From IMG/VR virus record IMGVR_UViG_2563366942_000017, positions 1 to 40,985 of that record: 40,985 bases of DNA; one strand, written 5' to 3'. Below are positions 1-40,985 of the stretch, piece after piece; positions within the stretch are counted from its first letter, which is position 1, and the number at the start of each line of letters is the position of its first letter. Both the position numbers and the translations under genes were made by a program. This DNA is from a virus. Its lineage: Duplodnaviria; Heunggongvirae; Uroviricota; Caudoviricetes. The notes beneath the pieces are model-generated. The model made no database searches. It was not told the origin of the DNA and saw nothing but the letters and a program-made list of their open reading frames with translations.

Positions 1-516
1 ATGAAATTTAAAAAATGTCTTCTGCCTGTGGCAATGTTAGCGTCATTCACTCTGGCAGGATGCCAGTCAAATGCTGATGATCATGCCGCCGATGTTTATC
101 AAACCGATCAACTGAATACCAAACAAGAAACTAAAACCGTTAATATTATTTCCATTCTTCCCGCAAAAGTTGCCGTAGACAACTCCCAAAATAAACGAAA
201 CGCACAAGCCTTCGGCGCGCTTATTGGTGCAGTCGCTGGCGGTGTAATCGGCCACAACGTGGGGTCTGGCAGCAATTCCGGAACGACGGCAGGTGCAGTT
301 GGCGGCGGAGCTGTTGGCGCGGCAGCGGGTTCTATGGTGAATGATAAAACCTTAGTGGAAGGTGTTTCTCTAACGTATAAGGAAGGCACCAAAGTGTATA
401 CCTCCACCCAGGTGGGTAAAGAGTGCCAGTTTACGACAGGTTTAGCCGTTGTTATTACCACGACGTATAACGAAACGCGTATTCAGCCAAATACCAAATG
501 TCCTGAAAAGAGCTAA
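1..516 (+). CDS. Host-flanking lipoprotein with Gly/Ala-rich glycine-zipper-like segment
   Basis: N-terminal signal peptide with lipobox LAGC; G/A-rich GxxxG-type stretch mid-protein; lies outside the phage gene block; size and pattern reminiscent of enterobacterial yfgH-type lipoproteins (from memory, unverified). Confidence 0.55.
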   Translation: MKFKKCLLPVAMLASFTLAGCQSNADDHAADVYQTDQLNTKQETKTVNIISILPAKVAVDNSQNKRNAQAFGALIGAVAGGVIGHNVGSGSNSGTTAGAVGGGAVGAAAGSMVNDKTLVEGVSLTYKEGTKVYTSTQVGKECQFTTGLAVVITTTYNETRIQPNTKCPEKS

Positions 517-531
517 TGATCAGGAGGAGTC

Positions 532-1071
532 ATGAAGAAAGTTTTTCTTTGCGCCATCTTAGCCTCCTTAAGCTATCCGGCTATCGCCTCATCATTGCAG
601 GATCAACTCTCTGCTGTCGCAGAAGCGGAACAGCAAGGTAAAAATGAAGAGCAAAGGCAGCATGACGAATGGGTCGCGGAGCGCAACAGGGAAATCCAGC
701 AAGAGAAGCAACGTCGCGCAAACGCCCAGGCCGCGGCTAATAAAAGAGCGGCAACGGCAGCAGCGAATAAGAAAGCTCGTCAGGATAAACTGGACGCCGA
801 AGCCACTGCGGACAAAAAACGCGATCAAAGTTATGAAGATGAGCTACGCAGCTTAGAGATTCAGAAACAAAAACTGGCGCTGGCGAAAGAAGAAGCCCGC
901 GTTAAGCGAGAAAACGAATTTATCGATCAGGAACTGAAGCACAAAGCTGCGCAAACCGATGTGGTGCAATCTGAAGCTGACGCAAACAGAAATATGACTG
1001 AAGGCGGTCGCGATCTGATGAAAAGCGTGGGCAAAGCAGAAGAGAACAAATCGGACAGCTGGTTTAATTAA
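532..1071 (+). CDS. Host-flanking secreted charged coiled-coil protein
   Basis: Strong SD AGGAGGAG 6-8 nt upstream of ATG; N-terminal signal peptide; K/E/A/Q-rich low-complexity body; followed by hairpin terminator. Confidence 0.5.
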   Translation: MKKVFLCAILASLSYPAIASSLQDQLSAVAEAEQQGKNEEQRQHDEWVAERNREIQQEKQRRANAQAAANKRAATAAANKKARQDKLDAEATADKKRDQSYEDELRSLEIQKQKLALAKEEARVKRENEFIDQELKHKAAQTDVVQSEADANRNMTEGGRDLMKSVGKAEENKSDSWFN

Positions 1072-1110
1072 TCGATGTAAGTAACTTCAAGCCTATAATT
1101 CTTGAAGATA

Positions 1111-1142
1111 AAAAACCCTCTGTAGTAACAGAGGGTTTTGTT
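1111..1142. terminator. Bidirectional rho-independent terminator between host genes and prophage lysis genes
   Basis: Stem CCCTCTG / CAGAGGG with 6-nt loop, A-tract on 5' side and T-tract on 3' side, so it works on either strand. Confidence 0.6.
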
Positions 1143-1267
1143 CATTCATAGTGCAGGGATCAAAATCATTCCCACTCAATTATTTACGACATGCATAATT
1201 AATTGACTGATAACAACTTTCTGCAACATGATTTTCACCGTACCGTTTTATATACCGTCACCGAAAA

Positions 1268-1765
1268 TCAGTACCACGATTTTTGCTTCTTCAGTGAATC
1301 GTATTGCTGTTCGCAGGATTCTCCTGCAATCCGATACTTTTCAGCCTCAGCTGCTGTTGCGTTGTAAACTCGGTTGCTTTCTTCAAGCATGTCGGCGAGC
1401 ACACCGATGACCTTGCTGGCTGGCGTGCCAGTGGGGAAAGATCCGGTATAGTGTTCGGCGAGTCGCTTGGTTTTGTCAAGCTCGGCGCGCAGGCTGTCAG
1501 CAGCGGCATTAGCATGCTCAGCATCAACACGCGCCACATCGATACGGGATTGTGTTTCACGTTCAATTTGTGTTTTCTCCTGATCACGTTGTGACCTGGC
1601 CTTATCATCAGCCTGTTTCTGATCTTCCTGTGCCTGCGCATACCCGGCGTCGTACTGACGACTGCCGTGTGCATTCCAGGCTACAACTCCTGATATGACC
1701 AGAACAGCAAGCATCGCCATGATAACCAACTGTTTCCAGTATGCTTTTGCGAATGCCCAGATCAT
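1268..1765 (-). CDS. Rz-like i-spanin (inner membrane spanin)
   Basis: N-terminal TM helix then charged coiled-coil periplasmic region; start overlaps endolysin stop by 4 nt; last gene of lysis cassette. Confidence 0.6.
1291..1539 (-). CDS. Rz1-like o-spanin lipoprotein embedded in +1 frame inside the i-spanin gene
   Basis: Alternate-frame ORF wholly inside 1268..1765; internal start [17 protein letters not shown] gives signal peptide plus lipobox LTAC; proline-rich mature part; start chosen by codon arithmetic, alternatives at 1524/1515. Confidence 0.45.
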   Translation of the reverse strand: MWRVLMLSMLMPLLTACAPSLTKPSDSPNTIPDLSPLARQPARSSVCSPTCLKKATEFTTQQQLRLKSIGLQENPANSNTIH

Positions 1766-2391
1766 ACCGCCAGCACCTTACTGGCAGTGATGTATCGCGC
1801 GCGCCGGTCATCAATGCCGTTCTGGCCACCATTGATAAGCAGAGTTACACGTGCAATATCTCCGGTATACTTCATGCAGCCTTTGCTGGAGAAGAACCAC
1901 GCCGCGCTACGAGCCGCGTATTCGTCCTGCGCCAACAGTTCAGGATTCTCCAGCAGGTCCACTTTCAGGCCGTTTCCGCAATCACGATAGTTATTCAAAC
2001 CGGTAATCTGGATAAGTCCGCGACCTCGGTAATTCCAGCCATCGCCGGGGGCATTGTTCCCCATGCGTTTGCTGTACACCAGATTTGCGATCGCACGCTG
2101 GCGCTCGAGTGGTAATGGCGGTTCACCAGCACGGCGACCCAGTGCGTTGGCCTGTCCCTGAGTGAGACGACCGGCACGAACGAAGTTAGCCAGTCCGGTG
2201 ACGCTGTAATTGAAATTCTCCTGCAACCTGGTGAAGCCTCCAGACTCATGCCCGACCTGAGCAATAAACATAGCCTGATCTTCTGGTTTGCTGATACCAA
2301 ACTCTCTCATCGCAGAAGTTATATACGAGAACCAGCGTGCAGCCAGCGCCTCGCTGATACCAGCAGCTCGCTGGAATTGTTTAATCTCCAT
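1762..2391 (-). CDS. Endolysin, glycoside hydrolase family 19 (chitinase-like lysozyme)
   Basis: Motifs [24 protein letters not shown] typical of GH19 endolysins; internal ATG at 2389-2391 has GAGG SD; the longer ORF start would overlap the upstream membrane gene by about 170 nt. Confidence 0.75.
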
Positions 2392-2689
2392 GTTTAGACC
2401 TCGATACTTTGAAAATTTGAACGACGTTACCGCGCGTTTTAATAACCGCAGCGAGCATGACAGCGTTGATAATGACCTCAGATAAATCCACAGCCATTGG
2501 CGTGCGGAACCAGATTGCATAGGCAACACGAATCGGAATACTGGCCGCAGCAACAATCAGGAAATAAGCAAGCCACCCCCCCCATCTTCGATGTTGAGAT
2601 CCGTTACGCCGGAATGTGACAACGCGAATTGCTATGCCAGTACAAATAACTGCATTGGTGATAAGCAAAAAAAACTCATGCGTTACCAT
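2381..2689 (-). CDS. Small membrane protein, holin/antiholin candidate
   Basis: About 100 aa with 2-3 predicted hydrophobic helices, immediately upstream of and overlapping endolysin start. Confidence 0.45.
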
Positions 2690-3113
2690 CGTCTTTTCTC
2701 CCCGGAATTAACTCGCGTGGATTATCGGAACGGTGGTAGAGCCATATACCAATACGCACAGCAACAATTGCTGACACGAATGCGCCAGCAGAGAAAACAA
2801 TCCCTTTTTCAAAAGAGTCCTGCGTGATAGTAGGGATCAGGCTGGCTATGCCGATAAGAATTGATGCTGCTGGTTTATAAAAAAGAAGGCCGCAGAGAAA
2901 GCTAAGCATCGATAAGAGTACGCGACGATGAATTGGGTACTCTACCGCAGAGGTAACAAAAATTACCGCACCAGCCAAAGACCCTAAAGCAACCTCAGGA
3001 GGAACTCCTGCTATAACCGCAGCAAGAGAACTCATGCTAAGCCATTGATTTAAAGATTCACTGGTTAGTTGAGCTGACATAATGTGCACCATATTTTGTA
3101 TATACAGATCCAC
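2676..3113 (-). CDS. Holin candidate (multi-TM membrane protein)
   Basis: Several hydrophobic helices, charged C-terminus; first gene of lysis cassette; start ambiguous (in-frame ATGs at 3092 and 3080). Confidence 0.45.
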   Translation of the reverse strand: MDLYIQNMVHIMSAQLTSESLNQWLSMSSLAAVIAGVPPEVALGSLAGAVIFVTSAVEYPIHRRVLLSMLSFLCGLLFYKPAASILIGIASLIPTITQDSFEKGIVFSAGAFVSAIVAVRIGIWLYHRSDNPRELIPGRKDDGNA

Positions 3114-3337
3114 TTAAACTGTCAGCTAATTATACACAACAAACCATATAAGAATAATTATTACTCAATATTATTCTTGATTATTCGTATTTATCCGGTG
3201 CGCCGTAAAAACCAGTTCTTCTTGGCGTAGAGGATGTCAAGAGAATTAAATGATAATTACATTGTTGATAAGTGGCGTCCTTGCCGTGGTAATTACTAAA
3301 CTTATGATTTCTCCGCCATGCCTGATATGGAAAATAA

Positions 3338-6187
3338 TTACTTATTTTTTTCCATTGGTTCAGCCTTATTGAGTTGTTCCTTAAGCTTATTCCATGCTGA
3401 ATCCTCAGGCATCTGTACTCGCACAGAAACGAACTGATTAGCAGGAATGTCGATCGGGTCACCGTTCGAAACACCAGGGATGTCGTTACGTGCAAAAACT
3501 GGCGAGTTATCATGAGTGCGGTGAAACGTTTTCACCAACACAGAGCCATCTTGGTTAACAACATAATCCAGCCAGATGAGCGGCTGCTTGTTTCGGTCCT
3601 GCGGTATTTCAAATCCACCATCAATCCCCCCCCATGAAGCATCTGCATTCAGACCTACGCAACCCTCAATCAGATATTCCCCCAATGCCAGCCGTGTGAC
3701 GGTTACCCCATCTGATTCGCGATTTGTTTCACTACTACCGTCTGAGAAAATCTTCACAACCGGAGAGGCTTTTTTGATGAAACCACTTGAATCGACGGTC
3801 GTGTTCAGCGACGACCATGCCTCAGCCCAGCCTGTGTTACCTGCGCGAATAGCATCGTCTGCGTAGCGGAAGAACAGTTTTGATGTTGTGGACATGAATA
3901 TCTGCAACACACGGTTTTTTGCATATCCTGACTCCCATAATGCTCCGTTACCTGTTCCTTCTGGCTGCCAGTTTGTCACCCCACCTGCAGCTCCTACACT
4001 TACACCAGTAGACCAGTCTCCAGCAAATTCTGGAAGATTTAGTGAGTTAGGTGAGCGAATTGATACATCAACCAGACCAGGGGATCCGAGAATCGACATG
4101 CTGCGGGAGGACACCTTAGTAAAAGAGTTGTACCCGCCGTTTTTGGAAATCCTTCCTGTATAATTATTAGCCCTGTTAGTTCCATTAACTGTAATTTCCC
4201 AGGTATCGCCGTTGATGAAGTCGATCTGCAATAGGCAGAATGCTGGCAGCGTCATCTGTCCTGGCGCAGATGGCCCACCTTCAAACAGTGGCATATCCTG
4301 TTCAAGATATGTCACATATCTACCTGCATCTGTATTCCGCAAATAGTCACAAATAGCCTGTGCCGATGTAAATAGCGCAATACCATCAGCCGGGTTTACA
4401 GGGTGACGGCCAGCGTTAATCACCCTTCCGCGAGGGTTAAATAACTGTGATGAGGCATTGGATAGCGGAGTCATGTCTACTGTTCCAGGTTCATTAGATG
4501 GACAGTTAGCGCGAATGATGTTTAAAGTCCTATAATTTGATCCGCCCCCATTGTCATAGCGAATAGACTGTAGAAGATACAATTCCTCAGAGCCAGAAAT
4601 ATCACAAGACTGCACCCCCTCATTTTCAGTGGAGTAAACACTCTTCCCTGAATAACTATCCCAGTATGTTTTGAAATCTGCAGGTGACAGCAGGTACTGA
4701 CCTAATTCTGAACCATTAAGGCTGTACTCAATATAACCCTGCAACCCTGCGAAAGTATTTCCAGATCCCGCCGTGGTAGATGCACCAATACCAGCAAATA
4801 TCCGTTGAGAACCAAGAGCGACACCCTGCCGTTTTGGTTTACCGGCTCCGCGACCTCCAACATTTGCATCAACCGTAATAGTCCCCATTGGACTGTAAGA
4901 TCCTTCTATAAGGCTGTTAATATCCAGTGTGTTAAAGATATTGGATACACCTGTCTCAACATCAAAAATTTTCGGCCAACCCATATCCGCATTTTCGTAT
5001 ATCAGGGTATTACCAAAGCCACTAAACTGATATCGCACTCCAAGGCGTGTTGATTCAGTGAAGTTTGTAATCTGCGTTTTATCAACCAGCGTACGCGGAT
5101 CTTCGATAGGGTAAATTCTGATAGTGCGAGATGGGCTGTACGGCAGCAGGATGTAACGCTGTCCTGCCACTCGGTAAACGTGGATGCCTTCTGGTGCACC
5201 AACGTTATTCGGAAAATGAAGACGTGTTACCAATGCTCCTGTTACCCAGTCATGCACCGTAACCCATACCGATGCGGGGTCTAGCGTCTGCCAGCCGATG
5301 TATACCATTCCATCATTGCTGTCTATGTAAATCCCCTGAAATCCCATGGTCGTGTAACCATACTGATCTTTAAGATCTGCGGTAATCTCATCGTCTATGA
5401 TGCTGAATTCTAATTTCCAGTTCAGCGGCCTACGCGTACCACTGACATGCCTGGAAATATGAGACAGGTAGCTTTTTTTCCCTCCGGCCAAAATGTAACG
5501 CGAGGTTATTTCTGTCACTATGCCGACTGCAGCAGGAGTAACACGATAAACAGCCCCATTAATCCTGACAAAGTTTGAAATGGTTTTTATCTCATACCCG
5601 ACAGACATGTCCAAGCGAGAGCTGTCATATTTGCCATTAGCGAGATCTGTAACATACATTGCGTTGTCGATGTTATCAGGCCTAACTACCCCACTATATA
5701 AGTCTTGCACATATTTTTTTGTTACAGCATCCTGAGAGTTCTTCGGATCGGCCAAATTGGAAATTCTGTTTTGCTTTGCATCGTAATATTTTGCAAGCAA
5801 AGATGGTTTCATCAATGCACGTCTGAACCACCCAAAACATCGCTGGATCAGCATCGTCAGGTAGTCAAATGCATCTTCATGAACTTCGGGGAAAAATTTT
5901 CCCTGATTGCGAAGATCAGTCTCCTGCACCACATCAAGCACACGCTCTATCGTGATTCGCCAGCCAGCAGCAAGCGGCGACGGAAGAACCACTGCACCGC
6001 CACTATAAGTTCCCGCCCCTGTTACTGTATAACCAGCATCCAGCACTAGTTCTGTTACGTTACCGTTAAGGTCAGACACCTGAACAACCAGGTCGGATTT
6101 TTTGAAAATACGGAAGGTATACGGAAATGATGTCGTAACGCCGTTACCTGTGTATTCGTTGTGGTCAACTTCGGTTGAGACCGTCAT
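3338..6187 (-). CDS. Tailspike / tail fibre protein with T7-gp17-like N-terminal adaptor domain
   Basis: N-terminus MTVSTEVDHNEYTGNGVTTSFPYTFRIF matches the conserved podovirus tail-fibre N-terminal domain; 949 aa Gly/Ser/Thr/Asn-rich beta-structure-like body consistent with receptor-binding or depolymerase domain. Confidence 0.75.
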   Translation of the reverse strand: MTVSTEVDHNEYTGNGVTTSFPYTFRIFKKSDLVVQVSDLNGNVTELVLDAGYTVTGAGTYSGGAVVLPSPLAAGWRITIERVLDVVQETDLRNQGKFFPEVHEDAFDYLTMLIQRCFGWFRRALMKPSLLAKYYDAKQNRISNLADPKNSQDAVTKKYVQDLYSGVVRPDNIDNAMYVTDLANGKYDSSRLDMSVGYEIKTISNFVRINGAVYRVTPAAVGIVTEITSRYILAGGKKSYLSHISRHVSGTRRPLNWKLEFSIIDDEITADLKDQYGYTTMGFQGIYIDSNDGMVYIGWQTLDPASVWVTVHDWVTGALVTRLHFPNNVGAPEGIHVYRVAGQRYILLPYSPSRTIRIYPIEDPRTLVDKTQITNFTESTRLGVRYQFSGFGNTLIYENADMGWPKIFDVETGVSNIFNTLDINSLIEGSYSPMGTITVDANVGGRGAGKPKRQGVALGSQRIFAGIGASTTAGSGNTFAGLQGYIEYSLNGSELGQYLLSPADFKTYWDSYSGKSVYSTENEGVQSCDISGSEELYLLQSIRYDNGGGSNYRTLNIIRANCPSNEPGTVDMTPLSNASSQLFNPRGRVINAGRHPVNPADGIALFTSAQAICDYLRNTDAGRYVTYLEQDMPLFEGGPSAPGQMTLPAFCLLQIDFINGDTWEITVNGTNRANNYTGRISKNGGYNSFTKVSSRSMSILGSPGLVDVSIRSPNSLNLPEFAGDWSTGVSVGAAGGVTNWQPEGTGNGALWESGYAKNRVLQIFMSTTSKLFFRYADDAIRAGNTGWAEAWSSLNTTVDSSGFIKKASPVVKIFSDGSSETNRESDGVTVTRLALGEYLIEGCVGLNADASWGGIDGGFEIPQDRNKQPLIWLDYVVNQDGSVLVKTFHRTHDNSPVFARNDIPGVSNGDPIDIPANQFVSVRVQMPEDSAWNKLKEQLNKAEPMEKNK

Positions 6188-6272
6188 GTTAAATCTCCAG
6201 ATAGTCGCAGCACCCGTTGCGCCGCATATCTGGTTATTCTATTACCTGAAAAACCACATATGGATAGAAAGA

Positions 6273-6288
6273 CTGTGAATATGAACAG
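6273..6288. promoter_or_regulatory. LexA (SOS) box 1, CTGT-N8-ACAG
   Basis: CTGTgaatatgaACAG matches SOS-box core CTGT-N8-ACAG with AT-rich spacer; lies in promoter region upstream of gene 6383. Confidence 0.55.
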
Positions 6289-6291
6289 ATA

Positions 6292-6306
6292 TTACCTTTC
6301 GGGTAA
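6292..6306. promoter_or_regulatory. Operator palindrome TTACC-N5-GGTAA (site A1)
   Basis: ATTACCtttcgGGTAAT, perfect 17-bp palindrome, member of recurring family. Confidence 0.6.
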
Positions 6307-6345
6307 TTTGCAAAACGTGCTGGATAGCAAACAAATTATTTGATA

Positions 6346-6361
6346 CTGTATATTTATACAG
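6346..6361. promoter_or_regulatory. LexA (SOS) box 2, CTGT-N8-ACAG
   Basis: aCTGTatatttatACAGtt, near-consensus SOS box about 20 nt upstream of the SD of gene 6383. Confidence 0.65.
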
Positions 6362-6382
6362 TTATTGCATGGAGAAGATAAG

Positions 6383-6640
6383 ATGCAGCAGTATCACTAT
6401 CCACTGGAAGACGGATTTACCGAAAGGATTCACACGCCGGGAGGCGTCAGGTCACTGGTGGAGGGATCGCACTTGATGAAATTACTCCGGGATCTCGATA
6501 AGGATGGATTTAATGTCGATGGCCCACTTGCCGAACTGACTGCACTGATTAACTACGTCACCAGCTCACAGATGTCTATGCAGGATCTGCAAACACATCT
6601 CGACTATTGTGCCGAACAATTACGAAAGCAAACCAGATAA
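6383..6640 (+). CDS. Small antirepressor-like protein (standalone homolog of the C-terminal module of the two Ant proteins)
   Basis: SD GGAGAAG before ATG 6383; 85 aa; aligns to the last ~75 aa of ORFs 6953..7639 and 8813..9751 (shared IHxPxGV, LM.LL, DG..V.G..AELT, QTH..Y); preceded by two LexA boxes. Confidence 0.5.
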   Translation: MQQYHYPLEDGFTERIHTPGGVRSLVEGSHLMKLLRDLDKDGFNVDGPLAELTALINYVTSSQMSMQDLQTHLDYCAEQLRKQTR

Positions 6641-6671
6641 GGTTTGCAATTACCAAGCGGAGTGCTTATAT

Positions 6672-6686
6672 TTACCTTTGCGGTAA
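6672..6686. promoter_or_regulatory. Operator palindrome TTACC-N5-GGTAA (site A2)
   Basis: TTTACCtttgcGGTAAA between gene 6383 and the Bro-N antirepressor gene. Confidence 0.55.
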
Positions 6687-6780
6687 ATTTACATCGCACT
6701 CCTCTTGTGCCATAGTAATCGGGTACTGGCAAAATCCAGTGCCGGGATTGGCGTCCCGAGTTACTACAGAGGCACATATG

Positions 6781-6800
6781 CCGCATAAGCGGTTTTTTTA
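6781..6800 (+). terminator. Rho-independent terminator
   Basis: CCGCataaGCGG hairpin followed by TTTTTTT. Confidence 0.5.
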
Positions 6801-6952
6801 TGTGTAAAGCGCACCTATTCTATGGTGGGCTGTGTGGGGGCACCGAAAGGTGCGCCGGGTCCTTTGTAGCCGGTTACGCCAACCCTGCACAGTTCACCAC
6901 CAACCGATTGGCGTCGGTAGTGGTGATTAACCTAACTACAAAGGTGATCACT

Positions 6953-7639
6953 ATGACTGCTAACGTAACCCCATCTGTTTTTCATTTTGAATCAGAAGCA
7001 ACCATTCGAGCCATTGTTATTGATGGAAATCCTTGGTTTGTTGCCAAAGACGTTATTAAAGCTCTTCAACTGACAAACCCCACTATGTCAATAAAATCTC
7101 TTGATGATGATGAAAGGGCTAAATTTAACTTAGGCCGTCAAGGTGAAACCAATATTATCAACGAGTCAGGCCTCTACACACTGATCCTCCGCTGCCGCGA
7201 CGCAGTGACACCAGGCACTATCCCCTACCGCTTTCGTAAATGGGTTACAGGTGAGGTTCTTCCTCAGATCCGCCGCACCGGAAGTTACATAAAAAACTCG
7301 CTCCCGCAAGAAGAACGCATAAAGATGGTTGCCGACCAGGTAGCCAACGCCACGGCGTCAGCAGTAATGCAGGCGATGAAGATAGAGAACAAAACCTACA
7401 GTGCCCCACTGAAGCCCGGCTACCGTAGCCTGATTCATTCTCCGTCTGGTGTTCTCGGCCTGACGGAAAACTCACTGCTGATGAATCTGCTGAACCAGTT
7501 ACAGGAAGACGGGCACGACGTATCGGGCGCGGCGGCGGAGCTGACCACCATGTTCTGCTACATCGTCGGTGTGAGCAAATGCCTGCGTGATATCCAGACC
7601 CACGCGGAGTACATCAACGACAAGGCAGGGTTCTTCTGA
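6953..7639 (+). CDS. Antirepressor with Bro-N-like N-terminal domain
   Basis: SD AAGGTGA before ATG 6953; N-terminal IDGNPWFVAKDV motif typical of Bro-N/Ant N-terminal domain; C-terminal 77 aa identical to that of ORF 8813..9751; upstream ORF extension is treated as 5' leader. Confidence 0.65.
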   Translation: MTANVTPSVFHFESEATIRAIVIDGNPWFVAKDVIKALQLTNPTMSIKSLDDDERAKFNLGRQGETNIINESGLYTLILRCRDAVTPGTIPYRFRKWVTGEVLPQIRRTGSYIKNSLPQEERIKMVADQVANATASAVMQAMKIENKTYSAPLKPGYRSLIHSPSGVLGLTENSLLMNLLNQLQEDGHDVSGAAAELTTMFCYIVGVSKCLRDIQTHAEYINDKAGFF

Positions 7640-7665
7640 CGGCGGCGGCACAGGGACGTGCCTTT
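7395..7665. repeat. Inverted repeat arm 1 (3' end of Bro-N antirepressor gene plus ~25 bp)
   Basis: Reverse-complement match to 8787..9057; encodes identical 77-aa C-terminus; DNA differs at several synonymous positions; boundaries approximate. Confidence 0.6.
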
Positions 7666-7682
7666 AAATAATTCTGTACAGA

Positions 7683-7711
7683 TTGCAGACTGTGGGTGAA
7701 TAGCGTACTAT
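7683..7711 (+). promoter_or_regulatory. Sigma70-like promoter TTGCAG-17-TACTAT
   Basis: -35 TTGCAG, 17-nt spacer, -10 TACTAT; operator B starts at the last T of the -10. Confidence 0.45.
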
Positions 7712-7725
7712 TACCTCAAGGGTAA
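7711..7725. promoter_or_regulatory. Operator palindrome TTACC-N5-GGTAA (site B)
   Basis: TTACCtcaagGGTAA overlapping the predicted transcription start of the 7786/7940 cassette. Confidence 0.6.
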
Positions 7726-7785
7726 ACGGATTGGTTTCATTTTTATTAATCCGTGTAATGAACTTATGAGATATGAGGTAATGTC

Positions 7786-7965
7786 ATGCGAAACGAAAAA
7801 TTGCAGATGCGTAGAGCGCAAGCTGCCGCAAGACGTTCTTTCAATGGAAGCGTAGAGTACGTAAAAGTTACTATGACAAAAGATCACGCAAGTCGCGTAT
7901 CCCGCGCTTTCTTTGATTCTCGTAACAATAAGGAAAATTATGAGTTCGTCTGCGTCGCAGAATGA
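7786..7965 (+). CDS. Small basic protein (59 aa), candidate antitoxin/regulator partner
   Basis: Not in ORF track (<60 aa); ATG 7786 with SD GAGGTAA 6 nt upstream; overlaps downstream gene start by 26 nt (translational coupling). Confidence 0.35.
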   Translation: MRNEKLQMRRAQAAARRSFNGSVEYVKVTMTKDHASRVSRAFFDSRNNKENYEFVCVAE

Positions 7966-8485
7966 TAAAAATCAAATTGTCAGATATAAGGGTCGAGTAT
8001 TGCATACGCAAAATTTCTCGGCCCTTTGTGCATCTGATCTTGAGCTGAAGAAAGTATCTGATGCCTTTACCCAGTATTGGAAAACGGGATACCATCCATC
8101 TCTTGGTAAAGATGCTGCATTTGCTCGTCCGACAGAAATGCTTAAACTAAATGTCAGGCATACTCATGTCGATAACCAAGACTATATTCCAGAAGATAGT
8201 GATAAAAAACACACTGGTAAAAAATCATCTTGGGATGCATGGAAAAATATAGCGTCTGTGCAAGTAAAATGCATACCAACAAGTGATTGCTTTTTAGTTT
8301 ATTCGGTAAATCACAATCGTGATGCGCTGGTTATGTTTTTTGTTGACGCAGATGCCCACAACATAACTGAGCAAGAAGAGTTTAAAGAGGCAGCAATCAC
8401 TATCAGTTATCAATTCTTTGAGAAAACAAAAACAGAACCAATGCCTTTAGAAGAAGATCTTTTTTCTGATAAATGGAAGGAATAA
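7940..8485 (+). CDS. YafO-family toxin-like protein (candidate toxin or abortive-infection effector)
   Basis: SD AAGGA before ATG 7940; segments DAFTQYWKTGYHPSLGKDA, VRHTHVDN and CFLVYSVNHNRDALVMFFVD resemble E. coli YafO motifs (recalled from memory, no search run); AT-rich codon usage; strong terminator follows. Confidence 0.45.
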   Translation: MSSSASQNDKNQIVRYKGRVLHTQNFSALCASDLELKKVSDAFTQYWKTGYHPSLGKDAAFARPTEMLKLNVRHTHVDNQDYIPEDSDKKHTGKKSSWDAWKNIASVQVKCIPTSDCFLVYSVNHNRDALVMFFVDADAHNITEQEEFKEAAITISYQFFEKTKTEPMPLEEDLFSDKWKE

Positions 8486-8506
8486 GCCCGCGCTGCGGGC
8501 TTTTTT
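8486..8506 (+). terminator. Rho-independent terminator
   Basis: GCCCGC-GCT-GCGGGC hairpin followed by TTTTTT. Confidence 0.7.
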
Positions 8507-8578
8507 GTGGACGAAACAAAAGTCAGTGCTACACTCATTGACGCCACATCGAGGTGGCTTATAGATGGAAATTTCACA

Positions 8579-8740
8579 ATGAAAAAAGCATTTGCTGCAC
8601 TGTTCGTTTTGTTGTCTCTGGTAGCTTCAACTCAGGCCTTTGCCGGTCGTTGTCAGCACGACAGCGATACTGCCGCTGACGGCTCCCGCTGCGGTGGGCG
8701 TTCTGCGGATTCCCGCCCGGGCGGCGGTGGCATTCGTTAA
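8579..8740 (+). CDS. Small secreted peptide candidate (signal peptide plus ~30 aa Gly/Arg/Cys-containing mature part)
   Basis: MKKAFAALFVLLSLVASTQAFA looks like a Sec signal peptide with AFA cleavage site; weak SD; GC-rich. Confidence 0.3.
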   Translation: MKKAFAALFVLLSLVASTQAFAGRCQHDSDTAADGSRCGGRSADSRPGGGGIR

Positions 8741-8744
8741 AACA

Positions 8745-8763
8745 AGGCCGCGAAAGCGGCCTG
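8745..8763 (-). terminator. Hairpin terminator downstream of antirepressor gene (minus strand)
   Basis: GGCCGC-gaaa-GCGGCC hairpin; T-rich tract follows on minus strand. Confidence 0.45.
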
Positions 8764-8786
8764 TGACATGTCACGCTAGTTTCGTT

Positions 8787-9057
8787 TTGCACGTCCCTGT
8801 GCCGCCGTTCTGTCAGAAGAACCCTGCTTTGTCGTTGATGTATTCCGCGTGCGTCTGGATATCACGCAGGCATTTGCTCACACCGACGATGTAGCAGAAC
8901 ATGGTGGTCAGCTCCGCCGCCGCGCCCGATACATCGTGCCCGTCTTCCTGTAACTGGTTCAGCAGATTCATCAGCAGTGAGTTCTCCGTCAGGCCGAGAA
9001 CACCCGACGGCGAATGAATCAGACTGCGGTAGCCTGGCTTCAATGGATAACCATAAC
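8787..9057. repeat. Inverted repeat arm 2 (3' end of second antirepressor gene plus ~25 bp)
   Basis: Reverse-complement match to 7395..7665; boundaries approximate. Confidence 0.6.
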
Positions 9058-9751
9058 ATTTTGTCTGTGTTTTAATTGCCTCACGAAGCGCATCTAACAT
9101 CTTGACTGCCACTTCATCATTCTCTGATGCAGATCCAGCAGGGAGATACTCCCCTTCAAGCGGAACCCGAGCAACAAGAGACAACGCTTCGGCAAATTGA
9201 TCTTCACCAATTTCTTTGTACGAACAGCCAAAATGAGATTTCAGTGACGACCACATGGTGATCATCGCCTTAGCCTGTTTTTCTTTTGGCAGAGACTGAC
9301 CGCGACTCATGACGAGTTGTTTAATGGCTTCCTGCTGTTCAGTTGTTATTTTACCCGGCAACGCCTTTTTAGCTTTGCGTGGGTTAACCACATGGCCTTT
9401 AGTCCAGTACTCGTAGAGCACATCGTCACACTCTTCCTGATACTGGATTACCTTGTCGCGGATTTCAGGGCGGACTTTGTTAGGGCTGATGCTGTTCAAC
9501 CAAGCTGCCAATTTTCGTAAAGCCATACAAATCATGGCTTGCACCCCACCGGCAGAAGGTATGGTGATTTCCACCATACCCTTCGAGAAGCGTTGAGAAA
9601 TCTTCTTATGTTGAGATTTCCAGTCTAGCCCCATTCCCTCAACGATAGGTTTCATTGGGGTATACGGTTCGCCGTTGTGATTGACAACATAAAGCTCTGC
9701 GCCGTGGAATGGCACGTTGATAGTAGATACTGCTGTTGCTATACTCGTCAT
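8813..9751 (-). CDS. Antirepressor (Ant-like), distinct N-terminal domain, shared C-terminal module
   Basis: N-terminal NVPFHGAELYVVNHNGEPYTPMKPIVEGMGLDW resembles antirepressor N-domains; C-terminal 77 aa identical to ORF 6953..7639; sits downstream of Arc-like gene as in P22 arc-ant. Confidence 0.65.
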   Translation of the reverse strand: MTSIATAVSTINVPFHGAELYVVNHNGEPYTPMKPIVEGMGLDWKSQHKKISQRFSKGMVEITIPSAGGVQAMICMALRKLAAWLNSISPNKVRPEIRDKVIQYQEECDDVLYEYWTKGHVVNPRKAKKALPGKITTEQQEAIKQLVMSRGQSLPKEKQAKAMITMWSSLKSHFGCSYKEIGEDQFAEALSLVARVPLEGEYLPAGSASENDEVAVKMLDALREAIKTQTKCYGYPLKPGYRSLIHSPSGVLGLTENSLLMNLLNQLQEDGHDVSGAAAELTTMFCYIVGVSKCLRDIQTHAEYINDKAGFF

Positions 9752-9823
9752 GTCGTTAATTCCTATACGTAGTTTTACGATACTGAAGCCCTGACGGTCT
9801 GGCCACCGTGGGGCTTCGCTGTT

Positions 9824-9991
9824 TTATGCCACGCTATTCTTCTCACCAGTGAGTCCATACACTTTCCTCAGCTGATAGATAATCTCTGTATTGAACTTTC
9901 GGCATTCTTTTTCGCCATTTCTTTCAATAGCTAACTTCACATCGTCCGGAAAACGAACTCGTCGTTGACACATCTCTTTTGCTTTTTGCAT
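9824..9991 (-). CDS. Arc-like ribbon-helix-helix repressor
   Basis: SD AGGAG before ATG 9989-9991; 55 aa; RVRFPDDVKLAIERNGEKECRKFNTEIIYQL fits Arc/Mnt RHH pattern (beta-strand then two helices). Confidence 0.55.
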   Translation of the reverse strand: MQKAKEMCQRRVRFPDDVKLAIERNGEKECRKFNTEIIYQLRKVYGLTGEKNSVA

Positions 9992-10006
9992 TTCATATCT
10001 CCTTAG

Positions 10007-10065
10007 CCCCACCGTGGGGCAAAATAATTGTCACACCGTGCGTCATTGATGTCAAGCACACGGTG
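10007..10065. promoter_or_regulatory. immI-like operator/promoter region with CACCGTG palindromes
   Basis: GCCCCAC-C-GTGGGGC palindrome at 10007-10020, CACCGTG at 10034-10040 and its inverse CACGGTG at 10059-10065; a related GGCCACCGTGGGGC lies at 9801-9814 between arc-like and ant. Confidence 0.45.
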
Positions 10066-10111
10066 AGGCATACTTCAATCATTGCAAGTAACTCAATATT
10101 TGGTGAAGAAC

Positions 10112-10543
10112 ATGAGCAGAGAAGATCCACAACTAAGGATCAGACTTCCCGTCGAAGTAAAAGAAAAAATAGAAATTTCTGCAAAAGCCAATAAGCGATC
10201 AATGAACGCTGAAATAGTACAACGTCTTGACACCAGCTTTCTGAAAGATATTCATGAAGATGACGTAATTTCTGCTTATGAAGCAAAAATCATTGCAAAC
10301 AATGCACGACATGAAATATCAAATATTATTTTCAAAAGAACCTTTAATGAAATTAATAAGAAAATAACACTTGGACATACAAGTTTTTATATAAACCTTA
10401 ATGACCTTGAACTGGAATCACTTGCAGATAATGATTACCAGATCATCTTTGAAAAAACATTTAATAAGCTCAATGAACTAGGTTACATCATCTGTGAAAA
10501 CTCATGGGATGCAGATGGTTTTGGAATTGAAATACCTGAATAG
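10112..10543 (+). CDS. Mnt-like RHH DNA-binding protein with ~95-aa C-terminal extension
   Basis: N-terminus RIRLPVEVKEKIEISAKANKRSMNAEIVQRL matches Mnt/Arc RHH motif; divergent from arc-like gene; ORF track start is TTG, internal ATG 10112 preferred. Confidence 0.55.
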   Translation: MSREDPQLRIRLPVEVKEKIEISAKANKRSMNAEIVQRLDTSFLKDIHEDDVISAYEAKIIANNARHEISNIIFKRTFNEINKKITLGHTSFYINLNDLELESLADNDYQIIFEKTFNKLNELGYIICENSWDADGFGIEIPE

Positions 10544-10606
10544 GAAGAACAAAAGGCGTGTACATATTACACGTCTTTAATACAATTGAAAAACGCCACA
10601 TTACTG

Positions 10607-11197
10607 ATGTATGTTACAACAAGGAGCGATATTTTGAAAACCATATCTATATTAAAGGTTGCATTAGGCGTCGCTATTATTTTGACTCTCTCAATATTGT
10701 TTTATTTTTACCACAAACAAACTGCTATTGCTCTTGATAGTCACGCGGCAAACTCATTTTTCTCAGAGTACATAGTGCCGCTATCAGGAAGCGGTATAAC
10801 AAATAAATATACTGACTATGACATCAAATATGGAATTGATGATGGGGAGACTATTGTATTACATGTAATCATTAAAAACCTAATGACAGTAAATAAAAAT
10901 ACAGACTTCAACGATAAAAATACAATACATCACAACAACAGCAAAACATTAATTTCTTATAGTAGCAACATCTATACGGATAAATGCCTAAAATACATAT
11001 CAGAAGATACAATAAAAGAAACCCGCGAAAAGTTAAAAAACATATATTGTGCATCCGGCAGTTTTCACAAATTATCGCCGCAAGAGCGTTTATTCTACGA
11101 AGCAAGAAAACAACGTAAGTCAATAATATTACATTATTATGCTGATTCAGGGGAGACACTCATATTTAATATTGGGGTTTCCCCTGAATCATGCTAA
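10607..11197 (+). CDS. AT-rich membrane-anchored protein of unknown function (superinfection-exclusion/defense candidate)
   Basis: N-terminal TM helix ILKVALGVAIILTLSILFYFY; very AT-rich compared with flanking structural genes; start ambiguous (ATG 10607 or TTG 10634 with AAGGAG SD). Confidence 0.45.
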   Translation: MYVTTRSDILKTISILKVALGVAIILTLSILFYFYHKQTAIALDSHAANSFFSEYIVPLSGSGITNKYTDYDIKYGIDDGETIVLHVIIKNLMTVNKNTDFNDKNTIHHNNSKTLISYSSNIYTDKCLKYISEDTIKETREKLKNIYCASGSFHKLSPQERLFYEARKQRKSIILHYYADSGETLIFNIGVSPESC

Positions 11198-11208
11198 AGG
11201 TGTTTAAC

Positions 11209-14200
11209 TCACCGCATCACCGGATCCACCTGGTTTATTAGTGGCGCAATCCAGAACAGGTTATTGCCGGGTATCAGGGTTCGGACATTATGCACAATAC
11301 GATCACCGGCATCACCATTCAACACTCCTGCGGTCACATCAATGATGCTATCCGCAAGACCAAATGACGGTCCGAATAGAGATCCTACGAATCCACGACT
11401 GGCATACCTAGACTGTGTGCCAGTGCCAAATAAAGCCCCCAGCCCAACAGCACCACCAGTAGCCTTTTCAGCCATATTGTTATATTCCATCAATGGCCCA
11501 AGAATACCGGATCTATCTATACCCTCAAGCACCAGCTTCTCTGGTGACCAGTCAACATTTTTCCCTTTCGATGCTTCTTTAAGCGCATAGACCAGTGAGC
11601 CAAGAGCAATCTGAAATGCAGTGCCATAATAAAATTGCGCAGTTCCTTCCTGTAACCCACCAAGTAGCGCACGGTTGTATGAAGCCGTTGTGAATGATTT
11701 AAACTGAAATATCGTTCGCCCCATTGGAGTACTCGCCCATAAAGGTGTGTCACCAATACCGGGGGTGATGATAGTGTTATTAACGTCTTTCAGAACCGCT
11801 GACTGGAATACTCCGGCAACGTACTGATCGTCCCATTTATCAAAGTTACCAATGTGCCATCCATCAATTACCTCACCATGTTTCTCGAACTCACTGCGAA
11901 TACGCGCAGCCATATTGTCGTTGATACCGAGTTTTGCCATGCGACGTGCAGAAAACGCACCAGACAAAATACCGTCTGACGTGAGCATTCCGTTCATGGA
12001 TTTGTTTATGTCATTAAATCGATCCATGAGTGTCAGCTTGCCGAAGGCATCAGTAATTCGCTCCATTCCTGCTTCGACTGCTGTTGTCCTGGAAGAACTG
12101 TCAACAAGATCACCAATTGCACGAGAACGTGAATGTAGTACAGTTTCCAATCCAATCCCCATCTTCAACATCTCTTCTTTGCTGGCCTTAAATGCCGGTG
12201 ATTGGGATATCTGAGAAGCATAGCCTTTCATGGAGTTACGGAAACCATTAACCATAACCCCTCTGGCCAGATCTGGAATAGCTGATACTGTCATTCCACC
12301 GAGTTTGGTCGTGAAGTTCACATCCCGCAGAAAAGCGCCAGCACGAACAAAAAACGAAGACGGGTCATCAGGCATACCATATGTACCAACAAGACGATCG
12401 CGTAATGCTGTTATGTCTCTGAGATCATTTGCTCTTGATTTTGAAAGTCTGGACTGTTCTTTCCGTAATTCCTTTTCGTACTTTCGCATTAATGAATCGA
12501 GTTTACCCTGAGGAACAACTTCACCATTGCTCTCATAACGTGCTTTCAGATTTGCCACACTTTCGTCATATTTCGCCTTTATTTTTTCAGGCACTTCCCG
12601 TAACAGACTGTCATATTCGTCCTCAATTAATTGCAGACGCTCTGTCATAGTTCGTTTGCCAAATGTTCTCGTCAACTCAATTTCTGCTGCCGCTTCACGG
12701 ATATGACGTTGTAGAACGTAATTCACATCACTTTCGAGATAATCCCTGATAAGACTATCAGGCACATTTAATGTTCTTTCTTTCGTACTACCTGCGGCTT
12801 TTACAGAAAATACGCTGACAAAATCCTGTGGAACCTTAGCACCAGTAATTTTATTAATTACGATATCCGCTGCAATTTCAGCATCCTCAGGATCCAGTGT
12901 TTTATTGCCTCTCGACCACCAGTCAACCAAAATACGTCGAAATTTATCGCGTTCACTGATTATTTTTCCAACTTTATATATACGTGGGAAATAGCTTGCC
13001 TGGCCTAATGCTTTCAGTTCTTCATCTGGCGGCAATAAACCAAGCTTTTGCATTTCAACCTTCACCCGATTTAATACAGTTCGCATCGCCTGCGCCGTTT
13101 CCTGAACAACAGGATTAGCATGCACATCACCGCTTCGCATAGCATTCCCAACCTGCTGACGAAATGAATCAAAACTCATGTCACCACCATCAGCTTTATA
13201 CTTTGCGTATGCCTGTTTATTTCCGACAACAACAGCAGCTTCTTCACGCTGCCATCCACGTGTACGGGTTTCTACAGCTACCGGTGTTTCAATCCCCCTT
13301 TCATTTCCTTTAAGGGTGAAATTATTTTCGGCTAACTCCAGCGTTGTTTTTCGCACTGTCTTGGACGGAGACTCCATTAACCTTGTCAAAGGAGTAAGAT
13401 AGCTCCCTGCTTTCCATGCAGCCTTTCCAACCACCCCACCGGAAACAGGGGTTAAATCATCCAGAGTCGCTGTATCAATTTTCATAGCACCAACACTACC
13501 ACCATCAGAAAGCGAAGCGGCAGCCCTGTCAGTCGCTGATGTAATGCTCATATTATCAAGAGCATCAGCAACCTCACGCGTGGCTGCAGCCCGGACGGAT
13601 GGCGAAAGCGCAACACCAGCACTGGCAAACACGCCGCTCATCATCGCACCCGCTGCAATGTGAGCGGCACTTTCACCCCATGAGCGTGTTATTTGCTGAT
13701 TATTCAGCACAACCTCGCTTAATGCTGTACCGGCTGCACCAATCGCAATCTGTGAGCCAATACGCGCCAGTGCCCCTCCTTGAGCACCGGGGATAAACAT
13801 TGACGCAACAGTAACCGGATCCATTCCCGCAGCAATACTGGCAAGGGTTCCAACTACGCCAGCATCAGACAATAAACGTCTGTCTTCATTTTCATCATCT
13901 ATCTGCTGCTTAATCCACGCCGTTTCCTCTGGCGATCGGGAATCTGCAAATTTCGCCCCCCAGTATTCATAACCGTGCAACTCATTTTTATCAGCATATG
14001 GGTTATAACCTTCGACCGGTTCAAACTGTCTGGCTGGTCGGAAAAAACCAGCCAGAATATTGTTCTGTCGCATTGCAGCCCCCCATACGGAAGGCTCCGG
14101 TGGCAATGGCTCAGGATTAGCCCCTTCCGGAAGGGCAACATCAAACCCAGTTTGTTCCGGCAAAACATTACCTGACGGGATCAGTCCGTTATTAAGATCT

Positions 14201-14223
14201 TCAGCTTGTGCATAAACTGGCAT
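11209..14223 (-). CDS. Large internal virion / ejection protein
   Basis: 1004-aa ORF at the end of the internal-core gene block of a T7-like structural module; no recognised catalytic motif. Confidence 0.55.
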   Translation of the reverse strand: MPVYAQAEDLNNGLIPSGNVLPEQTGFDVALPEGANPEPLPPEPSVWGAAMRQNNILAGFFRPARQFEPVEGYNPYADKNELHGYEYWGAKFADSRSPEETAWIKQQIDDENEDRRLLSDAGVVGTLASIAAGMDPVTVASMFIPGAQGGALARIGSQIAIGAAGTALSEVVLNNQQITRSWGESAAHIAAGAMMSGVFASAGVALSPSVRAAATREVADALDNMSITSATDRAAASLSDGGSVGAMKIDTATLDDLTPVSGGVVGKAAWKAGSYLTPLTRLMESPSKTVRKTTLELAENNFTLKGNERGIETPVAVETRTRGWQREEAAVVVGNKQAYAKYKADGGDMSFDSFRQQVGNAMRSGDVHANPVVQETAQAMRTVLNRVKVEMQKLGLLPPDEELKALGQASYFPRIYKVGKIISERDKFRRILVDWWSRGNKTLDPEDAEIAADIVINKITGAKVPQDFVSVFSVKAAGSTKERTLNVPDSLIRDYLESDVNYVLQRHIREAAAEIELTRTFGKRTMTERLQLIEDEYDSLLREVPEKIKAKYDESVANLKARYESNGEVVPQGKLDSLMRKYEKELRKEQSRLSKSRANDLRDITALRDRLVGTYGMPDDPSSFFVRAGAFLRDVNFTTKLGGMTVSAIPDLARGVMVNGFRNSMKGYASQISQSPAFKASKEEMLKMGIGLETVLHSRSRAIGDLVDSSSRTTAVEAGMERITDAFGKLTLMDRFNDINKSMNGMLTSDGILSGAFSARRMAKLGINDNMAARIRSEFEKHGEVIDGWHIGNFDKWDDQYVAGVFQSAVLKDVNNTIITPGIGDTPLWASTPMGRTIFQFKSFTTASYNRALLGGLQEGTAQFYYGTAFQIALGSLVYALKEASKGKNVDWSPEKLVLEGIDRSGILGPLMEYNNMAEKATGGAVGLGALFGTGTQSRYASRGFVGSLFGPSFGLADSIIDVTAGVLNGDAGDRIVHNVRTLIPGNNLFWIAPLINQVDPVMR

Positions 14224-16940
14224 TATTTAGATCCCCACGAAAAGTAATCTTTAAATTTGTCCATACGTTCGTTATGCAGGCGCTGATACTGCTCATCCAG
14301 AGCGCGATGCTTGTCTTTGAAGTTTCGTATAGCCTGTCCACGCATAATTTCTTCCTGCTCGTACTGCTCCCGTTCCTGCTGCATTTTCTTATAAGGTTCC
14401 CAATCTTCTAGTGATGGTTCCCAACGCATAGGACGCCCATGTTTGTTATAAAACGGCTGGACCCGATCGATGCCATTTTCATCCTTAGTTCTTACCATAA
14501 TGGCGTAATCACCATTACGAGGTGTTAACACGTCAGGGGTTATGAATAATTCTCCATTAATACGACTCTCAGGGGTTTTTGTCTCAACTACAGGAGCATT
14601 ACCTGACGTGATCCCAAGCAACGTCGGACTGGTTGTTATAATCTCTTTGCGCTCACCGTACATCAGCCGTTCTTTTTCAGCTTTCCACTGCGCCGCCTGC
14701 CAGCCTGACGGCCCATATTGATAAAGCGCCTCCGGTGCATATTTCATAAACTGCGCTTCTCCGTTAACCTCGCTGATACTCCAGGTGCGGGCTATCTGCT
14801 GGTTGGTCATTTGCTTCGCTACGTCAGCGTTACCACCAGCAACGCGGTAGTTAATGTCATACAGCGTCTGATAGTCATTACGGAATCTAGCTGCTTCCGG
14901 CGTCTGGTCATCCGCAGACGGATCCCAACGGAACCACTGCGCCATATTGCTGACAGCAGAATTCATCGCCTTGCTGCGATTATTTTTGTACTCTTTTGAA
15001 CTCTGCGTTGATGCCAATTGAGCTTTAAGAGCATCGGTCTGGTTGTACGTCAGGTTCTGCGCCTGCTCGATAGCCGCATCAGCAGACATGCCAGAATCTG
15101 TTAGTTGCTTAACAGTCAGATAAAAACCCTGCATATCCTTCGGCATATTTCCAATAGATGCATTGTCTGTTTCATATAACCGACTAAACAAATTCGCTGC
15201 ATTTTTAACCACTTCCTGATTGCTGGATCTGGATACTGCTGAAAGCTGCGTGATGACCTGCGAAGGCATGATGCCAGTCTGAGCCACAAGCCGAACAACC
15301 CCATCATGAGTGGAGGCATCATTAATACGAAAGTTCTGCGCCATTTCTGTGTAATCAGCAGCTTTCTGCATTGATTTGTTGCTTGGGTCTAATTTTTCAC
15401 CTATTGTCAGCGCCTCATTGAATCTGCGTGAATCACGTTGCGCCTGAATTGCTTCATTTGATCGCTGAAGCAATGCAGACAATTTTCCGTAAGCATCGAG
15501 TTTTAACGCATAGTGAGGATCGTTAACCTCAGGCTTCACTTTCTGCATTTCTTCTTGCTGCTGAGAAGGAGGTAAATACTGAATTGCCTGGAATATTCTC
15601 GCGTTATCAATCGCTATATCCAGTTGATTGATTATTTTATCTGCATTTTTTCCATACCCCCTGATGATAGTCTCCTGAGCCGGTATATAATCTGGAACCT
15701 CACCGTTATATAGCTGGGCCATGGTGTTATTAATAGCTGGCTCAAGCTGTTCTAATATTAACTTCCTTTGCTTTTCTATCTGACTATTAGCAAGGTTATC
15801 TATTTGATAAATAGTCAGCGGATCCATTCCAGTTTTATTTTTTCTATATCGGGAAAGCCACCCTTGTGTTTCTGATGGAAGATTTCGGATAAATTCTTCT
15901 TCTGATATTTCACCTTTACGTGGATCACCGACTTTGGCGATCAGTTTATCCACGTTACCCATCCCCCAGTTATATGCTGCTCCGGTCAATATTTCGGAGC
16001 CGTACTTACCATACAGTTGATTTACATAGTCACTGGCGAGCATTTCATGCTGTTGTTCGTCCGTAGGGTTGTATTTAACGCCACGCTTGGCCGCCAGTTC
16101 TTTCCCTGTGCCCGGCATTAACTGGTATTTCCCCTGGGCTCTCTCTCCAGAAGATGTTATCGGTCCTTCAAGAAGACTACCATCAGGATTAAAATGTCGA
16201 TCACCTGATTCAACAAGGCGTATGGCACGCATGTCCATGCCTCCAGAATCATTTTTCTGAAACAGACCATTTAGCCATCCTTCTGGATTGGCAGCGGCAT
16301 AATTCTTCGCCCGCATTTCTGTGGCACGGCGATCATCACTTTCTATTTCTTCCAGAATGCGTTCTTGTGACCATCCCCTGGCAGCTCCATATCTAGCAAT
16401 GGCTACCATTCTGGAATTTCTGGCTAAAGTGGCAGTTTGCGGGTCATTCCAGGCATCCGCTTCATTTTGTATCCATAATTTTCTCGTTGCCTGATATTGC
16501 TCATCTTCATAGGCATTTGTCTGCCCTATCTCATGTCTGAGAACTCCAGTACTGAACTGAATTTTCTGTGTTCTGGCTTGTTGCAAAAACATATTTCTTG
16601 CTGCTTCATCAGTCAATGAAGCAGCTATTTCTTCCACATCCTGATCAAATCCAGATATGTACTCTTGCCCCTTACCAATCGCATTTTTGCCTTGTTGTGC
16701 ATAAAAACCGGTTTGAGGGTTATAAAGACGTTCATTGCTGCGCTGATTAAGCTGAAGGATGGCATCCTGAGACAATGCAACATTCGCTTTCTGCCTGGCT
16801 TCACCATATGCCACCGCATACTGATCTGCGACATTCGCCAGCACCTGACCTGCTTGAGGAACATCGAAGGTCTGAAAACCACCGGTTTGCACACCACGAC
16901 TTTGCACCTGGCGTCCGGATGTAGTAGGAACAACAGGCAT
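14223..16940 (-). CDS. Internal virion protein with lytic transglycosylase (SLT) domain
   Basis: LVESGDRHF...GERAQGKYQLMPGTG...AYNWG resembles the ES...GLMQ(L)MP...AYN motifs of soluble lytic transglycosylases; 905 aa. Confidence 0.65.
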   Translation of the reverse strand: MPVVPTTSGRQVQSRGVQTGGFQTFDVPQAGQVLANVADQYAVAYGEARQKANVALSQDAILQLNQRSNERLYNPQTGFYAQQGKNAIGKGQEYISGFDQDVEEIAASLTDEAARNMFLQQARTQKIQFSTGVLRHEIGQTNAYEDEQYQATRKLWIQNEADAWNDPQTATLARNSRMVAIARYGAARGWSQERILEEIESDDRRATEMRAKNYAAANPEGWLNGLFQKNDSGGMDMRAIRLVESGDRHFNPDGSLLEGPITSSGERAQGKYQLMPGTGKELAAKRGVKYNPTDEQQHEMLASDYVNQLYGKYGSEILTGAAYNWGMGNVDKLIAKVGDPRKGEISEEEFIRNLPSETQGWLSRYRKNKTGMDPLTIYQIDNLANSQIEKQRKLILEQLEPAINNTMAQLYNGEVPDYIPAQETIIRGYGKNADKIINQLDIAIDNARIFQAIQYLPPSQQQEEMQKVKPEVNDPHYALKLDAYGKLSALLQRSNEAIQAQRDSRRFNEALTIGEKLDPSNKSMQKAADYTEMAQNFRINDASTHDGVVRLVAQTGIMPSQVITQLSAVSRSSNQEVVKNAANLFSRLYETDNASIGNMPKDMQGFYLTVKQLTDSGMSADAAIEQAQNLTYNQTDALKAQLASTQSSKEYKNNRSKAMNSAVSNMAQWFRWDPSADDQTPEAARFRNDYQTLYDINYRVAGGNADVAKQMTNQQIARTWSISEVNGEAQFMKYAPEALYQYGPSGWQAAQWKAEKERLMYGERKEIITTSPTLLGITSGNAPVVETKTPESRINGELFITPDVLTPRNGDYAIMVRTKDENGIDRVQPFYNKHGRPMRWEPSLEDWEPYKKMQQEREQYEQEEIMRGQAIRNFKDKHRALDEQYQRLHNERMDKFKDYFSWGSK

Positions 16941-17515
16941 CAGTAACCTCCTATTTTGAATCGGGAGTCAGAATTCATAAAACCTGAGTTAGATAACATT
17001 GGCGTCCCACCACTAGATGTACTTCCTTTAGAGAACGGACTCCACGTCCCACCAAACATCTGGTACGCACCGTATGCCTTCAGAGGCGCAGTGAGCAATG
17101 TTGTTGCTGCTCCCACATTCCCCTGTTTACGGGCTGAACTGGCTTCTGCTTTATAGTTGGCAGCCTGAACCTGATAACCGTAAGCCTCGCGTTGCGCGTT
17201 ATTCACCGTCGTCAGCGAATCAAGAGCGCCAAACTGGGCAGTGTCGCCAAATATATCCAGCGCGTTACCGGTAGATAAATCGGCGCCGGTCGCCCCCATT
17301 GTCGCCGCTTGTGTACCAAGCCGCTGTCGGGTCTCTCTGCGCCGTTGCTCAGCTTCAGCGTTACCTCTGTTTATTGCATCATTTGCCTGAGCAGTGGCTA
17401 TATCTGCGTTCGCTTCTGCAACCTTCGAGGCATACTTTCCCTGTTGGTACTGGGTGTATGCCTGAATGCCACTCATGGCGAGCATTGCGCCACCAGCAAT
17501 AACCGGATCGCACAT
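16940..17515 (-). CDS. Internal virion protein (gp14-like position)
   Basis: 191 aa, Ala/Gln/Gly-rich, start/stop coupled with neighbours in structural operon. Confidence 0.4.
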   Translation of the reverse strand: MCDPVIAGGAMLAMSGIQAYTQYQQGKYASKVAEANADIATAQANDAINRGNAEAEQRRRETRQRLGTQAATMGATGADLSTGNALDIFGDTAQFGALDSLTTVNNAQREAYGYQVQAANYKAEASSARKQGNVGAATTLLTAPLKAYGAYQMFGGTWSPFSKGSTSSGGTPMLSNSGFMNSDSRFKIGGY

Positions 17516-17979
17516 TATTTTCTCTCCATGTGAAATCTGTGGAAATTAAGACCAAGAGCACCATAAGGCGCGGCTTCTTCAAGCCTGAATCCAAGCCAGT
17601 GCAGCCATGCTTTGGCAACATGGTTTCGCTCGTCGACGTAGTTTTCCAGGCGCGGATAAACTGCCAACATCTGCTGCAATACAGGTCGGCAGTGGCGAAG
17701 AAATGTCTTCTGATATTTTTCAATACGGCTGGTTCCTACCAGCCAGGGCGTACCATTGCCACCGATCATTGACGCCGGAGATACACCAAACATGGTTACC
17801 AGTTCTCCGTTCGCAAATCCTGACCAGGCCATAGTCGCAGTACGCAGACCAACACGCAGCGCATCTTCGGTAGTCATCAGTGATACCGCATACAGTTCGT
17901 CAATATCAGCCTGACGAACATCCGGCAAAATCATCTGAAGATGCTCTTCGGTAGCGGGAATAATTCGAACATCGATCAT
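17515..17979 (-). CDS. Virion-associated protein (gp13-like position)
   Basis: 154 aa ORF, stop/start coupled to neighbours between tail-tube and core genes. Confidence 0.4.
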   Translation of the reverse strand: MIDVRIIPATEEHLQMILPDVRQADIDELYAVSLMTTEDALRVGLRTATMAWSGFANGELVTMFGVSPASMIGGNGTPWLVGTSRIEKYQKTFLRHCRPVLQQMLAVYPRLENYVDERNHVAKAWLHWLGFRLEEAAPYGALGLNFHRFHMERK

Positions 17980-20450
17980 CAGAATCCCCCAACAGTAAGG
18001 CGAGGAATAACGGCAAGAACAGACAGCGGCAACGGGTCAAGCTGACGGATTTTTACACGTCCGTTTTTGCCCCAGTTACTGTCCAGTTTCACTTCTACTT
18101 TTCCGGTAGCGTCATCAACAGGATCATCGTAGAACTCGAATTCACGCTGTGGATATTCGTACCATTTACCGCCGGGCGTAGTCGCCCAGATGCCGCGACT
18201 GGCATTCACAACCAGAGTAACGGACGGGATCACCTGTTTTTTGTCCAGCAGCGTTTCCTGTCCGTTAATGTTGATATCCAGTGTTTCGAATTCAGCAGTT
18301 ATTGGCAGGCCGATGTGCACTACAGCCCCCGGAGATTCCAGCGTGACGGCACCTCCGGAAACCACTTTCTGTGGTTCCACGTTCGCATCAGAGAGAATGT
18401 TTACGGTCTGGCCTTCAAGATGAGACAGGCCTCCAAATGTCCGGCGCGCCATCTGCCAGTTCGTGGTGGCCACATTCCTGAGGGATGGCGGGACGTTCCT
18501 GTTAGCACGAACCACTACAGCGGTATTGCTGGTTACAGAAATAATGTCGCAACGTAATTCTTTTGACACTTCATCGCCAGTATCAGGAACAGTTCCGGTA
18601 TAAGGGAACTGTAGTTGCGCACCGACATCACTACTGGTGAAGTACGCACCACCAGAAACACTGATTGTATATTCCGCGCGGTAATCCCATTCGCCAGAAC
18701 CACCAGTGATTGTCATCGTTCTGTCAGACGTATTTCTTCCATCATAGCTAAGGCCAGAATCAACAAAGAAAGCGTCTTCATCGCTGGTAAATAAACGGCT
18801 GGACAGCCGTTCGATGTATCTCACTGTTTGCCCGTTAACGGTTCGGTTAACGACGAAATACACCGCATCTTCATTGCCTTCGCTGATACTGCATGTGCTT
18901 TCATATTTTCCGGTACTGGATTGTGGTGCCCATGCAAAAACCTGCTGATCACGCAAATAGGTCATCACCAGTAATTTACCGTCATCACGAATGCAGAAGG
19001 CACTGGAGTAAGGGACAATCGAGAAGCACCAGTCAACAATGCTGTGCTTCTGAAAAAGATGATTGGCAAGGATGGTCAGGTCGTTCCCCTGATAGCCGTC
19101 AACATCGAATGAGTAGGCCAGATCACGGACAACGCTGCCTTTCTCCTGGACGAACAGAGCAATATTCGCCACAGCAATTGGTGGGACGTTGCTTGAGCCA
19201 TTTGATCCCTGAGAGCTGAATGCAAATGATGATGGGGTTAACACTTTGTTCTGGTCGCCGGTGATGACGTACTCACCTCCGGAAGTCAGCGCCACCAGAG
19301 AACCAACATCAATCAGGTGACGGATCTCATTAACCTGACGCCCGGCATAGGTGTAGATAATTCTGTCGTCATCCTGCGTAGGATTGCTTTTGCCAAAATC
19401 CTTATAATCCCCGGTACGGCTGGCCCAGATAGTCTGAGGGAACGCAGTCGATGCGGCGAAGTAAAGACGTTGTTGATAATAAACAACAGTGCCAGGATAA
19501 CCATTAACACTGTTCCAGGCATATTTAGCCCATTTATAGCTGGCATTATCCTCGCCAACAACCTGCGAAGGGATATAGGAAATCACCTCGGCAGTTGCAG
19601 TAGTTCCATTTGCAGCAGAGATACGGGCAATGCCAAAACCACTGTGCAGATACTCCCACTCAATGCCGGTATCATCATCACCGGATCCGCCCCAGCCATC
19701 CCATGATGTGCCTTCTGTATGCGAAGGGCGCAAAGTGCCTGTTTTTCCTGCTGTAACGGCGCGATAGTAGTTACTGTCTGCACGGCGAATATCGCCAATC
19801 GACGTACTCTTACTGGTTTCCCATACCGGCACAGAATCCACTGCAGGCTGTTCCAGATAGAACAATTTGCCTGCCTGCTCCGCGCCAAAAATAGAGGCGC
19901 TTGCCGTTAACGTAATTGTCCCGGTGCTGGCGCTGGCATAAACCGTCACTGACTCATCAATATTGATATCTTCAAATGGCCCGTTCTTCGTTACCACATC
20001 AACCAGTTGCCAGTTGTCATGCGCATAGCGGCGCAGCTCTTTCGGCGGGTATGCCGGGTGAACCAGCGTAAGCACGTCGGCGCTTTGCGTGAATTTAATT
20101 CGGAACAGATCGGCTTCAGTATATGGCGTGGCAATTTCATAAATAACATTGCTGCTGTTCAGCACCAACGCACCATCTTTGATAACGCGCATGTACTGGT
20201 GTCCGAACTCCAGAGCATAGGTCTGAACCGTCGAGAACTGGAACGGGATCAGGCGGCATTTCCGATTTGGGTATTTGGCGGCACCGACAAAACGCGTACC
20301 AGGTCGATTCTCAACGCCGCCATACTGCCGCACGATAAAGTTATCGCACTTGCGCAATGCCACCTGGTACTTCGCCATGTCGATACGACCGTACAACGAC
20401 GGTCCAATCTCACCACCGGCAAAGCTGGGCTGGATCCAACTGATAGCCAT
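17979..20450 (-). CDS. Tail tubular protein B / nozzle (T7 gp12-like)
   Basis: 823 aa; N-terminal pattern PSFAGGEIGPSLYGR...ENRPGTRFV parallels T7 gp12 N-terminus (recalled); follows a ~200-aa gp11-like gene. Confidence 0.55.
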   Translation of the reverse strand: MAISWIQPSFAGGEIGPSLYGRIDMAKYQVALRKCDNFIVRQYGGVENRPGTRFVGAAKYPNRKCRLIPFQFSTVQTYALEFGHQYMRVIKDGALVLNSSNVIYEIATPYTEADLFRIKFTQSADVLTLVHPAYPPKELRRYAHDNWQLVDVVTKNGPFEDINIDESVTVYASASTGTITLTASASIFGAEQAGKLFYLEQPAVDSVPVWETSKSTSIGDIRRADSNYYRAVTAGKTGTLRPSHTEGTSWDGWGGSGDDDTGIEWEYLHSGFGIARISAANGTTATAEVISYIPSQVVGEDNASYKWAKYAWNSVNGYPGTVVYYQQRLYFAASTAFPQTIWASRTGDYKDFGKSNPTQDDDRIIYTYAGRQVNEIRHLIDVGSLVALTSGGEYVITGDQNKVLTPSSFAFSSQGSNGSSNVPPIAVANIALFVQEKGSVVRDLAYSFDVDGYQGNDLTILANHLFQKHSIVDWCFSIVPYSSAFCIRDDGKLLVMTYLRDQQVFAWAPQSSTGKYESTCSISEGNEDAVYFVVNRTVNGQTVRYIERLSSRLFTSDEDAFFVDSGLSYDGRNTSDRTMTITGGSGEWDYRAEYTISVSGGAYFTSSDVGAQLQFPYTGTVPDTGDEVSKELRCDIISVTSNTAVVVRANRNVPPSLRNVATTNWQMARRTFGGLSHLEGQTVNILSDANVEPQKVVSGGAVTLESPGAVVHIGLPITAEFETLDININGQETLLDKKQVIPSVTLVVNASRGIWATTPGGKWYEYPQREFEFYDDPVDDATGKVEVKLDSNWGKNGRVKIRQLDPLPLSVLAVIPRLTVGGF

Positions 20451-21058
20451 CAGGACAACCTCGCAATGGTAAACTCGTCAACCGGTGGCTGTGGTTCCTG
20501 TGATTCATTCTGGCTATGCGAGCCAGCACTAAGAATCACGCGATTGTACATATTGAGGGCAAACGTACCGAGGTCTGCATTCCCAGTCAGCGCCATGTTA
20601 ATAGCTGCCGCAAGACGCCAGGCCAACGCCTCCATAAAAATGGCATCAAACATGTTCACATCTGAAACGCGAGAGACATACTTGAGCCATGCCTGAGGCT
20701 GGTCTGTGTAGATCAACTTTCCTGTTCCGTTGGTGTCTGCACCAACTTCGTACTGAACGCGCATTGATGCTGTTGGATTGCGTACACCAGGAAGCATAAT
20801 TTCAGTAATGCGCAGACAATCTGACGGGTACTGGTACGCATATTCCCAGTCAGGCGGTGGATTGCTCGTATCTGCAAGCGCCACGCGTTTGGTAGCAAAG
20901 TTCCAGTCAAAATCAGAAAGCACAGCATCACGGCAGGCCTCAAAGTGCAGCGAACATTCCCCCGCTTCCTTGCTGGCTTCCGTCAGGCTGTTAATGCTGC
21001 GGCTGTTGCCAATATTGGACAGCGCACGATTACAGATCTCTACTACAGAGGCCATCAC
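20450..21058 (-). CDS. Tail tubular protein A / adaptor (T7 gp11-like)
   Basis: 202 aa immediately upstream of nozzle gene, size and position as T7 gp11. Confidence 0.45.
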   Translation of the reverse strand: MMASVVEICNRALSNIGNSRSINSLTEASKEAGECSLHFEACRDAVLSDFDWNFATKRVALADTSNPPPDWEYAYQYPSDCLRITEIMLPGVRNPTASMRVQYEVGADTNGTGKLIYTDQPQAWLKYVSRVSDVNMFDAIFMEALAWRLAAAINMALTGNADLGTFALNMYNRVILSAGSHSQNESQEPQPPVDEFTIARLS

Positions 21059-21384
21059 TCACCTCCGTTACCGTACAGAGTTTCAGCCGCTGATTTTTCT
21101 ACATCCCCGGAAACAGGAGCGATCGCCATATCAGTGATCTGCAGATCGGCGCTGCGATTAACACCATCGTCAGTTTCTCTGGCAGACAGGCCTCGAATAA
21201 CAGCCTTTGCAGTTATCATCACTTCTGTTCCGACGCCCTGAGGTTGCGCCTTCAGCTTATTCAATGTGTCGTTATTCAGCGTGATGCACAGCCCCCACGG
21301 GTATTCATCGCGAGTTCTGGTTTCTCCGCTCTCATCCTGGTAGCTGTCAGTGCCGGTTTTGAGGTTTACGAGTTCCATATACAC
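21055..21384 (-). CDS. Hypothetical structural protein
   Basis: 109-aa ORF coupled to downstream tail gene. Confidence 0.4.
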   Translation of the reverse strand: MYMELVNLKTGTDSYQDESGETRTRDEYPWGLCITLNNDTLNKLKAQPQGVGTEVMITAKAVIRGLSARETDDGVNRSADLQITDMAIAPVSGDVEKSAAETLYGNGGE

Positions 21385-21390
21385 TCCTGC

Positions 21391-21410
21391 AATAAAGGGG
21401 CCGAAGCCCC
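21391..21410 (-). terminator. Intra-operon rho-independent terminator after head genes
   Basis: On minus strand GGGGC-ttcg-GCCCC hairpin followed by TTTATT. Confidence 0.5.
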
Positions 21411-21428
21411 TTGTCTGATTCGCGAGGC

Positions 21429-21773
21429 TTACACGCCCAGTTCTTTACGCTTATCTGCGATCTTCTCGCGGAGCGTTTCGGCTTTGGCGTTATGGTGTGG
21501 CTTCTCGTTAAAGAGCAATTCGTACTCTTCACGGAGCTTATCCAGTTCACCATCATCTGACACATCGTTGATGATTTTGGTGCTGGTTGCTGCCATTGAC
21601 ACATTTCCTGCAACTTTTGCTTTTGCCTGTCTGGCTGCATCGTTAACAGGTTCCAGTGCGCTACCAGGCTCACCTTCGTATTCGATTTCTGCCCCCTCCG
21701 GCCACAGTGTGTTATGGATATGAGAGAGGCGCAGAACGCGGTATCTTGGTTTCTCACCTGACATCGATATCAC
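21429..21773 (-). CDS. Hypothetical head-associated protein
   Basis: 114-aa ORF in capsid gene block. Confidence 0.4.
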   Translation of the reverse strand: MISMSGEKPRYRVLRLSHIHNTLWPEGAEIEYEGEPGSALEPVNDAARQAKAKVAGNVSMAATSTKIINDVSDDGELDKLREEYELLFNEKPHHNAKAETLREKIADKRKELGV

Positions 21774-21774
21774 C

Positions 21775-22212
21775 TTAACCAGTTACTTTTGAGCGGATCG
21801 GGTACGGCGTATTGGCATCAACATCCAGACTGATACCCGCAGTGAATTTGCCAGCCGTTAGTGGGCCAGTTGCGACGGAGTAGTTAACACGCAGATATCG
21901 CTGAACACCGGCTGGCACCTTTGCAGAAACAACTCGCTTACCTGCTGTCAGGGTGGCCTTTGCCAACGCACCACTATCATAAATAGTGGTCCAAGAGCTG
22001 TTATTCTCACTCGTTTGCAACTGGATGTTTACAGTTGCATCACCGCTTGCCGCGGCGGCTGTGTTAACCAGCGCCCAAAATTCAAGCGGGTAACCCACGC
22101 CGATATCACGACGTTTTCCGTCAATTGGACCGAGATCGATTACGTCAGTAGAAGCCGCGGTATCAGTTACCGCCTGTGCTTCGGAGAACATCAACAGTTT
22201 GTCGGTGATCAT
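21775..22212 (-). CDS. Capsid decoration/accessory protein candidate
   Basis: 145-aa Thr/Ala/Ser-rich ORF directly downstream of major capsid gene. Confidence 0.4.
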   Translation of the reverse strand: MITDKLLMFSEAQAVTDTAASTDVIDLGPIDGKRRDIGVGYPLEFWALVNTAAAASGDATVNIQLQTSENNSSWTTIYDSGALAKATLTAGKRVVSAKVPAGVQRYLRVNYSVATGPLTAGKFTAGISLDVDANTPYPIRSKVTG

Positions 22213-22263
22213 CTTCTTTCTCCATTAGTGGGTCTGTTACGACCCACAGGTTAATAACAGGCG

Positions 22264-23256
22264 TTACACCACGCGGGCTTCTGTTTCCAGAAGCGCATCA
22301 GTTTCACGGATTGGTACACCACGGAATGAAGTCCACCACTCGCCTTCAGTCTCTTTTACGCTGATAGCCAGAGATGTTTTCTCCAGAGACTGCAGATCAA
22401 GAGCCTGGCCTACAGTGCGGTTCATGTAGAACACCGGGCGGCCCATGCCACGGTTTGGAATGCGATGCAGTGCTTTAACCATCAACTTCGCAATATTTGC
22501 GGCAGAGGAAGGTTCTGAAAGATTGCTGACATCGATGTTTGCAATGCGAACAACATAACGCCAGTCACGCAGAGCAAGTCCGTTGTCCCATTTGTAATGG
22601 GTACGGTAGCCTTCGTACTTGCCGCCATTAGCATCTTCCAGTGTCACCTGGCCTTTATCTTCCATCTGGATGCCAGCCTTCTGCCCTTTCGGGAAGATGC
22701 CATGCACGGTGTTTTCGCCCCACACCACTAACCAGATTGAGGTGTTATCTGTACCCGTGCCACCAGCATCAATGATGTTCTGAGCATTACCCGCAGACAG
22801 GCTGGAATAGCGGGAGGACAGTCCCATAAACTGCTGAGGGTTAACGCTGGAATCACCATAAAACAACGTCTGCGCCATCTGCTGATTCATCGCTTCAATA
22901 AATGCACGGTCTTCAGACAGGCGGAATTCGGCGGTATTACCGTTCAGATCAGCCAGTGACTTATCGACTTCAGCATAGGTTTCCAGCATTCCAACGGAAT
23001 CGGTGACCTGCACTGTGGTTGATTTGCTTGGCTGTACGCCATAGTTCAGCAAACGCCAAGTGGCTGAAGGTAAACCAGAACGAATGGTGGTTCGGTGTCC
23101 GGTAGGAAGGTTCCCTTCGACAAAAGGCATATCCTGAAGGATCGGGTTAGTTTGACCGAGAAGCTCGATAATCTTATCGACTTTCCCGTTTGGATCGACG
23201 CGCTTACCCCAGTCAGCCAGCGTTAGCGCAGTTAAGCCTTTAACAGCCATTGTCAT
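22264..23256 (-). CDS. Major capsid protein
   Basis: 330 aa directly after scaffold gene and before small head genes; position and size as in epsilon15/T7-like head modules. Confidence 0.7.
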   Translation of the reverse strand: MTMAVKGLTALTLADWGKRVDPNGKVDKIIELLGQTNPILQDMPFVEGNLPTGHRTTIRSGLPSATWRLLNYGVQPSKSTTVQVTDSVGMLETYAEVDKSLADLNGNTAEFRLSEDRAFIEAMNQQMAQTLFYGDSSVNPQQFMGLSSRYSSLSAGNAQNIIDAGGTGTDNTSIWLVVWGENTVHGIFPKGQKAGIQMEDKGQVTLEDANGGKYEGYRTHYKWDNGLALRDWRYVVRIANIDVSNLSEPSSAANIAKLMVKALHRIPNRGMGRPVFYMNRTVGQALDLQSLEKTSLAISVKETEGEWWTSFRGVPIRETDALLETEARVV

Positions 23257-23264
23257 TTCCTCTC

Positions 23265-23966
23265 TTATTTGCCATAGAGCACTTCGGCCGCACTACGCTG
23301 GCCTTCATTACCACCGGTGACCATGCCATCTTCAGACATCGCCTTTCCGATTTTCACGAACGTTTTGACCAGATCAGGGTGATTACCCAGCCCGGTGGTG
23401 TTCAGATATTCTTTGAGTTCAGGTGTCCCGAACTGGTCAAGCGCACGCTGTGCGGCGCTAAGGTTAGAAATCAACTTGTCGCCACCGATTTCTTTGTCAG
23501 CTTTTACATCCGCAGCCCACTGCTCGGTTGTTTTCTGCCAGGCTTCTGCCTGGCGCTGCTGAACACCTGCCAGAATCTTCGGATAAGCATCAACCAGCTT
23601 TTGCGCTTGCTCGTTGGTCAGGTTAAGTTCTCGCGCCACCGGCTCGAATTCCGTCAACGCTTCTGTATCCAGCTCTACGCCTTCGGCAGCCTGAAACTCG
23701 TACTTCTCAGGCGCACCCTCTGGTTTATCGCCACCCTTTTTTTCATCCTGCTTATCGTTTTCAGGCTTTTTGTCATCAGCAGGTTTATCGCCATCAGCAA
23801 CAGGTTGTGGCTTATCACCTTCCTGTTGTGATGGATCACCAACTGGAGCAGGGGTATCACCTGCAGGCGCTGACGGTTCTGACGCAGCCGGAGCTGCTCC
23901 ACCATCGACTGGCTGCTCATTGCAAAGACGGCGATACAGCAAACGCTCAAATAAATTCATGATCAC
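23265..23966 (-). CDS. Scaffolding protein
   Basis: Acidic, Pro/Ala/Asp/Lys-rich low-complexity N-half with helical C-half; between portal and capsid genes. Confidence 0.55.
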   Translation of the reverse strand: MIMNLFERLLYRRLCNEQPVDGGAAPAASEPSAPAGDTPAPVGDPSQQEGDKPQPVADGDKPADDKKPENDKQDEKKGGDKPEGAPEKYEFQAAEGVELDTEALTEFEPVARELNLTNEQAQKLVDAYPKILAGVQQRQAEAWQKTTEQWAADVKADKEIGGDKLISNLSAAQRALDQFGTPELKEYLNTTGLGNHPDLVKTFVKIGKAMSEDGMVTGGNEGQRSAAEVLYGK

Positions 23967-24259
23967 TCCTGTTCACTGGCCTCTTTGGCCATCTTCAAAT
24001 ACTGTTCAGGGCAATGCGCCATAACGCGCTGAAACAGTTCCAGCGCCAGATTGCGTTGCCCCTCATTAAATGCCATTGCCATAGCATCCATCGGAGAGAT
24101 AGCGGAAAACACACGGCCTTTCTCCAGCACCGACCAGACAACGCGACGCCCCTGTTCACTGCTCATGACAAAGCGAATGTCATCAATTTCACGCTGTGCC
24201 ATGTCACGTTGCTTACGGGCGTTTTCTTCTTTCAGTTGATCGTCTTCGTAATCTGTCAT
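23963..24259 (-). CDS. Hypothetical protein between portal and scaffold
   Basis: 98-aa ORF, start overlaps portal stop (ATGA). Confidence 0.4.
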   Translation of the reverse strand: MTDYEDDQLKEENARKQRDMAQREIDDIRFVMSSEQGRRVVWSVLEKGRVFSAISPMDAMAMAFNEGQRNLALELFQRVMAHCPEQYLKMAKEASEQE

Positions 24260-25935
24260 TGTGATTGCCCACCCTGACCACTAACTGCATTCGCCATAGC
24301 TGACAAAACACTCGGATCCGAAGTTTTAGCTTCGCTTAGCGTCTTGGCGCCCTGTGCCGCCGCCATTCCCATCGCCATCATTTGTTGCTGCTGTTGCTGC
24401 TGTGCCCGTTGCTGGCGAGCCTGCTCAACCTGTTCCTGCGGAACAATGACGGTTGGAGACACTCCGGACATATCAGCGAATGCATCGATCGCCTGATCAA
24501 CGTTGAGTTTGTCGAGAGCTTCTGGTTTCGCTTGCGCAAGTTGACCAATGAAGTTAACCGTGGACGCCAGACTGGACAGGCCGATAGACTTCTGCGCCTG
24601 AGCCATGACGGAAATGTATTCGACCTTCAGGGGCATACCTTCCATCGCGTCAGGCGGTGGCGGCAGCATGTTTTTACGCACCATCATCGAGAAAGCGCGG
24701 TCAATGAGAGGATTAAGACATTCGTCGTTCAGGCGCTCCAGAACCGGCCCCAACATCAGAAGTTTTTCTTCTTTCATTTCGATCACCGCTTCCACAGGCA
24801 TCGAGCGGGTATTGATGTTCTGCAACATCATGAACAGATCGACAAAGTAGGCGCTGTTAATGATTTGACGAGTGTCCTGAATGTCTGCCACCAAATCTGC
24901 TGTACTGGGGTTAACCAGATAAGCAGGCCTGAAACCATCCTGACCAGTAATCTGATCGATATACGTGATGTCGCCAGGAAGAAGGGAGGCACGCTGATTC
25001 TTGAGGGAAGTCGGAGCAACCATCGGCGGATTGGTGGCTTTATCAATCAACTGCGACTTGCGCTTCTGGAGAAGCTGCAATGCCTTAACAGGTCCAAGCG
25101 CCAGCATACCAGGGCATGATGATCCATAAACATCTTCGCCATTAACTTCCCAGCGCGGAGCCATAATTGGAAACTCATCGAATCCGGACTCACGCAACAA
25201 CTTGTCGTTATCGCCACCAACCTCGTAATAAACCGATTTGAATGGCTTGTTCTTGCTATCCAGCTTCGATGTATCGCGGTCAATGTTCGGGTAAACCGAA
25301 TGCATCACTTCAATCCACTTCTCGTAGGTGCCGCTTTCCCACATGCTTTTTACGGATTCGCTGACGTTATTTAGCCCGAACTCCTGAACAAGCTGACGAA
25401 CAGTCATAGAGAACTTGCGAAAACAGGTGTCCACACTGCCACGAGGTGAGTTAGCCAGGTAGTAACTGCCTATCGGGAATGGCATTGTGCGAATGATGTC
25501 CTCATCATCCTCCAGCACTGCCATTGCACCAGTGCTGTATGTGCCTAGGCTTCCGTATAACTGCGGCAGTGACTGATAGAGATTCGACTTATTGAACATA
25601 TCGTTCATGCGGTTCTGCACCGCCTCAAGCCACAACTTAACAGGGCCATAATCCATCATTTCAGGATCTGGCGTAGCCAGGCGAAACCACGGACGCGCGG
25701 GGCTTGTGATGCCTGACATCATGCCGCTGGCGAGAGTGCGCGCCGCCATAGTCCCGGTAGAATCAATAATGCGTGTATTGCGTCGATCGTTACGGTTGAC
25801 CTCAGAAGTCAGAAAGCGGGAACCACGCGGGTTGATGTAATCACTCAACTCGCGCCAGTGCGGCTCGAACGATTGACGCTCGCTTTCAAGTTGTGCGAAC
25901 TGTTTGTTCAATCGCTCTTTAGTTGTTTCCGCCAT
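24256..25935 (-). CDS. Portal protein (T7 gp8 / head-to-tail connector type)
   Basis: 559 aa, poly-Gln acidic C-terminal tail, size and position typical of podovirus portal; follows terminase large subunit apart from the tRNA moron. Confidence 0.75.
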   Translation of the reverse strand: MAETTKERLNKQFAQLESERQSFEPHWRELSDYINPRGSRFLTSEVNRNDRRNTRIIDSTGTMAARTLASGMMSGITSPARPWFRLATPDPEMMDYGPVKLWLEAVQNRMNDMFNKSNLYQSLPQLYGSLGTYSTGAMAVLEDDEDIIRTMPFPIGSYYLANSPRGSVDTCFRKFSMTVRQLVQEFGLNNVSESVKSMWESGTYEKWIEVMHSVYPNIDRDTSKLDSKNKPFKSVYYEVGGDNDKLLRESGFDEFPIMAPRWEVNGEDVYGSSCPGMLALGPVKALQLLQKRKSQLIDKATNPPMVAPTSLKNQRASLLPGDITYIDQITGQDGFRPAYLVNPSTADLVADIQDTRQIINSAYFVDLFMMLQNINTRSMPVEAVIEMKEEKLLMLGPVLERLNDECLNPLIDRAFSMMVRKNMLPPPPDAMEGMPLKVEYISVMAQAQKSIGLSSLASTVNFIGQLAQAKPEALDKLNVDQAIDAFADMSGVSPTVIVPQEQVEQARQQRAQQQQQQQMMAMGMAAAQGAKTLSEAKTSDPSVLSAMANAVSGQGGQSQ

Positions 25936-25949
25936 TTCAATGACTCCGG

Positions 25950-26156
25950 TTACTGACCAAGCAGCGTTTTACCGCTGGTATTAGCGGTTGATGTGTCGCC
26001 CTGAGAACCGGTAAGCAGCGTAGAACTACGACCAGCAGCAGCGCGACGGCGACGTGTTTCTTCGTCGCGGGCATCAACAACGGCGGCATCCTGCTCCTGT
26101 GGTGCTGCCTGAACTTCTGGTGTTGCAGGCACTGATGGTGAGCTACCCATGCACAT
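25950..26156 (-). CDS. Small hypothetical protein upstream of portal
   Basis: 68-aa ORF with GGAG SD; low complexity; weak. Confidence 0.25.
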   Translation of the reverse strand: MCMGSSPSVPATPEVQAAPQEQDAAVVDARDEETRRRRAAAGRSSTLLTGSQGDTSTANTSGKTLLGQ

Positions 26157-26245
26157 ATCAATGACTCCGTACGCAATTAAATTATTACCAATTTAACCAC
26201 ATATGATTTATTTATCGTAGATAGTTGACATTTAACGCACGAATT

Positions 26246-26260
26246 ATTACCTTTCAGGTA
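26246..26260. promoter_or_regulatory. Operator palindrome TTACC-N5-GGTAA (site C)
   Basis: ATTACCtttcaGGTAAG; a TTGACA hexamer lies 17 nt upstream on plus strand. Confidence 0.5.
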
Positions 26261-26582
26261 AGTAAAGGGTTCATTCCGGTTACTAACCTGACTGGCTTGT
26301 CGTTAAATTGAACAGGTGGAGTGAGCTTTTATTTTGAGCAGTACGGCGTATGGCACATGCGCCGATAGCGGTCTGGATACGTTTAAGGGGCACCCTCCCT
26401 TGCTCGGGCAAACGAACCAGGTAGCCGGAATGTGCAAGTCGAGCGGTTTTATTCCGCGCACGGGGATTCACCATCCCGGCGATTCGGTGTGACGCCTCGG
26501 AAGAGACGAGGGTACAACGATGAGAGCATTTATGGAGCCGCGACAAAGTGTGGCGCCTTAACAGGCTAAGTGCTCTCAGCGT

Positions 26583-26659
26583 TGTGGCATTAGCTCAGTT
26601 GGACAGAGCAACCGCCTTCTAAGCGGTTGGTCGCAGGTTCGAATCCTGCATGCCACGCC
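26583..26659 (+). tRNA. tRNA-Arg (anticodon UCU), phage-encoded
   Basis: 77 nt; acceptor stem GTGGCAT/ATGCCAC, D-arm AGCTCAGTTGGACAGAGC, anticodon loop CTTCTAA (UCU), T-arm GCAGGTTCGAATCCTGC, discriminator G, encoded CCA. Confidence 0.85.
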
Positions 26660-26858
26660 AGAATCACGCCTAAGGACCGTGATGCCAGAAGTTCCAGGGG
26701 CTTGGCGGTGATGGTTTCCCTTGAAGGGCTATCACCGCCCTTTTTACAGCAGGACGCCATTGCGATGACTTCATGCTGTAAACCAGTACAGCCACGGAAG
26801 GCATAACTCATTGCTTCCAGTTCGACCGGTTCGCCGGGCATTTTTTTAAGGTGAGATC

Positions 26859-27233
26859 ATGAACGACCAGCAAATCGAAAAAGAAATCGTTGAGAAAGGC
26901 AAAACGGCACCGCGTGTAACACCCGAGAAAATTGAAGGCCTCATTTGCAGTGAGCATTTTTTCACTGCTGCGCAGGGTGACCACCAGGCTAAAGAAGATG
27001 ACCTTATTTATAATCCGGAGCCTTATGTCGAAGCCACCCCTGATGCTCTGCACCTTCTCACTTTCTGCGTACTGGTGCTGAAGAATGGCTTCACCGTCAC
27101 CGGAGAGAGCGCCTGTGCAAGCCCGGAAAACTTTGATGCAGAAATTGGTCGGAAGATTGCCCGGCAGAATGCTGTAAACAAAATCTGGATGCTCGAAGGT
27201 TACTTGCTGAAGCAGAAGCTAAGCGAGCAATAA
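26859..27233 (+). CDS. Phage moron protein, possibly N4 gp49 / Sf6 gp66 family
   Basis: SD GGTGAGA; 124 aa; motif FTVTGESACASPENFDAEIGRKIA recalled as characteristic of that family (unverified); followed by terminator. Confidence 0.4.
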   Translation: MNDQQIEKEIVEKGKTAPRVTPEKIEGLICSEHFFTAAQGDHQAKEDDLIYNPEPYVEATPDALHLLTFCVLVLKNGFTVTGESACASPENFDAEIGRKIARQNAVNKIWMLEGYLLKQKLSEQ

Positions 27234-27252
27234 CACCGTGACATGTCACAAA

Positions 27253-27280
27253 CAGCCAGCCGATGAGCTGGCTTTGTTTT
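27253..27280 (+). terminator. Rho-independent terminator
   Basis: CCAGC-cgatgag-GCTGG hairpin followed by CTTTGTTTT. Confidence 0.5.
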
Positions 27281-27323
27281 ATCCTCATCAGAGGATATCA
27301 ACGACATTATCCCAACCAGCGGA

Positions 27324-28799
27324 TTAAGCATAGGGATCGTAATCTGTGATGGCCTTGCCTTGCTGGTTCTGCTGCCCGGGAATTTGCAGACGCTTAGACA
27401 CAGGGAACGCAAACGTCAGCAGTAGCGCATCGCCTTTACCCGGCGAACGCCCAATCCGCTCCTTGATATCTTCCTTCGGTTCGATAACGATTTTACCATC
27501 CACTCGAACTTTGTACTCTGCCGCCGACAGGTCGTCTGCTGTTTCCTGGTCATCCAGCATGCCGCCCAGCCTCAGCCATGTCTTGCATGAATTGAACATC
27601 TCCCCACGCTTGTTGAGCATCTGCGGGTCAGTAGACGCGCCACCGAACGGAACAAGTTGCCATGTACGACCCCATCCGTCACCGATTGACTTCAGACCGG
27701 TTCCGTAACCGAAGTCGATGAACACCGCGTCAGCCTGATACTGGTCTTCAAAGTCAGCGATACGCTTCGCCATAATCAGATCGTCGGTAGTCTTGTTGCC
27801 AGTCCACAGCACCTTACTGTGTAGCCCCTGCCGCAGGTATATCACCGCGTCATCAACGCCTGAATATGCTGGGTCAACACCGATTATCACCGGAGCATGC
27901 GCCACCTGCGCAGCGGTTACCACCCGTTTCATTGCCTCATCAGTAAGACCGGTAGGGATAAACTGCAATTCAGATGCATCAGGGAATATGCCGCGCACAC
28001 GGATTTTAACGAAGTCGCTGTCTTCCCCGTAGTCATCAACCCATTTCTGCAACTGCTGTTTGTTAGTGCCTTCCACCGTCCGGCTGTCAATCTGCGCAGT
28101 TTTCCAGCGGTGTTTATATTTGCGGAAACATTCGCGGAAACGCCCGGTGTTACGTGTAGGGTTTCCGAACGCCACCCAGATAATCTCAGTGTCTTCGTCC
28201 GTAAGCGCACCCTCAGCAACTTCCCACACCAGATCCGCAATGTTCGACGCTTCATCGAATACCACGATGATGCGTTTGCGCTCGTTGTGTAGTCCGGCGA
28301 ATGCCTCAGTGTTGTGCTCAGACCAGGGGATTGCGTCAGCTCGCCACCGCTTGTCGTGCCCAGGATCATTGCTGTACATCGCGGTAGCGGTACAGGTAAA
28401 CCAGTCTTTCGTGATAGCAAGGTTCGACCACTTGATAATTTCCGGCCAGGTCTTCGTTCGTAGCTGGTTGTCGGTGTTGGCGGTCACCACGACCTTACAA
28501 TCCTCGCAAGTGGACATGCCCCAGTTGATCAGCATTGAGATGAATGCGGATTTACCAATACCGTGACCAGAAGCGCGTGCCAGCATAAGCGGCTGATAGC
28601 GCGTCGCTGGATTCTGCAGGTGATCACGTATCTCTCGGAACGCATCAGCCTGCCACTGACGTGGGCCGGTAGCATGTGCCAGTTCAGTCCCTTCTTCCCC
28701 CCACGGGAACGCATAGAGGGCATAGCCAAGCGGATCGTGAGTGAACCCTGCAATATCCTCGATCAACTGCTCTTCAGGAGATAACGCTGTATCTGTCAC
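27324..28799 (-). CDS. Terminase large subunit
   Basis: 491 aa; Walker A-like GHGIGKS, ATPase and C-terminal nuclease-like regions; immediately downstream of small subunit with 4-nt overlap. Confidence 0.8.
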   Translation of the reverse strand: MTDTALSPEEQLIEDIAGFTHDPLGYALYAFPWGEEGTELAHATGPRQWQADAFREIRDHLQNPATRYQPLMLARASGHGIGKSAFISMLINWGMSTCEDCKVVVTANTDNQLRTKTWPEIIKWSNLAITKDWFTCTATAMYSNDPGHDKRWRADAIPWSEHNTEAFAGLHNERKRIIVVFDEASNIADLVWEVAEGALTDEDTEIIWVAFGNPTRNTGRFRECFRKYKHRWKTAQIDSRTVEGTNKQQLQKWVDDYGEDSDFVKIRVRGIFPDASELQFIPTGLTDEAMKRVVTAAQVAHAPVIIGVDPAYSGVDDAVIYLRQGLHSKVLWTGNKTTDDLIMAKRIADFEDQYQADAVFIDFGYGTGLKSIGDGWGRTWQLVPFGGASTDPQMLNKRGEMFNSCKTWLRLGGMLDDQETADDLSAAEYKVRVDGKIVIEPKEDIKERIGRSPGKGDALLLTFAFPVSKRLQIPGQQNQQGKAITDYDPYA

Positions 28800-29392
28800 T
28801 GATTGCCATCCTGACGTTCTTTCAGTCTCTTCCTGGCTGCCGCTATGCGATCAGCAATTGTCACATTCACATTAACATCCAGGCGTTCTTTGAACGCGTT
28901 GACATCAACATGCTTACCAATCAGCTCAAGGTTCTTCACCTTGTCAGGCCATTTAATTTTTTTGAGGATTGTCTCTATTGAATCCTCGTTCATGTTCATG
29001 ATGGTCGATGACAGATCAAAGCCACTAAGCGTAGTGCGCCAGATTTTCGGCCACTCACGGATTGGTTTAAGGCTCCCATCGTCGTTGAGGATGTCGATCA
29101 CGTCCATCTGGTCGATCTCCACCAGGCGCATGAGAACGTAATCAGCACTGACACGCATTCGTTTGTTGCGCTCCTCCATCAACTCGGCAATCCGTTTTTG
29201 AATGCGTTCATCGCGCATCATGACACTGGCTTTAACTGCCGCTGTATTTGGGGAGAATCCTGCGTTAATCGCTGCCTGAGTCTGGTTTTCAGGCGTTTTG
29301 ATGTATGACTGGCAATAAGCCTCCTGCATTGCTGTTAGTGGCTTAAATTGCGTTGATTTGCGTTTATAGGTTTTAGGTTCAGCAGGCATCAT
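28796..29392 (-). CDS. Terminase small subunit
   Basis: About 199 aa from internal ATG 29392 (ORF-track N-terminal extension is Thr-rich and spans operator repeats); basic helical protein upstream of large subunit. Confidence 0.6.
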   Translation of the reverse strand: MMPAEPKTYKRKSTQFKPLTAMQEAYCQSYIKTPENQTQAAINAGFSPNTAAVKASVMMRDERIQKRIAELMEERNKRMRVSADYVLMRLVEIDQMDVIDILNDDGSLKPIREWPKIWRTTLSGFDLSSTIMNMNEDSIETILKKIKWPDKVKNLELIGKHVDVNAFKERLDVNVNVTIADRIAAARKRLKERQDGNQ

Positions 29393-29409
29393 AACCACCG
29401 TGGTAATAG

Positions 29410-29424
29410 TTACCGTTGTGGTAA
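29410..29424. promoter_or_regulatory. Operator palindrome TTACC-N5-GGTAA (site H) at terS start
   Basis: TTACCgttgtGGTAA; flanked by imperfect copies TAACCaccgtGGTAA (29392-29406) and GGTAATAGTACC. Confidence 0.55.
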
Positions 29425-29435
29425 TAGTACCATGC

Positions 29436-29461
29436 AAAATAAAGCCGCCATAGTTGGCGGC
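29436..29461 (-). terminator. Rho-independent terminator upstream of terminase genes
   Basis: Minus strand GCCGCCA-acta-TGGCGGC followed by TTTATTTT. Confidence 0.55.
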
Positions 29462-29510
29462 AGTATTCAAAACCCGTCAAATTCATCATGCATAATCTAC
29501 TCGTGACATG

Positions 29511-29852
29511 TCACACTATTAATTTCGTTTCATGCCAGCCTTTAGTCACCCAGCATTGTGAGTCACCATTACACGGACATGAATTAACTGGAACTCTCTC
29601 GCCGCACTTACCGCAACGTGTTCTGCTGATCGATTTTATACGCCCGTGCACGCGTGCATCATCCTGGCGGATCAGTAACGCTATATACTCACCAAATTCG
29701 TAAGGCGCACGCCCGGGGCGACGCGTGGCACAGTTACGCTCCAGAATTTCAATTTCCTGAGCATCAAGCACAATCTCCAGCTTACGCACACCAGATGCAG
29801 CTTGTCTGGCTCTCTGAGCGGCTTTGCGCTCTGCTGCTGATTTAGCCATCAA
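29511..29852 (-). CDS. Hypothetical protein with C-terminal Cys-rich zinc-ribbon-like motif
   Basis: 113 aa; CGKCG...CPC motif; last gene before terminator and terminase block; possible late regulator (speculative). Confidence 0.4.
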   Translation of the reverse strand: MMAKSAAERKAAQRARQAASGVRKLEIVLDAQEIEILERNCATRRPGRAPYEFGEYIALLIRQDDARVHGRIKSISRTRCGKCGERVPVNSCPCNGDSQCWVTKGWHETKLIV

Positions 29853-30144
29853 TATTTACCTTTATCGCGAACACCTTTACCGGTTTATCACCGAAGTGCG
29901 GATGTGTGATTGTCTTTATTTCATATCCGTTATACGGGACGTCAATTCTGCGACTGAAGTCTTCGCGCTTCGGATATCCCTTTGTGATAATCAGGCGGTA
30001 ATACTTACGGTTAACGAGGCGCTTATTCCAGTAGTCATTACACAGGCGATACTCTTCCGTTTTCTCCCCGCGAATCATGGCATCGAAGTATTCACCTTTA
30101 ACGGCAAGTTGCAGGTTAGCCATTACCTCACCTCCAGTCTCCAT
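29842..30144 (-). CDS. Hypothetical protein, possibly ASCH/PUA-like
   Basis: About 95 aa; AVKGEYFDAMIRGEKTEEYR resembles ASCH GxKxxExR motif; alternative start at 30123. Confidence 0.35.
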   Translation of the reverse strand: METGGEVMANLQLAVKGEYFDAMIRGEKTEEYRLCNDYWNKRLVNRKYYRLIITKGYPKREDFSRRIDVPYNGYEIKTITHPHFGDKPVKVFAIKVNIDG

Positions 30145-30383
30145 ACCGCCTGACCAATCCGGCTGGCATGGGTATCTTTGGATACTGTTCCGTCTTTAGC
30201 CAGCTCCATAAGAATTTTGCGCAAATCTGCCGAACGCCATTCTTCATCAGGAAATTCCTTCTCCATTGCCAACCGCAGATTCCAGGTTGCCATCCTGAAT
30301 GGATATTCCCCGCCGAGAGCTTTATCTTGCAGGGCAGCCCGGGAACGCATCACCTGCAAAACCTTCTCTTTTACATCCATCAT
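30123..30383 (-). CDS. Hypothetical protein
   Basis: 86-aa ORF coupled to neighbours in nin-like region. Confidence 0.4.
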   Translation of the reverse strand: MMDVKEKVLQVMRSRAALQDKALGGEYPFRMATWNLRLAMEKEFPDEEWRSADLRKILMELAKDGTVSKDTHASRIGQAVWRLEVR

Positions 30384-30997
30384 TTCACCTCCTGCGGTGG
30401 CTCCGGTAGCGGCATCCAGTGGGTTACTTTCAATGCCGGTTCTTCCCCATCGTCAGTAACTGCCCACCATTTGTTTCTCGAACAATCGTAATACCCTTCG
30501 AAGGTATCGCACTCAGTCCAGCCGTAAGACTTACCCCAACACCAAACATATTGTTTATCGTTCGGCATTCGCTCACTACAGCTTATCCAACCATCCGGAG
30601 TTACCGGAGAGTTGCCAGACAGCTTGTTCAACTTGTAAGTCTGGCTTACAGGTTTGACACCGTGAAGCATGGTGGCGCGGCAGGCGTTCCAGCCTTCATC
30701 AAAACCGACTATGCCATTATTTAAAGTCGGACGAGCATCTGGCACCACCGGCACTGGCTTGGCTATATATAGCGGCTGAACATACCAGCCCTTTGATAAC
30801 CAACTGTCAGCAATGTTTTTACTCCTGGTTATTGCTGGAATACCTAAGCCATTGTCTGAATGTAGCCATGCCACCGGCTCCTCTTCCAGCGATGCCAGTG
30901 CAATTCGTGCCAGTTCCATTTGTTCGCCACGAGTAAGTCCGTTATCAAGCGGATTTTTAATGAATAATTCGATACGTTCTTTGGTTATAGCGCTCAT
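30380..30997 (-). CDS. DUF551-type phage protein
   Basis: C-terminal W-x-PLPEPP motif characteristic of DUF551 proteins. Confidence 0.55.
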   Translation of the reverse strand: MSAITKERIELFIKNPLDNGLTRGEQMELARIALASLEEEPVAWLHSDNGLGIPAITRSKNIADSWLSKGWYVQPLYIAKPVPVVPDARPTLNNGIVGFDEGWNACRATMLHGVKPVSQTYKLNKLSGNSPVTPDGWISCSERMPNDKQYVWCWGKSYGWTECDTFEGYYDCSRNKWWAVTDDGEEPALKVTHWMPLPEPPQEVK

Positions 30998-30998
30998 A

Positions 30999-31607
30999 TC
31001 ACTCTCCTTTGATGCGAATGCCAGTAGCGCGGATTGCAGCGATGACCTCAGAAACTTTGTATGCCATTACCGTTTGGTAATCCTCGTGAAAATCTGTTCG
31101 ATGAAGCATGCTGCTACGTTCTGGGAGCAGTATTTCCCGATCCTCCAGTTCTGCAATGCGCTTCTCTGCGGCTTCCAGCTTCTCGCGCATATCGTCAACG
31201 TACTCGACCAGAGAACCGCCAGCAGGAATTTCGCACTCCTCGACCAGTTGGAAGTAGATATCAGCTGCGGCCCGTGTGTTGCTATGCCTAGCGTCGCCCA
31301 TCTCACCTTCACGAAGAGCATCGCGTTCGGCGGTAAGATTGGCTATTTTGCTGTCTTTGCCTTCCAGCTCAACGCGCAGCCTCCCTACCGTTAGCGCAAT
31401 TTCCTCGTTCTCCTGGTCGCGGCGTTTGATGTATTGCTGGTTTCTTTCCAGTTCATCCAGCAGTGCCAGCGCGATATCTGGCGAAAAGTGCTTCATAAAA
31501 TCGTTAAGCGCATTAATTCGCTGATCGAAGGGCATTACAGGTGCTTCACCAGCAATTTTTGTTTTTTCAGCGATTTCACGAAGCTTTTGATAATCAATCT
31601 TGCTCAC
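30999..31607 (-). CDS. Coiled-coil hypothetical protein (Ead/Ea22-like?)
   Basis: 202 aa, Glu/Arg/Leu-rich helical repeats. Confidence 0.4.
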   Translation of the reverse strand: MSKIDYQKLREIAEKTKIAGEAPVMPFDQRINALNDFMKHFSPDIALALLDELERNQQYIKRRDQENEEIALTVGRLRVELEGKDSKIANLTAERDALREGEMGDARHSNTRAAADIYFQLVEECEIPAGGSLVEYVDDMREKLEAAEKRIAELEDREILLPERSSMLHRTDFHEDYQTVMAYKVSEVIAAIRATGIRIKGE

Positions 31608-31911
31608 TGGTTGCCTCCTTTGCTGGGCTTTCTAACTTCTGAGTGGTTGTATCAAACTCAAACAACTTAACCACGTCATCAAACAGGACATAATCGCCAT
31701 CAGAATCTTCAGTCATGTCAGCGCCACAATCCTGACCGCACGAGTCACAACCATCCATATCAAGCTCGTATCGCTTCAGGTTTGCGATATTTGATAAATT
31801 CAGCGCCAGTACAGCTAGGTCATAAACCTCGTCAGCGGTATATCCTGCACCATGTCCATACATTTCAATGCGGGATATGATTTCTTCTACCCGTTGTTTT
31901 GTGATTGTCAT
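31594..31911 (-). CDS. Hypothetical acidic protein
   Basis: 105-aa ORF, overlaps neighbours by a few codons. Confidence 0.4.
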   Translation of the reverse strand: MTITKQRVEEIISRIEMYGHGAGYTADEVYDLAVLALNLSNIANLKRYELDMDGCDSCGQDCGADMTEDSDGDYVLFDDVVKLFEFDTTTQKLESPAKEATSEQD

Positions 31912-32369
31912 TTTTGCTCACCACTCTGTTCTTCCAGAAAAATACGCATAGCCTCAAGCATCTCTTCGGTGTCATACGGAGACAGCTTGTCACGCAGGAT
32001 GTGTTCAATGCTGTTAATGAACTTGCGGATTGCTTTGCGTTCAATTTCAGCCAGGAAAGCATCGGTGGCTGGCATATTTCCTGTTGCCTTCATGGCCTCC
32101 AAAATAACCAGAACGCCATCTCGCCCAACCACCTCAGCGATAACCTCAGTGTTGTCGCCAACAACATCGCAGAATGCCTGAACTGCCTTACGAGCCAGCT
32201 CATTCTCCACTGCCAGCGCATTAGCACGCACCAGTTGCACTTCCAGTTGCGTTGCCAAATCGCTGATCAGCTTTGCCACACTGCGCATATCAACGGCACC
32301 ACATTCTGCTTTCAGTTCCGAAGCCATCTCATGCCCGGCGGAAACTAACCCTTTGATATTACTTTCCAT
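31908..32369 (-). CDS. Hypothetical protein
   Basis: 153-aa ORF in nin-like block. Confidence 0.4.
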   Translation of the reverse strand: MESNIKGLVSAGHEMASELKAECGAVDMRSVAKLISDLATQLEVQLVRANALAVENELARKAVQAFCDVVGDNTEVIAEVVGRDGVLVILEAMKATGNMPATDAFLAEIERKAIRKFINSIEHILRDKLSPYDTEEMLEAMRIFLEEQSGEQK

Positions 32370-32430
32370 CTTTACCTTCGCTTATCCACATAACTTATTG
32401 ATTACATTGATAACTAAAAAGATCGTCGAT

Positions 32431-32775
32431 TCAGAACTCTTCGATGTTCCAGCCACCACCTGCTTTCTTTGGCTTAACCGTTACCCCGATGATTCGGAAC
32501 GGATACTGATCTGCGGCGACTTTGGTTTTCACCCTGGCGTCGTCGGTCCAGAAACCTTTCACTTCGTGCAGTTCCATCTCGCCGGTGGCGAGCATCACAG
32601 CGAAATCTGGCGTATAGAACGTGTTGTCAGCTAACCGCAGCTTGATACCCTCGAATCGATACCAGACGATTTCTCCTGCACGTTTACGCATCTCAAGGTG
32701 CTGACAATACGCAGATTCTGTTTTGTTCATCTGGCCTGTTTTGAGTCGACCAAGAGCCTGTATCTGTTTTCTCAT
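32431..32775 (-). CDS. DUF1064-like phage protein
   Basis: 114 aa; pattern recalled from lambdoid nin-region proteins; operator D1 overlaps its SD. Confidence 0.45.
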   Translation of the reverse strand: MRKQIQALGRLKTGQMNKTESAYCQHLEMRKRAGEIVWYRFEGIKLRLADNTFYTPDFAVMLATGEMELHEVKGFWTDDARVKTKVAADQYPFRIIGVTVKPKKAGGGWNIEEF

Positions 32776-32778
32776 GAT

Positions 32779-32793
32779 TTACCCCTGAGGTAA
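32779..32793. promoter_or_regulatory. Operator palindrome TTACC-N5-GGTAA (site D1)
   Basis: TTTACCcctgaGGTAAT 4 nt upstream of the start codon of gene 32431..32775. Confidence 0.55.
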
Positions 32794-32840
32794 TTAAAAA
32801 CCACATAAGACACGAAATCAATAGATTTTAGAATATTTTA

Positions 32841-32855
32841 TTACCTCATAGGTAA
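32841..32855. promoter_or_regulatory. Operator palindrome TTACC-N5-GGTAA (site D2)
   Basis: ATTACCtcataGGTAAT; TTGATT-17-TTTAAT promoter-like hexamers lie between D2 and D1 on minus strand. Confidence 0.55.
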
Positions 32856-32892
32856 TTATTGAGACGTAAAAAAATGCGCTATCGCGCTGGTA

Positions 32893-33693
32893 TTACTTGA
32901 TAAATCCTGCCGCCTTTCCCCGCCTGTATTCCTCCATCAGCCACTGCGCCGGTGTTATTCCCCCCAGGGTAGCGGCGTTAGGCATACACCCGAAACTTCG
33001 CCCTGGTGGATGGTAAACGTCTCTCCCTGTGTCCGGAGGCGTACTCATGGGTTCTGACTTTGCCTGTATGCTGATCACCGGATCGGGTATCTGCTGTCCG
33101 GAAGCCACCTTTTTCGCCCAATCATCAAGCAGCCTGCGCGCGTGTTTCTCAACCTCAATCTCGCTAAGCTGGCGCTGATACATTGCACGGCGGGTATCAC
33201 ATACGACCCAGTACATAACCGGATGCCGCCACGGGAATCTTTCGGGACCACCAGGATATAAACTTTTTTCCTTGCTGTACCGGTGAAACTCCGCCATCAC
33301 ATCGTCAATGGTGACGCCAAGAACCATCTTGCTGTCTTTACACCACTTGATAAATTTCCCTGGCGACGGCCAGAACGGAGATTCACTGGCGCGGGCGTGG
33401 CGCATACCAGCAGAAACCTGTTCACGGGTTCGGATCCCCCCTTCGGCAAACGCAGCAATCCACTGCTGTTTTGCAGCAACTTCCTGCTCTGGCGTCTTCA
33501 GGTTGGTTACCACTGCCGCCGGAAACAGTTGTTTCAGCTGTTTGAAAAGGGCATCAACAAGCCTCTCTGCTGACATGTTCACTACGTTGTCATTGTTGGT
33601 GTACTGATGCTCATAACCTGACATGCGAGAAAGGGCTTCTCCGTCACGGTTTTGTATTGCGGTAAAAACGTTGTTCACAAGAAATCCTCCCAC
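32893..33693 (-). CDS. Replication protein P-like (helicase loader)
   Basis: Similarity recalled to lambda P (WxAAF.E.GI.T.EQV.AGMR.AR....F.PSPG.F..WC); start uncertain (in-frame ATGs also at 33624 and 33576). Confidence 0.6.
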   Translation of the reverse strand: MGGFLVNNVFTAIQNRDGEALSRMSGYEHQYTNNDNVVNMSAERLVDALFKQLKQLFPAAVVTNLKTPEQEVAAKQQWIAAFAEGGIRTREQVSAGMRHARASESPFWPSPGKFIKWCKDSKMVLGVTIDDVMAEFHRYSKEKSLYPGGPERFPWRHPVMYWVVCDTRRAMYQRQLSEIEVEKHARRLLDDWAKKVASGQQIPDPVISIQAKSEPMSTPPDTGRDVYHPPGRSFGCMPNAATLGGITPAQWLMEEYRRGKAAGFIK

Positions 33694-34490
33694 GCTTCAG
33701 GGCTGTTCCAGTGCGGAACGTTGTTATCAGGTAATGTTGATTGCTTCTGTCTGCTAATCTGCAGCCGCCTTGCCAGCTTCTGCTCCCACTGTGCCTGATG
33801 GTATGCCTTACCCTCAGCCATCCAGTAAATTCTGAACTCTGCAAGTTCCTGTGCCGTTGGCAGACTGTCCAGGTAGATTCCCTGCAATGAGCTTTTCCGA
33901 AGAAAGTCATCTGATGGCTGCCATTGTTCATGCATGACAAATTTGCCTAATTGCCCTGGCCCACCAGGAGGAACAAAGTTATTCATCACGGCGTTGTTTG
34001 CACCGGGGTCATGAGGCACAGAATCCCCGCTTTTTGTCCTGCTCTCCCTCTCTTGGTTAAATGACTGGTTATATGACTGGTTCTGGATCCCGTTTTTGGG
34101 ATCATTCAACATCCCGTTTTTGGGATCATTCAACATCCCGTTTTTGGGTATATTCCCGTTTTCGGTAACATTACCGTTTTCGGGTTCATTACCCCCTTCC
34201 CGGTTGCCTTTAATGTTCCCGTTTTTGGTTATATTAAGAGAGAAAACCCGCACTCTTTTCGTCGCTCCCTTTCTCTCTCCGGTATCTGAAATAAGCCCCA
34301 TTTTCATGAGCGATATAAGCCCGGCCTGCACGGTTTTTTTGTTCAGGCAAGTGTCTTTAACGAGGCGTTCTATGCTGGGGTAGCAGAGGTTATATTCATC
34401 GGCTCTGTCAGCCATCGAGAGCAGTATGAGCTTTAATGACGAGCTACCTGGATCTGTCTCCCAGGCCCAATCTGTTGCATGTCTGCTCAT
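33675..34490 (-). CDS. Replication initiator O-like protein (contains origin iterons)
   Basis: N-terminal winged-helix-like region; central residues NGNI/PKNGMLND repeats are translations of DNA iterons; immediately upstream of P-like gene. Confidence 0.6.
   Translation of the reverse strand: MSRHATDWAWETDPGSSSLKLILLSMADRADEYNLCYPSIERLVKDTCLNKKTVQAGLISLMKMGLISDTGERKGATKRVRVFSLNITKNGNIKGNREGGNEPENGNVTENGNIPKNGMLNDPKNGMLNDPKNGIQNQSYNQSFNQERESRTKSGDSVPHDPGANNAVMNNFVPPGGPGQLGKFVMHEQWQPSDDFLRKSSLQGIYLDSLPTAQELAEFRIYWMAEGKAYHQAQWEQKLARRLQISRQKQSTLPDNNVPHWNSPEAWEDFL
34087..34235. repeat. Iteron array (putative replication origin) inside O-like gene
   Basis: Six direct repeats of consensus (A/C)CCGTTTT(T/C)GG: two 24-bp units ATCCCGTTTTTGGGATCATTCAAC, then four shorter units. 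Confidence 0.65.
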
Positions 34491-34505
34491 GATTAATCTC
34501 CGCTA

Positions 34506-34706
34506 TCAGCTTGAATGTTGTGGGGAGGAATTAATCATGATCTGCTTAATCTCTGCCCTGATACGACGGTTTGATTCCATGGTGCACTCAACACAGTGTC
34601 CGTTGTAAACCCAGCGTTCACTGTCATGTCCGTGCTTACATGTTTTTCCGGTGTAGTAGCGTTTAAGTCCGCGCTTTGCGGCATCAATACGTGTAATGAT
34701 TTCCAT
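34506..34706 (-). CDS. Small Cys-rich (zinc-finger-like) protein
   Basis: Internal ATG 34706 with AGGG SD; motif CKHGHDSERWVYNGHCVEC. Confidence 0.35.
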   Translation of the reverse strand: MEIITRIDAAKRGLKRYYTGKTCKHGHDSERWVYNGHCVECTMESNRRIRAEIKQIMINSSPQHSS

Positions 34707-34786
34707 GGTAAGCCCTGTTATTAGTATTGGGATTACGGTTATTTTGTGCTGACACAAAAAAAAGATCAACCATATTTGGTTTTTTA

Positions 34787-34801
34787 TTACCTTTGAGGTA
34801 C
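34787..34801. promoter_or_regulatory. Operator-like palindrome (site E, imperfect)
   Basis: ATTACCtttgaGGTACG, one mismatch in right half. Confidence 0.4.
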
Positions 34802-34810
34802 GAATAGATA

Positions 34811-34834
34811 TGAAAAGACCGCCGGATGGCGGTC
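34811..34834 (-). terminator. Rho-independent terminator after cro-like gene
   Basis: GACCGCC-atcc-GGCGGTC hairpin with TTTTCA on minus strand. Confidence 0.5.
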
Positions 34835-34856
34835 TACAGAGGGTTGTGGCTGGATA

Positions 34857-35087
34857 TCATGAGTAGAAGAAGTATGCCAGTTCTGCTTTTGAGCGCAGCC
34901 ATTGTCTTGATTTACAGGCTTTAAAAAGCCCATCCATCAATACCTTACCTGGCATTTTGCGCTTACCTGTTAAGTGAGTCTGGATATAGTGACTCGTCGT
35001 TCCGGCTTCCTGTGCGAAGGCTTCACGCTCATCCGGAGTAAGTGCAAGCCAGTGCTTTTTGAAATCGAAATGTCCGTTATCGCTCAT
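34857..35087 (-). CDS. Cro-like HTH regulator
   Basis: 76 aa, first gene of rightward-equivalent early operon, divergent from repressor; HTH-like segment TSHYIQTHLTGKRKMPGKVL. Confidence 0.5.
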   Translation of the reverse strand: MSDNGHFDFKKHWLALTPDEREAFAQEAGTTSHYIQTHLTGKRKMPGKVLMDGLFKACKSRQWLRSKAELAYFFYS

Positions 35088-35123
35088 AGCTATTGCCTGA
35101 TATTTATTTCAGATAATAAATAT

Positions 35124-35186
35124 TCACCCATAAGGTAACAAAAATCAAGGATAGTTACCTATGGGGTGCATTTACCTGTTGGGTAA
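35124..35186. promoter_or_regulatory. OR-like switch region with three operator sites
   Basis: TCACCcataaGGTAA (35124-35138), TTACCtatggGGTGC (35155-35169), TTACCtgttgGGTAA (35172-35186) between divergent cro-like and repressor genes. Confidence 0.6.
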
Positions 35187-35241
35187 TATTGCTTTAAATT
35201 GAATCATCTACTGATTCATATATGAGGCGATTTTCCAGAAA

Positions 35242-35826
35242 ATGAAAAGTATCCAGGACGTCCGCAGGCAAAATCTCAACGACTTGATCGACCGTGAATT
35301 CAATGGTGTTCAGACGCGGATGGCTGAAAAACTTGGAACTCAGGCAAATCTGGTAAACCGCTGGGCTCTTGGCAAGAAGGTTATCGGCGACCAGGTTGCG
35401 CGAAAAATTGAAGCTGCCGCCAATAAACCCCGTAACTGGCTTGATATCGATCGCTCGCTTTCTCAGGAAGGTTTTCAGCCTGTCGGACCAAGCGACATTG
35501 GTCAACTGGCGGCTCACAACCTGGAACGCTGGATGAGCGAAAGCCGCGACCTTTCAACGCAGGGAAAACTTCACCGCGCATCCGGCGTCGCCCAGGTAAC
35601 AATCAGCCGCCTGTTAAACAATGAGGTCAGCGTTTCCATTTCCACCCTGGAGAATGTTGCATCCGCATTTGGGCGTCACGGATATGAATTACTGATTCAC
35701 CCGCACGACCCCGCGACTATCAACTATGACCGCTCGCGCTACGCATTGTTACCTGAAACAGAGAAGGCAAAGATCGAAAGTTACATTGAATTTGTCATCA
35801 ACCAGAACGAAAAAAACAAACAATAA
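35242..35826 (+). CDS. Prophage repressor candidate (two HTH regions, no peptidase S24 domain)
   Basis: N-terminal CI-type HTH (QTRMAEKLGTQANLVNRWALGKK) and a second XRE-like HTH (LHRASGVAQVTISRLLNNE); divergent from cro-like; flanked by operator clusters; no Ser-Lys autocleavage motif. Confidence 0.55.
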   Translation: MKSIQDVRRQNLNDLIDREFNGVQTRMAEKLGTQANLVNRWALGKKVIGDQVARKIEAAANKPRNWLDIDRSLSQEGFQPVGPSDIGQLAAHNLERWMSESRDLSTQGKLHRASGVAQVTISRLLNNEVSVSISTLENVASAFGRHGYELLIHPHDPATINYDRSRYALLPETEKAKIESYIEFVINQNEKNKQ

Positions 35827-35847
35827 AACCATATTTTTCAGTAAGTA

Positions 35848-35872
35848 AGCCGCCTTATGGCGGCTTTTTTAT
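35848..35872 (+). terminator. Rho-independent terminator after repressor gene
   Basis: AGCCGCC-ttat-GGCGGCT followed by TTTTTT. Confidence 0.65.
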
Positions 35873-35883
35873 TGCCTATTCGA

Positions 35884-35960
35884 TTACCTAACGGGTAATT
35901 TTTTTAACTCATATCTATTGACATCAAACCAGATACGCATAATTATTACCTCAACGGTAA
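35884..35960. promoter_or_regulatory. OL-like promoter/operator region (sites G1, G2)
   Basis: ATTACCtaacgGGTAAT (35884-35898); TTGACA at 35918-35923; ATTACCtcaacGGTAAC (35946-35960) overlapping -10/+1. Confidence 0.6.
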
Positions 35961-35979
35961 CAGACCGAGGTAACAAGTT

Positions 35980-36132
35980 ATGCAGTGGAAAATCATCAAC
36001 GGTTGGTACTGCGTTACTGCATGCGGATTCATGAGCTGGAAGTTCCGCACCTTACAGGAAGGCATTAAGTGGGCTTTCGTCAGCAAAGAAGCTCGCGATG
36101 TAGCCAACGATAACGAGATATGGGAGGGCTGA
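35980..36132 (+). CDS. Small Trp-rich protein (50 aa), first gene of early-left operon
   Basis: Not in ORF track; ATG with GAGGTAA SD; stop 2 nt before next gene start. Confidence 0.3.
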   Translation: MQWKIINGWYCVTACGFMSWKFRTLQEGIKWAFVSKEARDVANDNEIWEG

Positions 36133-36134
36133 TA

Positions 36135-36434
36135 ATGAACGTTAATCAGCAGAAAAATCTTCAAAAAATCATGCTGGCATTCGACAAGGACTACCGCCTG
36201 TCAGAACAGCTATATGACCGACAAGTTGAACTGATTGAGAGCATCCGACTTCATCAACTGTCCTCAACTTTCGACGTTGTAACAGGCAAAGGCGTTCGTC
36301 AGGAAGTACTGGAGGCTGCTAAAGACAGCCCTGAGTTCGAAGAACTGATGGATGCCTATCGGCGAGAGGCAATGGCAATTATCGCCCGCTGGGATCTGGC
36401 GGATCAGCTTGATGGACAGAGGGACGCGGCATGA
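36135..36434 (+). CDS. Hypothetical early protein
   Basis: About 100 aa, internal ATG 36135 preferred; stop overlaps exonuclease start (ATGA). Confidence 0.4.
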   Translation: MNVNQQKNLQKIMLAFDKDYRLSEQLYDRQVELIESIRLHQLSSTFDVVTGKGVRQEVLEAAKDSPEFEELMDAYRREAMAIIARWDLADQLDGQRDAA

Positions 36435-37252
36435 AACCGGGAATTTATTTCGACATCAGCAACGAAGACTACCACGCCGGTGACGGCGTGAGTAAGTCGC
36501 AACTGGACATGGTTGCCAAGAATCCGGCGCTTCTTAAATGGGTTCAGGCAGCACCAGAAGACGAAGAGAAAAAGTCTGCACTGGATATGGGAACCGCATT
36601 GCACTGTCTGCTTCTGGAGCCTGGAGAGTTCGACAAACGCTTCATTGTTTCACCGAAATTCGATCGTCGGACGAAACAAGGTAAAGCTGACGAAGAGGCA
36701 TTTCTTCGTGATGTGGCGGATATGGTGATTACGGTACTTGATGCCGAGCAGTGGCGGAAACTGGAGCTTATGCGTGATAGCGCAATGGCTCATCCGGCGG
36801 CACGCTGGATGTTGGAAGCACCTGGTTACTGCGAAGCATCAATGTACTGGAACGATGAAGAGACGGGTGAGTTGTGCCGAATTCGTCCAGACAAATGGCT
36901 GAACGAGCACAACGTGATCGTCGACGTGAAAAAGGTTGCAGATATGGACCGTTTTGCACGCCACATCGAGGAATTCCGCTACCACGTGCAGGACGCAATG
37001 TACCGCGAAGGCGCAATGAGGGTTACTGGTCAGCCGCATGGTTTTTTCTTTCTTGCCGTGAGCGAAAGCATTGATTGTGGTCGGTATCCGGTACGCGTGT
37101 TCGAGCTGGATGCGCAGGATGTCGATGCCGGGCACGCTCTGTTCCGCCGGGATCTGAATACCTATCACGAATGCCGCATCAATGATGAATGGGGCGGTGT
37201 GGAAATCATTAAACGCCCTGAGTGGGCACGCAAACAGGATATGTACATATGA
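36431..37252 (+). CDS. PD-(D/E)XK-family exonuclease (RecE/YqaJ-like recombination exonuclease)
   Basis: 273 aa; conserved D...E.K-type nuclease signature region (IRPDKW...VDVKK); directly upstream of RecT with ATGA overlap. Confidence 0.55.
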   Translation: MKPGIYFDISNEDYHAGDGVSKSQLDMVAKNPALLKWVQAAPEDEEKKSALDMGTALHCLLLEPGEFDKRFIVSPKFDRRTKQGKADEEAFLRDVADMVITVLDAEQWRKLELMRDSAMAHPAARWMLEAPGYCEASMYWNDEETGELCRIRPDKWLNEHNVIVDVKKVADMDRFARHIEEFRYHVQDAMYREGAMRVTGQPHGFFFLAVSESIDCGRYPVRVFELDAQDVDAGHALFRRDLNTYHECRINDEWGGVEIIKRPEWARKQDMYI

Positions 37253-38190
37253 GCAACGACATCGCAAACATCAACGCACCAGTAGACACAGCAATCGCTG
37301 GAACTGCTGCAACTATTTTCAGCCCAGACGGCTTGAACCAACTGATGAAATTCGCCGAGGTAATGGCGCAAAGCCGCGTAACGGTACCGGCGCACCTCGC
37401 CGGGAAACCAGCTGATTGCATGGCCGTGGCAATGCAGGCTGCGCAGTGGGGAATGAACCCGTTTGCCGTGGCTCAGAAAACCCATGTTGTGAACGGCACG
37501 CTAGGTTATGAAGCCCAATTAGTAAACGCAGTTATCTCAACGATGTCGCCAACAAAAGATCGCATCAACTACGAGTGGTTCGGGCCGTGGGAACGCGTGA
37601 TCGGTAAGTTTGTTGAGAAAACATCCAAAAACGGCAATCCATATATCGCACCAGGCTGGACTCTAAAAGACGAAGAAGGCTGCGGTGTTCGCGTATGGGC
37701 AACCATGAAGGGCGAGGATCAACCTCGAGTGCTTGAGTTAATGCTGTCTCAAGCACAGGTAAGAAACTCCACACTTTGGGCCAGTGATCCGAAACAACAA
37801 CTCGCATACCTTGCGACAAAACGCTGGTCTCGCCTGCACTGTCCTGACGTAATCATGGGCGTCTACACCCCAGACGAATTACAGGAAACGGCACCGCGCG
37901 TTGAGCGAGACATTACTCCGCAAACGACCACTGCTGCGGGAATGAACAGTCTGATCAACGCTAAACCAGCGAAAAAGCCTGATGAGCAAACGCGTAAATC
38001 GGATAGCCGTGATCCAGAAGAAATGCTGATGGCCTTTACCAGCGCAGCGATGAATTACAGCACTGTCTCCGAACTGGATAAGGCTTACAAATACATTGCA
38101 CAAAAACTTTCAGATGATGACGAACTGCTGGCAAAAGCCACCGACGTTTACAGCGTTCGTCGGGAAGAATTAAACGAAACATCTATGTAA
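37249..38190 (+). CDS. recT: RecT-family single-strand annealing recombinase
   Basis: Motif-level resemblance to RecT (AQLVNAVI...WTLKDEEGCGVRVWA...); paired with exonuclease as in Rac recET. Confidence 0.65.
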   Translation: MSNDIANINAPVDTAIAGTAATIFSPDGLNQLMKFAEVMAQSRVTVPAHLAGKPADCMAVAMQAAQWGMNPFAVAQKTHVVNGTLGYEAQLVNAVISTMSPTKDRINYEWFGPWERVIGKFVEKTSKNGNPYIAPGWTLKDEEGCGVRVWATMKGEDQPRVLELMLSQAQVRNSTLWASDPKQQLAYLATKRWSRLHCPDVIMGVYTPDELQETAPRVERDITPQTTTAAGMNSLINAKPAKKPDEQTRKSDSRDPEEMLMAFTSAAMNYSTVSELDKAYKYIAQKLSDDDELLAKATDVYSVRREELNETSM

Positions 38191-38239
38191 CCACCACCGC
38201 GGCGCCACGCGCGCCGCACTGCAACCAAGAGAGGTATTT

Positions 38240-38488
38240 ATGAAAGGTGCATTAGGTAAGAAGGAACTCCTGGCGGTGGTGCCACTGTCATGGAGCACTA
38301 TCGACCGTATGGAGCGCGCAGGGGAATTTCCTAAACGCTGGTATATCACTGACAAACGCTGCGCATGGAACCGTGACGAAGTTGAGCGTTGGCTTGATGA
38401 ACGTCAGGCAGCAAGCCCGGCAGAGTTCCAGGGTAAAAAGCCTCCTGTTCAGCAACGTGTATATCGTCCTGTGAGCAACGCTGCATGA
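38240..38488 (+). CDS. AlpA-family excisionase/transcriptional regulator
   Basis: 82 aa; LSWSTIDRMERAGEFPKRWYITDKRCAWNRDEVERWL matches AlpA/Xis HTH pattern. Confidence 0.55.
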   Translation: MKGALGKKELLAVVPLSWSTIDRMERAGEFPKRWYITDKRCAWNRDEVERWLDERQAASPAEFQGKKPPVQQRVYRPVSNAA

Positions 38489-38597
38489 GTGCGCTGCTAA
38501 GGCACTGGAGCAAATGGTCAGGATGGTACTTATTCCTGGCCTCTGTTTCAGCATGGCTTTATCTGCTGGCATTAATTTTCAGAGAGGGTTGGATTAA

Positions 38598-38897
38598 GTG
38601 AGAAAGTTAAGCCGACTTGAAAAATATCACATGAACAAGGTTTCAATGCGCAGCCCTTCAAAGATTGTCGCCGTTACTCCTGCGGCGATAGAGATCGAAA
38701 AACGCGCGATTGAAAGAGAGAAAAAAGGGCAATTCCGCATTGCCGCTCACCTTTGGCTTCAGTGTATGGATGTTGCTTCTGGTGATGTTGAACGTGCAAG
38801 GATCGCGGTTCGCAGGGACCAATGTATCACAAAAGGTAACGGCCTTCGCCGTGGCGACTATAGCGGCATAGGATGTTGTGGGGTGGTTTATGACTAA
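38598..38897 (+). CDS. Hypothetical protein
   Basis: ORF-track start is GTG; alternative ATG at 38631; overlaps methylase start. Confidence 0.3.
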   Translation: MRKLSRLEKYHMNKVSMRSPSKIVAVTPAAIEIEKRAIEREKKGQFRIAAHLWLQCMDVASGDVERARIAVRRDQCITKGNGLRRGDYSGIGCCGVVYD

Positions 38898-39540
38898 GAA
38901 ATACACACTAATCTATGCAGATCCACCCTGGGTATACCGGGACAAAGCCGCAGATGGTAATCGCGGTGCCGGTTTTAAATATCCTGTTATGAGTGTGCTG
39001 GATATCTGCCGCCTTCCTGTGTGGGATTTGGCCGATGAAAACTGTCTGTTGGCCATGTGGTGGGTGCCAACACAACCACTCGAAGCACTAAAAGTTGTTG
39101 AAGCCTGGGGATTCCGTCTGATGACGATGAAGGGCTTCACGTGGATAAAATGTGGTAGTCGACAACCAGATAAACTGGTTATGGGTATGGGACACATGAC
39201 TCGCGCCAATAGTGAAGATTGCCTGTTTGCGGTAAAGGGAAAACTACCTACGCGCATTAATGCAGGGATCGTTCAGTCATTTACCGCACCGCGGCTTGAG
39301 CATTCAAGAAAGCCAGATATCGTTCGTGAAAAACTTGTGCAATTATTAGGCGATGTTTCTCGCATTGAACTGTTCGCCCGCCAGACGTCTCATGGCTTCG
39401 ATGTTTGGGGTAATCAGTGCGAAGACCCGGCAGTGCAACTACACCCTGGATACGCGTTGGATATTGGCGGATTAACAAATGCATTCAGCAATGCTCCGCT
39501 GTCACCAACAGACATCCAGGGGCGGGAGCGTGCTGCATGA
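38890..39540 (+). CDS. MT-A70-family N6-adenine DNA methyltransferase
   Basis: Catalytic DPPW motif (YADPPWVY) near N-terminus; internal ATG 38890 with GGGGTGG SD. Confidence 0.7.
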   Translation: MTKKYTLIYADPPWVYRDKAADGNRGAGFKYPVMSVLDICRLPVWDLADENCLLAMWWVPTQPLEALKVVEAWGFRLMTMKGFTWIKCGSRQPDKLVMGMGHMTRANSEDCLFAVKGKLPTRINAGIVQSFTAPRLEHSRKPDIVREKLVQLLGDVSRIELFARQTSHGFDVWGNQCEDPAVQLHPGYALDIGGLTNAFSNAPLSPTDIQGRERAA

Positions 39541-39731
39541 ACAGGGCATCACCAGCAGATTTAAGAAAATGCCTTGAAACTGCAAACATGCTTGCACACA
39601 GCGGGATCAGGTTTGTTCCAATTCCCGCTGTCACTGATGCTGAATTTGCAACACTGTCAGCAATATTCGAAAACAAAATTGAATCACTGGCAGCAGAAGC
39701 AGAGATGGAAGAAAATCAGCAGAACTATTAA
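39537..39731 (+). CDS. Small hypothetical protein
   Basis: 64 aa from internal ATG overlapping methylase stop (ATGA). Confidence 0.35.
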   Translation: MNRASPADLRKCLETANMLAHSGIRFVPIPAVTDAEFATLSAIFENKIESLAAEAEMEENQQNY

Positions 39732-39734
39732 ACG

Positions 39735-40985
39735 TTATTCCCCCGCCATCCACTTCTCAAACTTCGACGGGGAGAACGGAATCAGATCCGTATGCTCCCC
39801 GTCAATCCATGAATCAATCATATCGGCCCACTGCTGCAACATGTAGGCGCGCTGTCTGGCGTATTCCGCTTTGTTATATACGGCGCGCACACCTTTCTGC
39901 TCATGTGCCAGAGCCTTTTCAATCCAGTCTGAAGGATAACCAGCCTCATGCAACAACGTACTGGCTGTACGGCGCATATCATGTACAGTGAAGTCCTGAA
40001 TATGCTCACCATCTTCATTTATTATTTTCACCGTTCTGTCGATCAGAGAGTTCAGCGCGGCATTAGATAATGGCTTCCGGAAATTGTAACGACCAGGAAC
40101 CAGATATTCACTTCCACCAGCGCACATCTGCAACCCGACCAATATATCCTGTGCCTGTTTAGGCAGGTAAATAACGTGCGCCCGGCTTCCCTTCATGCGG
40201 TCTGGAGGAATTGTCCATGTCCATTTTTTAAAATCTATTTCATCCCACGTTGCATTGGTGAATTCGCCCTTACGAACCATAGTGATAAGCACCAGTTTTA
40301 AAGCCATTTTCATAGTGCCCATAGCACCAATGGCATCCAGCGTGCGGAAGAACAGGCCAATTTCTTCTGGTGTCAGTGTTCGCTCTCGTGGTTTAAATAT
40401 GGCGATAGACGAAGGTTTAATGTCAGCCGCAGGATTAAACAAACCATGACCACGGTCATTGGCGTGACGGTATACGCTACTGATGATCTCCCTGGCCTGC
40501 ACTGCTGTTGCCCGGCCACCGCGTTCGACAATCCGGTCACACAAATCACGAACCATCGATGTGGTAATTTCAGCCATCATTTTATTGCCAAGAACCGGAA
40601 GTATGTCACGGTCGATCACCGCCTGTTTCATTGCGCGGGTACTGTCAGCCAGGATGACGTGTTTCATATAACTGTCGGTATGTACCGCAAACGTCTCGGC
40701 ACCACGAATCTTTTTGATACCGTCACGTTTAGCCGCAGCCGGTGACTGGCCTGCTTTAAGCAGCTTCTTTGCAGCAATCAGTTCTTCTCGCGCTTCTGCC
40801 AGGCTGATACCGTCACGCCCATACTGCCCGATTACCAGTGTTTCGCGGCGACCGTTGATACGGTAGTCATAGCGAAACGAGACCGTGCCTGACGTAAGCA
40901 CAGCTACATACAGCCCGTCACGATCGGAGACTTTGTATAGTTTGTCCTGCGGCTTGAGGTTTTTTAATTTTGTATCGGTAAGCAC
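39735..40985 (-). CDS. int: Tyrosine integrase, P4-like; 5' end at window edge
   Basis: N-terminal LTDTKLKNLKP arm-binding motif, C-terminal catalytic R...HDMRRT...Y region; ORF begins with GTG at the last window bases so true start may lie just outside. Confidence 0.85.
   Translation of the reverse strand: MLTDTKLKNLKPQDKLYKVSDRDGLYVAVLTSGTVSFRYDYRINGRRETLVIGQYGRDGISLAEAREELIAAKKLLKAGQSPAAAKRDGIKKIRGAETFAVHTDSYMKHVILADSTRAMKQAVIDRDILPVLGNKMMAEITTSMVRDLCDRIVERGGRATAVQAREIISSVYRHANDRGHGLFNPAADIKPSSIAIFKPRERTLTPEEIGLFFRTLDAIGAMGTMKMALKLVLITMVRKGEFTNATWDEIDFKKWTWTIPPDRMKGSRAHVIYLPKQAQDILVGLQMCAGGSEYLVPGRYNFRKPLSNAALNSLIDRTVKIINEDGEHIQDFTVHDMRRTASTLLHEAGYPSDWIEKALAHEQKGVRAVYNKAEYARQRAYMLQQWADMIDSWIDGEHTDLIPFSPSKFEKWMAGE

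Follow-up and report, generated by a model that had tools for sequence, protein, structure and literature searches.

The window, by which we mean the whole stretch of 40,985 nucleotides of viral DNA that was analysed, is, by its closest relatives, a phiV10/ε15-like (Uetakevirus) prophage of E. coli. Its positions 6100-6800 share 94-98% identity with phiV10-like podophages of E. coli and 77-79% with the ε15/SPN1S-like phages of Salmonella, all of the genus Uetakevirus. In this region a small gene, ant, which encodes a putative antirepressor, is divergent from the tailspike gene, as it is in SPC32H, ε15 and phiV10 (Table 1). The gene for the phage repressor, rep, lies 29 kb from ant, which is far from the immunity region. 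The locus is present in 531 of 5426 complete E. coli genomes (~10%), and RefSeq labels the gene 'hypothetical protein'.

Table 1. Features of the ant and rep regions, with positions in the window.
Feature	Position	Strand	Remarks
Tailspike gene	3338-6187	minus	
Distal LexA-like palindrome	6271-6290		GACTGTGAATATGAACAGAT; probably non-functional
Candidate Rep operator	6291-6307		ATTACC-N5-GGTAAT; palindrome TTACCTTTCGGGTAA at 6292-6306
Predicted ant promoter	6321-6349	plus	-35 TGGATA 6321-6326, 17-bp spacer, -10 TACTGT 6344-6349
End of promoter spacer	6341-6342 (TG)	plus	spacer ends in TGA; assigned by conservation
Proximal LexA box	6344-6363		TACTGTATATTTATACAGTT; core CTGT-N8-ACAG 6346-6361
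Shine-Dalgarno GGAG of ant	6371-6374	plus	8 nt before ATG 6383; invariant in alignment
ant, 85-aa antirepressor	6383-6640	plus	ATG 6383; homology to SPC32H Ant
Promoter-like TTGCAA-17-TATATT	6644-6672		overlapped by exact Rep operator 6672-6686
isrK-like RNA	6723-6799		Rfam 70.5 bits; ends in terminator 6780-6799
C4-antisense-like RNA	6818-6904		Rfam 79.5 bits
Bro-N Ant	6953-7639		6953 probable start, 7639 stop
P22_AR_N Ant, 312 aa	8813-9751	minus	P22-type immI module 8813-10543
sar-like antisense RNA	9753-9820	plus	Rfam 44.8 bits
Arc-like RHH ORF, 62 aa	9824-10012	minus	
Mnt-like ORF	10082-10543	plus	divergent
cro-like gene	34857-35087	minus	divergent from rep
Operators between cro-like gene and rep	35124-35186		35124 (1 mismatch), 35155 (2 mismatches), 35172 (exact)
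rep, 194-aa repressor	35242-35826	plus	two HTH-type domains, no S24 peptidase
Two exact operators, 62 bp apart	35884-35960		flank rightward TTGACA-17-AATTAT promoter downstream of rep

Two sets of related loci were compared with the window. IMG/VR holds 80 loci whose Ant is at least 99% identical; 74 of these, together with four others including the window and phiV10, make up 78 close loci that were compared upstream of ant. The second set consists of 14 divergent homologues from about ten genera, with Ant identity down to 59%, and includes the phages SPC32H, ε15, Tyrion and Klebsiella phages as well as prophages of Citrobacter, Kluyvera, Scandinavium and Buttiauxella. A scan of species-representative genomes gave nine loci, of which the eight enterobacterial ones were used; the locus left out, from a Clostridiaceae MAG, has 38% identity over 32 residues. 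Among the 78 near-identical prophages the 195-bp region between the tailspike gene and ant is near-invariant outside a patch at 6268-6288. A separate block at 6234-6266, between the tailspike start and the operator, reads TTCTATTACC...AAACC..ATATG.AT in all eight aligned phages and holds an ATTACC operator half-site and a possible minus-strand TAGAAT -10 hexamer for the tailspike gene.

Repressor and antirepressor

Ant is 88% identical to the product of an SPC32H gene annotated 'ant: anti-repressor protein', with a length equal within one residue, and it matches chain E ('Anti-repressor protein') of PDB entry 5D50 at the same identity (E 4e-47). It also matches phrog_450. No Pfam or NCBIfam family is assigned to it, a sub-threshold Pfam match to DUF724 being treated as spurious, and Pfam detects no P22_AR_N, Bro-N or DinI domain in it. 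A preliminary description of this DNA had proposed that the 85-residue protein is homologous to the C-terminal module shared by two large Ant proteins of the window, and the alignment with the 312-aa P22_AR_N Ant bears this out (42% identity over 76 aa, E 3e-16).

Rep aligns over residues 1-190 with chain A ('Repressor') of the same PDB entry (E 4e-42), and by sequence Ant and Rep are orthologous to the crystallised SPC32H pair. The same description had read 35242-35826 as an HTH repressor without an S24 motif, in agreement with the domain content found here: the Pfam matches of Rep are HTH_3 and HTH_26 only, with no Peptidase_S24 (PF00717) match at E <= 0.1, and tblastn with LexA and lambda CI queries retrieved no S24-like segment from the window.

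Rep has diverged far more than Ant. It shares 42% identity with the ε15 repressor and ~45% with SPC32H Rep, as against 84-88% for Ant and its counterparts in these two phages. The C-terminal domain of Rep mediates both tetramerisation and Ant binding (PMC9986798), and given the divergence of Rep we assume, for the window, that the Ant-Rep interface has been retained. The same divergence would fit a scenario in which the small Ant acts on the repressors of other prophages, or in some other way, and not on the resident Rep; antirepressors of the Gifsy phages do act on non-cognate repressors (PMC3121763). However, Ant and this type of Rep always occur together, the Ant module is confined to Uetakevirus-type records among 50,697 phage records, and the full-length Rep fold with both domains is conserved, as are the operator half-sites. 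Such cross-talk thus appears very improbable as the function of Ant, and an action on the resident Rep is the reading that we pursue below.

A LexA box at the ant promoter

The motif CTGT-N8-ACAG occurs four times in the window, versus 0.59 expected. Two occurrences, at 6273-6288 and 6346-6361, had been described as SOS boxes in front of ant, and scoring of both against a LexA matrix had been proposed as a check. We scored sites by the heterology index (HI) in the Berg-von Hippel form as used by Lewis et al., trained on 18 E. coli LexA sites taken from Table 4 of PMC3009722, which themselves range from 1.8 to 12.2. While both motifs are present, the scores divide them, and only the proximal one stands as a LexA box. 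Its 20-mer has an HI of 1.95, on par with umuD and sbmC, and matches TACTGTATATATATACAGTA at 18 of 20 positions; no site with an HI of 5 or less was found in 200 random windows. Its CTGT and ACAG half-sites are invariant in the 78 close loci, and all 14 divergent loci keep a LexA box, exactly one each, ~41 bp before the ATG. By strength, conservation and position, the proximal site is the single credible LexA box at ant. The CTGT-N8-ACAG matches at 22234 (HI 22.5) and 26776 (HI 14.3) have no relevant promoter near and were set aside as chance occurrences.

Over a 6.2-kb segment, SPC32H and SPC32N differ by two bases only, one in the tailspike gene and the other changing ACAG to AAAG in the box orthologous to window 6346-6361; this C-to-A change maps to the C at window position 6359. 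In 2013 Kim and Ryu reportedly described SPC32N as a lytic variant separated from SPC32H by two nucleotide changes, one of which, in a LexA site overlapping the ant promoter, makes Ant constitutive. The difference seen in the box matches this reported link between mutation of the LexA box and constitutive Ant.

We infer from the sequence that the ant promoter is of the extended -10 type and that the LexA 20-mer opens with its -10 hexamer, in which case LexA would cover about -13 to +7. A generic sigma-70 promoter scan did not flag it. All 14 divergent loci keep TGG-N3, the 17-bp spacer, TGn and the TA of TACTGT, and the sequence between these elements varies. Two other candidates for the ant promoter, TTGATA-17-TATTGC and TTGCAA-17-ACAAAT, were rejected as their -10 hexamers are not conserved.

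In five loci from Klebsiella, Superficieibacter and Kluyvera, ATGT takes the place of CTGT in the left half of the LexA box, with an HI of 8.1-12.5. The change turns the -10 hexamer of this clade into TATATG (the box lies about 40 bp before ant), as if promoter strength were being traded against LexA affinity.

The distal LexA-like palindrome

The distal 20-mer scores an HI of 13.4, worse than all 18 training sites, the worst of which is polB (12.2), and the part of the preliminary description that counted it as a second SOS box does not hold up. Sites of this quality are within chance expectation: random 41-kb sequences contain on average 0.55 of them at an HI of 13 or less and 1.0 at 14 or less. 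Both half-sites are complete in two of the 78 close loci, the window and one other; in the remaining 76 the HI is at least 16.3. The window allele is a single T-to-C change away from the commonest allele, GACTGTGAATATGAATAGAT (...GAATAG). The site is absent in phiV10, and no second LexA box is found in any of the 14 divergent relatives, SPC32H, ε15, Tyrion and the Klebsiella phages among them. A further candidate for the ant promoter, TTACCT-17-TAGAAA, would be overlapped by the distal box; it was rejected as a poor match that the promoter scan had passed over.

It is possible that both boxes are functional, with two LexA dimers flanking the Rep operator for a tighter or cooperative SOS control of ant. 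Each site is an exact CTGT-N8-ACAG match, and their centres are 73 bp apart, or ~7 helical turns, which would place them on the same face of the helix. A site with an HI of 13.4 or less within 100 bp of a true box is also improbable by position (the distal box lies 57 bp from the proximal one; probability ~0.003 under whole-window composition), and polB, a real SOS gene, has a similarly weak site. However, its predicted place at about -86 to -67 puts the distal site beyond the core promoter, and cooperation of LexA over about 70 bp is not known. Moreover, it falls in a 16-bp patch that is the most polymorphic stretch of the intergenic region in the close loci, as expected of sequence not under purifying selection. 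Because the site is weak, polymorphic and without a counterpart in divergent relatives, a chance, unselected match is the better explanation: control by two boxes seems to us improbable, and the distal motif is most probably a non-functional match created by a SNP.

Polymorphism is concentrated in the patch at 6268-6288, which adjoins the Rep operator on its left and occurs in at least three haplotype families among the 78 near-identical prophages. In the ε15 record a predicted IHF site is annotated at the equivalent position.

The Rep operator upstream of ant

The palindrome between the two motifs, designated operator A1 in the preliminary description, is indeed present and belongs to a series: TTACC-N5-GGTAA has ten exact copies in the window and none in 100 shuffles. 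The sites are concentrated around rep, and others stand before further transcription units. One exact copy (26247-26261) and the weak CTGT-N8-ACAG match at 26776-26791 (HI 14.3) lie near a tRNA gene (26584-26657; Rfam 73.3 bits). At ant, eight phages share the same operator half-sites but differ in the central 5 bp; in the 78 close loci the left half-site is invariant and the right one varies at a single position (GGTAA/GGTGA). An exact operator stands 50-52 bp upstream of the LexA box in 13 of the 14 divergent loci, with a near-match only in Buttiauxella. The GenBank record of ε15 annotates eight such sites as repressor-binding, including one, 'protein_bind repressor', upstream of gp19, the Ant orthologue. 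From the conserved half-sites, the variable centre and the fixed spacing, the ant operator is predicted to be functional.

The ant operator is centred near -57 from the predicted start site, upstream of the -35 hexamer. At -10/+1, where a second operator is found in early promoters, the ant promoter has the LexA box. In the pair at 35884-35960 one operator lies upstream of the -35 hexamer and one over the -10, and the ant promoter has the upstream type only; in the divergent region between the cro-like gene and rep, a leftward promoter-like site (35141-35113) overlaps the operator at 35124. We consider the odds about even that Rep feeds into the ant promoter through the upstream operator. Dual control of ant by LexA and the phage repressor, which had been claimed beforehand, is plausible in view of the conserved operator ~57 bp upstream of the predicted start site, and repression, activation and the anchoring of a Rep tetramer are each a candidate for its action. 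If the operator represses ant, Rep would hold down its own antagonist, creating a double-negative feedback loop and a self-reinforcing induction.

A less likely but by no means negligible scenario is that the operator does not repress ant, and perhaps serves the divergent tailspike/late unit, acts as a distant partner in a Rep tetramer or is a class-I-like activator site. In the last case, with Rep activating the ant promoter from a class-I-like position, ant would be expressible in lysogens only. The location of the operator, near -57 without overlap of the -35, the -10 or the start site, fits such a role, whereas the operators presumed to block RNA polymerase overlap -10 or -35 elements (6672, 35124, 35946). 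In the 2013 work of Kim and Ryu, loss of the LexA box alone was reportedly enough for constitutive Ant in SPC32N, so that Rep at the ant operator could not by itself keep the promoter off during infection. Against a non-repressing role, the spacing of 50-52 bp to the LexA box and promoter is fixed across genera while the sequence on the tailspike side diverges, and the promoter scan found no minus-strand promoter-like site in the intergenic region. In addition, the operator at 35884 lies similarly far upstream of a rightward early promoter, where it presumably serves repression as one of two operators bound by a tetramer.

Two large antirepressors beside ant

Immediately after ant, at 6641-7639, comes a second antirepressor operon. 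No terminator was predicted between the ant stop codon and 6780, and SOS-induced transcripts may therefore read into this Bro-N Ant operon. The C-terminal 83 residues of the two large Ants are 100% identical to each other (8813-9064 and 7391-7639) and 42% identical to the small Ant, and they keep ~60% of the positions at which the small-Ant family does not vary. Of the 50,697 phage records searched by tblastn, only the 34 Uetakevirus-type records that also have the small Ant contain this module. This confinement to records with this type of Rep suggests that the C-terminal module of the large Ants may bind Rep as well.

It is therefore tempting, if speculative, to propose that one Rep-binding module is used three times under three sensors: as Ant itself under LexA, as a Bro-N fusion (6953-7639) that may be governed by a Rep-operated promoter with isrK-like and C4-like RNAs, and as a P22_AR_N fusion (8813-9751) that may be under Mnt/Arc/sar-type control. 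We would rate this proposal as distinctly tentative. If all three proteins converged on the same Rep, SOS and two RNA- or protein-gated inputs would be joined in one switch, and Rep, by way of its operators at 6292 and 6672, would exert feedback on at least two of their promoters.

With their 3' ends, the large ant genes form an inverted repeat of ~290 bp (7371-7661 and 8789-9081) whose arms are 90% complementary, extended by a perfect 19-mer just outside the stop codons. The arms enclose a cassette of 1.1 kb, in which there are a YafO-toxin-like gene (7913-8485; Pfam 1.2e-5), a 77-aa ORF (8507-8740) and an exact Rep operator (7711-7725). If the arms recombined, the cassette would be inverted and both large ant genes left undamaged. 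In phiV10 the Bro-N Ant copy is split into two ORFs.

Discussion

The window very probably carries a lysis-lysogeny switch of the SPC32H type, in which LexA silences ant and Ant disables a non-cleavable Rep. In a lysogen, host LexA would occupy the near-consensus box at 6344-6363, which spans the predicted -10 hexamer and start site, and would thus keep ant silent. Upon DNA damage RecA would be activated and LexA would cleave itself; the 85-residue Ant would then be made and bind the non-cleavable Rep; Rep would then leave its TTACC-N5-GGTAA operators and the lytic genes would be expressed. For the window we infer LexA binding, Ant-Rep binding and SOS dependence from the SPC32H literature, in which the self-cleavage of LexA is followed by production of Ant, an inhibitor that acts on the repressor by protein-protein contact (PMC7380047), and Rep binds DNA as a tetramer that a tetrameric Ant breaks by binding two Rep dimers (PMC9638917). 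The preliminary description had likewise pointed to induction through a LexA-controlled antirepressor acting on a repressor without self-cleavage; what supports it here is orthology to SPC32H and not analogy. With such a switch, these prophages should be SOS-inducible without cleavage of their repressor.

Mechanism, protein family and LexA site have all been published before, as has the structure of the complex. The value of the present analysis is thus one of annotation and not of discovery: ant can confidently be named an SPC32H-type LexA-controlled antirepressor gene.

Antirepressors of other kinds offer instructive comparisons. Modules like P22 immI (mnt-arc-sar-ant) and the isrK/c4-type ant operons of P1 and Gifsy both occur in the window beside the small ant, yet the P22/P1-type Ants are large proteins with Bro-N or P22_AR_N N-terminal domains that are controlled by antisense RNAs or by Mnt/Arc, and not by LexA; indeed, no LexA-like site with an HI of 14 or less lies near the large ant genes of the window. 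The induction of Gifsy-type phages and of coliphage 186 through Tum had been suggested as models for ant, and this is apt for function but not for kinship, as the family is that of the SPC32H/ε15 Ant. The abstract of the SPC32H article in the Journal of Virology is said to describe the SPC32H class as structurally distinct from the Gifsy antirepressors. Gifsy-1 and Gifsy-3 are lambdoid siphoviruses with another repressor family, and their GfoA and GfhA compare with Ant in regulatory logic: they are small antirepressors encoded outside the immunity region, under direct LexA control, with repressors that do not undergo cleavage (Lemire et al., 2011; PMC3121763).

Coliphage 186, a myovirus of the P2 group, follows the same logic, in that a LexA-repressed antirepressor, Tum, inactivates a non-cleavable CI. 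The annotated layout of its experimentally studied p95 promoter is that predicted for ant in the window, with a -10 TACTGT made up of the first six nucleotides of the LexA site. The proteins, however, belong elsewhere: Tum has 146 residues and is annotated as DinI-like, CI is of another repressor family, and Ant and Tum are not similar in sequence (BLASTP, E 0.061). The LexA box of 186 p95, TACTGTATGTTTATACAGTA (29044-29063 of that phage), is identical to the ε15 ant box at 20 of 20 positions, though the antirepressors are unrelated.

The closest relative remains the Rep-Ant-LexA switch of SPC32H (Uetakevirus; Kim and Ryu, 2013, J Virol; Kim et al., 2016, PNAS; PDB 5D4Z/5D50), whose Ant is orthologous to that of the window and whose Rep is homologous over its full length. 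In both, ant is divergent from the tailspike gene and preceded by a single strong LexA box 20-40 bp before the ATG, by a TTACC-N5-GGTAA operator about 52 bp upstream of that box and by the same promoter elements. The window differs from SPC32H in its E. coli host, in the ~45% identity of its Rep and in the extra distal LexA-like match, which is weak and not conserved; it differs from both SPC32H and ε15 in its two added large Ant genes with the paralogous C-terminal module. Every defining feature of the SPC32H/ε15 Ant-Rep family that can be tested on sequence is present at the locus.

Follow-up and report, generated by a model that had tools for sequence, protein, structure and literature searches.

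The 40,985-nt window analysed here, a phiV10/TL-2011b/epsilon15-like (Uetakevirus) prophage, carries a dispersed palindrome, TTACC-N5-GGTAA, whose copies are very probably the operators of Rep, an antirepressor-controlled repressor of the epsilon15/SPC32H type for which binding is predicted from sequence. The palindromes are an ordinary and largely known feature, because epsilon15 is already annotated as repressor-binding at the same positions: its RefSeq record marks seven orthologous sites as protein_bind 'repressor / lysogeny'. For this family of phages the interpretation is not a new one; it adds to annotation already in place and opens no new question.

A motif search of the whole window recovered exactly ten perfect copies of the 15-bp core, starting at positions 6292, 6672, 7711, 26247, 29410, 32779, 32841, 35172, 35884 and 35946. 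These are the ten sites of the original prediction, which had given 26246, the first base of the 17-mer, for the fourth. Its description of all ten as perfect 17-bp palindromes holds for the core only: the full 17-mer ATTACC-N5-GGTAAT is perfect at three sites (6291, 32840 and 35883), and the remaining seven are perfect over the 15 bp. The four imperfect sites that it listed are present, with one mismatch each at 29392, 34787 and 35124 and two at 35155, and its chance expectation of ~0.04 sites (40985 x 4^-10) is arithmetically right. An unbiased enumeration with shuffled controls, the check proposed alongside it, covered every 5-mer half-site palindrome with spacers of 0-12 and ranked TTACC-N5-GGTAA top with 10 copies (runner-up, 3). 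No match to the motif was found in 100 dinucleotide-preserving shuffles of the window, and the highest copy number reached by any palindrome in 300 Markov-1 resamples was 4.

An equal frequency in host DNA, which would have counted against the original prediction, was not observed. Searches of 150 kb of E. coli K-12 and of the 18 kb of Klebsiella chromosome adjoining a related eight-site prophage returned no site, nor did a search of a Pseudomonas phage locus with a different repressor helix. The view that the motif is a host-factor site or a compositional artefact common in enterobacterial DNA found no supporting point; it is effectively refuted by the counts in the two chromosomes and by the empty shuffles, and retains almost no probability.

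Nine of the ten perfect sites are intergenic in a window with 91.6% ORF coverage (binomial P ~2e-9), and the tenth lies inside a doubtful 60-aa antisense ORF. At least eight intergenic regions carry operators, with conserved spacings of 62 bp, 31 bp and 17-18 bp. Alignments of the operators across relatives are footprint-like, with invariant half-sites, a variable central five bases and diverging flanks. Promoters were assigned by consensus, some of them weakly (7-8 of 12 matches). Five operators start two bases inside a -10-like hexamer, while those at 6291, 34786, 35883 and 32840 do not overlap a recognisable core promoter and might conceivably act as looping partners, roadblocks or auxiliary sites.

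The rep gene (35242..35826, plus strand) encodes a 194-aa prophage repressor homologous to the experimentally studied SPC32H Rep (PDB 5D50_A, E=4e-42), 100% identical to phiV10 gp40 and 42% identical to epsilon15 gp38. An HTH DNA-binding domain at the N-terminus is followed by an HTH_3-like domain in the middle and a tail at the C-terminus; Pfam recognised only HTH_3 and a YdaS-like HTH, and no Peptidase_S24 autocleavage domain. Its predicted recognition helix, NLVNRW, is invariant among the aligned Reps, which are 43-78% identical to that of the window. Rep of the SPC32H type sits as a tetramer on palindromic sites and is disassembled by an Ant tetramer (PMC9638917); its domains are ordered DNA-binding, dimerisation, tetramerisation, with two pairs of middle dimerisation domains ~100 Å apart (PMC9986798). 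In phage ZX5, overexpression of a Rep identical to that of the window reduced holin and endolysin transcripts by >99.9% (PMC9782041). At least 299 IMG/VR stretches encode a relative of this Rep.

Sites lie on either side of rep, which is located between PR-type and PL-type operator clusters, and the predicted clustering in both switch regions was thus observed. Between the divergent rep and Cro-like genes is a tripartite operator (35123-35187) conserved in six phages. Its OR1-like member (35123..35139, one mismatch) falls in the spacer of a leftward PR-like promoter, TTGTTA-17-TATTAT (35141->35113). The OR2-like member (35154..35170, two mismatches), also conserved in six phages, lies 31 bp from OR1 and abuts the OR3-like member (35171..35187, perfect core), which is ~55 bp upstream of the rep start codon and is found at the same offset in 80 of 80 IMG/VR loci encoding this Rep. 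The PL-like cluster comprises two operators 62 bp apart: a distal perfect 17-mer (35883..35899), which closely follows the rep terminator and closely precedes the -35, and a proximal site (35945..35961) covering the +1 of TTGACA-17-AATTAT (35918-35946) together with the final two bases of its -10. A further operator with one mismatch (34786..34802), specific to the phiV10 lineage, directly follows the terminator of the Cro-like gene.

This Cro-like gene (34857..35087, minus strand; 76 aa) raises the question of which protein reads the sites. Its product might bind the dispersed palindromes, replacing Rep or sharing them as lambda Cro shares with CI, and dampen the activity of early and accessory promoters in the lytic phase. 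The protein matches phrog_35 'transcriptional repressor', is encoded in every motif-bearing genome and is conserved more than Rep, being 59-84% identical across the family with AGTTSHYIQ-HLT invariant. Against this, the epsilon15 annotation gives the sites to the repressor, no family or structure match supports the HTH assignment of the latter, and the reported binding of SPC32H Rep to palindromic sites speaks against use by the Cro-like protein only. Comparison between phages does not separate the two candidates, since both co-occur everywhere and the Cro-like HTH is invariant. Overall we regard this alternative as improbable; sharing of operators with Rep is plausible, and their exclusive use by the Cro-like protein is unlikely.

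Away from the switch regions, operators were seen in front of all of the units named in the original prediction (antirepressor, toxin-like, tRNA, nin-like and terminase), namely before Ant, Bro-N, YafO-like, tRNA-Arg, nin-like and terS; placement over -10/+1 or the Shine-Dalgarno was likewise found. At the nin-like unit, a distal perfect 17-mer (32840..32856) follows the terminator of the replication genes, and 62 bp from it a proximal operator (32778..32794) overlaps the -10/+1 of a leftward TTGATT-17-TTTAAT (32821->32793) and ends three bases before the DUF1064 ATG. Nearly all of the 80 IMG/VR loci retain this pair despite a varying distance to rep. Upstream of terS, a distal operator (29409..29425) that comes after a terminator (29461-29444) shares bases with a conserved extended -10, TGGTACTAT (29432->29424, minus strand). 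A proximal operator with one mismatch (29391..29407) directly adjoins the start codon of terS and lies over the Shine-Dalgarno of that gene.

Between a gp3-like late gene (25950-26156, minus strand) and tRNA-Arg (26584-26660, plus strand), the half-site of the operator at 26246..26262 forms the -10 (TACCTT) of a conserved TTGACA-17 promoter aimed at the tRNA. The operator at 7710..7726 overlaps the -10/+1 of TTGCAG-17-TACTAT (7683-7711), a predicted promoter driving a 59-aa gene and a YafO-like toxin cassette (7786-8485), and that at 6671..6687, upstream of a Bro-N gene (6800-7639), overlaps the -10/+1 of TTGCAA-17-TATATT (6644-6672). The sequence supports a placement of the Bro-N and YafO-like cassettes under Rep control. 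The perfect 17-mer at 6291..6307 lies where the tailspike gene (3338-6187, minus strand) and ant diverge, and is clear of the predicted core promoters on both sides.

Two further explanations were considered. A gene immediately upstream of the terS operators (29511-29849, gp49/gp55 family) matches phrog_536 'transcriptional regulator', and its product could be an activator that uses the palindromes to switch on the late and accessory operons; we consider this highly unlikely, as the densest clusters flank rep in a classic OR/OL layout, five sites overlap -10/+1 in a repressing and not an activating position, and both annotation and literature favour Rep. Alternatively, the palindromes could be mainly recombination or mosaic-junction sequences, conserved for their part in module exchange between phages, with no regulatory role at the dispersed sites. 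They do lie at module boundaries, and homology between the window and phiv142-3 spans the promoter and operator and is lost immediately beyond the 3' edge of the latter, at 7726. However, homologous exchange would have little to work on in a 17-bp site whose five central bases are free, conservation of the half-sites alone fits a pattern of protein contacts, and the fixed -10 register and fixed 62-bp pairing favour a function in transcription; a junction at a promoter is expected in any case if cargo is swapped behind a resident promoter. This explanation, too, has very little probability.

Operation of the palindromes under Rep is further supported by their distribution among related phages. 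The same 15-bp core is found at orthologous positions in seven relatives, with 8 perfect sites in phiV10, 10 in TL-2011b, 9 in Tyrion, 10 in SPC32H, 8 in Klebsiella phi13.3, 11 by count (10 by listed position) in epsilon15, and 3 in the 5-kb stretch of phiv142-3 that was examined. The positions shared with these relatives, phiv142-3 aside, are PR (three sites), PL (a 62-bp pair), the 62-bp pair past the replication genes, single locations upstream of both terS and the gp3-like gene, and ant/tailspike. Together with the Rep homology and the epsilon15 annotation, these orthologous sites support the proposal that the prophage repressor would silence accessory cassettes as well as lytic promoters.

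The ant gene (6383..6640, plus strand) encodes an 85-aa antirepressor of the SPC32H type that matches PDB 5D50_E (E=5e-47; 72 of 83 aligned residues identical). Just upstream of its Shine-Dalgarno is a near-consensus LexA box, TACTGTATATTTATACAGTT (6344..6363), conserved in phiV10, Tyrion and epsilon15. As judged from these matches, Ant behind a LexA box completes the published Rep/Ant/LexA switch. In the mechanism that we propose, the N-terminal HTH domains of Rep would read TTACC half-sites, and the active form of Rep would be a tetramer whose two heads bind DNA. Every operator-bearing transcription unit would be occupied by Rep in the lysogen: PR with three operators, PL and the nin-like unit with two each, flanking, 62 bp apart and perhaps joined by looping, and late/terS with two abutting, while single operators would cover the -10/+1 of the promoters for Bro-N, the exchangeable cargo (here YafO-like) and tRNA-Arg. 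DNA damage would lead to LexA cleavage and release of the small Ant, which would dismantle the Rep tetramer and free all operators at once.

More tentatively, Rep could be the only switch for the whole phage, acting on every unit, the late operon among them, in a phage that would have no dedicated late activator; we hold this to be possible, though less likely than not. Every unit may then be served by a sigma-70-type promoter in one fixed register, its -10 ending two bases inside the operator, and the late operon promoter may be the conserved extended -10 (TGnTACTAT) straight after the terminator. Sites paired 31 or 62 bp apart may match the two heads of one Rep tetramer, and removal of Rep by Ant may derepress the genome in one step. 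Some promoter-operator units may stay in place as expression slots while the unrelated cargo downstream of them is exchanged, as at the break with phiv142-3, where the window has its YafO-like cassette.

These results offer an account of how a prophage type that is very frequent in E. coli is held silent. Expression of the Bro-N, YafO-like and tRNA cassettes probably occurs upon induction or infection and not in the lysogen, a timing that bears on calling them lysogenic-conversion genes. The motif can also serve in practice to mark promoters and immunity type when Uetakevirus prophages are annotated.

The closest known system is the Rep/Ant/LexA switch of the Salmonella Uetakevirus phages epsilon15, SPC32H and SPN1S, with which the window shares the identical 15-bp core at orthologous positions, a homologous Rep with the three-part layout and NLVNRW, a LexA-boxed Ant, and the lack of repressor self-cleavage. 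The window's Rep is nevertheless only 42-43% identical overall to the Rep of this system (~40% over its C-terminal part), two operators are present at PL in place of the three in epsilon15, SPC32H and the Klebsiella phage, and, unlike the epsilon15 type, the window has extra operators before lineage-specific cargo (Bro-N, YafO-like) and after the cro terminator.

Lambda CI/Cro shares with the window 17-bp operators of two-fold symmetry whose central spacer is odd, a set of three sites separating the divergent repressor and cro-like genes, and more at the leftward early promoter beyond the repressor. In contrast, lambda operators are confined to OR and OL, whereas those of the window are spread over many intergenic regions. 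Lambda-type CI carries a C-terminal S24 (LexA-like) autocleavage domain that Rep lacks, the Rep homologue being inactivated by an antirepressor, and the tetramer geometry of Rep also differs from that of CI.

Dispersed 17-bp operators through which a single repressor, C1, silences many separate operons are known from phage P1, whose induction is helped by an antirepressor. The operator of P1 lacks symmetry, however, and C1 has no sequence relationship to Rep, the two systems not being homologous; the sites of the window are palindromic and Rep belongs to the XRE/HTH_3 class, so that the resemblance is functional only. The stoperators of gp71 in mycobacteriophage L5 are asymmetric 13-bp sites that act in one orientation, ~30 per genome. 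Like the sites of the window, they are numerous, are distributed across intergenic regions and in some cases follow a promoter or terminator, a position from which elongation could be blocked; unlike stoperators, the sites of the window are palindromic and most of them lie over -10/+1.

A pattern search of the window recovered all ten TTACC-N5-GGTAA sites of the original prediction and none extra, and the four imperfect sites that it had listed (29392, 34787, 35124 and 35155) were recovered once mismatches were allowed. The description of a 17-bp palindrome at 10 perfect sites applied to the 15-bp core, which is present at all ten; the full ATTACC-N5-GGTAAT occurs at 3 only, while 7/10 are perfect for the core alone. 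No match was produced in 100 dinucleotide-preserving shuffles. To guard against cherry-picking, all palindromes with 5-mer half-sites and spacers of 0-12 were enumerated across the window. TTACC-N5-GGTAA was present in 10 copies and the next best palindrome in 3, and the maximum for any palindrome in 300 order-1 Markov resamples was 4 copies. Nine of the perfect sites are intergenic in a window of which ORFs cover 91.6% (binomial P ~2e-9), and the tenth lies inside a doubtful 60-aa antisense ORF. The motif was not equally frequent in host DNA, with 0 sites in 150 kb of E. coli K-12, and none was found within 18 kb of Klebsiella host flank of prophage phi13.3.

Megablast grouped the window with phiV10, TL-2011b, PAS61, phiv142-3 and ZX5, all of them epsilon15-like podophages (genus Uetakevirus). 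The product of 35242-35826 (+; Rep) has the same sequence as phiV10 gp40 and as the ZX5 repressor (100% identity), is 42% identical to epsilon15 gp38, and matches the SPC32H repressor Rep, whose structure has been solved (PDB 5D50/5D4Z; E=4e-42). Pfam assigned it HTH-type domains only and detected no S24 peptidase domain. The 85-aa product of 6383-6640 (+) has its match in Ant, the antirepressor of SPC32H (5D50_E; E=5e-47), and ant is preceded by a near-consensus LexA box (6344-6363) that is conserved in relatives. Taken together, the Rep match, the Ant match and the LexA box indicate that the window carries the published Rep/Ant/LexA switch, in which tetrameric Rep binds palindromic sites and an Ant tetramer splits Rep into dimers (PMC9638917). 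Rep has an N-terminal DNA-binding, a middle dimerisation and a C-terminal tetramerisation domain (PMC9986798), and overexpression of the identical ZX5 repressor abolished free phage and lowered holin and endolysin transcripts by >99.9% (PMC9782041).

Two CTGT-N8-ACAG LexA-type boxes (6273-6288 and 6344-6363) lie on either side of the candidate Rep operator upstream of ant, and the upstream one (6273-6288) is not conserved in phiV10. Besides the small ant of SPC32H type, the prophage has two further antirepressor-type genes, for three in all: Bro-N (6800-7639) and a P22 Ant-like gene (8813-9751, minus strand), the latter preceded by an Arc-like repressor gene (9824-9991, minus strand) in a module where no Rep operator was found. 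A 104-aa gene (36120-36434) located after PL, the promoter on the other side of rep from PR, was considered as the antirepressor and rejected, having no PDB match; the real Ant is encoded at 6383-6640.

Perfect core sites were then compared among relatives: phiV10 contains 8, TL-2011b 10, Tyrion 9, SPC32H 10, epsilon15 11 (counted, with 10 positions listed) and Klebsiella prophage phi13.3 8, all within the prophage. Operator positions are orthologous across all these phages: 2-3 sites separate rep from the cro-like gene, 2-3 belong to the leftward early promoter downstream of rep, two that follow the replication genes are spaced by exactly 62 bp, 1-2 are upstream of terS, 1 is upstream of the gp3-like gene and 1 is in the ant/tailspike region. 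In the epsilon15 RefSeq record, seven orthologous sites, whose sequences we checked, are labelled 'protein_bind, repressor, lysogeny'. Among 80 IMG/VR loci encoding exactly this Rep, the PR site is present in all 80 and the 62-bp pair is retained in nearly all; the distance from rep to this pair differs with the replication module. Alignment of six orthologous regions revealed invariant half-sites, five free central bases and diverging flanks, a pattern that looks like a set of phylogenetic footprints. Identity to the window Rep ranges over 43-78% among the aligned Rep proteins, all of which share an invariant N-terminal HTH segment (NLVNRW); this explains their common operator. For helix-operator covariation, the Reps returned by the IMG/VR search were all 100% identical. 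Pseudomonas PseuP_224, the phage collection's most distant hit, differs in its helix, carries an S24 domain and lacks TTACC sites, and a look for operators of its own identified none; it provides a weak negative control rather than covariation.

One-mismatch operators were also observed in relatives, ~57 bp upstream of int (the equivalent position is beyond the window end) and upstream of the lysis cassette of phiV10 and SPC32H; in the fetched loci these int and lysis-cassette sites are at 26870 and 24692 (L003), 26960 and 24782 (L091) and 18147 (L006). The lysis-cassette region of the window contains a 2-mismatch match only (3257-3271).

Within the window, the start of five operators falls two bases into a -10-like hexamer, whose end is thus formed by the outer AT of the 17-mer (TT at Bro-N). 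The predicted promoters are PL-like (TTGACA-17-AATTAT, 35918-35946), nin-like (TTGATT-17-TTTAAT, 32821->32793, minus strand), Bro-N (TTGCAA-17-TATATT, 6644-6672), cargo/YafO-like (TTGCAG-17-TACTAT, 7683-7711) and terS (extended -10, TGGTACTAT, 29432->29424, minus strand), the terS extended -10, TGnTACTAT, being conserved also in epsilon15. PL and the nin-like promoter each have a further operator, placed 62 bp upstream and just behind a terminator. OR1 (35123-35139) falls within the spacer of the leftward PR-like predicted promoter, 31 bp from OR2, while OR2/OR3 and the two terS operators form abutting pairs. A conserved predicted promoter facing tRNA-Arg (TTGACA-17) takes its -10, TACCTT, from a half-site of 26246-26262. 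The operator at 6291-6307 separates ant from the divergently oriented tailspike gene and lies outside the predicted core promoters of both. Given this OR/OL layout, the register with the -10/+1 and the zero count in the host DNA searched, it is unlikely that the palindromes are purely recombinational, that a host factor binds them, or that the gp55-like regulator encoded just before terS (29511-29849) acts at them as an activator.

The promoter and operator 3' of Bro-N are identical in phiv142-3, and homology to that phage ends at the operator 3' edge (mosaic junction 7726/7727). Beyond it, the window carries a YafO-like cassette and phiv142-3 an unrelated 55-aa ORF. This homology break would place the YafO-like cassette behind a resident promoter under Rep control.

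It is highly probable that the palindromes are Rep operators: Rep sitting on them would silence essentially every transcription unit that bears one, and upon LexA cleavage the Ant released would free all operators together. Here we infer Rep binding, promoter use and looping. The Cro-like protein (34857-35087, minus strand) may share the operators, as lambda Cro does; its conservation exceeds that of Rep and it contains an invariant HTH-looking segment, and between-phage comparison cannot tell the two proteins apart. Searches of PDB, NCBIfam and Pfam gave no match for the Cro-like protein or for the gp55-like regulator.

The public epsilon15 annotation already contains the motif, assigns it to the repressor and shows its sites dispersed, and solved structures exist for the Rep family; a full-text literature search for the motif gave no relevant result. 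The structural mechanism of Rep repression 'has not been extensively characterized' (PMC9986798). Points that may not have been described before are the fixed register between promoter and operator, the conserved spacings of 31 and 62 bp, and the slot for exchangeable cargo.

Other elements were observed in the window. A 12-bp perfect palindrome, GTGACATGTCAC, occurs in three copies (8763-8774, 27238-27249 and 29503-29514; ~0.005 expected), with a one-mismatch copy at 24196-24207. This palindrome is conserved in TL-2011b, phiV10, epsilon15, Tyrion and the Klebsiella prophage. In every case it marks a transcription-unit 3' end adjoining a terminator and in places includes the TGA stop codon of a gene, e.g. 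the gp55-like regulator at 29511. A ~60-bp block (26157-26215, CATATGTGGTTAAATTGGTAATAATTTAATTGCGTACGGAG...) separating an operator from the gp3-like gene is nearly invariant in six phages, including epsilon15 and the Klebsiella prophage, in contrast to its diverging flanks, and may act as a late promoter or RNA element. The tRNA-Arg(UCU) gene (26584-26660) is antisense to the late genes; SPC32H and the Klebsiella prophage have this gene in the corresponding place, indicating a stable family feature rather than a recent insertion. Finally, iteron-like tandem repeats (34054-34193; a 24-bp unit x2.6 at 100% identity, 18-bp x3.1 and 12-bp x2.4) probably represent the phage origin, and they lie within the replication-initiator gene (33675-34490), just as the lambda ori lies within gene O.

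Follow-up and report, generated by a model that had tools for sequence, protein, structure and literature searches.

Why does a temperate phage carry one short protein module three times at a single locus, twice with identical sequence? The window, i.e. the complete stretch of 40,985 nucleotides that was analysed, stems from an epsilon15/phiV10-type phage (Uetakevirus) of E. coli, which is temperate. Its lysis-lysogeny switch would consist of a single repressor, Rep, and a single kind of Rep-inactivating module, the SPC32H-type antirepressor Ant, which is present three times with a separate control in front of each copy. In one gene the module is the whole product and in two it is the C-terminal end, and each of the three genes apparently has a different off-switch. 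All component parts are of known kinds; the stacking of three copies controlled in this manner has not been described before. We consider it probable that the complete proposal holds, including an anti-immunity function of the two long genes. The homologies, RNA elements, pairings and their covariation, population statistics and gene orders given below were computed here, and the coordinates of all genes are consistent with the annotation of close relatives.

Three copies of an Ant module

The last 77 codons preceding the stop codon of the genes at 6953-7639 (plus strand) and 8813-9751 (minus strand) were compared codon by codon. The encoded sequences are identical (PLKPGY...KAGFF), whereas the DNA of the two copies, L (7406-7636, plus strand, left arm of an inverted repeat) and R (8816-9046, minus strand, right arm), differs at 11 of 231 nucleotides, all of them synonymous. 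The initial annotation, which had claimed a shared 77-residue C-terminus with synonymous DNA differences, is thus borne out. Just upstream of the module the Bro-N and ant proteins are unrelated, and the boundary is sharp. The gene at 6383-6640 (plus strand) had been taken for a diverged standalone paralogue; its 85-residue product indeed shares 40% identity with the fused module in an ungapped alignment of 78 residues (BLASTP E 8e-16).

By homology, the module is a small antirepressor Ant of the SPC32H type. The standalone copy matches chain E of PDB entry 5D50 (SPC32H Ant in a co-crystal with Rep) with an E-value of 4e-47, and the C-terminal module matches residues 3-79 of the same chain over its full length (E 1e-14). 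All three copies match PHROG 450; a Pfam or NCBIfam model for the C-terminal module was not found. An AlphaFold model of the module (pLDDT 76.7) had no Foldseek match to 5D50; the model is a monomer and Ant an oligomer. Other partners of the module are AntA, Phage_pRha and ORF6N domains, and it also exists alone. The phage encodes a matching Rep (35242-35826, plus strand; PDB 5D50_A, E 4e-42), the presumed common target of all three copies. The homology to the crystallised SPC32H Ant and the presence of this Rep support the previous notion that the module is probably a repressor-binding effector domain. According to secondary sources, Ant forms a tetramer that disrupts the Rep tetramer and binds two Rep dimers, and Rep contacts Ant through its C-terminal domain (PMC9638917, PMC9986798).

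As the fused module is only 40% identical to standalone Ant, the two forms may not recognise the same surface, or even the same repressor. The standalone protein could inactivate the phage's own Rep in the SOS response, with the fused module or its N-terminal domain hitting something else, such as a host factor or the repressor of a second, unrelated prophage in the same cell. The two subtypes differ most in the last helix, the standalone form tolerates amino acid changes (19 variants in 86 genes) and the fused module does not, the N-terminal 200 residues of the window's Ant are common to lambdoid and P22-like phages with other repressors, and antirepressor cross-talk among prophages is documented (PMC3121763). 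However, in one and the same set of phages hardly any variation is seen in either the fused module or Rep, and a prophage with an identical Rep carries a standalone version of the fused subtype (97 residues). Moreover, natural chimeras of the subtypes exist (P0130), and ORF4 of phage vB_EcoP_ZX5 affects the lysogeny of its own phage (PMC9782041). We regard separate targets as unlikely and retain Rep as the presumed target of all copies.

Control of the standalone gene

The standalone gene, sAnt, is an orthologue of SPC32H ant and 88% identical to it (the gene annotated ant in KC911856). It is preceded by two LexA-type boxes, both of which are perfect matches to CTGT-N8-ACAG. The upstream box CTGTGAATATGAACAG (6273-6288) occurs only in the window and one relative. 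The second box CTGTATATTTATACAG (6346-6361) is located 37 nucleotides 5' of the sAnt ATG and is kept in 84 of 87 relatives, SPC32H among them; this conservation of a predicted box supports the LexA control that had been assigned to the standalone paralogue. In secondary sources, SPC32H Ant synthesis is said to follow LexA cleavage (PMC7380047). Likewise, sAnt would be made once DNA damage removes LexA.

Leader RNAs of the Bro-N gene

The first long antirepressor (6953-7639) consists of a Bro-N domain (residues 18-104; Pfam Bro-N, 5e-20), a linker and the Ant module. Its leader contains several RNA elements, all on the plus strand. Upstream C4-complementary sites form an a1/b1 element (6710-6762; Rfam c4-a1b1), whose score of 43.4 bits is slightly under the gathering score of 46.7, and which includes the b1 site ATTGGCGT (6747-6754). 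An IsrK-like RNA (6723-6799; RF01394, 70.5 bits, gathering score 50) comprises two hairpins and an intrinsic terminator; a terminator-like site lies at 6780-6793. It is followed by a C4 antisense RNA (6818-6904; RF01695, 79.5 bits, gathering score 45, E 4e-16) with the loops a' CCTTTGTAG (6861-6869) and b' ACGCCAAC (6876-6883). Based on complementarity and on compensatory changes in relatives, the C4 target sites of the Bro-N gene are located at 6907-6944. These are the b2 site ATTGGCGT (6907-6914), which pairs with b' in 8 of 8 nucleotides, and the a2 site CTACAAAGG (6936-6944), which covers the Shine-Dalgarno sequence in front of the ATG at 6953 and pairs with a' in 9 of 9 nucleotides. Relatives fall into five C4 classes, in which loop and target change together. 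Two or three C4-controlled genes are present in each of 14 loci, and in every one of these the classes within the locus differ.

The Bro-N-Ant fusion would therefore be controlled by an IsrK-like leader and a P1/P7-type C4 antisense RNA. Because one C4 loop is exactly complementary to the Shine-Dalgarno region, C4 RNA from a resident prophage should keep the Bro-N gene untranslated; in P1, full repression of ant is said to require C4 (PMC8198154). For the leader as a whole, the sign of control may be another: IsrK of Gifsy-1 activates, and does not repress, translation of the downstream antirepressor-like gene (PMC4825925), which counts against our explanation. The initial annotation had not named the leader RNAs; both long genes have predicted antisense-RNA controls of their own, C4/IsrK in this case and sar in the other.

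The ant gene in a P22-type immI unit

The second long antirepressor (8813-9751, minus strand) is composed of P22_AR_N (Pfam, 6e-45), a middle region as in the Ant proteins of CUS-3 and Stx phages, and the Ant module. Its first ~200 residues match Ant of CUS-3 and of phage 2851. Those proteins continue with P22_AR_C, whereas the window protein continues with the module, and a Pfam scan of it found no P22_AR_C domain. Judged by domain content, the Ant module has taken the place of P22_AR_C in a P22-type Ant, i.e. a domain swap. A sar antisense RNA (9753-9820, plus strand; RF00262, 44.8 bits, gathering score 43) lies opposite the ant leader and ribosome-binding site. An arc-like ribbon-helix-helix gene follows (9824-10012, minus strand), which matches Arc-like repressors weakly in PHROG (best 1.8e-5) and is annotated as an Arc-like repressor in the relative TL-2011b. 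The mnt-like gene (10082-10543, plus strand) encodes an N-terminal Arc-type domain (Pfam Arc, 1.2e-14); with 153 residues, its product is longer than P22 Mnt. The P22_AR_N-Ant fusion is thus part of a P22-type immI unit and is predicted to be controlled by mnt, arc and sar.

Origin of the identical C-termini

The 117 module copies found in relatives comprise 94 DNA haplotypes, and 83 of the 117 encode the same protein; 48 of their 57 variable sites are synonymous. Similarly, at least 80 viral contigs, representing 55 DNA haplotypes, encode one and the same Rep protein (100% identity). Across the phage group, both Rep and the module hardly vary at the protein level, which explains why the two C-termini agree. 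This identity is not peculiar to the present genome but characterises the module throughout the population, and it reflects population-wide purifying selection. A recent duplication, or ongoing gene conversion within the genome (concerted evolution), would likewise yield 77 identical residues with a sharp boundary, and arms with only 0-1 differences do occur in some two-Bro-N loci. Yet the arms of the window carry 11 synonymous differences, the Bro/ARN arms of one locus are as far apart (mean 10.2, range 6-16) as arms of different loci (mean 9.8), and the one protein sequence prevails on many DNA backgrounds. Duplication or conversion is therefore extremely unlikely, and purifying selection accounts for the identity.

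The inverted repeat and its cassette

One inverted repeat was found (7371-7640 and 8812-9081); it is 270 nucleotides long and 90% complementary, with 1171 nucleotides between the arms, which confirms that the convergent arms bracket a cassette as annotated initially. The cassette (7640-8812, plus strand, 1173 bp) differs in content among relatives. Its G+C content is 43.8% compared to 48% for the whole window; the orf59/YafO part has 39% and the small membrane-protein part 56%. It contains orf59 (7786-7965), an ORF for a YafO-like toxin (7913-8485), a terminator (8484-8502), a gene for a small membrane-anchored protein (8579-8740), and a minus-strand terminator (8745-8762).

The arms had also been suspected to allow inversion of the cassette. 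As an invertible switch, they would recombine often enough to be of use, flip the 1.17-kb cassette and place the genes of the YafO-like toxin and the membrane protein under either ant promoter. Within the 231 coding nucleotides the arms share 95% identity, and the phage encodes RecT and a PDDEXK nuclease. In relatives, one Bro-N class is joined to the hyp633/TM cassette both ways with the switch point inside the shared repeat (L004 versus L087, both complete genomes, 98.3-98.5% identity), and in one metagenomic contig (L064) the TM gene is flipped between the arms. The suspicion is not sustained by relatives with the layout of the window: none of about 23 is inverted, neither the 13 informative phage/IMG-VR loci nor the 10 complete E. 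coli genomes, in which the region matches the window collinearly. An invertase, including a serine invertase, was not found in the window. A synthetic query for the inverted junction had full matches in only 6 of 507 genomes; those inspected are two-Bro-N loci, and the rest, which were not inspected, are sister isolates of one of them. In related loci with two C4-controlled genes both orientations occur. The repeat involved in these flips is either the shared Bro-C-half/module repeat or an outer one that is absent from the window; the clearest flip (L016 versus L066) ends in this outer repeat, which lies in the C4 leader regions. They are evolutionary rearrangements and not evidence of a switch. 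Furthermore, both Ant proteins would stay unchanged after a flip. A switch is thus very improbable. The two antirepressor genes are convergent because their transcription units have separate origins, and in this arrangement recombination between the module copies cannot delete anything.

Role of the long genes

The most likely function of both long genes is anti-immunity. Expression would begin when the phage enters a cell without the matching C4 RNA or Mnt, and the long antirepressors would then inactivate the resident Rep. We infer binding of Rep by the fused modules, repression by C4, Mnt and sar, and this role in superinfection. The Bro-N protein is 82% identical to ORF4 of vB_EcoP_ZX5, and the C-terminal 150 residues including the module are identical. 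Overexpression of ORF4 lowered the titre of the lysogen from 1e9 to 1e6 (Li et al. 2022, PMC9782041); as the whole ORF4 was used, the Bro-N domain could be responsible instead of the module. The repressor sequence of vB_EcoP_ZX5 is reported to be the same as that of phiV10 (PMC9782041), and Rep of the phiV10 contig is identical to the window's Rep. In contrast to the window, vB_EcoP_ZX5 has only one long gene and a different C4 class. The paper that called ORF4 an 'anti-repressor' (PMC9782041) is silent on the C-terminal module, the C4 RNA and a standalone Ant, and the C4 region is annotated as 'ash family protein' in the phage record.

Comparison with known systems

The Ant/Rep antirepression system of SPC32H was reportedly described by Kim & Ryu in 2013 and Kim et al. 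in 2016 (structures 5D50 and 5D4Z). In SPC32H as in the window, the standalone gene lies between the tailspike gene and the structural operon with a LexA box in front, and each genome encodes a Rep of one common family. The Rep proteins are clearly homologous (E 4e-42) but far more diverged than Ant. SPC32H possesses the standalone gene only, whereas in the window two larger proteins, whose genes lack a LexA box, additionally have this fold as their C-terminal domain.

In immI of P1/P7, as in the window, processing of an antirepressor operon's leader yields the C4 RNA, complementary sites are located up- and downstream of C4 with the downstream one over a ribosome-binding site, and changes in loop and target define specificity classes. 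The icd-type ORF between c4 and ant of P1 is absent from the window, which also counts against our explanation; without it, the C4 target is the Shine-Dalgarno sequence of the antirepressor gene itself. Instead of P1 Ant, the antirepressor is Bro-N or AntA fused to the SPC32H-type module, and the carrier is a podovirus with a repressor other than that of P1/P7. The IsrK/STnc1160/orf45/AnrP locus of Gifsy-1 similarly combines an IsrK-type RNA and a leaky terminator, a processed small RNA and an antirepressor-like gene (PMC4825925), but the window has no orf45.

With immI of P22 the window shares gene order, strands, P22_AR_N in Ant, sar opposite the ant leader, and the position next to the tailspike region. 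P22 Ant, however, keeps P22_AR_C where the window's Ant has the SPC32H-type module. Domain shuffling among the Bro-N, KilA-N, Rha, AntA and ORF6N regulators of phages was reportedly described by Iyer, Koonin and Aravind in 2002. Here, a single C-terminal domain is combined with Bro-N, P22_AR_N, AntA, Phage_pRha and ORF6N, and unlike most shuffled partners, the Ant module has a solved structure and a function demonstrated as a free-standing protein.

One module shared by three antirepressor genes

In the best description of this feature, one effector module recurs in three antirepressor genes, each under a different predicted control. The tailspike gene (minus strand) is followed by a small ORF (6383-6640, plus) and the Bro-N gene (6953-7639, plus). 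A cassette on the plus strand, the ant gene (8813-9751, minus) and an arc-like gene (minus) come next; an mnt-like gene (plus), orf203 (plus) and the structural genes (minus) complete the order.

According to the initial annotation, the Bro-N gene and ant end in an identical sequence of 77 amino acids. A codon comparison bore this out: the protein is the same, and the 11 differences among 231 nt are all synonymous. Upstream of the last 77 codons the likeness ends sharply. The inverted repeat described for the two copies was recovered by a repeat search as a single pair of 270-nt arms (90% identity) with 1171 nt between them, and the diverged standalone paralogue is the small ORF of 85 residues, which aligns to the module without gaps (40% identity, E = 8e-16). 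It is the only copy in the free-standing form of about 86 residues; the two identical copies are not free-standing, and each forms the C-terminal domain of a longer protein (228 and 312 residues). All three match PHROG 450 (1e-35 to 9e-48), which is labelled "unknown function", and scans of Pfam and NCBIfam gave no model for the module.

The 85-residue protein is 88% identical to the product of a gene annotated as ant in Salmonella phage SPC32H. It matches chain E of PDB entry 5D50 ("Anti-repressor protein") with E = 4e-47 (residues 2-84 against 3-85), and the C-terminal module matches residues 3-79 of the same chain with E = 1e-14; the homology to the SPC32H-type Ant spans the whole Ant length. 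Judged by this homology, the earlier guess that the module is the repressor-binding effector domain is probably correct, and the module is presumed to bind the repressor Rep and to dismantle its tetramer as the SPC32H-type Ant does. A structurally characterised function, repressor inactivation, is hereby assigned to an unnamed C-terminal domain of "antirepressor-like" proteins. An AlphaFold2 model of the 86-residue module, based on an alignment of 23 sequences, reached a moderate pLDDT of 76.7, and a Foldseek search of the PDB with this model found nothing (best E = 5.9). Because a small oligomeric helical protein had been modelled as a monomer, the identification was rested on the match to 5D50 chain E.

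The cognate Rep-type repressor is encoded in the same genome as the Ant copies: the ORF at 35242-35826 matches chain A of 5D50 ("Repressor") over its full length with E = 4e-42. In secondary sources, the Rep-Ant interaction is described as running through the C-terminal domain of Rep (PMC9986798), and Ant synthesis as following LexA cleavage (PMC7380047).

Module and repressor are both invariant

In order to place the identity of the two C-termini, 117 module copies from 87 loci were surveyed. They comprise 94 DNA haplotypes with 57 variable sites, 48 of which are protein-neutral, and 83 of the 117 copies encode exactly the module protein of the window. The arms of one genome (pairs of a Bro-N gene and a P22_AR_N fusion) differ at 10.2 positions on average (range 6-16), and those of different genomes at 9.8. 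The 11 differences in the window are therefore typical. On this equality, gene conversion between the arms is rejected, and likewise a selection for extra synonymous divergence that would suppress their recombination. The standalone Ant is looser: its 86 genes encode 19 protein variants. Rep is 100% identical in at least 80 viral contigs, among which 55 DNA haplotypes occur. The invariance of both module and Rep fits a tightly matched pair.

The module occurs behind different N-terminal domains

The ant product contains a P22_AR_N domain (PF10547, 5.9e-45) and matches the Ants of CUS-3, a P22-like phage, and of Stx phage 2851 up to about residue 200. Beyond this point the latter two continue with P22_AR_C (PF10548; 5e-29 in CUS-3, 1.5e-29 in 2851), whereas the window Ant, which gave no match to PF10548, continues with a linker and the module. 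Elsewhere, the module follows a Bro-N, AntA, Phage_pRha or ORF6N domain, always at the extreme C-terminus, and it also occurs alone in proteins of 86-97 residues. The family is small, with 65 representatives at 50% identity among 1.84 billion proteins. A homologue search with the bare 77-residue module yielded 19 short proteins and no fusions; the fusions were recovered via the loci and a representative protein library.

A hint from experiment exists for the closely related phage vB_EcoP_ZX5, in which overexpression of ORF4 lowered the lysogen titre a thousand-fold (PMC9782041). This protein is 82% identical to the Bro-N protein of the window, and its module is identical. The ZX5 repressor sequence was reported to be the same as that of phiV10 (PMC9782041), and the phiV10 contig is among those whose Rep is identical to that of the window. 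The assignment of repressor inactivation to a domain that follows such varied N-termini suggests that in module-bearing antirepressor-like proteins the C-terminal domain meets the repressor and the N-terminal domain is interchangeable.

Further copies lie outside the tailspike region. In an E. coli prophage whose Rep does not differ from that of the window, a free-standing 97-residue protein of the fused type with an identical 77-residue core is encoded (L092, 6001-6294). Its gene is not beside the tailspike gene; it sits in the early-left operon between MT-A70 methylase and integrase genes, where the window holds an unrelated ORF (39417-39731). Klebsiella chromosomes (L089-L091, 8001-8288) contain a 95-residue homologue, 65% identical to the module, in a small island, where its neighbours are a HicAB pair and an AlpA-like regulator; about 1.7 kb downstream, L089 has a tRNA gene. 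The island could be a satellite or a prophage remnant with an antirepressor to induce a helper phage. One protein (P0130 in alignment A3) is a natural chimera, the N-terminal half of which resembles the standalone form and the C-terminal helix the fused module.

Three different controls are predicted

The standalone gene is predicted to be under LexA control, as had been proposed: two perfect LexA-type boxes lie upstream, and the one at -37 is kept in 84 of 87 relatives. No perfect LexA box precedes the Bro-N gene or ant.

Upstream of the Bro-N gene, an Rfam scan, in which scores were set against gathering scores, identified a c4-a1b1 element (6710-6762; slightly under its gathering score), an IsrK-type RNA with terminator (6723-6799; 70.5 bits) and a C4 antisense RNA (6818-6904; RF01695, 79.5 bits versus a gathering score of 45, E = 4e-16). 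The C4 match covers the full model (1-87). Its loop CCUUUGUAG has a perfect complement in CUACAAAGG (6936-6944; a'/a2 pairing, 9/9 nt), a site that spans the Shine-Dalgarno sequence of the Bro-N gene (ATG at 6953). The other C4 element, ACGCCAAC, has its partner in AUUGGCGU (6907-6914; b'/b2 pairing, 8/8 nt). The C4 RNA is thus predicted to repress antirepressor synthesis. The whole leader (6705-6960) folds at -111 kcal/mol (z = -5.3), far more stably than shuffled sequences. The RNA genes are without annotation in every record inspected; in place of C4, the vB_EcoP_ZX5 record shows a small CDS named "ash family protein" (L175, 1779-1892), and that of phiV10 a feature "similar to hypothetical protein SF0880".

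The third control is a P22-type unit. A sar RNA lies opposite the ant leader (9753-9820; RF00262, 44.8 bits versus a gathering score of 43) and is flanked by the arc-like and mnt-like genes. An Arc domain is present in the Mnt-like protein (1.2e-14), and the matches of the arc-like ORF are weak PHROG hits only. One effector in one small phage would be subject to the SOS response, to an antisense RNA of the P1 type and to a repressor/antisense unit of the P22 type. A comparison of the rep-cro region with the upstream regions of the three Ant genes gave no convincing operator-like 10-mers in common. The 203-residue ORF at 10586-11197 (PHROG 8033, region of about 35% G+C) stands at the place of sieA in P22 immI; its sole other match is an insignificant TIR-like PADLOC hit (E = 0.006).

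C4 classes and their targets change together

A survey of 79 IMG/VR loci, phage records and E. coli genomes showed that every Bro-N-module or AntA-module gene has an IsrK/C4 leader of its own. Three "a" and two "b" recognition variants supply five C4 classes. The class of the window combines the a-type target CTACAAAGG with the b-type target TTGGCGT, and the protein begins with MTANVTPS; another class has the same a-type target with TTGGTCT (MNTKPSIF). The a-type target CTAAGTGG occurs with TTGGCGT in a third class (MANAQTAI) and with TTGGTCT in the class of the AntA fusion. The remaining class, found in phiV10 and ZX5, combines CTAAAAGG with TTGGCGT (MTATKSTS). In each of the five classes, a complementary change in the C4 loops matches the change in the target. 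Where a locus has two or three C4-controlled genes, their classes differ in 14 of 14 cases. A preference for different co-resident classes is suggested by this pattern and not proven, because at roughly equal class frequencies a difference is expected by chance in about three quarters of pairs, and the loci are non-independent.

The arms recombine on an evolutionary scale

The initial annotation had also considered that the arms could allow inversion of the cassette (7640-8812). This was not confirmed. Among the relatives with the layout of the window, namely 13 informative loci and 10 complete E. coli genomes with collinear matches, cassette orientation is uniform, and none of these approximately 23 is inverted. 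For a site-specific invertase in the window, a tblastn search with an approximate Gin/Hin-type query returned a chance match only (E = 1.5), and the ORFs of the antirepressor region are otherwise all accounted for. RecT and a PDDEXK nuclease are encoded by the phage. Moreover, a flip between the arms would alter neither Ant protein. A working inversion switch is not indicated for this genome, and the inverted repeat arises incidentally from the gene arrangement.

A synthetic flipped-junction query was fully matched in 6 of 507 genomes; the matches inspected are loci with two Bro-N genes, and the rest are sister isolates of one of them. Both cassette orientations occur solely in loci with two C4-controlled genes. 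For example, 3,260 bp are reversed between L016 and L066 at 98.4% identity, with end points in the C4-leader repeats. Between L087 (CUVET21-H2, complete genome) and L004 (strain 07_3636) the cassette with a 633-nt ORF and the small membrane-protein gene is reversed next to the same Bro-N class, and the change-over lies inside the shared repeat of Bro C-terminal half and module. Over evolutionary time the arms have thus served as substrates for recombination. In a metagenome contig (L064) the membrane-protein gene is flipped and three Bro-N-module genes are present; it was given no weight, because such repeats are prone to misassembly. Several loci with two C4-controlled genes, among them L006 (5175-5456) and L087 (7880-8191), retain an N-terminal fragment of a P22_AR_N ant gene just outside the right-hand C4 leader, on the strand opposite to that of the intact gene in the window layout. 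The fragment resembles a scar left by an earlier rearrangement in which the P22-type immI unit was replaced.

The conserved arms enclose different content in different relatives: a YafO-like toxin, small ORFs, a 633-nt ORF or DUF2335. For the cassette genes, neither PADLOC nor NCBIfam yielded a significant match. In the window, an AT-rich stretch (7786-8485, 39% G+C), replaced by unrelated genes in other relatives, contains a YafO-family toxin-like ORF (190 residues from a TTG start; Pfam YafO_toxin, 1.2e-5), and a 59-residue ORF that overlaps its start may be the antitoxin. Several relatives have a second YafO-like gene on the minus strand between the standalone ant and the IsrK leader; in TL-2011b it is a pseudogene-like insert. 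The gene at 8579-8740, between terminators at 8484-8502 (plus) and 8745-8762 (minus), encodes a 53-residue signal-peptide/membrane-anchored protein (WP_000708858, PHROG "membrane associated protein"). It is almost always the cassette gene adjoining the right-hand arm and served as orientation marker.

A tentative model of secondary immunity

One possible reading, which we put forward tentatively, is a combinatorial secondary immunity. In phages of the phiV10 group, Rep and the Ant module would act as an invariant common lock and key, and only the controls that time the synthesis of the key would diversify (at least five C4 classes, the Mnt/Arc/sar unit and LexA). Two or three differently controlled Ant genes would be stacked per genome in alternating orientation. 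A prophage would then silence an Ant gene of an incoming phage only if it has the same control itself, and a single escaping Ant gene would let the incoming phage break the immunity of an otherwise homoimmune lysogen. Recombination between the inverted arms and between the C4-leader repeats would reshuffle N-terminal domains, controls and moron cassettes. At this locus, secondary immunity and the conflict among prophages with a common repressor become concretely testable. Induction and superinfection are of some applied interest, because the group includes phages of E. coli O157/O103 such as phiV10 and TL-2011b.

Comparison with known systems

Across 6200-10100 the window shows 96% identity to Escherichia phage TL-2011b, and the left part of this region is common to phiV10, vB_EcoP_ZX5 and other Uetakevirus (epsilon15-like) phages. 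SPC32H and epsilon15 have the small ORF alone between tailspike and structural genes, and phiV10 has the small ORF plus the Bro-N gene; the window and TL-2011b contain in addition the cassette and the P22-type immI unit. The standalone gene has a LexA box, as in SPC32H, whereas the two long genes lack a perfect box. In immI of P1/P7 an icd-type ORF between c4 and ant couples translation; here there is no room for such an ORF between the end of C4 (6904) and the Bro-N ATG (6953). As in the Bro-N leader, the downstream site in P1/P7 covers a ribosome-binding site. The Bro-N leader has the same design as the Gifsy-1 IsrK-STnc1160-anrP locus (PMC4825925) and as immI of P1/P7, where full repression of ant needs C4 RNA (PMC8198154). 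As in P22 immI, sar lies opposite the ant leader with arc and mnt alongside; the Ant itself differs from the P22 type in that it has P22_AR_N and not P22_AR_C. The components are thus all of known kinds, whereas their combination and the use of the module as a shuffled C-terminal domain appear to be undescribed.

Follow-up and report, generated by a model that had tools for sequence, protein, structure and literature searches.

A probable repressor-gated toxin-antitoxin-like cargo operon with a YafO-family toxin homologue in an epsilon15/phiV10-like temperate phage

What is the role of a small, low-GC cassette that lies between two antirepressor genes of a temperate phage? We addressed this question in the IMG/VR virus record IMGVR_UViG_2563366942_000017 (Caudoviricetes), of which positions 1 to 40,985 were analysed as one stretch of 40,985 nucleotides (the window). 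The cassette occupies positions 7683-8510 on the plus strand and consists of two overlapping open reading frames, the first encoding 59 aa and the second 181 aa. An earlier note, made from the letters of the window, had described it as a repressor-silenced toxin-antitoxin or abortive-infection module and as a candidate for an uncharacterised defense system. We consider it probable that an epsilon15/phiV10-like temperate phage of E. coli (Uetakevirus) carries here, as a moron, a type II toxin-antitoxin-like cargo operon of two genes that is gated by the phage repressor.

The two open reading frames, their 26-nt overlap (7940-7965) and the Shine-Dalgarno sequence before the 59-aa frame were found exactly where the earlier note had placed them (Table 1), and the block tatgaggtgatgtcATG at this Shine-Dalgarno sequence is kept in diverged loci. 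The start of the second gene was set at 7940 and not at TTG 7913, because the N-terminus MSSSASQ is conserved among the homologues. The genes overlap by 26 nt, which points to translational coupling. The terminator, described before as strong, was also called by the terminator scanner, with a stem of 8 bp (six GC pairs), a T-run and a fold energy of -15.4 kcal/mol (z = -2.2). The G+C content is 0.394 in the cassette, compared to 0.482 in the window and 0.54-0.57 in the flanking repeat arms, in agreement with the low-GC island of the earlier note. A known RNA element, or the RNA of a toxin-antitoxin system of type I or III, was considered for 7640-8800 and rejected, as Rfam gave no match there; C4, isrK and a1/b1 target elements were found at 6710-6904.

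Table 1. Coordinates of the cassette, its signals and the related phage genes in the window
Feature	Position	Strand	Remarks
Bro-N type antirepressor gene	6800-7639	+	domain match
Inverted repeat, left arm	7371-7661	+	Bro-N antirepressor gene (3' end) and 22 further nt
-35-like hexamer TTGCAG	7683-7688	+	3/6 to consensus; TTG invariant in 8 diverged loci
-10 hexamer TACTAT	7706-7711	+	4/6 to consensus; spacing of 17 nt from -35
Operator palindrome TTACCTCAAGGGTAA, epsilon15-type repressor site	7711-7725		perfect TTACC-N5-GGTAA copy
Shine-Dalgarno GAGGT	7775-7779	+	6 nt 5' of the ATG of the 59-aa ORF
59-aa ORF	7786-7965	+	putative antitoxin, basic, pI 10.0, phrog_6685
Shine-Dalgarno AAGGA	7930-7934	+	within the 59-aa ORF, 5 nt 5' of ATG 7940
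181-aa ORF	7940-8485	+	YafO-family, RelE/BECR-fold toxin homologue
Intrinsic terminator	8484-8508	+	GC-rich hairpin 8484-8502, then T-run
Inverted repeat, right arm	8789-9081	-	P22_AR_N antirepressor gene (3' end) and 22 further nt
P22_AR_N type antirepressor gene	8813-9751	-	domain match
Prophage repressor, 194 aa, two HTH regions	35242-35826	+	HTH_3 domain; presumed trans-acting factor

An inverted repeat of about 290 nt brackets the cassette, as had been noticed, and its arms are the 3' ends of the two antirepressor genes. Their identity is 90% without gaps across the 270-nt coding part and 94.6% across 258 nt by blastn. The arms are a context of the cassette and lie outside the operon. An actively invertible segment was considered and rejected: the opposite junction was present in one draft contig (L025) and in no complete E. 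coli genome. The cassette perhaps marks a recombination-prone cargo slot of Uetakevirus prophages between two antirepressor modules, where interchangeable cargo is driven by a conserved repressor-gated promoter; phiv142-3 has the same promoter and operator with a different cargo.

Profile comparison identifies the 181-aa protein as a genuine, though divergent, homologue of the YafO-family toxins. It matches the Pfam model PF13957 (YafO_toxin) at residues 46-148 with 25.9 bits and an E-value of 1.1e-5, a margin of only 0.9 bit over the gathering cut-off of 25. An exhaustive profile search yielded a family set of 64 members, 43 of which match the same model, the best at 5.4e-29. When the profile of the 64 sequences was compared to E. 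coli K-12 YafO by hhalign, the probability was 97.9% (E 4.4e-13) over 120 columns; it was only 6% with a shallow profile of 23 sequences, and there was no pairwise BLASTP match between the 181-aa protein and K-12 YafO. The family motifs F..Y, FG[KR]D, [RA]HxH, TSD..LVY and AH are retained and aligned with their YafO counterparts. Across the 64 sequences, G56 and H76 never vary, and conservation reaches at least 90% at F43, P64, S115, Y121 and H140. The YafO-like motifs of the earlier note were thus confirmed by HMM and profile comparison. The gene is under purifying selection, with a dN/dS of 0.06-0.09.

The protein has the RelE-type alpha/beta fold of the RelE/ParE (BECR-fold) superfamily; its Foldseek matches were not significant in PDB (best E 0.2) or in BFVD. 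Sequence searches of PDB with the toxin and its profile gave spurious matches only and no solved structure of any YafO-family member, and a scan of the GTDB representative genomes found no relative. It is slightly acidic (pI 6.0), compared to a median pI of 6.4 in the YafO family and 7.0 in K-12 YafO. YafO is a translation-dependent mRNA interferase (PMC2814082). RefSeq/PGAP already uses the name 'type II toxin-antitoxin system YafO family toxin' for the protein in phage TL-2011b and in the listed cassette-carrying E. coli genomes. The word uncharacterised therefore needs some qualification. In the literature (searched also for phiV10/epsilon15 operators, TL-2011b and Uetakevirus toxins) we found no description of the cassette. 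The toxin had been annotated before; the new content lies in partner, regulation and context.

The 59-aa protein matches phrog_6685 with an E-value of 3e-45, and its family comprises 38 database clusters, every one labelled 'hypothetical'. Neither Pfam nor NCBIfam gave a match, and these sequence-level searches, together with a PDB-sequence profile, revealed no DNA-binding domain; against PDB sequences, the profile of the small protein had spurious matches only. It could not be aligned with YafN at E <= 100, and a search for similarity of this putative antitoxin to known antitoxins found none. On this evidence the protein belongs to an unnamed basic family that is unrelated to YafN. The charge pattern is unusual, with a slightly acidic toxin and a basic partner, but the YafO family as a whole shares it. 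An intact small ORF of 55-60 aa overlaps the toxin start in all of the 43 IMG/VR loci, and its dN/dS is 0.18-0.24; we rejected a non-coding leader on these two grounds. The C-terminus carries the motif MTKEHA..VS.AFYDS..K.NYEF, and the same motif ends a 186-aa upstream partner of a toxin with 34% identity.

The two genes stay together. The overlap between toxin and partner is 17-26 nt in 43 of the 43 loci, and the sole disrupted copy among them has lost the toxin and kept the small ORF. The pair was found in at least three phage backbones; its settings include Serratia and Hafnia prophages, a lambdoid Q-lysis region and siphovirus tail genes. In E. coli, the cassette is present in 60 genomes at a coverage of at least 80%, and about 500 genomes match the flanks; phiV10 is without it. 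These findings uphold the two-gene toxin-antitoxin architecture proposed earlier and support the view that the pair has a type II architecture and moves between phage backbones as a unit. The genes are adjacent and co-oriented in one operon, and the pair is conserved. A DNA-binding domain in the antitoxin and autoregulation of the operon, as expected of type II systems, were not found, nor was the cognate antitoxin of YafN (Phd/YefM-like) type that marks the YafO family.

The promoter had been called clear, which is an overstatement if consensus alone is considered: TTGCAG-17-TACTAT agrees with the consensus at 7 of 12 positions and was not among the calls of the promoter scanner. Its conservation nevertheless speaks for it. 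Eight diverged cassette loci have a TTGnnn and, at a distance of 17-18 nt, a -10 element whose second base is A and whose sixth is T; the spacer sequences vary. The final T of the -10 element is also the first base of the operator and is kept across the diverged loci. The ant promoter (-10 element TATATT, 6667-6672) shows the same arrangement of -10 element and operator, as does the site at 6287-6292. By consensus the cassette promoter is weak, but conservation supports it.

The operator at this promoter, also seen before, is a perfect copy of a site repeated in the phage genome. If one mismatch is allowed, TTACC-N5-GGTAA matches 15 times in the window, 10 times perfectly; shuffled sequences gave 0.70 matches on average and never more than 3. 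Of the 43 related viral loci, 42 have the operator upstream of their cassette. In the GenBank record of epsilon15 (AY150271.2), ATTACC-N5-GGTAAT sites are annotated as 'protein_bind: repressor'. The regulon takes in sites of the early region (32779-35960), including copies just upstream (35124 and 35172) and downstream (35884 and 35946) of the repressor gene. The encoded 194-aa repressor shares 100% of its sequence with both the vB_EcoP_ZX5 repressor and the putative phiV10 repressor, and overexpression of the ZX5 repressor blocks lytic growth (PMC9782041). The phage repressor probably binds the operator at 7711-7725. At the level of sequence, the repressor control suggested by the earlier note is thus borne out, in that a repeated phage operator overlaps the promoter. 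The palindrome was also considered as the module's own autoregulatory operator; this was rejected on its 10 genome copies, the epsilon15 repressor-site annotation and its presence in phages without the cassette. The operator also accompanies the cassette into a lambdoid locus (L051), where the regulator may therefore be missing.

We infer toxicity, neutralisation, repressor binding, the timing of expression and the biological role as follows. By homology, the toxin would be an mRNA endonuclease that halts translation. The 59-aa protein would be its cognate partner and most probably neutralises it by direct binding via the conserved C-terminal segment. Transcription would start from a weak promoter of the sigma-70 type, and one copy of the dispersed repressor operator lies across its -10/+1 region. 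Because of this position of the operator, an established lysogen should express the operon very little or not at all. Without the repressor, in early infection or on induction, the cassette would be turned on jointly with the neighbouring antirepressor operon. A repressor-silenced toxin-antitoxin operon is awkward to reconcile with a labile antitoxin. Where the antitoxin is labile, shut-off of transcription activates a classical toxin-antitoxin pair and does not keep it quiet. It is conceivable, but rather improbable, that a module transcribed wholly under the prophage immunity repressor, with a new antitoxin family, serves as a sensor of the repressor state, i.e., an abortive or stasis switch. 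In that case, the toxin would be made on derepression of the regulon (by induction, by the antirepressor of a superinfecting phage or in the first minutes of infection) and released once the repressor is back on the operator and the small partner is degraded. The switch would then be coupled to induction or superinfection and linked to the lysis-lysogeny circuitry.

The cassette might instead be an anti-phage abortive-infection or exclusion module, in which release of the RNase aborts the infection and the lysogen population is protected. We regard this as possible but doubtful, and tentatively consider as its trigger a basal toxin-antitoxin pool in the lysogen or the antirepressor of a superinfecting phage, which would inactivate the resident repressor. 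The toxin-antitoxin-like architecture and the RelE-fold toxin are consistent with such a role, and RelE-superfamily toxins are known defence effectors (PMC11980606). So are the traits of a moron: the cassette is low in GC, has a promoter and a terminator of its own, is accessory (present in about 60 of about 500 flank-matching E. coli genomes) and, in three phage backbones, occupies classical moron sites. However, of the YafO-toxin and defence models that the earlier note had in mind for the 181-aa protein, only YafO_toxin was matched (25.9 bits, cut-off 25); the PADLOC defence models gave no match, PADLOC-DB 2.0 contained no defence family at E <= 1 for any of three proteins, and no published test was found. 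The operator over -10/+1 predicts silence in the lysogen, when guarding is needed, and since antitoxin and toxin are co-transcribed, derepression by itself would free no toxin. The abortive-infection reading needs extra assumptions, because repressor silencing speaks, if anything, against a module on guard in the lysogen and, with a labile antitoxin, would activate the toxin.

A role in phage development after derepression is unlikely, although the wiring would suit it. The layout equals the promoter and operator of the antirepressor operon (6643-6686), which is useful only without the repressor, and the operator is a part of the dispersed regulon that includes the early region. Soon after infection or on induction, the RNase could then serve in host shut-off or in an mRNA turnover like that by T4 RegB, a phage RNase with a RelE/YoeB-like fold, and the partner would be a timer or inhibitor. 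However, the cassette is dispensable, as phiV10 lacks it and phiv142-3 has other cargo at the same promoter. In two loci (L006 and L054), which belong to unrelated phages, it lies in a late or tail region and has no operator. Moreover, cleavage of the RelE type is little specific, and phage mRNAs would be cut too.

It is quite improbable that the two genes are no toxin-antitoxin pair at all, the 181-aa protein being a non-toxic RelE-fold protein and the 59-aa protein an unrelated, basic nucleic-acid-binding protein that is merely co-translated. The marginal Pfam score, the missing pairwise similarity to YafO, the insertions, extensions and slightly acidic pI of the large protein, and a partner with an Arg-rich N-terminus and without antitoxin homology could be taken this way. 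On the other hand, all the conserved YafO motifs, with the invariant His and Gly among them, have been kept under strong purifying selection, the pair is strictly conserved and the C-terminal motif of the partner recurs with distant toxins. Prophage addiction or stabilisation, in which a longer-lived toxin kills cells that lose the prophage, like P1 phd-doc, is very unlikely despite the toxin-antitoxin-like architecture, the mobile element and the natural variant that lost the toxin and kept the partner, as integrated prophages are rarely lost by segregation and repressor silencing would leave no toxin pool after the loss.

Of these readings we prefer the repressor-gated cargo operon. If the pair is functional, it adds to present knowledge a phage-borne YafO subfamily with a toxin larger than YafO, a new small antitoxin family unrelated to YafN, and a toxin-antitoxin operon that is controlled in trans by a prophage repressor and not by itself. 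Such wiring bears on when, and to whose benefit, toxin-antitoxin modules of prophages are expressed; the practical value is modest.

The closest known system is YafN-YafO of E. coli K-12, whose toxin is homologous to the 181-aa protein over the aligned columns and has the motifs in common. Both are short operons with the antitoxin before the toxin, an order also described for PF_YafO systems (PMC11980606), and both toxins are neutral to acidic. However, YafO has 132 aa, and the 181-aa protein differs from it by an internal insertion of about 20-25 aa and by N- and C-terminal extensions. YafN has 97 aa, whereas the basic partner here has 59 aa and is unrelated to it. YafN-YafO belongs to the dinB operon, whereas the cassette is phage-borne and lies behind a phage-repressor operator. 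HigB2-HigA2 of Vibrio cholerae and other RelE/HigB toxins (PDB 5mje, 7nbu and 6af3) are ribosome-dependent mRNases of the BECR fold; they have 4-10% sequence identity to the toxin here, without significance in Foldseek. In higBA, the toxin gene comes first, and the HigA antitoxins have an HTH domain and autoregulate.

The PaaR2-PaaA2-ParE2 module of E. coli O157:H7 is a prophage-associated module of the RelE/ParE superfamily. Its antitoxin PaaA2 is small (about 63 aa) and without a DNA-binding domain, and a separate regulator controls transcription. This regulator is encoded within the module, whereas the control element here is the operator of the immunity repressor. ParE2 is a toxin of the ParE type and not of the YafO type, and the antitoxins are not known to be related in sequence. 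In the repressor regulon of epsilon15, the annotated repressor sites are dispersed over the genome, as they are here. In the C1/immI system of P1, as here, a repressor-controlled promoter drives an operon of the C4 antisense RNA and ant. Compared to the epsilon15 and P1 regulons, the cassette is an extra cargo behind one more copy of the promoter and operator.

The 181-aa protein of the cassette is a distant member of the YafO toxin family, as its motifs had suggested to the earlier note. Its score with the Pfam model YafO_toxin, 25.9 bits, is just above the gathering cut-off of 25, and in RefSeq the YafO name is applied to its gene by PGAP. Pairwise BLAST found no similarity between it and K-12 YafO. 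When 1.84 billion representatives were searched exhaustively with a profile, just 70 relatives came back; the YafO model was matched by 43 of the 64 that were aligned (best 5e-29), and the profile of these 64 sequences aligned to residues 2-130 of K-12 YafO with a probability of 97.9% and an E-value of 4e-13, retaining the FG[KR]D, HxH, TSD..LVY and AH motifs. The ORF has a dN/dS of 0.06-0.09. The 13 BECR-fold toxin families include PF_YafO, in which the antitoxin gene comes first (PMC11980606), and YafO cuts translated mRNA (PMC2814082). The sole disrupted copy among 43 loci was L052 (4001-4535), in which an 8-bp deletion frameshifts the toxin at about residue 100 and the upstream 59-aa ORF is intact; the protein database also holds a cluster of 114-aa truncated toxins (P0022).

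The 59-aa ORF is a real gene. It is intact (55-60 aa) in all 43 viral loci, where its overlap with the toxin start measures 17-26 nt; it has a dN/dS of 0.18-0.24 with the overlap left out, and is represented by 38 database clusters, all named 'hypothetical' and some with locus tags consecutive to that of the toxin. Its family is phrog_6685 (function unknown), and searches of Pfam, NCBIfam and PDB gave no relative. With a pI of 10 the protein is basic, and its N-terminus is rich in Arg; more distant toxins likewise have basic partners, and YafO-family toxins are neutral to acidic. Its C-terminal motif, MTKEHA..VS.AFYDS..K.NYEF, recurs in a second tandem paralogue of the small ORF in L054, another epsilon15-like contig, whose cassette (1630-2056) is 44% identical and has two such paralogues (71 and 55 aa) ahead of the toxin. 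It recurs weakly in a 63-aa partner at a siphovirus tail-gene locus, and the 186-aa partner encoded upstream of a 34%-identical toxin carries it at the C-terminus. Such a C-terminal segment, conserved while the N-terminal parts vary, would be the pattern expected of a toxin-binding region.

The overlapping ORFs with their Shine-Dalgarno sites, the terminator and the bracketing Ant inverted repeats were all located where the earlier note had placed them (see table), and the cassette is indeed a low-GC island: its GC is 0.394, that of the window 0.482 and that of the flanking repeat 0.54-0.57.

Coordinates of features in and around the cassette
Feature	Position	Strand	Remark
59-aa ORF	7786-7965	+	26-nt overlap with 181-aa ORF
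181-aa ORF	7940-8485	+	26-nt overlap with 59-aa ORF
Shine-Dalgarno GAGGT (59-aa ORF)	7775-7779	+	
Shine-Dalgarno AAGGA (181-aa ORF)	7930-7934	+	
Terminator hairpin (T-run follows)	8484-8502	+	
Inverted-repeat arms	7371-7661 and 8789-9081		90-95% identical
Cassette operator TTACC-N5-GGTAA	7711-7725		perfect copy
Operator copies around repressor gene	35124, 35172; 35884, 35946		upstream; downstream
Arc-like gene	9824-10012	-	
Divergent Arc-domain (Mnt-like) protein	10082-10543	+	

The promoter had been called clear, and this was true only in part. TTGCAG-17-TACTAT agrees with the consensus at 7 of 12 positions and was not reported by a promoter scan. However, a phylogenetic footprint supports it: with spacers that have diverged, eight cassette loci still share TTGnnn, 17-18 nt and a -10 hexamer with A at position 2 and T at position 6, this last T being the first base of the operator. 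The operator claimed at this promoter was borne out, with 10 perfect copies in the window (15 with at most one mismatch) against 0.70 on average, and never more than 3, in shuffles. Of 43 related viral loci, 42 have it ahead of the cassette; no such site was found upstream of the L054 cassette. Since seven ATTACC-N5-GGTAAT sites are annotated 'protein_bind: repressor' in the GenBank record of epsilon15, this 'operator B' is presumably the Uetakevirus repressor site. A 194-aa HTH protein encoded in the window (35242-35826) shares 100% identity with the repressor of phiV10, phiv142-3 and vB_EcoP_ZX5, and 42% with that of epsilon15; overexpression of the ZX5 repressor blocked lytic growth (PMC9782041). 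Further copies stand ahead of early-region genes. Copies also overlap two promoter-like elements, one at 6287-6306 and a better one, preceding the Bro-N antirepressor, at 6643-6686, both in the same -10/operator register as at the cassette. The sites suggest a genome-dispersed repressor regulon, like the P1 C1 operators or mycobacteriophage stoperators. At 29392-29424 two neighbouring copies, TAACCACCGTGGTAA and TTACCGTTGTGGTAA, are separated by 3 nt, and there are single copies at 26247, 32779, 32841 and 34787.

The repeat arms are the 3' ends of two antirepressor genes plus 22 nt. The two proteins differ in their N-terminal domains (Bro-N versus P22_AR_N) and have in common the C-terminal domain phrog_450, about 80 aa long and present in three proteins (6365-6640, 6800-7639 and 8813-9751). 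One of the three is 91 aa long, stands alone and has a -10-like element of its own that an operator overlaps (6287-6306). The domain is a shuffling unit of antirepressor genes, its DNA being the inverted repeat. Directly downstream of the 6643-6686 promoter, within the 5' part of the long ORF 6800-7639, Rfam matched a1/b1 target elements (6710-6762), isrK (6723-6799, 70.5 bits) and C4 antisense RNA (6818-6904, 79.5 bits), all on the plus strand. On this evidence, C4 antisense control of the P1/P7 type appears to act on the Bro-N antirepressor, whose true start probably lies beyond 6904, further downstream. On the other side, a sar RNA match (9753-9820, plus strand, 44.8 bits) between the P22_AR_N antirepressor gene and the Arc-like gene forms, with the Arc-like and Mnt-like genes, a P22-type immI module, so that the cassette has a mechanistically different antirepressor control system on either side. 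A direct repeat, CCACCGTGGGGC, at 9803 and 10009 may be the operator of this module. The IMG/VR draft contig L025 (2755-4800), set against window 7371-9081, has the cassette attached to the P22_AR_N side and therefore inverted relative to the window. This contig stops where the other arm would begin, and no complete E. coli genome with its junction plus the cassette was found; its orientation reflects either an assembly artefact or a rare inversion via the 290-nt repeat. Two related loci, L017 and L024, have more rearrangements downstream.

The genes around the cassette (tailspike, holins and endolysin, large virion proteins) are of the epsilon15/phiV10-like podophage type, genus Uetakevirus. 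The 1.16-kb stretch around it is 98.7% identical to Escherichia phage TL-2011b, and at least 80% of the stretch is present, as prophage matches, in 60 of 5,426 complete E. coli genomes. About 440-500 E. coli genomes match the flanks only, which suggests that the contents of this position are diverse across E. coli prophages. phiV10 has no cargo there. In phiv142-3 (L010, 2560-3080), the promoter and operator seen at window 7683-7725 stand ahead of Orf9 (phrog_8607) and Orf10, two small ORFs that are unrelated to the cassette and have no assigned function. Judged from these sequences, the position is one where a repressor-gated promoter precedes a slot for cargo. In L051, a lambdoid contig, promoter and operator have moved along with the cassette, which lies between Q-lysis genes and glycosyltransferase cargo genes. 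Next to the cassette, at 8579-8740 on the plus strand, lies a 53-aa ORF whose product has a signal peptide (MKKAFAALFVLLSLVASTQAFA/G) and belongs to phrog_14503 ('membrane associated protein'). This ORF has a separate candidate promoter, TTGACG-16-TATAGA (about 8539-8566), with no operator, and is kept in relatives without the YafO cassette; probably it is a cargo gene (moron) independent of the cassette and expressed constitutively.

We propose that the prophage repressor would occlude the weak cassette promoter, that the two cistrons would be translationally coupled and that the small protein would neutralise a YafO/HigB2-like mRNase. The usual autoregulation would be replaced by trans regulation from the phage repressor, which fits because no DNA-binding domain was detected in the partner. 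Expression is predicted early post-infection and at induction, alongside the neighbouring antirepressor operon. We consider this molecular description of the cassette likely; the steps from a homologue to a protein that is toxic, neutralised, repressed and useful are ones that we infer. As for its use, the defence function put forward by the earlier note is possible, though less likely than not: the cassette is moron-like and there are known defence effectors of the RelE type, but PADLOC gave no match and silencing by a repressor ill suits a stand-by sentinel. Lytic-phase and addiction roles are the other candidates.

Public records already carry the toxin annotation. The new elements are the putative antitoxin family, the enlarged YafO subfamily with its confident predicted HigB2-like model, an apparently operator-gated promoter common to other cargo, and the location between two antirepressor modules. 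Compared with YafN-YafO of K-12, the phage toxin is homologous by profile and shares the motifs but is larger, with an insertion at about residues 86-110 and extensions at both the N- and C-termini, and its 59-aa partner has no relationship that we could find to YafN, the antitoxin of that pair.

Follow-up and report, generated by a model that had tools for sequence, protein, structure and literature searches.

A strictly spaced, two-fold symmetric DNA sequence recurs at the ends of transcription units in an epsilon15-like temperate phage (Uetakevirus), and we propose, with a probability of roughly 0.55, that it is the cognate site of a 112-aa phage protein encoded beside one of its copies and a candidate boundary element. 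The window, i.e., the whole stretch of 40,985 nucleotides that was analysed, contains exactly three copies of the 12-bp palindrome GTGACATGTCAC (8763-8774, 27238-27249, and 29503-29514) and no others. The initial annotation had described them as three perfect copies where about 0.005 are expected by chance; its positions were exact, and 100 dinucleotide-preserving shuffles yielded zero copies of GTGACATGTCAC. With up to two mismatches allowed, a single extra match to the 12-mer was found in the window (24196), which is within chance. The 14-mer CGTGACATGTCACA is common to all three copies (minus strand at copy 1), and a longer dyad of 14 bp, Y-GTGAC-NN-GTCAC-R, has the 12-mer as its core.

Copy 3 (site A, 29503-29514, extended form C-GTGACATGTCAC-A) overlaps the TGA stop codon of the gene for the 112-aa candidate binder (29511-29849, minus strand), a member of the epsilon15 gp49 / N15 gp46 family (phrog_536). 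On the minus strand, it is located 41 nt upstream of an intrinsic terminator (29436-29461, minus strand; GCCGCCAACTATGGCGGC + TTTATTTTG, hairpin at 29444-29461) which closes the early-right operon and is followed downstream by CI-type operators and terS. Copy 2 (site B, 27238-27249) lies between the 3' ends of terL (27324-28799, minus strand) and of a plus-strand accessory unit composed of a tRNA-Arg and a Phage_gp49_66 gene. It begins 4 nt past the stop codon of the plus-strand gene at 26859-27233 and is separated by 4 nt from the hairpin (27254-27273) of the hairpin/terminator of the accessory unit (27254-27281, plus strand; AGCCAGCCGATGAGCTGGCT + TTGTTTTAT). On the minus strand, 3' of terL, the late transcript can form the complement of this hairpin, with a weak T-tract. 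Copy 1 (site C, 8763-8774) is placed 38 nt past the stop codon of ant (8813-9751, minus strand) and abuts an intrinsic terminator (8737-8762, minus strand; AGGCCGCTTTCGCGGCCT + TGTTTTAA, hairpin at 8745-8762), which is directly 3' of the copy in the direction of ant transcription. The distance of the copies to GC-rich hairpins, initially given as 2-45 bp, was measured as 0-41 nt and was thus essentially right. CI-type operators were found downstream of terminators at 29392/29410 and 26247, and equivalent places are occupied in the epsilon15 record too; this suggests that the late promoters are controlled by a repressor.

The dyad is present in 1-4 copies per genome in epsilon15, phiV10, ZF40, N15, a Yersinia P2-like phage, and Vibrio K303. 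In 80 close viral loci (1.43 Mb), we counted 133 dyad matches with 1.4 expected, and 33 loci from distinct species (0.6 Mb) contained 46 matches (0.57 expected). When the spacer in GTGAC-Nx-GTCAC was varied from 0 to 7 nt, only x = 2 occurred in the 80-locus and 33-locus sets, and the same was true of eight reference phages, save one spacer-3 match in K303. Exact copies numbered 23 versus ~0.3 by chance, and one-mismatch copies 10 versus ~9, i.e., the chance level. The centre of the dyad is variable (TG, GC, AC). The base before GTGAC is Y in 122 of 126 half-sites, non-pairing C...A combinations included, and no conservation of the flanks extends beyond this Y/R base. The strict dyad, the Y/R flank rule, and the exact spacer together indicate recognition by a protein. 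We found no description of the motif, of its degenerate form, or of a matS-like phage site in the literature.

The locations of the copies are also conserved. The position of site A is occupied in epsilon15, TL-2011b, 75 of the 80 close viral loci, and most of the 33 distinct-species loci, and that of site B is kept in epsilon15 (2142), phiV10 (2262), and ~55 of the 80 close loci. In phiV10 (19493) and epsilon15 (19517), the structural operon terminates with the motif and terminator unit of site C, and the same unit is located 3' of ant in TL-2011b (32282). Such positions at gene junctions could also be expected if the motif were a short shared sequence kept by mosaic recombination as a linker between modules, providing both strands with a stop (TGA) and a start (ATG) codon and lacking a dedicated binder. 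We consider this quite unlikely. The central ATG in MK416014 is indeed the annotated start of the next gene, the divergence between two of the loci (L250 and L330) begins 10 nt past the motif, and that between phiV10 and the window lies at the 5' edge of site C. Moreover, 55% of related site pairs share one flank only, compared to 14-32% when the point is moved by 300 or 600 nt, although these site pairs are non-independent and intergenic points are junction-rich anyway. However, a 12-bp match is not long enough to drive homologous exchange, the variable centre means that ATG is not a general feature, and the strict symmetry with its Y/R flanks and exact spacer points to protein recognition. 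Copies within coding regions (ZF40 at 5125 and 7622, N15 repA, and structural genes of BUCT711) are no junctions.

Terminator-like hairpins within 60 nt were present at 26 of 62 sites compared to 13% of ORF ends and are thus enriched. No such hairpin was found within 60 nt of the sites of N15, ZF40, and K303, which means that a boundary or roadblock role may be lineage-specific or wrong. The motif was never located inside a terminator stem; it lies outside the stems, 0-41 nt off. The motif was rejected as a component of intrinsic terminators on these grounds, as it is outside the stems and a hairpin accompanies it within 60 nt at only 26 of 62 sites. The proposal of the initial annotation that the palindrome may be part of a terminator or antiterminator element fits the hairpin enrichment, but it fits poorly with the hairpin-free sites of N15, ZF40, and K303, with the position outside the stems, with asymmetric centres that ignore the direction of transcription, or with Y/R flanks that fit DNA symmetry and not RNA pairing.

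The last points also bear on a reading of the motif as RNA, in which a small GUGA-CNNG-UCAC hairpin in 3' UTRs near terminators would be read by an arginine-rich peptide, as boxB is by N, or would serve as a processing or stability signal. Beside each terminator hairpin the motif can adopt a 4-bp hairpin fold, the partner protein has an arginine-rich N-terminus, and in other phages the motif stands right after cro, where lambda has nutR. Even so, this reading is very unlikely: no compensatory change was seen among more than 200 sites, in N15 and K303 the asymmetric centres have no single orientation relative to transcription, and the Y...R flanks are set per half-site and include C...A, which is unable to pair. 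The hairpin is also very weak, and some sites are antisense or within genes. An N/nut (boxB) site was rejected because covariation and a fixed orientation were lacking and the C...A flanks do not pair.

The gp49-like gene was the usual companion of the dyad in unrelated phages. phrog_536 is the sole protein family common to five motif-bearing backbones (the window, ZF40, N15, K303, and YenM). The stop codon of the gene is overlapped or abutted by the motif in epsilon15-like phages, ZF40, N15, Kpn74, BUCT711, and Yersinia P2-like phages, and the motif lies within 81 nt of the gene in 24 of the 33 species loci. Gene-positive genomes contained 24 motifs in 0.37 Mb, and gene-negative temperate phage DNA contained 0 in 0.50 Mb. 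The initial annotation had suggested a binding site for a phage or host factor that it did not name, with abundance of the motif throughout unrelated host DNA as the finding that would speak against it; such abundance was not observed in the sample covered (the 0.50 Mb of gene-less phage DNA and 50 kb of E. coli Ter, 0 copies in each). The suggestion is supported and can probably be sharpened to a strictly spaced dyad which occurs in unrelated backbones and has a candidate binder gene beside copy 3. The most divergent homologue (Aeromonas, ~30% identity) is paired with an altered site, GTGACCGGACAC, present in four copies, one of which is 25 nt upstream of the gp49-like gene. The linkage has exceptions. 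In a Klebsiella lambdoid family, the motif is located on the stop codon of a Cro/YdaS-like gene, and the surrounding 17-20 kb contain no gp49-like gene; in GenBank MK416014, which has one motif copy, the gp49-like gene was absent by tblastn and HMM, and no other complete GenBank genomes of this Klebsiella Cro-type family were found. Among partial loci fetched via the 14-mer, the gene was present in only 32 of 120.

In the 112-aa protein, a conserved basic helix at the N-terminus (ERKxAQRxR) precedes an RHH-like core, and the C-terminus carries a zinc-ribbon-like tail of the form CxxC...CxC...C. R8, R13, E32, L36, R43, Y50, C79, C82, and C99 are invariant in the family. The helices of the AF2 model appear compatible with the RHH layout; the residues of the predicted beta-strand are not conserved among distant homologues with the same half-site. 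No Pfam domains were detected in the protein, even at E = 5, and profile searches for distant homologues and for MatP diversity returned close relatives only. PADLOC gave no defence-system match, and membership in a defence system was rejected on the basis of these zero matches. The family comprises about 1,000 cluster representatives, is present in 154 of 50,697 phage records, and is annotated in PHROGs and RefSeq with the bare, function-less term 'transcriptional regulator'. Dyad symmetry and gene linkage would be compatible with the short dyad operators of RHH DNA-binding proteins, judging from sequence, and no sequence-level membership of the 112-aa protein in RHH families was found. Unlike the sites of RHH regulators such as Arc/Mnt of P22, CopG, ParG, and TraM, the dyads are located at the 3' end of the gene of the protein and at other operon ends, not at its own promoter, and the phage protein has the additional basic N-terminal helix and zinc-ribbon-like tail.

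The dyad resembles sites of host proteins. MatP contains an RHH and a coiled coil, and MatP-bearing taxa include the host range of the motif phages. The reader of the dyad could be a conserved host protein of Enterobacterales, Vibrio, and Aeromonas (MatP, SlmA, or another), the phage gene being linked to it for another reason. The gene-less Klebsiella Cro-type phages, which still carry the motif, and the hosts of motif phages, which fall inside these taxa, favor this possibility. The phage and MatP systems have in common a perfect dyad with very sharp specificity, few dispersed copies, and no promoter cluster, and the phage protein looks RHH-like next to the RHH of MatP. The half-sites of matS, GTGAC[AG]N[TC]GTCAC (PMC3603311), are the same as those of the dyad, GTGAC/GTCAC. 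The differences are a spacer of 2 nt in phages versus 3 nt in the 13-bp matS, a Cys-rich tail in the phage protein versus the coiled coil of MatP, and the location of the dyads on phage genomes, often at gene ends. Neither the window nor the related loci (1.43 Mb and 0.6 Mb) contained a spacer-3 (matS) match; the K303 match was the only one, against more than 200 spacer-2 sites in phages. The same regular expression found four matS in 50 kb of MG1655 Ter, where there were zero spacer-2 sites. The MatP domains PF06303 and PF17414 were absent from the phage protein, and hhalign against E. coli MatP gave a probability of 0.2%. We rejected the dyad as matS on the basis of the spacer and of the missing MatP domains in the linked protein. 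Confinement to the Ter macrodomain, a matS trait, was rejected as well, since the dyads are carried by phages and prophages of diverse integration types, among them N15, a linear plasmid prophage. A survey of 500 prophages reported no matS (PMC3603311); its regular expression is blind to the 12-bp form.

The SlmA-binding site GTGAGTACTCAC (PMC3020112, PMC3116907) is likewise a 12-bp palindrome with the same four outer bases, GTGA....TCAC, and differs at positions 5/8, which are G/C in this site and C/G in the dyad. SlmA belongs to the HTH proteins of the TetR family; the phage protein does not. G, T, A, and G are required at positions 1, 2, 4, and 5, and a change of the strongly preferred G5 strongly impairs SlmA binding (PMC3020112). 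The dyad agrees at positions 1, 2, and 4, but position 5 is an invariant C (126 of 126 half-sites), and the dyad as an SlmA site was rejected. A host reader in general we regard as unlikely. It leaves unexplained the location of the site on the stop codon of one phage gene in at least four unrelated backbones, the gp49-like family as the only one common to five phages, and the zero copies in gene-negative phage DNA. The likeness to matS could also be of another kind: the small RHH/zinc-ribbon protein and its 1-4 dispersed sites, with the half-sites of host matS and a spacer 1 bp shorter, would form a phage version of the system orthogonal to MatP, which might serve to organise, bridge, or tether the phage genome, or protect it from host chromosome organisers such as MukBEF, and would not be an ordinary operator. 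We give this possibility a rather small chance.

The order of genes at site A resembles antitermination modules. The order in lambda is Q, PR', tR', and the gene-motif-terminator-terS order of the window is similar to it. Copy 3 could belong to a late promoter that has a loading site of the Q type (QBE-like), with the gp49-like protein as a Q-like antiterminator whose target would be the terminator 41 nt downstream. The sequence GTGACA-18-CATGAT, which is promoter-like, overlaps copy 3, and a weak CxxCG...CxC likeness to the zinc motif of lambda-type Q was found (hhalign E = 0.01, probability 4%). Such a function is nevertheless highly improbable: the -10-like element and its spacing vary in relatives, no promoter context surrounds copies 1 and 2, the CI-type operators after the terminators suggest repressor-controlled late promoters, the gp49-like protein matches no Pfam Q family, and bona fide Q genes are also present in ZF40, N15, Kpn74, and MK416014. 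A Q/QBE late-promoter module was rejected as the promoter-like match is unconserved, the Q Pfam family is missing, and true Q genes coexist. More broadly, lambda Q (QBE-PR'-tR') and N (nut-boxB) resemble the phage system in a regulator gene directly upstream of a terminator before the late genes, an element near terminators, an arginine-rich N-terminus, and a Q-reminiscent Cys motif; they differ in that the dyad lacks a conserved promoter around it, RNA covariation, and any rule of orientation, and several carriers have separate Q genes. A late promoter or a class I/II activator site at copy 3 was rejected because the putative -10 (TACTAT) stands 55 nt away in epsilon15 but 73 nt away in the window, and because -10-like elements directly past the motif lack conservation.

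In P1, the order lpa-pacA-pacB resembles gp49-like-terS-terL (PacB-like), and TTGACATGTGAC, found in the P1 LPpac, agrees with the motif at 10 of 12 positions. The Lpa box, AAGTnACTT, differs in being a 9-bp inverted repeat at -22 of -10-only late promoters, and the dyads are not at promoters; the Lpa box and homology to Lpa were rejected because the box sequence is different and protein similarity was not found. A CRP/FNR-type site was rejected by inspection (wrong spacing, TGTGA-N6-TCACA vs. N4 here). The annotated 'repressor' sites of epsilon15 were rejected because they form a different dyad, TTACC-N5-GGTAA.

Under our preferred reading, the cognate-site one, the 14-bp symmetric site with its invariant 12-mer core would be recognised on double-stranded DNA by a protein dimer. 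As its likeliest reader we infer, from sequence comparison, the 112-aa protein, whose own stop codon lies inside copy 3. The gene and the sites form a small module that moves among temperate phages which are unrelated to each other and infect Enterobacterales, Vibrio, and Aeromonas. The three sites correspond to the 3' ends of the early-right operon, of the junction of terS-terL with the antisense accessory unit, and of the ant/late end, with a putative repressor-operated late promoter downstream of sites A and B. What the protein does there is speculative: made late in the early operon, it may dock at the boundaries and act as a roadblock or insulator that strengthens termination, and possibly it bridges sites.

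If the pairing is true, an uncharacterised, Pfam-less family would be assigned a defined DNA target and a role open to testing, and the very sharply specified site-protein pair would be a potential orthogonal DNA-binding part. It would also account for a landmark that keeps appearing at module boundaries in temperate phages, among them epsilon15-like, N15-like, and P2-like ones. The one-bp offset from matS raises the question of whether phages avoid, mimic, or compete with the Ter-organising system of the host.

The palindrome GTGACATGTCAC is present in exactly three exact copies in the 40,985-bp window, at 8763–8774 (copy 1, site C), 27238–27249 (copy 2, site B), and 29503–29514 (copy 3, site A). 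No copy was found in 100 dinucleotide-preserving shuffles of the window, which bears out the three-copy palindrome of the initial annotation. A 14-mer, CGTGACATGTCACA, is common to all three copies (on the minus strand for copy 1). With up to two mismatches allowed, the single extra match in the whole window was at 24196, which is within chance. This one-mismatch copy (24196–24207, GTGCCATGTCAC) is part of the portal/adaptor gene, and phiV10 and TL-2011b retain it as coding sequence.

The window represents a temperate E. coli podophage of the epsilon15-like type (Uetakevirus); its nearest relatives are TL-2011b, phiV10, and the O157 typing phages, and its late genes run in the direction of the minus strand. 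In the early-right operon, the TGA stop codon of the final gene (29511–29849, minus strand), a homologue of epsilon15 gp49 and N15 gp46 referred to here as the gp49-like gene, overlaps copy 3, which lies upstream of the terminator preceding terS. Copy 2 lies between the 3′ ends of terL and of a plus-strand accessory unit, antisense within the late region, with tRNA-Arg(TCT) (26584–26660) and a Phage_gp49_66 family gene (26859–27233); the unit ends at copy 2 plus its own terminator. Copy 1 follows ant. Accessory cargo was also found next to copy 1, flanking the ant region: a YafO-like toxin gene (7913–8485) and an Arc/ParG-like RHH gene (10082–10543), both on the plus strand. Rfam matches above the gathering score were isrK (6723–6799), C4 antisense RNA (6818–6904), and sar RNA (9753–9820), all on the plus strand. 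isrK lies just upstream of ORF 6800–7639 (corresponding to the TL-2011b Bro-N gene), C4 overlaps the 5′ end of this ORF, and sar RNA adjoins the ant start; from these matches, the window phage combines P1/P7-type and P22-type immI-like antirepressor controls.

Places equivalent to those in the window carry the 12-mer in epsilon15 (2142, 19517, and 39612), TL-2011b (11500 and 32282), and phiV10 (2262 and 19493); in phiV10, a further copy with one mismatch spans the ends of the record. In these three phages, the flanks vary while the 12-mer is constant. In 80 viral contigs (1.43 Mb) with homologues at least 96% identical, GTGAC-N2-GTCAC had 133 matches vs. 1.4 expected, nearly always at the end of the gp49-like gene or approximately 2.2–2.5 kb downstream. 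Spacers of 0, 1, 3, 4, 6, and 7 nt between the half-sites gave zero matches in the same contigs.

The decisive step was the comparison of unrelated backbones picked by carrying a gp49-like homologue. In the Pectobacterium myovirus ZF40, three exact copies were found, one immediately following the homologue stop codon; in a Yersinia P2-like phage, the stop codon of the homologue carries GTGACGCGTCAC. N15 contains three copies with a TG/CA centre, one on the gp46 stop codon, and the N15-like Kpn74 repeats the N15 positions. The Vibrio phage K303 contains three copies with a GC/AC centre, one of them 19 nt before terS, and site A is repeated in BUCT711 and a Klebsiella prophage. Across 33 loci of different bacterial species, 46 spacer-2 matches were found vs. 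0.57 expected and none with the other spacers from 0 to 7; a copy was within 81 nt of the end of the gp49-like gene in 24 of the 33. In the symmetrised logo of 63 distinct sites, a pyrimidine preceded GTGAC in 122 of 126 half-sites, no conservation extended beyond it, and the centre favoured A/T but was variable. One-mismatch copies occurred at chance level, so the site specificity is unusually sharp. The dyad, Y-GTGAC-NN-GTCAC-R, is real, strictly spaced, and widely conserved, and it is strongly linked genetically to a single protein family.

An all-against-all ORF comparison of the window, ZF40, N15, K303, and the Yersinia phage left exactly one common protein family, the gp49-like one. Nine gene-positive complete genomes (0.37 Mb) contained 24 motif copies vs. 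none in 0.50 Mb of gene-negative temperate phage DNA, chosen independently of the motif (lambda, P2, parts of P1 and CUS-3, and 27 lambdoid loci). The most divergent homologue (~30% identity), from Aeromonas phage 13AhydR10PP, is paired with an altered, non-palindromic site, GTGACCGGACAC, present in four copies (116, 809, 2563, and 28983), one of them 25 nt upstream of the homologue gene; this may represent co-variation of protein and site. The window protein (112 aa) has a match in phrog_536 ("transcriptional regulator") but none in Pfam, NCBIfam, PADLOC, or PDB sequences. In the family alignment, the basic N-terminal helix (ERKxAQRxR) is invariant, and a conserved core is followed by a CxxC...CxC...C tail. 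Helices 5–18, 30–43, and 52–67 of the AF2 model (pLDDT 70) fit a ribbon-helix-helix layout. Members of the family are found in 154 of 50,697 phage records, and its 715–1,021 cluster representatives are without exception unnamed. We infer, with a probability of about 0.55, that the gp49-like protein binds the dyad as a dimer on DNA.

Scanning viral contigs for TGTGACATGTCACA yielded 120 partial loci, of which 32 had the gp49-like gene; some of the others are probably chance matches in a very large collection (our own estimate; collection size not given). A conserved class in a Klebsiella lambdoid family is not chance: a single motif copy lies on the stop codon of a Cro/YdaS-like gene, and no gp49-like gene was present within the 17–20 kb examined. 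In MK416014 (29.3 kb), the only copy is at 7537–7548, its central ATG being annotated as the start codon of the following ORF, and neither tblastn nor HMM search detected a gp49-like gene. The motif does not, therefore, strictly require this gene in cis. Binding of the dyad by a host protein is unlikely in our estimation. The motif also often coincides exactly with a mosaic junction: in 55% of related site pairs, only one flank was shared, vs. 14–32% at shifted control points, the pairs being non-independent. That it is a junction or linker sequence with no dedicated binder seems to us less probable still.

The evidence favours a double-stranded DNA site, presumably read by a symmetric dimer, over an element working as RNA, which we consider improbable. 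The half-sites are invariant and thus show no covariation; in N15 and K303, the asymmetric centres have no constant orientation relative to transcription; the flank rule holds per half-site, including C...A combinations unable to pair; and an RNA hairpin from the motif would have only four base pairs. A Q-like promoter site is the most remote reading. The Cys-rich tail (CGKCGx5-7CxCxG) of the gp49-like protein weakly resembles the zinc motif of a lambda-type Q antiterminator (MK416014, 11240–12019), without significance (hhalign E = 0.01, probability 4%). We rank the host binder first among the alternatives, then the junction sequence, the RNA element, and the Q-like site.

Inspection of the surrounding sequence and terminator scans revealed GC-rich hairpins with T-tracts abutting copy 1 (8745–8762, minus strand), 4 nt from copy 2 (27254–27273, plus strand), and 41 nt from copy 3 (29444–29461, minus strand). 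The terminator placed beside each copy by the initial annotation is correct in the window lineage but is not the defining property of the motif: 26 of 62 sites had a terminator-like hairpin no more than 60 nt away (vs. 13% of long-ORF ends and 7% of random points), and the N15, ZF40, and K303 sites had none. This adjacency is enriched, not universal, and the motif was outside the terminator stem in every case.

The phage half-sites are the same as those of host matS, GTGAC[AG]N[TC]GTCAC (PMC3603311; PMC3116907), but the spacer is one base pair shorter; this close likeness is intriguing. A 50-kb Ter segment of MG1655 (1,500,001–1,550,000) contained four matS (1500109, 1505515, 1514954, and 1536807) and no 12-bp form, while phages show the reverse; the two spacings appear mutually exclusive. 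MatP domains are absent from the gp49-like protein, and its profile did not match MatP significantly. In length and outer bases, the SlmA site GTGAGTACTCAC agrees with the phage motif, but it needs G at position 5 (PMC3020112), where the motif has an invariant C. The P1 Lpa box, lambda Q/QBE, and N/boxB were each tested and rejected. In the P1 LPpac region between lpa and pacA, TTGACATGTGAC (6472–6483) matches the motif in 10 of 12 positions and is followed by TTTCGTT, the heptamer found after window copies 1 and 3 (plus strand); the resemblance is probably a coincidence, the Lpa box itself being different. No paper containing the motif was found in the searchable literature. The element fits best in the general class of small dimeric DNA-binding proteins with dyad sites. 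A phage-borne matS-like system, orthogonal to MatP and organising or shielding the phage genome, is a doubtful extension.

A second dyad unrelated to GTGACATGTCAC, TTACC-N5-GGTAA, had 15 copies with at most one mismatch in the window vs. 0.7 expected (6292, 6672, 7711, 26247, 29392, 29410, 32779, 32841, 34787, 35124, 35172, 35884, and 35946; weaker, 2942 and 6060). This dyad corresponds to the sites labelled as prophage-repressor sites in the epsilon15 record. Copies downstream of sites A and B precede terS (29392/29410) and the portal operon (26247); others are found in the immunity region and ahead of the tailspike region. This placement suggests that the late units are directly controlled by the repressor. 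The three GTGACATGTCAC copies mark the ends of three transcription units, followed at sites A and B by a predicted repressor-operated promoter. If the gp49-like protein does bind the dyad, it might, speculatively, act in the window phage as a boundary or roadblock element at these three operon ends.

Follow-up and report, generated by a model that had tools for sequence, protein, structure and literature searches.

A conserved Escherichia coli prophage gene beside T7-like ejection-protein genes encodes a predicted periplasmic protein and candidate superinfection-exclusion factor

The gene and its neighbourhood

The window analysed here, a 40,985-nucleotide stretch of viral DNA (IMG/VR record IMGVR_UViG_2563366942_000017), carries an AT-rich gene that lies between a P22-type immunity module and genes for internal virion proteins (Table 1). 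Over bases 9750–11300 (1,551 compared) the window matches Escherichia phage TL-2011b at 99.5% identity; TL-2011b is temperate and came from an EHEC strain (O103:H25). By its sequence, the element that hosts the gene is an E. coli prophage of the TL-2011b type whose internal-core genes are T7-like, and it is not P22-like. An epsilon15-like phage was considered and rejected, since the gp16-like protein matches T7-like internal virion proteins of Vibrio, Klebsiella and Ralstonia phages. No epsilon15 record was found for this protein among the matches listed, and a spanin family is the sole feature that the TL-2011b-like phage and epsilon15 have in common.

Table 1. Coordinates of genes and other features at the locus (positions of the window)
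Feature	Position	Strand	Evidence or remark
Antirepressor ant	8813..9751	-	P22_AR_N domain, E 5.9e-45
sar antisense RNA (RF00262)	9753..9820	+	44.8 bits against an Rfam gathering score of 43; E 3.5e-7
arc-like gene, 55 aa	9824..9991	-	ATG preceded by AGGAG
Operator-like repeat cluster (CCACCGTGGGGC and variants)	10006..10069	.	arc/mnt divergent region; spans a promoter-like site on the - strand
Mnt-like gene, 143 aa	10112..10543	+	Arc/RHH domain and AT-rich C-terminal part; phrog_1388
Hairpin, 11-bp stem, 5-nt loop	10552..10578	.	-12.1 kcal/mol as RNA; between the Mnt-like gene and the ORF
Promoter-like TGTACA-16-TACAAT	10559..10586	+	candidate promoter for the ORF itself; consensus match only
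Shine-Dalgarno AAGGAG	10621..10626	+	7 nt 5' of TTG 10634; direct sequence reading
CDS of the 187-aa protein	10634..11197	+	TTG start, TAA stop at 11195-11197; equals TL-2011b gp39; phrog_8033
Signal-anchor or transmembrane segment, residues 9-26 (VALGVAIILTLSILFYFY)	10658..10711	+	hydropathy; homologue signal peptide at the equal place
Predicted periplasmic alpha/beta domain, residues 32-187	10727..11194	+	predicted order a1, b1-b3, insert, a2, a3, b4, b5, short C-terminal helix
Cys139 codon	11048..11050	+	end of helix a2; invariant in the family
Cys187 codon, C-terminal residue of 'PESC'	11192..11194	+	present in all full-length members
T7 gp16-like internal virion (ejection) protein, 1004 aa	11209..14223	-	stop 11 nt from the ORF stop; convergent
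Internal virion protein with SLT transglycosylase domain, 905 aa	14223..16940	-	
T7 gp14-like internal virion protein	16940..17515	-	PF24072

On the upstream side, sequence comparisons point to a genuine and complete P22-type immI module consisting of Mnt-like, Arc and Ant genes and the sar RNA. An Arc/RHH domain (PF03869, E 1.2e-14) is present in the Mnt-like protein, which shares 31% identity with P22 Mnt (E 2e-13); the gene studied here lies directly downstream of the Mnt-like gene, as a preliminary description of this DNA had stated.

The open frame on the plus strand extends from 10586 to 11197 and comprises 203 codons when read from TTG 10586. Three starts are in frame, namely TTG 10586 (203 aa), ATG 10607 (196 aa) and TTG 10634 (187 aa). 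From the sequence, TTG 10634 is the best-supported start, because an AAGGAG motif sits 7 nt upstream of it, the phrog_8033 profile (187 positions) aligns from ORF residue 17, the annotation of TL-2011b gp39 measures 564 nt, and the NCBI and UniRef entries are 187 aa long. The match of the ORF to phrog_8033 had an E-value of 4.6e-128 in a PHROG profile search. A 203-codon open frame at 33% GC is very unlikely to occur by chance (~1e-7 by our own estimate), and the ORF is confirmed as a real gene. The preliminary description had placed a protein of ~197 aa here; the frame is retained, whereas that length, which fits ATG 10607, is replaced by the 187 aa of the product started at TTG 10634.

The GC content of the gene is 32.6%, compared with 48.2% for the window and 46.5% for the adjoining gp16-like gene, and a GC profile of the window bore out the earlier remark that the gene lies far below the adjacent structural genes in this respect. 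Only 1.4% of all 564-nt segments are as low in GC as the ORF. Every such segment below 36% GC begins between 9901 and 10751, a stretch that also takes in the Mnt-like gene (32.4%). Together with the Mnt-like gene, the ORF makes up a single AT-rich island, the sole stretch of the window below 36% GC. In E. coli, a gene of 32% GC may be silenced by H-NS.

Export signals and predicted fold of the 187-aa protein

In a Kyte-Doolittle scan of the 187-aa protein, 19-residue windows starting at residues 1–10 (covering residues ~1–28) exceeded 1.6, with a peak of 2.47, and no window elsewhere in the protein did so. This lone hydrophobic segment agrees with the single N-terminal transmembrane helix of the preliminary description. 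The sequence AIA/LD at residues 31–35 (the slash marks the cut) is a possible signal-peptidase site. Homologues at 46–53% identity (IMG/VR loci L020–L028) have a canonical Sec signal peptide (MKKLIPLLLIFPFIAFA/S) instead of the long anchor, and because these signal peptides are cleavable, the conserved domain would act in the periplasm and the tether would be optional. Taken with the invariant cysteines, the homologue signal peptides indicate that the product of the 187-aa gene is exported and that its domain is periplasmic. The soluble C-terminal domain described earlier is therefore kept, with its compartment corrected to the periplasm. A canonical lipobox is absent from every family member; the signal peptides end in AFA/S or a similar sequence, or a long anchor is present instead. 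Lipoprotein identity was rejected, as cysteines in the hydrophobic N-termini have bulky residues before them and more hydrophobic residues after them.

In order to obtain a structural model, 15 family sequences were used with AlphaFold2, which gave a pLDDT of 77 and a pTM of 0.68, with core blocks above 90; an earlier AlphaFold model from 3 sequences (pLDDT 54) was too poor for use. Foldseek placed AspS (probability 0.77) and PA3611 (0.87) in the top ranks and also listed EpsS, at E-values of 0.16–0.2 that are not significant, and a structure comparison against BFVD yielded no significant viral match. AspS has the order a1, b1–b3, a2, a3, b4, b5, a4, a conserved disulfide of AspS and PA3611 joins a2 to a4, and PA3611 has an extra element after b3 as well as a hydrophobic groove (PMC3542185). 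The elements of our model follow the AspS order, and a lineage-specific insert (about residues 88–121) comes after b3. Furthermore, the invariant C139 and C187 occupy in the model the sites of the AspS/PA3611 disulfide, and C187 is the putative disulfide partner of C139. The agreement between cysteine placement, an independent sequence feature, and the modelled fold is the strongest argument for the fold assignment. The domain is thus predicted to have an AspS/PA3611-like fold, and membership of PF16549 is not claimed. As far as the libraries and literature searched show, this predicted link between the 187-aa family and a pilotin-like fold is new.

Homology to AspS/YghG at the level of sequence was tried and rejected. 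None of 16 family members matched PF16549 at E<=10 (control YghG, E 1.3e-16), and profile–profile comparisons (hhalign) with AspS/YghG and with a 3-sequence AspS profile were null, at probabilities of 0.3% and 0.2%. The AspS, EpsS and YghG pilotins (PF16549; PDB 4FTF, 5ZDH, 6I2V) have in common with the 187-aa protein the predicted fold and element order, a periplasmic site, a similar size and two conserved cysteines, one at the end of a2 and one in the C-terminal segment. Unlike AspS-type pilotins, the 187-aa protein has no lipobox and is phage-borne without linkage to gsp genes, and the E. coli-type members have ~30 extra residues after b3. PA3611 of P. aeruginosa (PDB 3NPD; periplasmic) is 9% identical to the 187-aa protein and is chromosomal rather than phage-borne; its function is unknown, and the match to it therefore yields a fold, not a function.

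AspS binds a peptide segment of its secretin, and PA3611 has itself been proposed as a periplasmic binder of secretins (PMC3542185), raising the question of lysogenic conversion. Here, a non-lipidated pilotin look-alike would bind the S-domain of a host secretin (T2SS GspD, or a type IV pilus or filamentous-phage secretin) or another periplasmic partner, and would alter secretion, piliation or receptor availability. The nearest folds, those of the T2SS pilotins AspS and EpsS and of the non-lipoprotein PA3611, are consistent with a secretin target, as are the secretin binding proposed for PA3611 and the presence in E. coli of an AspS pilotin gene, yghG. However, the protein shows no sequence-level relation to PF16549 and no lipobox, the family is limited to one phage lineage, and gsp genes were found beside none of the family loci examined, each of which is a prophage adjoining ejection-protein genes. 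We regard a secretin-directed role as unlikely.

A small family and its prophage slot

An exhaustive profile search of 1.84 billion representatives recovered only 17 proteins, a word-indexed search found 12 family members, and TL-2011b was the only carrier among 50,697 phage records. Family hosts are Escherichia (including E. albertii and E. marmotae), Superficieibacter, Providencia and Proteus, in addition to metagenomic contigs, and all members are annotated 'hypothetical protein'. The family is tiny, unannotated and limited to one phage lineage in Enterobacterales.

Among homologues of the ORF, dN/dS is 0.12–0.17 at a dS of ~0.6, which indicates clear purifying selection and argues that the gene is functional. 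In 16 near-identical E. coli loci, pN/pS of the ORF is 0.84 with only 11 segregating sites, compared with 0.04–0.18 for neighbouring genes, and diversifying selection among close alleles is possible. Between lineages, the ORF protein is 28–52% identical as against 50–78% for the gp16-like protein, and by this comparison it changes faster than its structural neighbours. The pN/pS value in close E. coli alleles, the very low GC and the frameshifted copies that occur occasionally in databases might each be expected of a decaying or functionless, horizontally acquired ORF. Decay is nevertheless very unlikely, given the dN/dS values, the retention of the gene and its invariant residues across all the host genera named above, and the dominance of intact 187-aa alleles, the commonest of which is on 767 contigs. 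A dominance of frameshifted alleles was rejected for the same reason, the frameshifted cluster representative P0003 being found on one contig only.

Ten lineages were examined for gene order (the window, L002, L020, L021–L028, L029, L030, L037/L038, L039, L040 and L041). In all ten, the gene is on the strand opposite to a gp16-like gene and converges on it (937–1133 aa; cut at the contig end in L041). Upstream, the window and L002 have an Arc-type gene, and the other lineages have a 240-aa zinc-finger-like protein, a 216-aa protein or opposite-strand genes. One upstream alternative is a 115-aa ORF just before the terminase gene, which has no family match and is probably the small terminase subunit. 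Since the upstream neighbour differs in most lineages, linkage to Mnt is not a property of the family. The conserved adjacency to ejection genes may be only the conserved gene order of one phage lineage.

The sequence gave no support for the co-regulation by the Mnt-like protein that had been proposed for the ORF. Besides the variable linkage, no copy of the operator-like repeat (<=2 mismatches) was found directly upstream of the ORF, and a hairpin and a promoter-like site intervene between the two genes. The hairpin lacks a 3' U-tract on the plus strand and has a terminator-like score on the minus strand. The P22 sieA gene is served by a promoter of its own, and P22 mnt is followed by a terminator. 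Considering this arrangement together with the hairpin and the promoter-like site, an own promoter and read-through are both possible for the ORF. With 11 nt separating the stop codon of the ORF from that of the gp16-like gene, transcripts of the late genes must cross the ORF in antisense. In L002, the Arc-like ORF overlaps the ORF homologue, which implies that the two form one operon there. This overlap, the RHH gene directly upstream in the window and a weak FitA-like RHH match would suit a toxin–antitoxin-like pair in which the 187-aa protein would be the toxin and the RHH protein its antitoxin. Such a pair is highly improbable, however, as the downstream protein is exported, the RHH partner is absent from most lineages, and the RHH protein is Mnt-like and belongs to a full immI module.

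Among complete E. coli genomes, 36 of 5426 (~0.7%) contain the module, always on the chromosome, and these include STEC, ETEC and APEC strains. The end of the gp16-like gene is present in 46 complete E. coli genomes, with the ORF as cargo in 36. In MS8345, the segment equal to 9727–11212 is swapped for a gene whose 175-aa product has a transmembrane helix at its N-terminus (phrog_21690), and in UTME-9 and MCJCHV-1 the slot holds a 98-aa protein with two transmembrane segments (phrog_21905). The slot thus appears to be exchangeable, and unrelated small membrane proteins in it are what an exclusion or moron hotspot would be expected to show. The three SieA types (A–C) are an example of exclusion genes that vary in this way at one position (PMC10883804).

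TL-2011b has separate holin, endolysin, spanin (Rz-like) and O-acetyltransferase genes (PMC6139136 for the lysis cassette), and a lysis/spanin or seroconversion gene was rejected as the identity of the ORF because these genes fill such roles. Spanin identity was also rejected from the model, which is a globular alpha/beta domain and not a periplasmic coiled-coil i-spanin, and from the secretion of homologues. A periplasmic accessory of the lytic cycle could take the form of an antiholin-like timer of lysis, or of an inhibitor or chaperone of the SLT protein/endolysin or of ejection proteins. The predicted periplasmic location, the presence of a signal-anchor or, depending on the lineage, a cleaved signal peptide, and the tight, ancient linkage to the SLT and gp16-like genes are consistent with this explanation, which we nonetheless consider improbable.

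Comparison with SieA and a candidate role in superinfection exclusion

The preliminary description had drawn attention to P22 sieA, and the position in the window is indeed equivalent: the gene is sited between mnt and the last of the ejection-protein genes, and both it and the Mnt-like gene run antisense inside the late transcription unit, like sieA and mnt of P22. P22 SieA (phrog_7745) occupies the same slot, beside mnt/arc/sar/ant and antisense to the late operon (PMC10883804). Both are small envelope proteins, and both families diverge strongly yet keep their position. The ejection proteins, in contrast, are P22-like in the SieA phage and T7-like in the host phage of the 187-aa protein. 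SieA is a protein of three predicted transmembrane helices that lacks a signal sequence and bears a conserved cytoplasmic motif, FxRYPxEAxxFNK (PMC10883804), whereas the 187-aa family is predicted to have one anchor or a cleaved signal peptide followed by a periplasmic globular domain. Comparisons of the 187-aa protein with SieA detected no sequence or profile similarity (BLASTP E 0.25; hhalign probability 0.3%), the two proteins fall in phrog_8033 and phrog_7745, respectively, and neither the 187-aa sequence nor the family alignment contains the FxRYPxEAxxFNK motif. The pairing of SieA EANGFNKEFI with AANSFFSEYI of the family, seen in BLASTP, was discarded because it is not significant and would be on the opposite side of the membrane. 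Although the slot relative to the ejection genes and mnt and the similar size might suggest a true, divergent SieA homologue, these null comparisons, the separate PHROGs and the difference in hydrophobic segments and signal peptides make one extremely improbable.

A superinfection-exclusion or defence effector had been suggested for this gene, but remote homology and fold searches revealed no relation to a known exclusion or defence protein; the SieA comparison was null and the nearest folds were those of AspS and PA3611. In PADLOC-DB 2.0, the sole match was a weak ThsB/TIR-like one in one member (E 0.005, 15 bits), with none on P0005, and since a TIR domain would be cytoplasmic, this match misfits an exported protein. 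Searches of Pfam, NCBIfam, PADLOC and PDB sequences gave sub-threshold matches only (Cas7 15.6 bits, ThsB 15 bits, PilA E 0.47). HK97 gp15, T4 Sp, P1 Sim and lactococcal Sie2009 have an N-terminal anchor or signal peptide and an extracytoplasmic domain, and act at DNA entry. Like the 187-aa gene, they are prophage- or phage-encoded. None of them was among the PHROG or structure search matches, where no relationship was detectable, and to our knowledge none has been reported to have a pilotin-like fold.

We propose that the 187-aa protein may be a periplasmic superinfection-exclusion factor that binds ejection proteins, a tentative reading to which we give somewhat less than an even chance. The prophage would express the gene either from a promoter of the gene itself or through transcription that continues past the Mnt-like gene. 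In E. coli, a signal-anchor that is cleaved slowly or not at all would hold the protein at the inner membrane, and in other lineages the protein would be released into the periplasm. Its disulfide-stabilised, peptide-binding domain of PA3611/AspS fold would then bind a periplasm-exposed segment of the ejection proteins of an incoming TL-2011b-type phage, the candidate targets being the gp14-like, SLT and gp16-like proteins. Because some homologues are fully secreted, the target would be exposed to the periplasm rather than being an inner-membrane channel. Binding would block assembly or function of the trans-envelope DNA conduit, akin to the proposal that SieA acts on P22 gp20/gp16, the ejection-protein conduit (PMC10883804), although both the protein and its compartment would differ from those of SieA. 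It is possible, though doubtful, that the pilotin-fold, disulfide-bonded domain acts as a 'decoy' that captures a helix of T7-like ejectosome proteins crossing the periplasm, such that the conduit never forms; this would be a class of superinfection exclusion not recognised before, and pilotins that bind secretins may be the source from which the fold of the 'decoy' was recruited.

Should the exclusion reading prove wrong, what remains is one more conserved prophage accessory gene. If it is true, the block on a podovirus ejectosome would come from a periplasmic protein, either soluble or tethered, that is a mechanistically distinct counterpart of SieA, and the AspS/PA3611 fold, whose known occurrences have been limited to secretin pilotins and an orphan Pseudomonas protein, would gain a role outside secretion systems. 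Such a protein would also help to reveal how T7-like ejection proteins pass through the periplasm, and its carriage in a small fraction of complete E. coli genomes (~0.7%) could affect phage susceptibility in typing or therapy.

Variation in the 187-aa gene

A run of six A residues (A6, positions 11035-11040) lies immediately 5' of the Cys139 codon in the 187-aa gene. Three frameshifted database copies of the protein (P0003, P0010 and P0016), which belong to two divergent lineages, all shift at KLK(N/K), the position of the A6 run. Sequencing error could account for these frameshifts, as could inactivation at a slippage-prone site; the frameshifted copies are outnumbered by intact alleles. At residue 118 (positions 10985-10987), the window's allele has Cys where the 16 other close alleles in the comparison (17 with the window's own) and the family protein P0001 have Tyr. 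Cys118 is a third, unpaired cysteine in the periplasmic domain of this allele, and the exact protein carrying it was found on 28 contigs.

A profile built from the family alignment matched a diatom iota-carbonic anhydrase (PDB 7c5x) with an E value of 6.8e-8. This value is only the sum of three weak repeat matches over a β-hairpin with a DDG turn, and homology to the enzyme is unlikely.

Apparent slot boundary and neighboring genes

A 45-bp stretch of the gp16-like gene, located at its 3' end (positions 11215-11259), occurs by itself, at 100% identity, in ∼34 further complete E. coli genomes. In MCJCHV-1, the sole such genome examined, the copy adjoins different structural genes, including one for a DUF919 protein. 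The stretch looks like a conserved recombination junction at the edge of the variable slot; a weak terminator-like hairpin lies within it on the plus strand (11219-11234). Two uncharacterized cargos occupy the slot in sister prophages (see table).

Features of the slot and its surroundings (window coordinates unless a locus is named)
Feature	Position	Strand	Details
Antirepressor-type gene	6800-7639	+	Bro-N domain
YafO-family toxin-like gene	7913-8485	+	PF13957, 25.8 bits vs cut-off 25; phrog_1651
53-aa ORF	8579-8740	+	TL-2011b gp43; WP_000708858.1
Antirepressor-type gene	8813-9751	-	P22_AR_N domain
sar antisense RNA	9753-9820	+	Rfam RF00262, 44.8 bits vs gathering score 43, E 3.5e-7
Repeat CCACCGTGGGGC	9803-9814 and 10006-10069		exact and degenerate copies
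Mnt-like part beyond RHH domain	10271-10543	+	residues 54-143
Slot cargo, sister prophage L034	3448-3975	+	175 aa, N-terminal transmembrane helix, phrog_21690, uncharacterized
Slot cargo, sister prophage L035	3680-3976	-	98 aa, two transmembrane segments, phrog_21905, uncharacterized

The 53-aa ORF, kept in every slot variant examined, has a signal-peptide-like N-terminus (MKKAFAALFVLLSLVASTQAFA, followed by GRC) and a Gly/Arg/Asp-rich tail. The YafO-family toxin-like gene recurs near a phrog_8033-family gene in the Providencia loci L037 and L038 and in locus L041. In the TL-2011b annotation a small ORF lies upstream of this gene and overlaps it, and may encode the antitoxin. Both antirepressor-type genes have a common C-terminal module (phrog_450/phrog_15539) but differ in their other domain, which is Bro-N in one and P22_AR_N in the other. 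Inversion or duplication of this region in sister prophages has left an ant pseudogene.

Mnt-like protein, probable operators and sar RNA

At 143 aa, the Mnt-like protein is longer than P22 Mnt (83 aa). The region beyond its RHH domain, which includes ∼55-60 residues past the stretch aligning with P22 Mnt, gave no family match and is encoded by the most AT-rich coding stretch of the window (29.7% GC, GC3 22%).

The near-palindromic repeat CCACCGTGGGGC has two exact copies in the window, at 9803 and 10009, and degenerate copies at 10033 and 10058, with a spacing of ∼24-25 nt. The repeats span a promoter-like site on the minus strand (TTGACA-17-GACAAT) and are probably Arc/Mnt operators; genome-wide, the number of copies with three mismatches was not above chance. 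The sar antisense RNA is flanked by arc and ant, and its presence between them indicates a complete P22-type immI regulatory module in a non-P22-like podovirus.

Follow-up and report, generated by a model that had tools for sequence, protein, structure and literature searches.

What is encoded in the roughly 320 nt upstream of a phage tRNA gene in which no ORF is found? The question is raised by a locus of a phiV10/epsilon15-like phage, of which a stretch of 40,985 nucleotides (the window) was analysed. An earlier note had described an opposite-strand unit between terminase and portal comprising an operator, this ORF-less stretch, a tRNA and a gp49/gp66-like gene. All of these items are present at the locus, both flanks lying on the - strand and the unit on the + strand (Table 1).

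Layout of the cassette

Positions 26225-27283 (+) form one early cassette, in which a repressor-controlled sigma-70 promoter is followed by a pseudoknotted RNA of ~245 nt, tRNA-Arg(UCU), a conserved hairpin, terminator T1, a T2-like terminator, an Acb4-family gene and terminator T3. The ORF-less stretch had been described as GC-rich and hairpin-rich with borders at 26280-26580. The GC content is only mildly elevated (0.555-0.56 for 26300-26600 vs 0.40-0.44 in the promoter region and ~0.5 in the flanks), whereas the hairpins held up, in that their helices covary and are not due to chance. The borders came near those of the true unit, i.e. a core at 26341-26525 plus a closing hairpin reaching 26585. 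The suggestion that a processed leader or a small RNA might lie here pointed in the right direction, the region being a non-coding RNA.

The operator that had been placed ahead of the unit was recovered as a palindrome overlapping the -10 hexamer of a TTGACA-N17 promoter. Its motif, TTACC-N5-GGTAA, is present in 15 copies in the window (at most one mismatch) vs 0.7 expected, and the homologous place in the epsilon15 record is annotated as a repressor site. Many relatives carry the same TTGACA-N17-TACCTT promoter ahead of the core, and the 25 representatives whose promoter is good have 7-97 nt between the -10 hexamer and P1. The mEp460 core is found ~47 nt past a PL-type promoter with OL-type operators, just beyond the cI terminator. 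Eight different cI-type repressors (HTH_3 plus Peptidase_S24), encoded on the same strand, end 90-700 nt upstream of the core. The leader between promoter and core corresponds to what the epsilon15 record labels as an RNase III site; in Tyrion and two other relatives (L024, L126), an intact H module is found here.

Table 1. Features of the cassette and its flanks (positions in the window)
Feature	Position	Strand	Remarks
Portal	24256-25935	-	flanking gene
gp3-like ORF	25950-26156	-	flanking gene
Early promoter: TTGACA 26225-26230, 17-nt spacer, -10 TACCTT 26248-26253	26225..26261	+	read from sequence
Repressor operator palindrome TTACCTTTCAGGTAA	26247-26261	+	over -10 hexamer
5' leader, ~80 nt, degenerate 'H' hairpin copy	26262..26340	+	-22.1 kcal/mol, z -1.7 (weak)
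Core of structured RNA	26341..26525	+	covariance model R1 151 bits, E about 1e-39
P1, loop GGCAC	26344-26364	+	
P2, variable three-way tip	26372-26376 with 26417-26421	+	
Conserved 19-mer GGTAGCCGGAATGTGCAAG	26420-26438	+	
P3, variable	26443-26457	+	
P4	26463-26477	+	
Pseudoknot	26469-26472 with 26486-26489	+	
P5, loop GAAGAGA	26495-26511	+	
P6 ('H' module), ~18-bp stem ACAACGAUGAGAGCAUUU / AAGUGCUCUCAGCGUUGU, variable Y-shaped tip	26514..26585	+	
tRNA-Arg(UCU), CCA encoded	26584-26660	+	ARAGORN Arg(tct); Rfam RF00005
Conserved hairpin AUCACG-CCUAAGGAC-CGUGAU	26663..26683	+	3' of tRNA or T module in most relatives
Terminator T1, 14-bp GC-rich hairpin then CUUUUU	26704..26745	+	-22.9 kcal/mol; homologous T1 hairpins in relatives
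Conserved ~80-nt spacer, then T2-like hairpin (26824-26839) and U7 tract (26841-26847)	26746..26847	+	
RBS AAGGTGA	26848-26854	+	
124-aa ORF, Pfam PF13876 Phage_gp49_66	26859-27233	+	118.1 bits vs cut-off 27, E 2.4e-34
Terminator T3, cassette end, faces terL 3' end	27254..27283	+	annotated terminator in phiV10
Large terminase (terL)	27324-28799	-	flanking gene

A conserved pseudoknotted RNA

Positions 26341-26585 constitute a conserved pseudoknotted RNA, whose core of 185 nt is followed by a closing hairpin of 18 bp. The family is represented by alignments A1 and A2 and covariance model R1. Among 83 distinct homologues, paired cells amounted to 98% vs 27-50% with the partners slid, and 13 pairs were changed on both sides; taken together, two such counts gave 98.0% and 98.3% vs 27-51%, with 11 and 13 doubly changed pairs, and none of 500 shuffles reached the observed pairing score. 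The pseudoknot pair is C-G in 58 sequences and A-U in 18, and a U-G pair at 32:98 occurs in 82 of the 83; such G.U pairs fit the + strand alone. P6, whose 3' strand covers the first two bases of the tRNA, folds with -36.6 kcal/mol (z -6.5) and is 94-98% paired with compensatory changes (27 distinct flank pairs). The 19-nt block was kept in all relatives found by blast, and many unpaired bases of the core are invariant. These comparisons of sequences indicate that the folded RNA on the + strand is real and under selection as RNA itself, because the 19-nt block persists, and five helices and the pseudoknot show compensatory changes, in three unrelated phage types and in many immunity types.

A mutual-information scan of the core alignment yielded no further Watson-Crick covarying pairs. 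Candidate long-range pairs are plausible: the conserved block could pair through its GUGC with GCAC of the P1 loop and through its GCC with a GGC that follows P4, and CUUG of the P2 tip could pair with CAAG; they sit in invariant columns, on which covariation is mute either way, and one divergent copy (L053, 3986-4155) is non-compensatory for the GCC:GGC pairing.

Covariance-model searches accepted the tRNA and assigned the untranslated region to no Rfam family. At gathering score, the models found tRNA, C4, isrK and sar and nothing else in the whole window. With Rfam 15 at E up to 10, region 26100-26900 returned only the tRNA and tRNA look-alikes, and six relatives gave no match over the core at E up to 0.5. 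No Rfam match to GOLLD, ROOL, riboswitches, ribozymes, group I/II introns or enterobacterial sRNAs was obtained over the element. The 19-mer GGTAGCCGGAATGTGCAAG was absent from the literature searched, and no description of the core RNA was found in the literature on phiV10, epsilon15, put, Stx2c/N and structured RNAs, an unnamed prior entry among the 10,006 candidates of a phage RNA catalogue (PMC10690425) being possible. The core RNA is a member of a large, so far unannotated family.

Distribution of the family

The core is carried by epsilon15-like, lambdoid and P1-like phages of Enterobacterales and was found in 1064 of 5426 complete E. coli genomes (~20%). It follows PL directly in lambdoid prophages, N-less Stx2 phages included, and lies between tRNA-Ile and ban in P1/P7. 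There is a single copy per phage, and the PR side has none. The lambdoid, P1/P7 and E. coli copies are not annotated as RNA, and several GenBank records place spurious ORFs over the element (phiV10p04, mEp460 gp37, Tyrion gp54, BUCT709 hypothetical protein).

A tRNA-Arg stands immediately 3' of the core in 29 loci and a tRNA immediately 5' in 19 P1-like loci; 106 of 156 loci are without a true tRNA neighbour. In relatives, the tRNA slot is filled by a tRNA-like 'T' module, GUGGUG...CACCAC. One locus (L130) holds the full RNA unit and no cargo gene, and the array of SopranoGao (L011) reaches the genome end. Variable tips hold pieces resembling tRNA T-arms and a 16S-like piece, and the same variable tip is common to phiV10-like, lambdoid and Klebsiella loci. 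Epsilon15 has lost the core and retained T2 and the gp49/66 gene; its deletion arose between a TTCCCTTGATGCT copy in the P2 tip and another in the T1 loop.

Terminators downstream of the core

T1 is situated 180-500 nt downstream of the core, with variable modules between. In epsilon15-like loci, a second terminator follows; it always has a start codon within the next 10-20 nt, where a variable cargo gene with its RBS begins. The T2-like hairpin of the window is weakened by an A.G mismatch; intact T2 of the form GCCCnn-UUCG-nnGGGC-AUUUUUUU was seen in four relatives (L018, L024, L010, L088). In 47 of 58 representatives, the kilobase of sense strand that follows the core held a hairpin of at least -16 kcal/mol strength with a U-tract. 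At this cut, terminators numbered 0.99 per kb vs 0.40 in the background, a modest 2.5-fold enrichment; most T1 hairpins escaped a strict scan for perfect stems, and its relaxed version had a high background. Because any RNA gene is expected to have a terminator after it, the terminators 3' of the core discriminate only weakly between the functions considered below.

The tRNA and the cargo gene

ARAGORN detected a single tRNA in the window, and its Rfam score was 73.3 bits vs a gathering score of 29. It is identical to K-12 argU at 62 of 77 positions, with the differences in the acceptor and anticodon stems compensated. The tRNA is thus, as had been stated, a canonical variant tRNA-Arg(UCU) whose acceptor stem differs from that of argU. 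AGA and AGG occur at 5.6 and 4.3 per 1000 codons in the window, which exceeds their usage in E. coli. Rare AGA decoding had been proposed as its role; because the unit also carries anti-defence cargo, replacement of a host tRNA targeted by defence is equally open. The claim that the tRNA is phage-borne agrees with its location within a phage transcription unit. Because relatives integrate at guaA (PMC9782041) and free phage genomes carry the same tRNA at the same place, it is not an attachment-site tRNA.

The assignment of the cargo gene as gp49/gp66-like was borne out by its match to PF13876. This is the family of the Acb4 anti-CBASS sponges (PMC11722364), to which the gene of the window belongs; cyclic-nucleotide binding and CBASS inhibition by its product are putative. 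SPO1 Acb4 (PDB 9e4w) matched the cargo protein weakly (E 0.004, residues 56-109). In relatives, PF11195/Tad2-like genes are found in the cargo slot.

A putative antitermination leader

We tentatively favor, with clearly less than even confidence, the idea that the core is a host-factor-dependent, put-like leader that would take RNA polymerase through terminators in cis. We infer read-through from gene order only. The core would fold on leaving RNA polymerase near the promoter and act in cis with host factors only. The polymerase modified by it would pass the intrinsic terminators between the leader and the downstream genes, and the tRNA together with the anti-defence or early-left genes would thus have the early promoter, once derepressed, as their sole source of transcripts. 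For RNase P and RNase III, the tRNA (or tRNA-like module) and the long P6 duplex would be the points of processing.

The evidence in favor includes the covarying fold on the + strand, the location of the core close behind repressor-controlled promoters and, weakly, the terminators ahead of genes. A put-like position of the core is found in mEp460 and Stx2a_1447, where no N gene is annotated and the entire early-left operon stands behind T1 with no space for another promoter; the layout in the window, in an epsilon15-like phage, is analogous. Because P1/P7, lambdoid and epsilon15-like phages share the core but no regulators, its partner should be a host component. The sponges encoded by the cargo genes (PF13876/Acb4, and PF11195/Tad2-like in relatives) must be expressed early, which was counted in favor of antitermination. 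An rrn-type boxA, TGCTCTTTAACAA (at most two mismatches), immediately follows the core in three relatives, a further point in favor; found in just 3 of 62 representatives, it was rejected as a general feature of the family; the boxA consensus (UGCUCUUUAACAA or CGCUCUUA) had no match in the window. A boxA-like sequence, UGCUCUUU, forms the 3' strand of the H module inside a P6-type stem in 17 of the 62. An arginine-rich peptide of 23 aa in the T module of mEp460, MNAQADARKTLQLLRKRAVRRGN, appeared N-like at first. The conserved part of this stretch covaries as a hairpin (GCGCA/UGCGC, GCACA/UGUGC, GCCCA/UGGGC, GGCGG/CCGCC), the frame ends at differing places in relatives, and the N-like reading was dropped.

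Other observations argue against antitermination. The P1/P7 core, which has no P6, follows tRNA-Ile at ~2.4 kb from the ban promoter, and no terminator was seen ahead of ban. Epsilon15 is without the core, yet it has kept T2 and the gp49/66 gene. Cleavage at the tRNA (an RNase P site) or at the 18-bp duplex, both located between core and T1, would untether a put-like RNA, and read-through of T3 in the window would give transcription antisense to terL. Because L130 is devoid of a cargo gene and the SopranoGao array ends at the genome end, the RNA unit may exist with nothing to antiterminate.

The core takes the slot that is occupied by nutL and N in lambda and by putL in HK022. It could explain early-left transcription through strong terminators in N-less lambdoid phages, some of them with Shiga toxin genes. 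That it represents a second, structurally unrelated class of RNA-only (host-factor-dependent) processive antiterminator, gating the early-left operon of N-less lambdoid phages and the anti-CBASS/anti-Thoeris genes of epsilon15-like phages, is a possibility about which we are rather doubtful; if true, RNA-only antitermination would extend to Stx2a- and Stx2c-converting phages. As a variant, the core RNA itself may be an early anti-defence decoy. In epsilon15-like phages, P1 and lambdoid prophages, Stx2-converting ones among them, an RNA of complex fold and strong covariation had escaped annotation. The epsilon15-like cassette joins early control at the RNA level, counter-defence (Acb4-like, Tad2-like) and a phage tRNA in one unit.

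Alternative explanations

The main rival to antitermination, likewise doubtful, is a stable trans-acting non-coding RNA of ~245-320 nt, which RNase P, cutting where the tRNA or T module starts, and possibly RNase III, acting in the long stems, would set free; its target would be a host machine or defence system, and T1 would merely end the RNA gene. Such an RNA would have counterparts in GOLLD, ROOL and T4 rnaC/rnaD, phage RNAs that are linked to tRNAs. This would agree with the P6 3' strand (GUUGU), which always abuts the tRNA or a tRNA-like GUGG... acceptor stem, with the tRNAs adjoining the core on either side, with the units free of protein genes and with the T-arm-like and 16S-like pieces in the variable tips, as in a stable-RNA operon. 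The invariant unpaired bases and the pseudoknot suggest a specific partner, and the RNA stands in one cassette with anti-defence genes. On the other hand, the core is a 5' UTR in P1 and in one further locus (L096), with an RBS and ORF directly after it, and the passage of the lambdoid early-left operon through T1 would be left unexplained. Nor does the window contain an antisense target of at least 12 nt: elsewhere in the window, the reverse complement of 26336-26700 is matched over 11 nt at most, as expected by chance, and an antisense immunity RNA of the C4 or P4 CI type was rejected on this ground. A passive leader, i.e. a tRNA-precursor leader, a 5'-end stabilizer or a 'linker' for module exchange without function of its own, is improbable. 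The variable tip shared by phiV10-like, lambdoid and Klebsiella loci would suit it, as would the deletion between the TTCCCTTGATGCT copies in epsilon15, which is viable without the core. It is at odds with the 19-nt block and the compensatory changes held across three phage types and with the many loci that have no true adjacent tRNA.

Still less probable is a riboswitch-like sensor, in which the core, as an aptamer, would bind either a metabolite of the host or a nucleotide signal of its immunity and so govern elongation into the tRNA and cargo genes. The size, pseudoknot and invariant joining regions are like those of large aptamers, the 5' leader position ahead of terminators would be fitting, and the cargo genes are predicted to bind cyclic nucleotides; against this, the 3' part of the core is free of any overlapping terminator or RBS, the nearest terminator being as distant as stated for T1, the downstream genes are mutually unrelated, and no Rfam riboswitch matched. 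The likelihood of a small protein-coding gene, as annotated in GenBank records on either strand, is practically negligible. ORFs of 45-87 aa do exist in the window and CDSs are annotated over the element in some records, but the annotated ORFs differ in strand and frame between records, and the best frame is open in just 26 of 83 homologues. No ORF is conserved, which upholds the earlier view of the upstream region as non-coding. Element lengths modulo 3 take every value, those of P2 and P3 differ by non-multiples of 3, and the substitutions compensate helices.

Comparison with known systems

The put RNA of HK022 (putL/putR) is an RNA-only processive antiterminator of an N-less lambdoid phage (PMC9378689). 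Like put, the core stands just past a repressor-controlled early promoter in N-less lambdoid phages with terminators downstream, and it would be a cis-acting leader needing only host RNA polymerase or host factors. put comprises about 70 nt with two stem-loops, whereas the core has ~170-185 nt, five helices and a pseudoknot. Unlike put, the core is single-copy, with no PR-side counterpart, and occurs also in P1 and epsilon15-like phages and beside tRNAs. Model R1, which seeks copies of the core and not put, was run on the immunity region of HK022 (20000-36000) and gave no match at E up to 10. Homology to HK022 put was rejected: there was neither sequence nor model similarity, and the architectures differ.

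The core is also located at the nutL position of PL leaders. Like nut and rrn leaders, it is followed by boxA in three relatives, and the boxA-like UGCUCUUU of the 17 representatives is a further resemblance. The loop of lambda nutL boxB is GAAGA, which the P5 loop GAAGAGA recalls. Unlike the situation for lambda nut, an N-type protein is not annotated in the two lambdoid genomes checked; unlike nut and rrn, the boxA-like strand is base-paired in P6, and the conserved part is a large folded domain rather than a linear box and a small hairpin.

Structures of GOLLD and ROOL are given in 10.1101/2024.12.08.627333. The core resembles these RNAs in its complex conserved fold, its phage-borne nature and its variable inserts. 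Proximity to tRNAs is shared as well, GOLLD and ROOL adjoining or enclosing them. These RNAs measure 500-800 nt and belong to Firmicutes and other non-enteric lineages, whereas the core RNA is smaller, enterobacterial and promoter-proximal. T4 rnaC and rnaD are stable non-tRNA RNAs of about 120-140 nt in a tRNA gene cluster, co-transcribed and co-processed with the tRNAs, and are not promoter-proximal leaders; we know of no sequence relation between them and the core.

The C4 RNAs of P1/P7 and the CI RNA of P4 (Rfam C4 clan) are, like the core, small phage RNAs from a longer early or immunity transcript, and RNase P is involved in their excision. They are antisense RNAs of about 70-90 nt with defined targets, whereas the window holds no target of at least 12 nt for the core, and they share no model similarity with it. 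P1 carries both C4 and the core; the window, too, contains a C4 RNA, identified by Rfam at 6818-6904.

Organization of the plus-strand unit

The phage of the window is a phiV10/epsilon15-like podophage of the genus Uetakevirus, sharing 96-98% identity over 26100-27320 with phages such as phiV10, O157 typing phages 9 and 10 and TL-2011b. The earlier note had placed a unit with a tRNA-Arg(UCU), a gp49/gp66-like gene, an operator and a GC-rich untranslated region on the strand opposite to terminase and portal. This arrangement was borne out (see table), the sole qualification being that the GC richness is mild (0.56). The palindrome TTACC-N5-GGTAA, present in 15 copies in the window versus 0.7 expected, is the operator of the phage repressor. 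The tRNA, whose acceptor stem the earlier note described as unlike that of argU, differs from K-12 argU at 15 of 77 positions, mostly through compensated changes in its acceptor and anticodon stems. Because the window uses AGA and AGG at 5.6 and 4.3 per 1000 codons, the tRNA may serve rare AGA/AGG decoding, as had been suggested for AGA; alternatively, it may replace a host-attacked tRNA.

Features of the unit and of the flanking genes (window coordinates)
Feature	Position	Strand	Remarks
Portal	24256-25935	-	
gp3-like small ORF	25950-26156	-	
Promoter	TTGACA (26225-26230)-N17-TACCTT (26248-26253)	+	operator copy 26247-26261 over -10 hexamer
Core RNA	26341-26525	+	conserved, pseudoknotted
P6	26514-26585	+	hairpin closing the core
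tRNA-Arg(UCU)	26584-26660	+	ARAGORN and Rfam concur, 73.3 bits; single tRNA
T1, terminator-like hairpin	26704-26739	+	
T2-like, weakened terminator-like hairpin	26824-26847	+	directly 5' of RBS
Phage_gp49_66 gene	26859-27233	+	Pfam PF13876, E 2.4e-34
T3, terminator-like hairpin	27254-27273	+	
Large terminase	27324-28799	-	

Distribution of the core RNA

In a sensitive DNA search, 26343-26587 matched segments of other phages: at ~83% identity in lambdoid phages (cdtI, mEp460, Stx2c phages), at ~80% in P1 and P7 and at ~70% in Klebsiella, Enterobacter and Salmonella phages. Compensatory changes were visible already in the first alignment of ten segments. Further loci (L-numbers, with coordinates within the locus) were gathered with the conserved 19-mer GGTAGCCGGAATGTGCAAG as query, yielding 24 loci in species-representative genomes and >120 in IMG/VR; the non-redundant set comprised 63 representatives (<95% identity). 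Among the 24, L021 is a chance match, L033 is a short Bacillota-labelled metagenome bin contig, and the remainder are Enterobacterales. Invariance of the 19-mer in the gathered loci is an ascertainment effect, since it was the query. In the blast-derived ten-segment set it was present in all nine true homologues; epsilon15 was the only row without it, because that portion of its core is lost. A covariance model of the core recovered 101 copies from 100 sources, corresponding to 83 distinct sequences. One IMG/VR contig (L053) carries two copies, 4793-4960 and 3986-4155, the second being divergent (122.8 bits) with changes within the otherwise conserved 19-mer. At megablast sensitivity, 1064 of 5426 complete E. 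coli genomes carry the RNA, at 965 chromosomal and 276 plasmid places; no annotated feature lay beneath the matches listed.

The core occurs in three genomic contexts. One is that of the window: the unit of epsilon15-like phages is placed between terL and gp3/portal. A second is lambdoid prophages, with at least eight immunity types represented, where a cI-type repressor gene encoded on the same strand precedes the core by 90-700 nt. In P1/P7 it lies, without P6, between tRNA-Ile and ban within the C1-controlled ban operon. In mEp460 the cI stop is followed by a terminator, by OL-type operators accompanied by a PL-like promoter (TTGCAT-N17-TATCTT) and, ~47 nt further on, by the core, which thereby leads the early-left operon. 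An N gene is annotated in neither mEp460 nor Stx2a_1447; in both, T1 (-19 to -21 kcal/mol) precedes the early-left genes, with no space for a further promoter in between. This ORF-less leader of ~0.7-0.8 kb, from cI/PL to the first early-left gene, spans 3347-4126 of L161 (Stx2a_1447) and 2846-3568 of L004 (mEp460) and is seen also in L005 (Stx2c); in Shiga-toxin-converting and SfV-like lambdoid phages it holds the core and a strong terminator, with no N annotated. In the 25 of 60 representatives with a recognisable good promoter, 7-97 nt separate the end of the -10 hexamer from P1; 47 of 58 representatives have a strong terminator-like site on the sense strand, no more than 1 kb downstream. 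In L115, L059 and L072 a small hairpin and then an rrn-type boxA come directly after the core; the boxA of L115 is exactly TGCTCTTTAACAA, 129 nt after the 19-mer.

Fold and strand

A MAFFT alignment of 54 sequences defined helices P1, P2, P4 and P5 and a pseudoknot of the P4 loop with the strand after P4; the covariance model was built from the same alignment. Standard pairs filled 98.0% of its cells versus 30-51% with partners slid, both sides changed in 11 of 25 pairs, and the observed covariation score was reached by none of 500 shuffles. For the 83 distinct sequences, pairing was 98.3%, with double changes in 13 pairs (229 such cells). A mutual-information scan of all column pairs revealed no Watson-Crick covarying pair beyond those of the model; its top pairs were exactly the model pairs, including a pseudoknot pair (C-G in 58, A-U in 18). 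P6 is a long helix with compensatory changes; across 27 distinct flank pairs its pairing is 94-98%, and its fold in the window reaches -36.6 kcal/mol (z -6.5). A YUCCUUG or CCCUUGA motif occurs in the P2 tips of most family members and again in the T1 loop (e.g. 26721-26728). Base pairing between its CUUG and the core's conserved CAAG is conceivable; these columns are too invariant for covariation to be informative.

The structure is on the + strand, that of the promoter, since, read from the opposite strand, its frequent G.U pairs would become A.C mismatches. The claim that the region lacks a convincing ORF also held: homologues share no conserved reading frame, and variable segments differ in length by non-multiples of three. 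A coding reading is very unlikely. Hypothetical proteins annotated over the RNA or tRNA in public records, with differing strands and frames, are probably spurious calls: phiV10p04 (L002 3491-3742), mEp460 gp37 (L004 2943-3311), Tyrion gp54 (L010 2905-3066) and BUCT709 WCS67766 (L008 2823-3113).

Modules and cargo

Most relatives show the order promoter; core; one or more H hairpins, ACAAC...[variable tip]...GUUGUGG; a tRNA-like T module, GUGGUG...CACCAC; a hairpin AUCACG...CGUGAU; the strong terminator T1; a conserved ~90-nt spacer; T2, GCCCnnUUCGnnGGGCAUUUUUUU; and a variable gene with its RBS and start codon. The T slot of the window holds a genuine tRNA-Arg starting inside GUUGUGG. Among 156 loci, tRNA-Arg(UCU) lies just 3' of the core in 29, and 19 P1-like loci have a tRNA(CAT) with the annotation Ile immediately 5' of the core. 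The spacer, ~80 nt in the window (26746-26823), is conserved in epsilon15-like phages with a terminator at its end; it might represent a separate small RNA or bear an unrecognised cargo promoter.

The T module of L130 contains a variable insert (3971-4017; ...AGCTAGATGGTGAGGTAATGGCTCACCATGGCGACGA...) matching positions 172-218 of the small-subunit rRNA model (E 2e-7), and a 16S-like fragment thus sits inside a phage RNA unit; the T modules of L099 and L126 are similar in this respect. The variable H-module tips of L024, L126 and L130 contain tRNA T-arm-like hairpins (GGTTCGAnTCC), that of L130 holding an almost complete tRNA-like fold without an ARAGORN call. In Klebsiella phage SopranoGao (L011 2436-3360) the core is followed by an array, ~1 kb in length, in which H and T modules alternate; the array has its own promoter and no protein gene and stops only where the linear genome record ends. 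In epsilon15 (L003 2805-2909) only P1 and the start of P2 are kept; a deletion between two TTCCCTTGATGCT copies, one in the P2 tip and one in the T1 loop, removed the remainder of the core together with the T/tRNA slot and half of T1.

The gene behind T2 (cargo) varies among relatives. It is PF13876 in the window and many relatives, a family identified in 2024 as the Acb4 sponges, which sequester cyclic nucleotides of CBASS (PMC11722364); the window protein matched Acb4 structure 9e4w weakly. L009 and L120 carry PF11195 (Tad2-like), other cargo genes encode small proteins without a Pfam match, and L130 has no gene in the slot. Because the cargo includes Acb4-family and Tad2-like genes, the cassette would appear to be an early, repressor-controlled slot for predicted counter-defence genes.

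Relation to known RNAs and possible mode of action

The tRNA and the Acb4-family gene are of already known kinds. A covariance-model search, proposed in the earlier note, found no Rfam 15 family for the RNA, either at gathering score in the window or at E up to 10 in 26100-26900. Judged by model matches, motifs and architecture, the core falls outside any Rfam family and outside the put, nut and C4 families. The comparison that sets it apart covers these families; there are, in addition, large catalogues of unnamed phage 'candidate structured RNAs' (PMC10690425). Closest in position and presumed role are put and nut leaders, and closest in tRNA linkage and ornate fold are GOLLD and ROOL.

The analysis shows the fold, strand, non-coding nature, promoter-proximal position under repressor control, downstream terminators and gene order of the RNA; how it acts is inferred. 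Our best guess, a tentative one, is a cis-acting antitermination leader that would make the transcribing polymerase resistant to T1/T2 via host factors only, in analogy to put of HK022, an RNA-only antiterminator of an N-less lambdoid phage (PMC9378689). This is suggested because lambdoid phages without N need something in the PL leader for terminator passage, because the core is the only leader portion present at all loci and is common to phages without shared regulators, and because a few relatives have an rrn-type boxA directly after it. Against it stand the units without a downstream gene (L130, SopranoGao), the P1 copy far from its promoter with no obvious terminator after the core, epsilon15, which lacks the core yet retains T2 and its gene, and the predicted RNase P and long-duplex sites between core and terminators. 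Similarity to put was not found either: the covariance model of the core, at E up to 10, had no match in HK022 20000-36000.

The main rival, only slightly less likely, is a stable RNA that would be freed by RNase P at the tRNA 5' end and act in trans on a host machine or defence system. It would account for the gene-less units and the tRNA linkage but leaves the lambdoid terminator problem unexplained. A riboswitch or a passive leader at this position is much less likely.

Additional operators and small RNAs

The 15 operator sites span 2942-35960 (e.g. 6292, 6672, 7711, 26247, 29410, 32779, 32841, 35172, 35884 and 35946), and the stretch 29392-29424 holds two of them, just past the called start of the terS ORF. 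Rfam identified an isrK-like RNA (6723-6799, 70.5 bits), a C4 antisense RNA (6818-6904, 79.5 bits) and a sar RNA (9753-9820, 44.8 bits). Together with the nearby palindromes at 6292, 6672 and 7711, these RNAs suggest that this epsilon15-like phage carries an immI-like antirepressor control region of the P1/P7 type.
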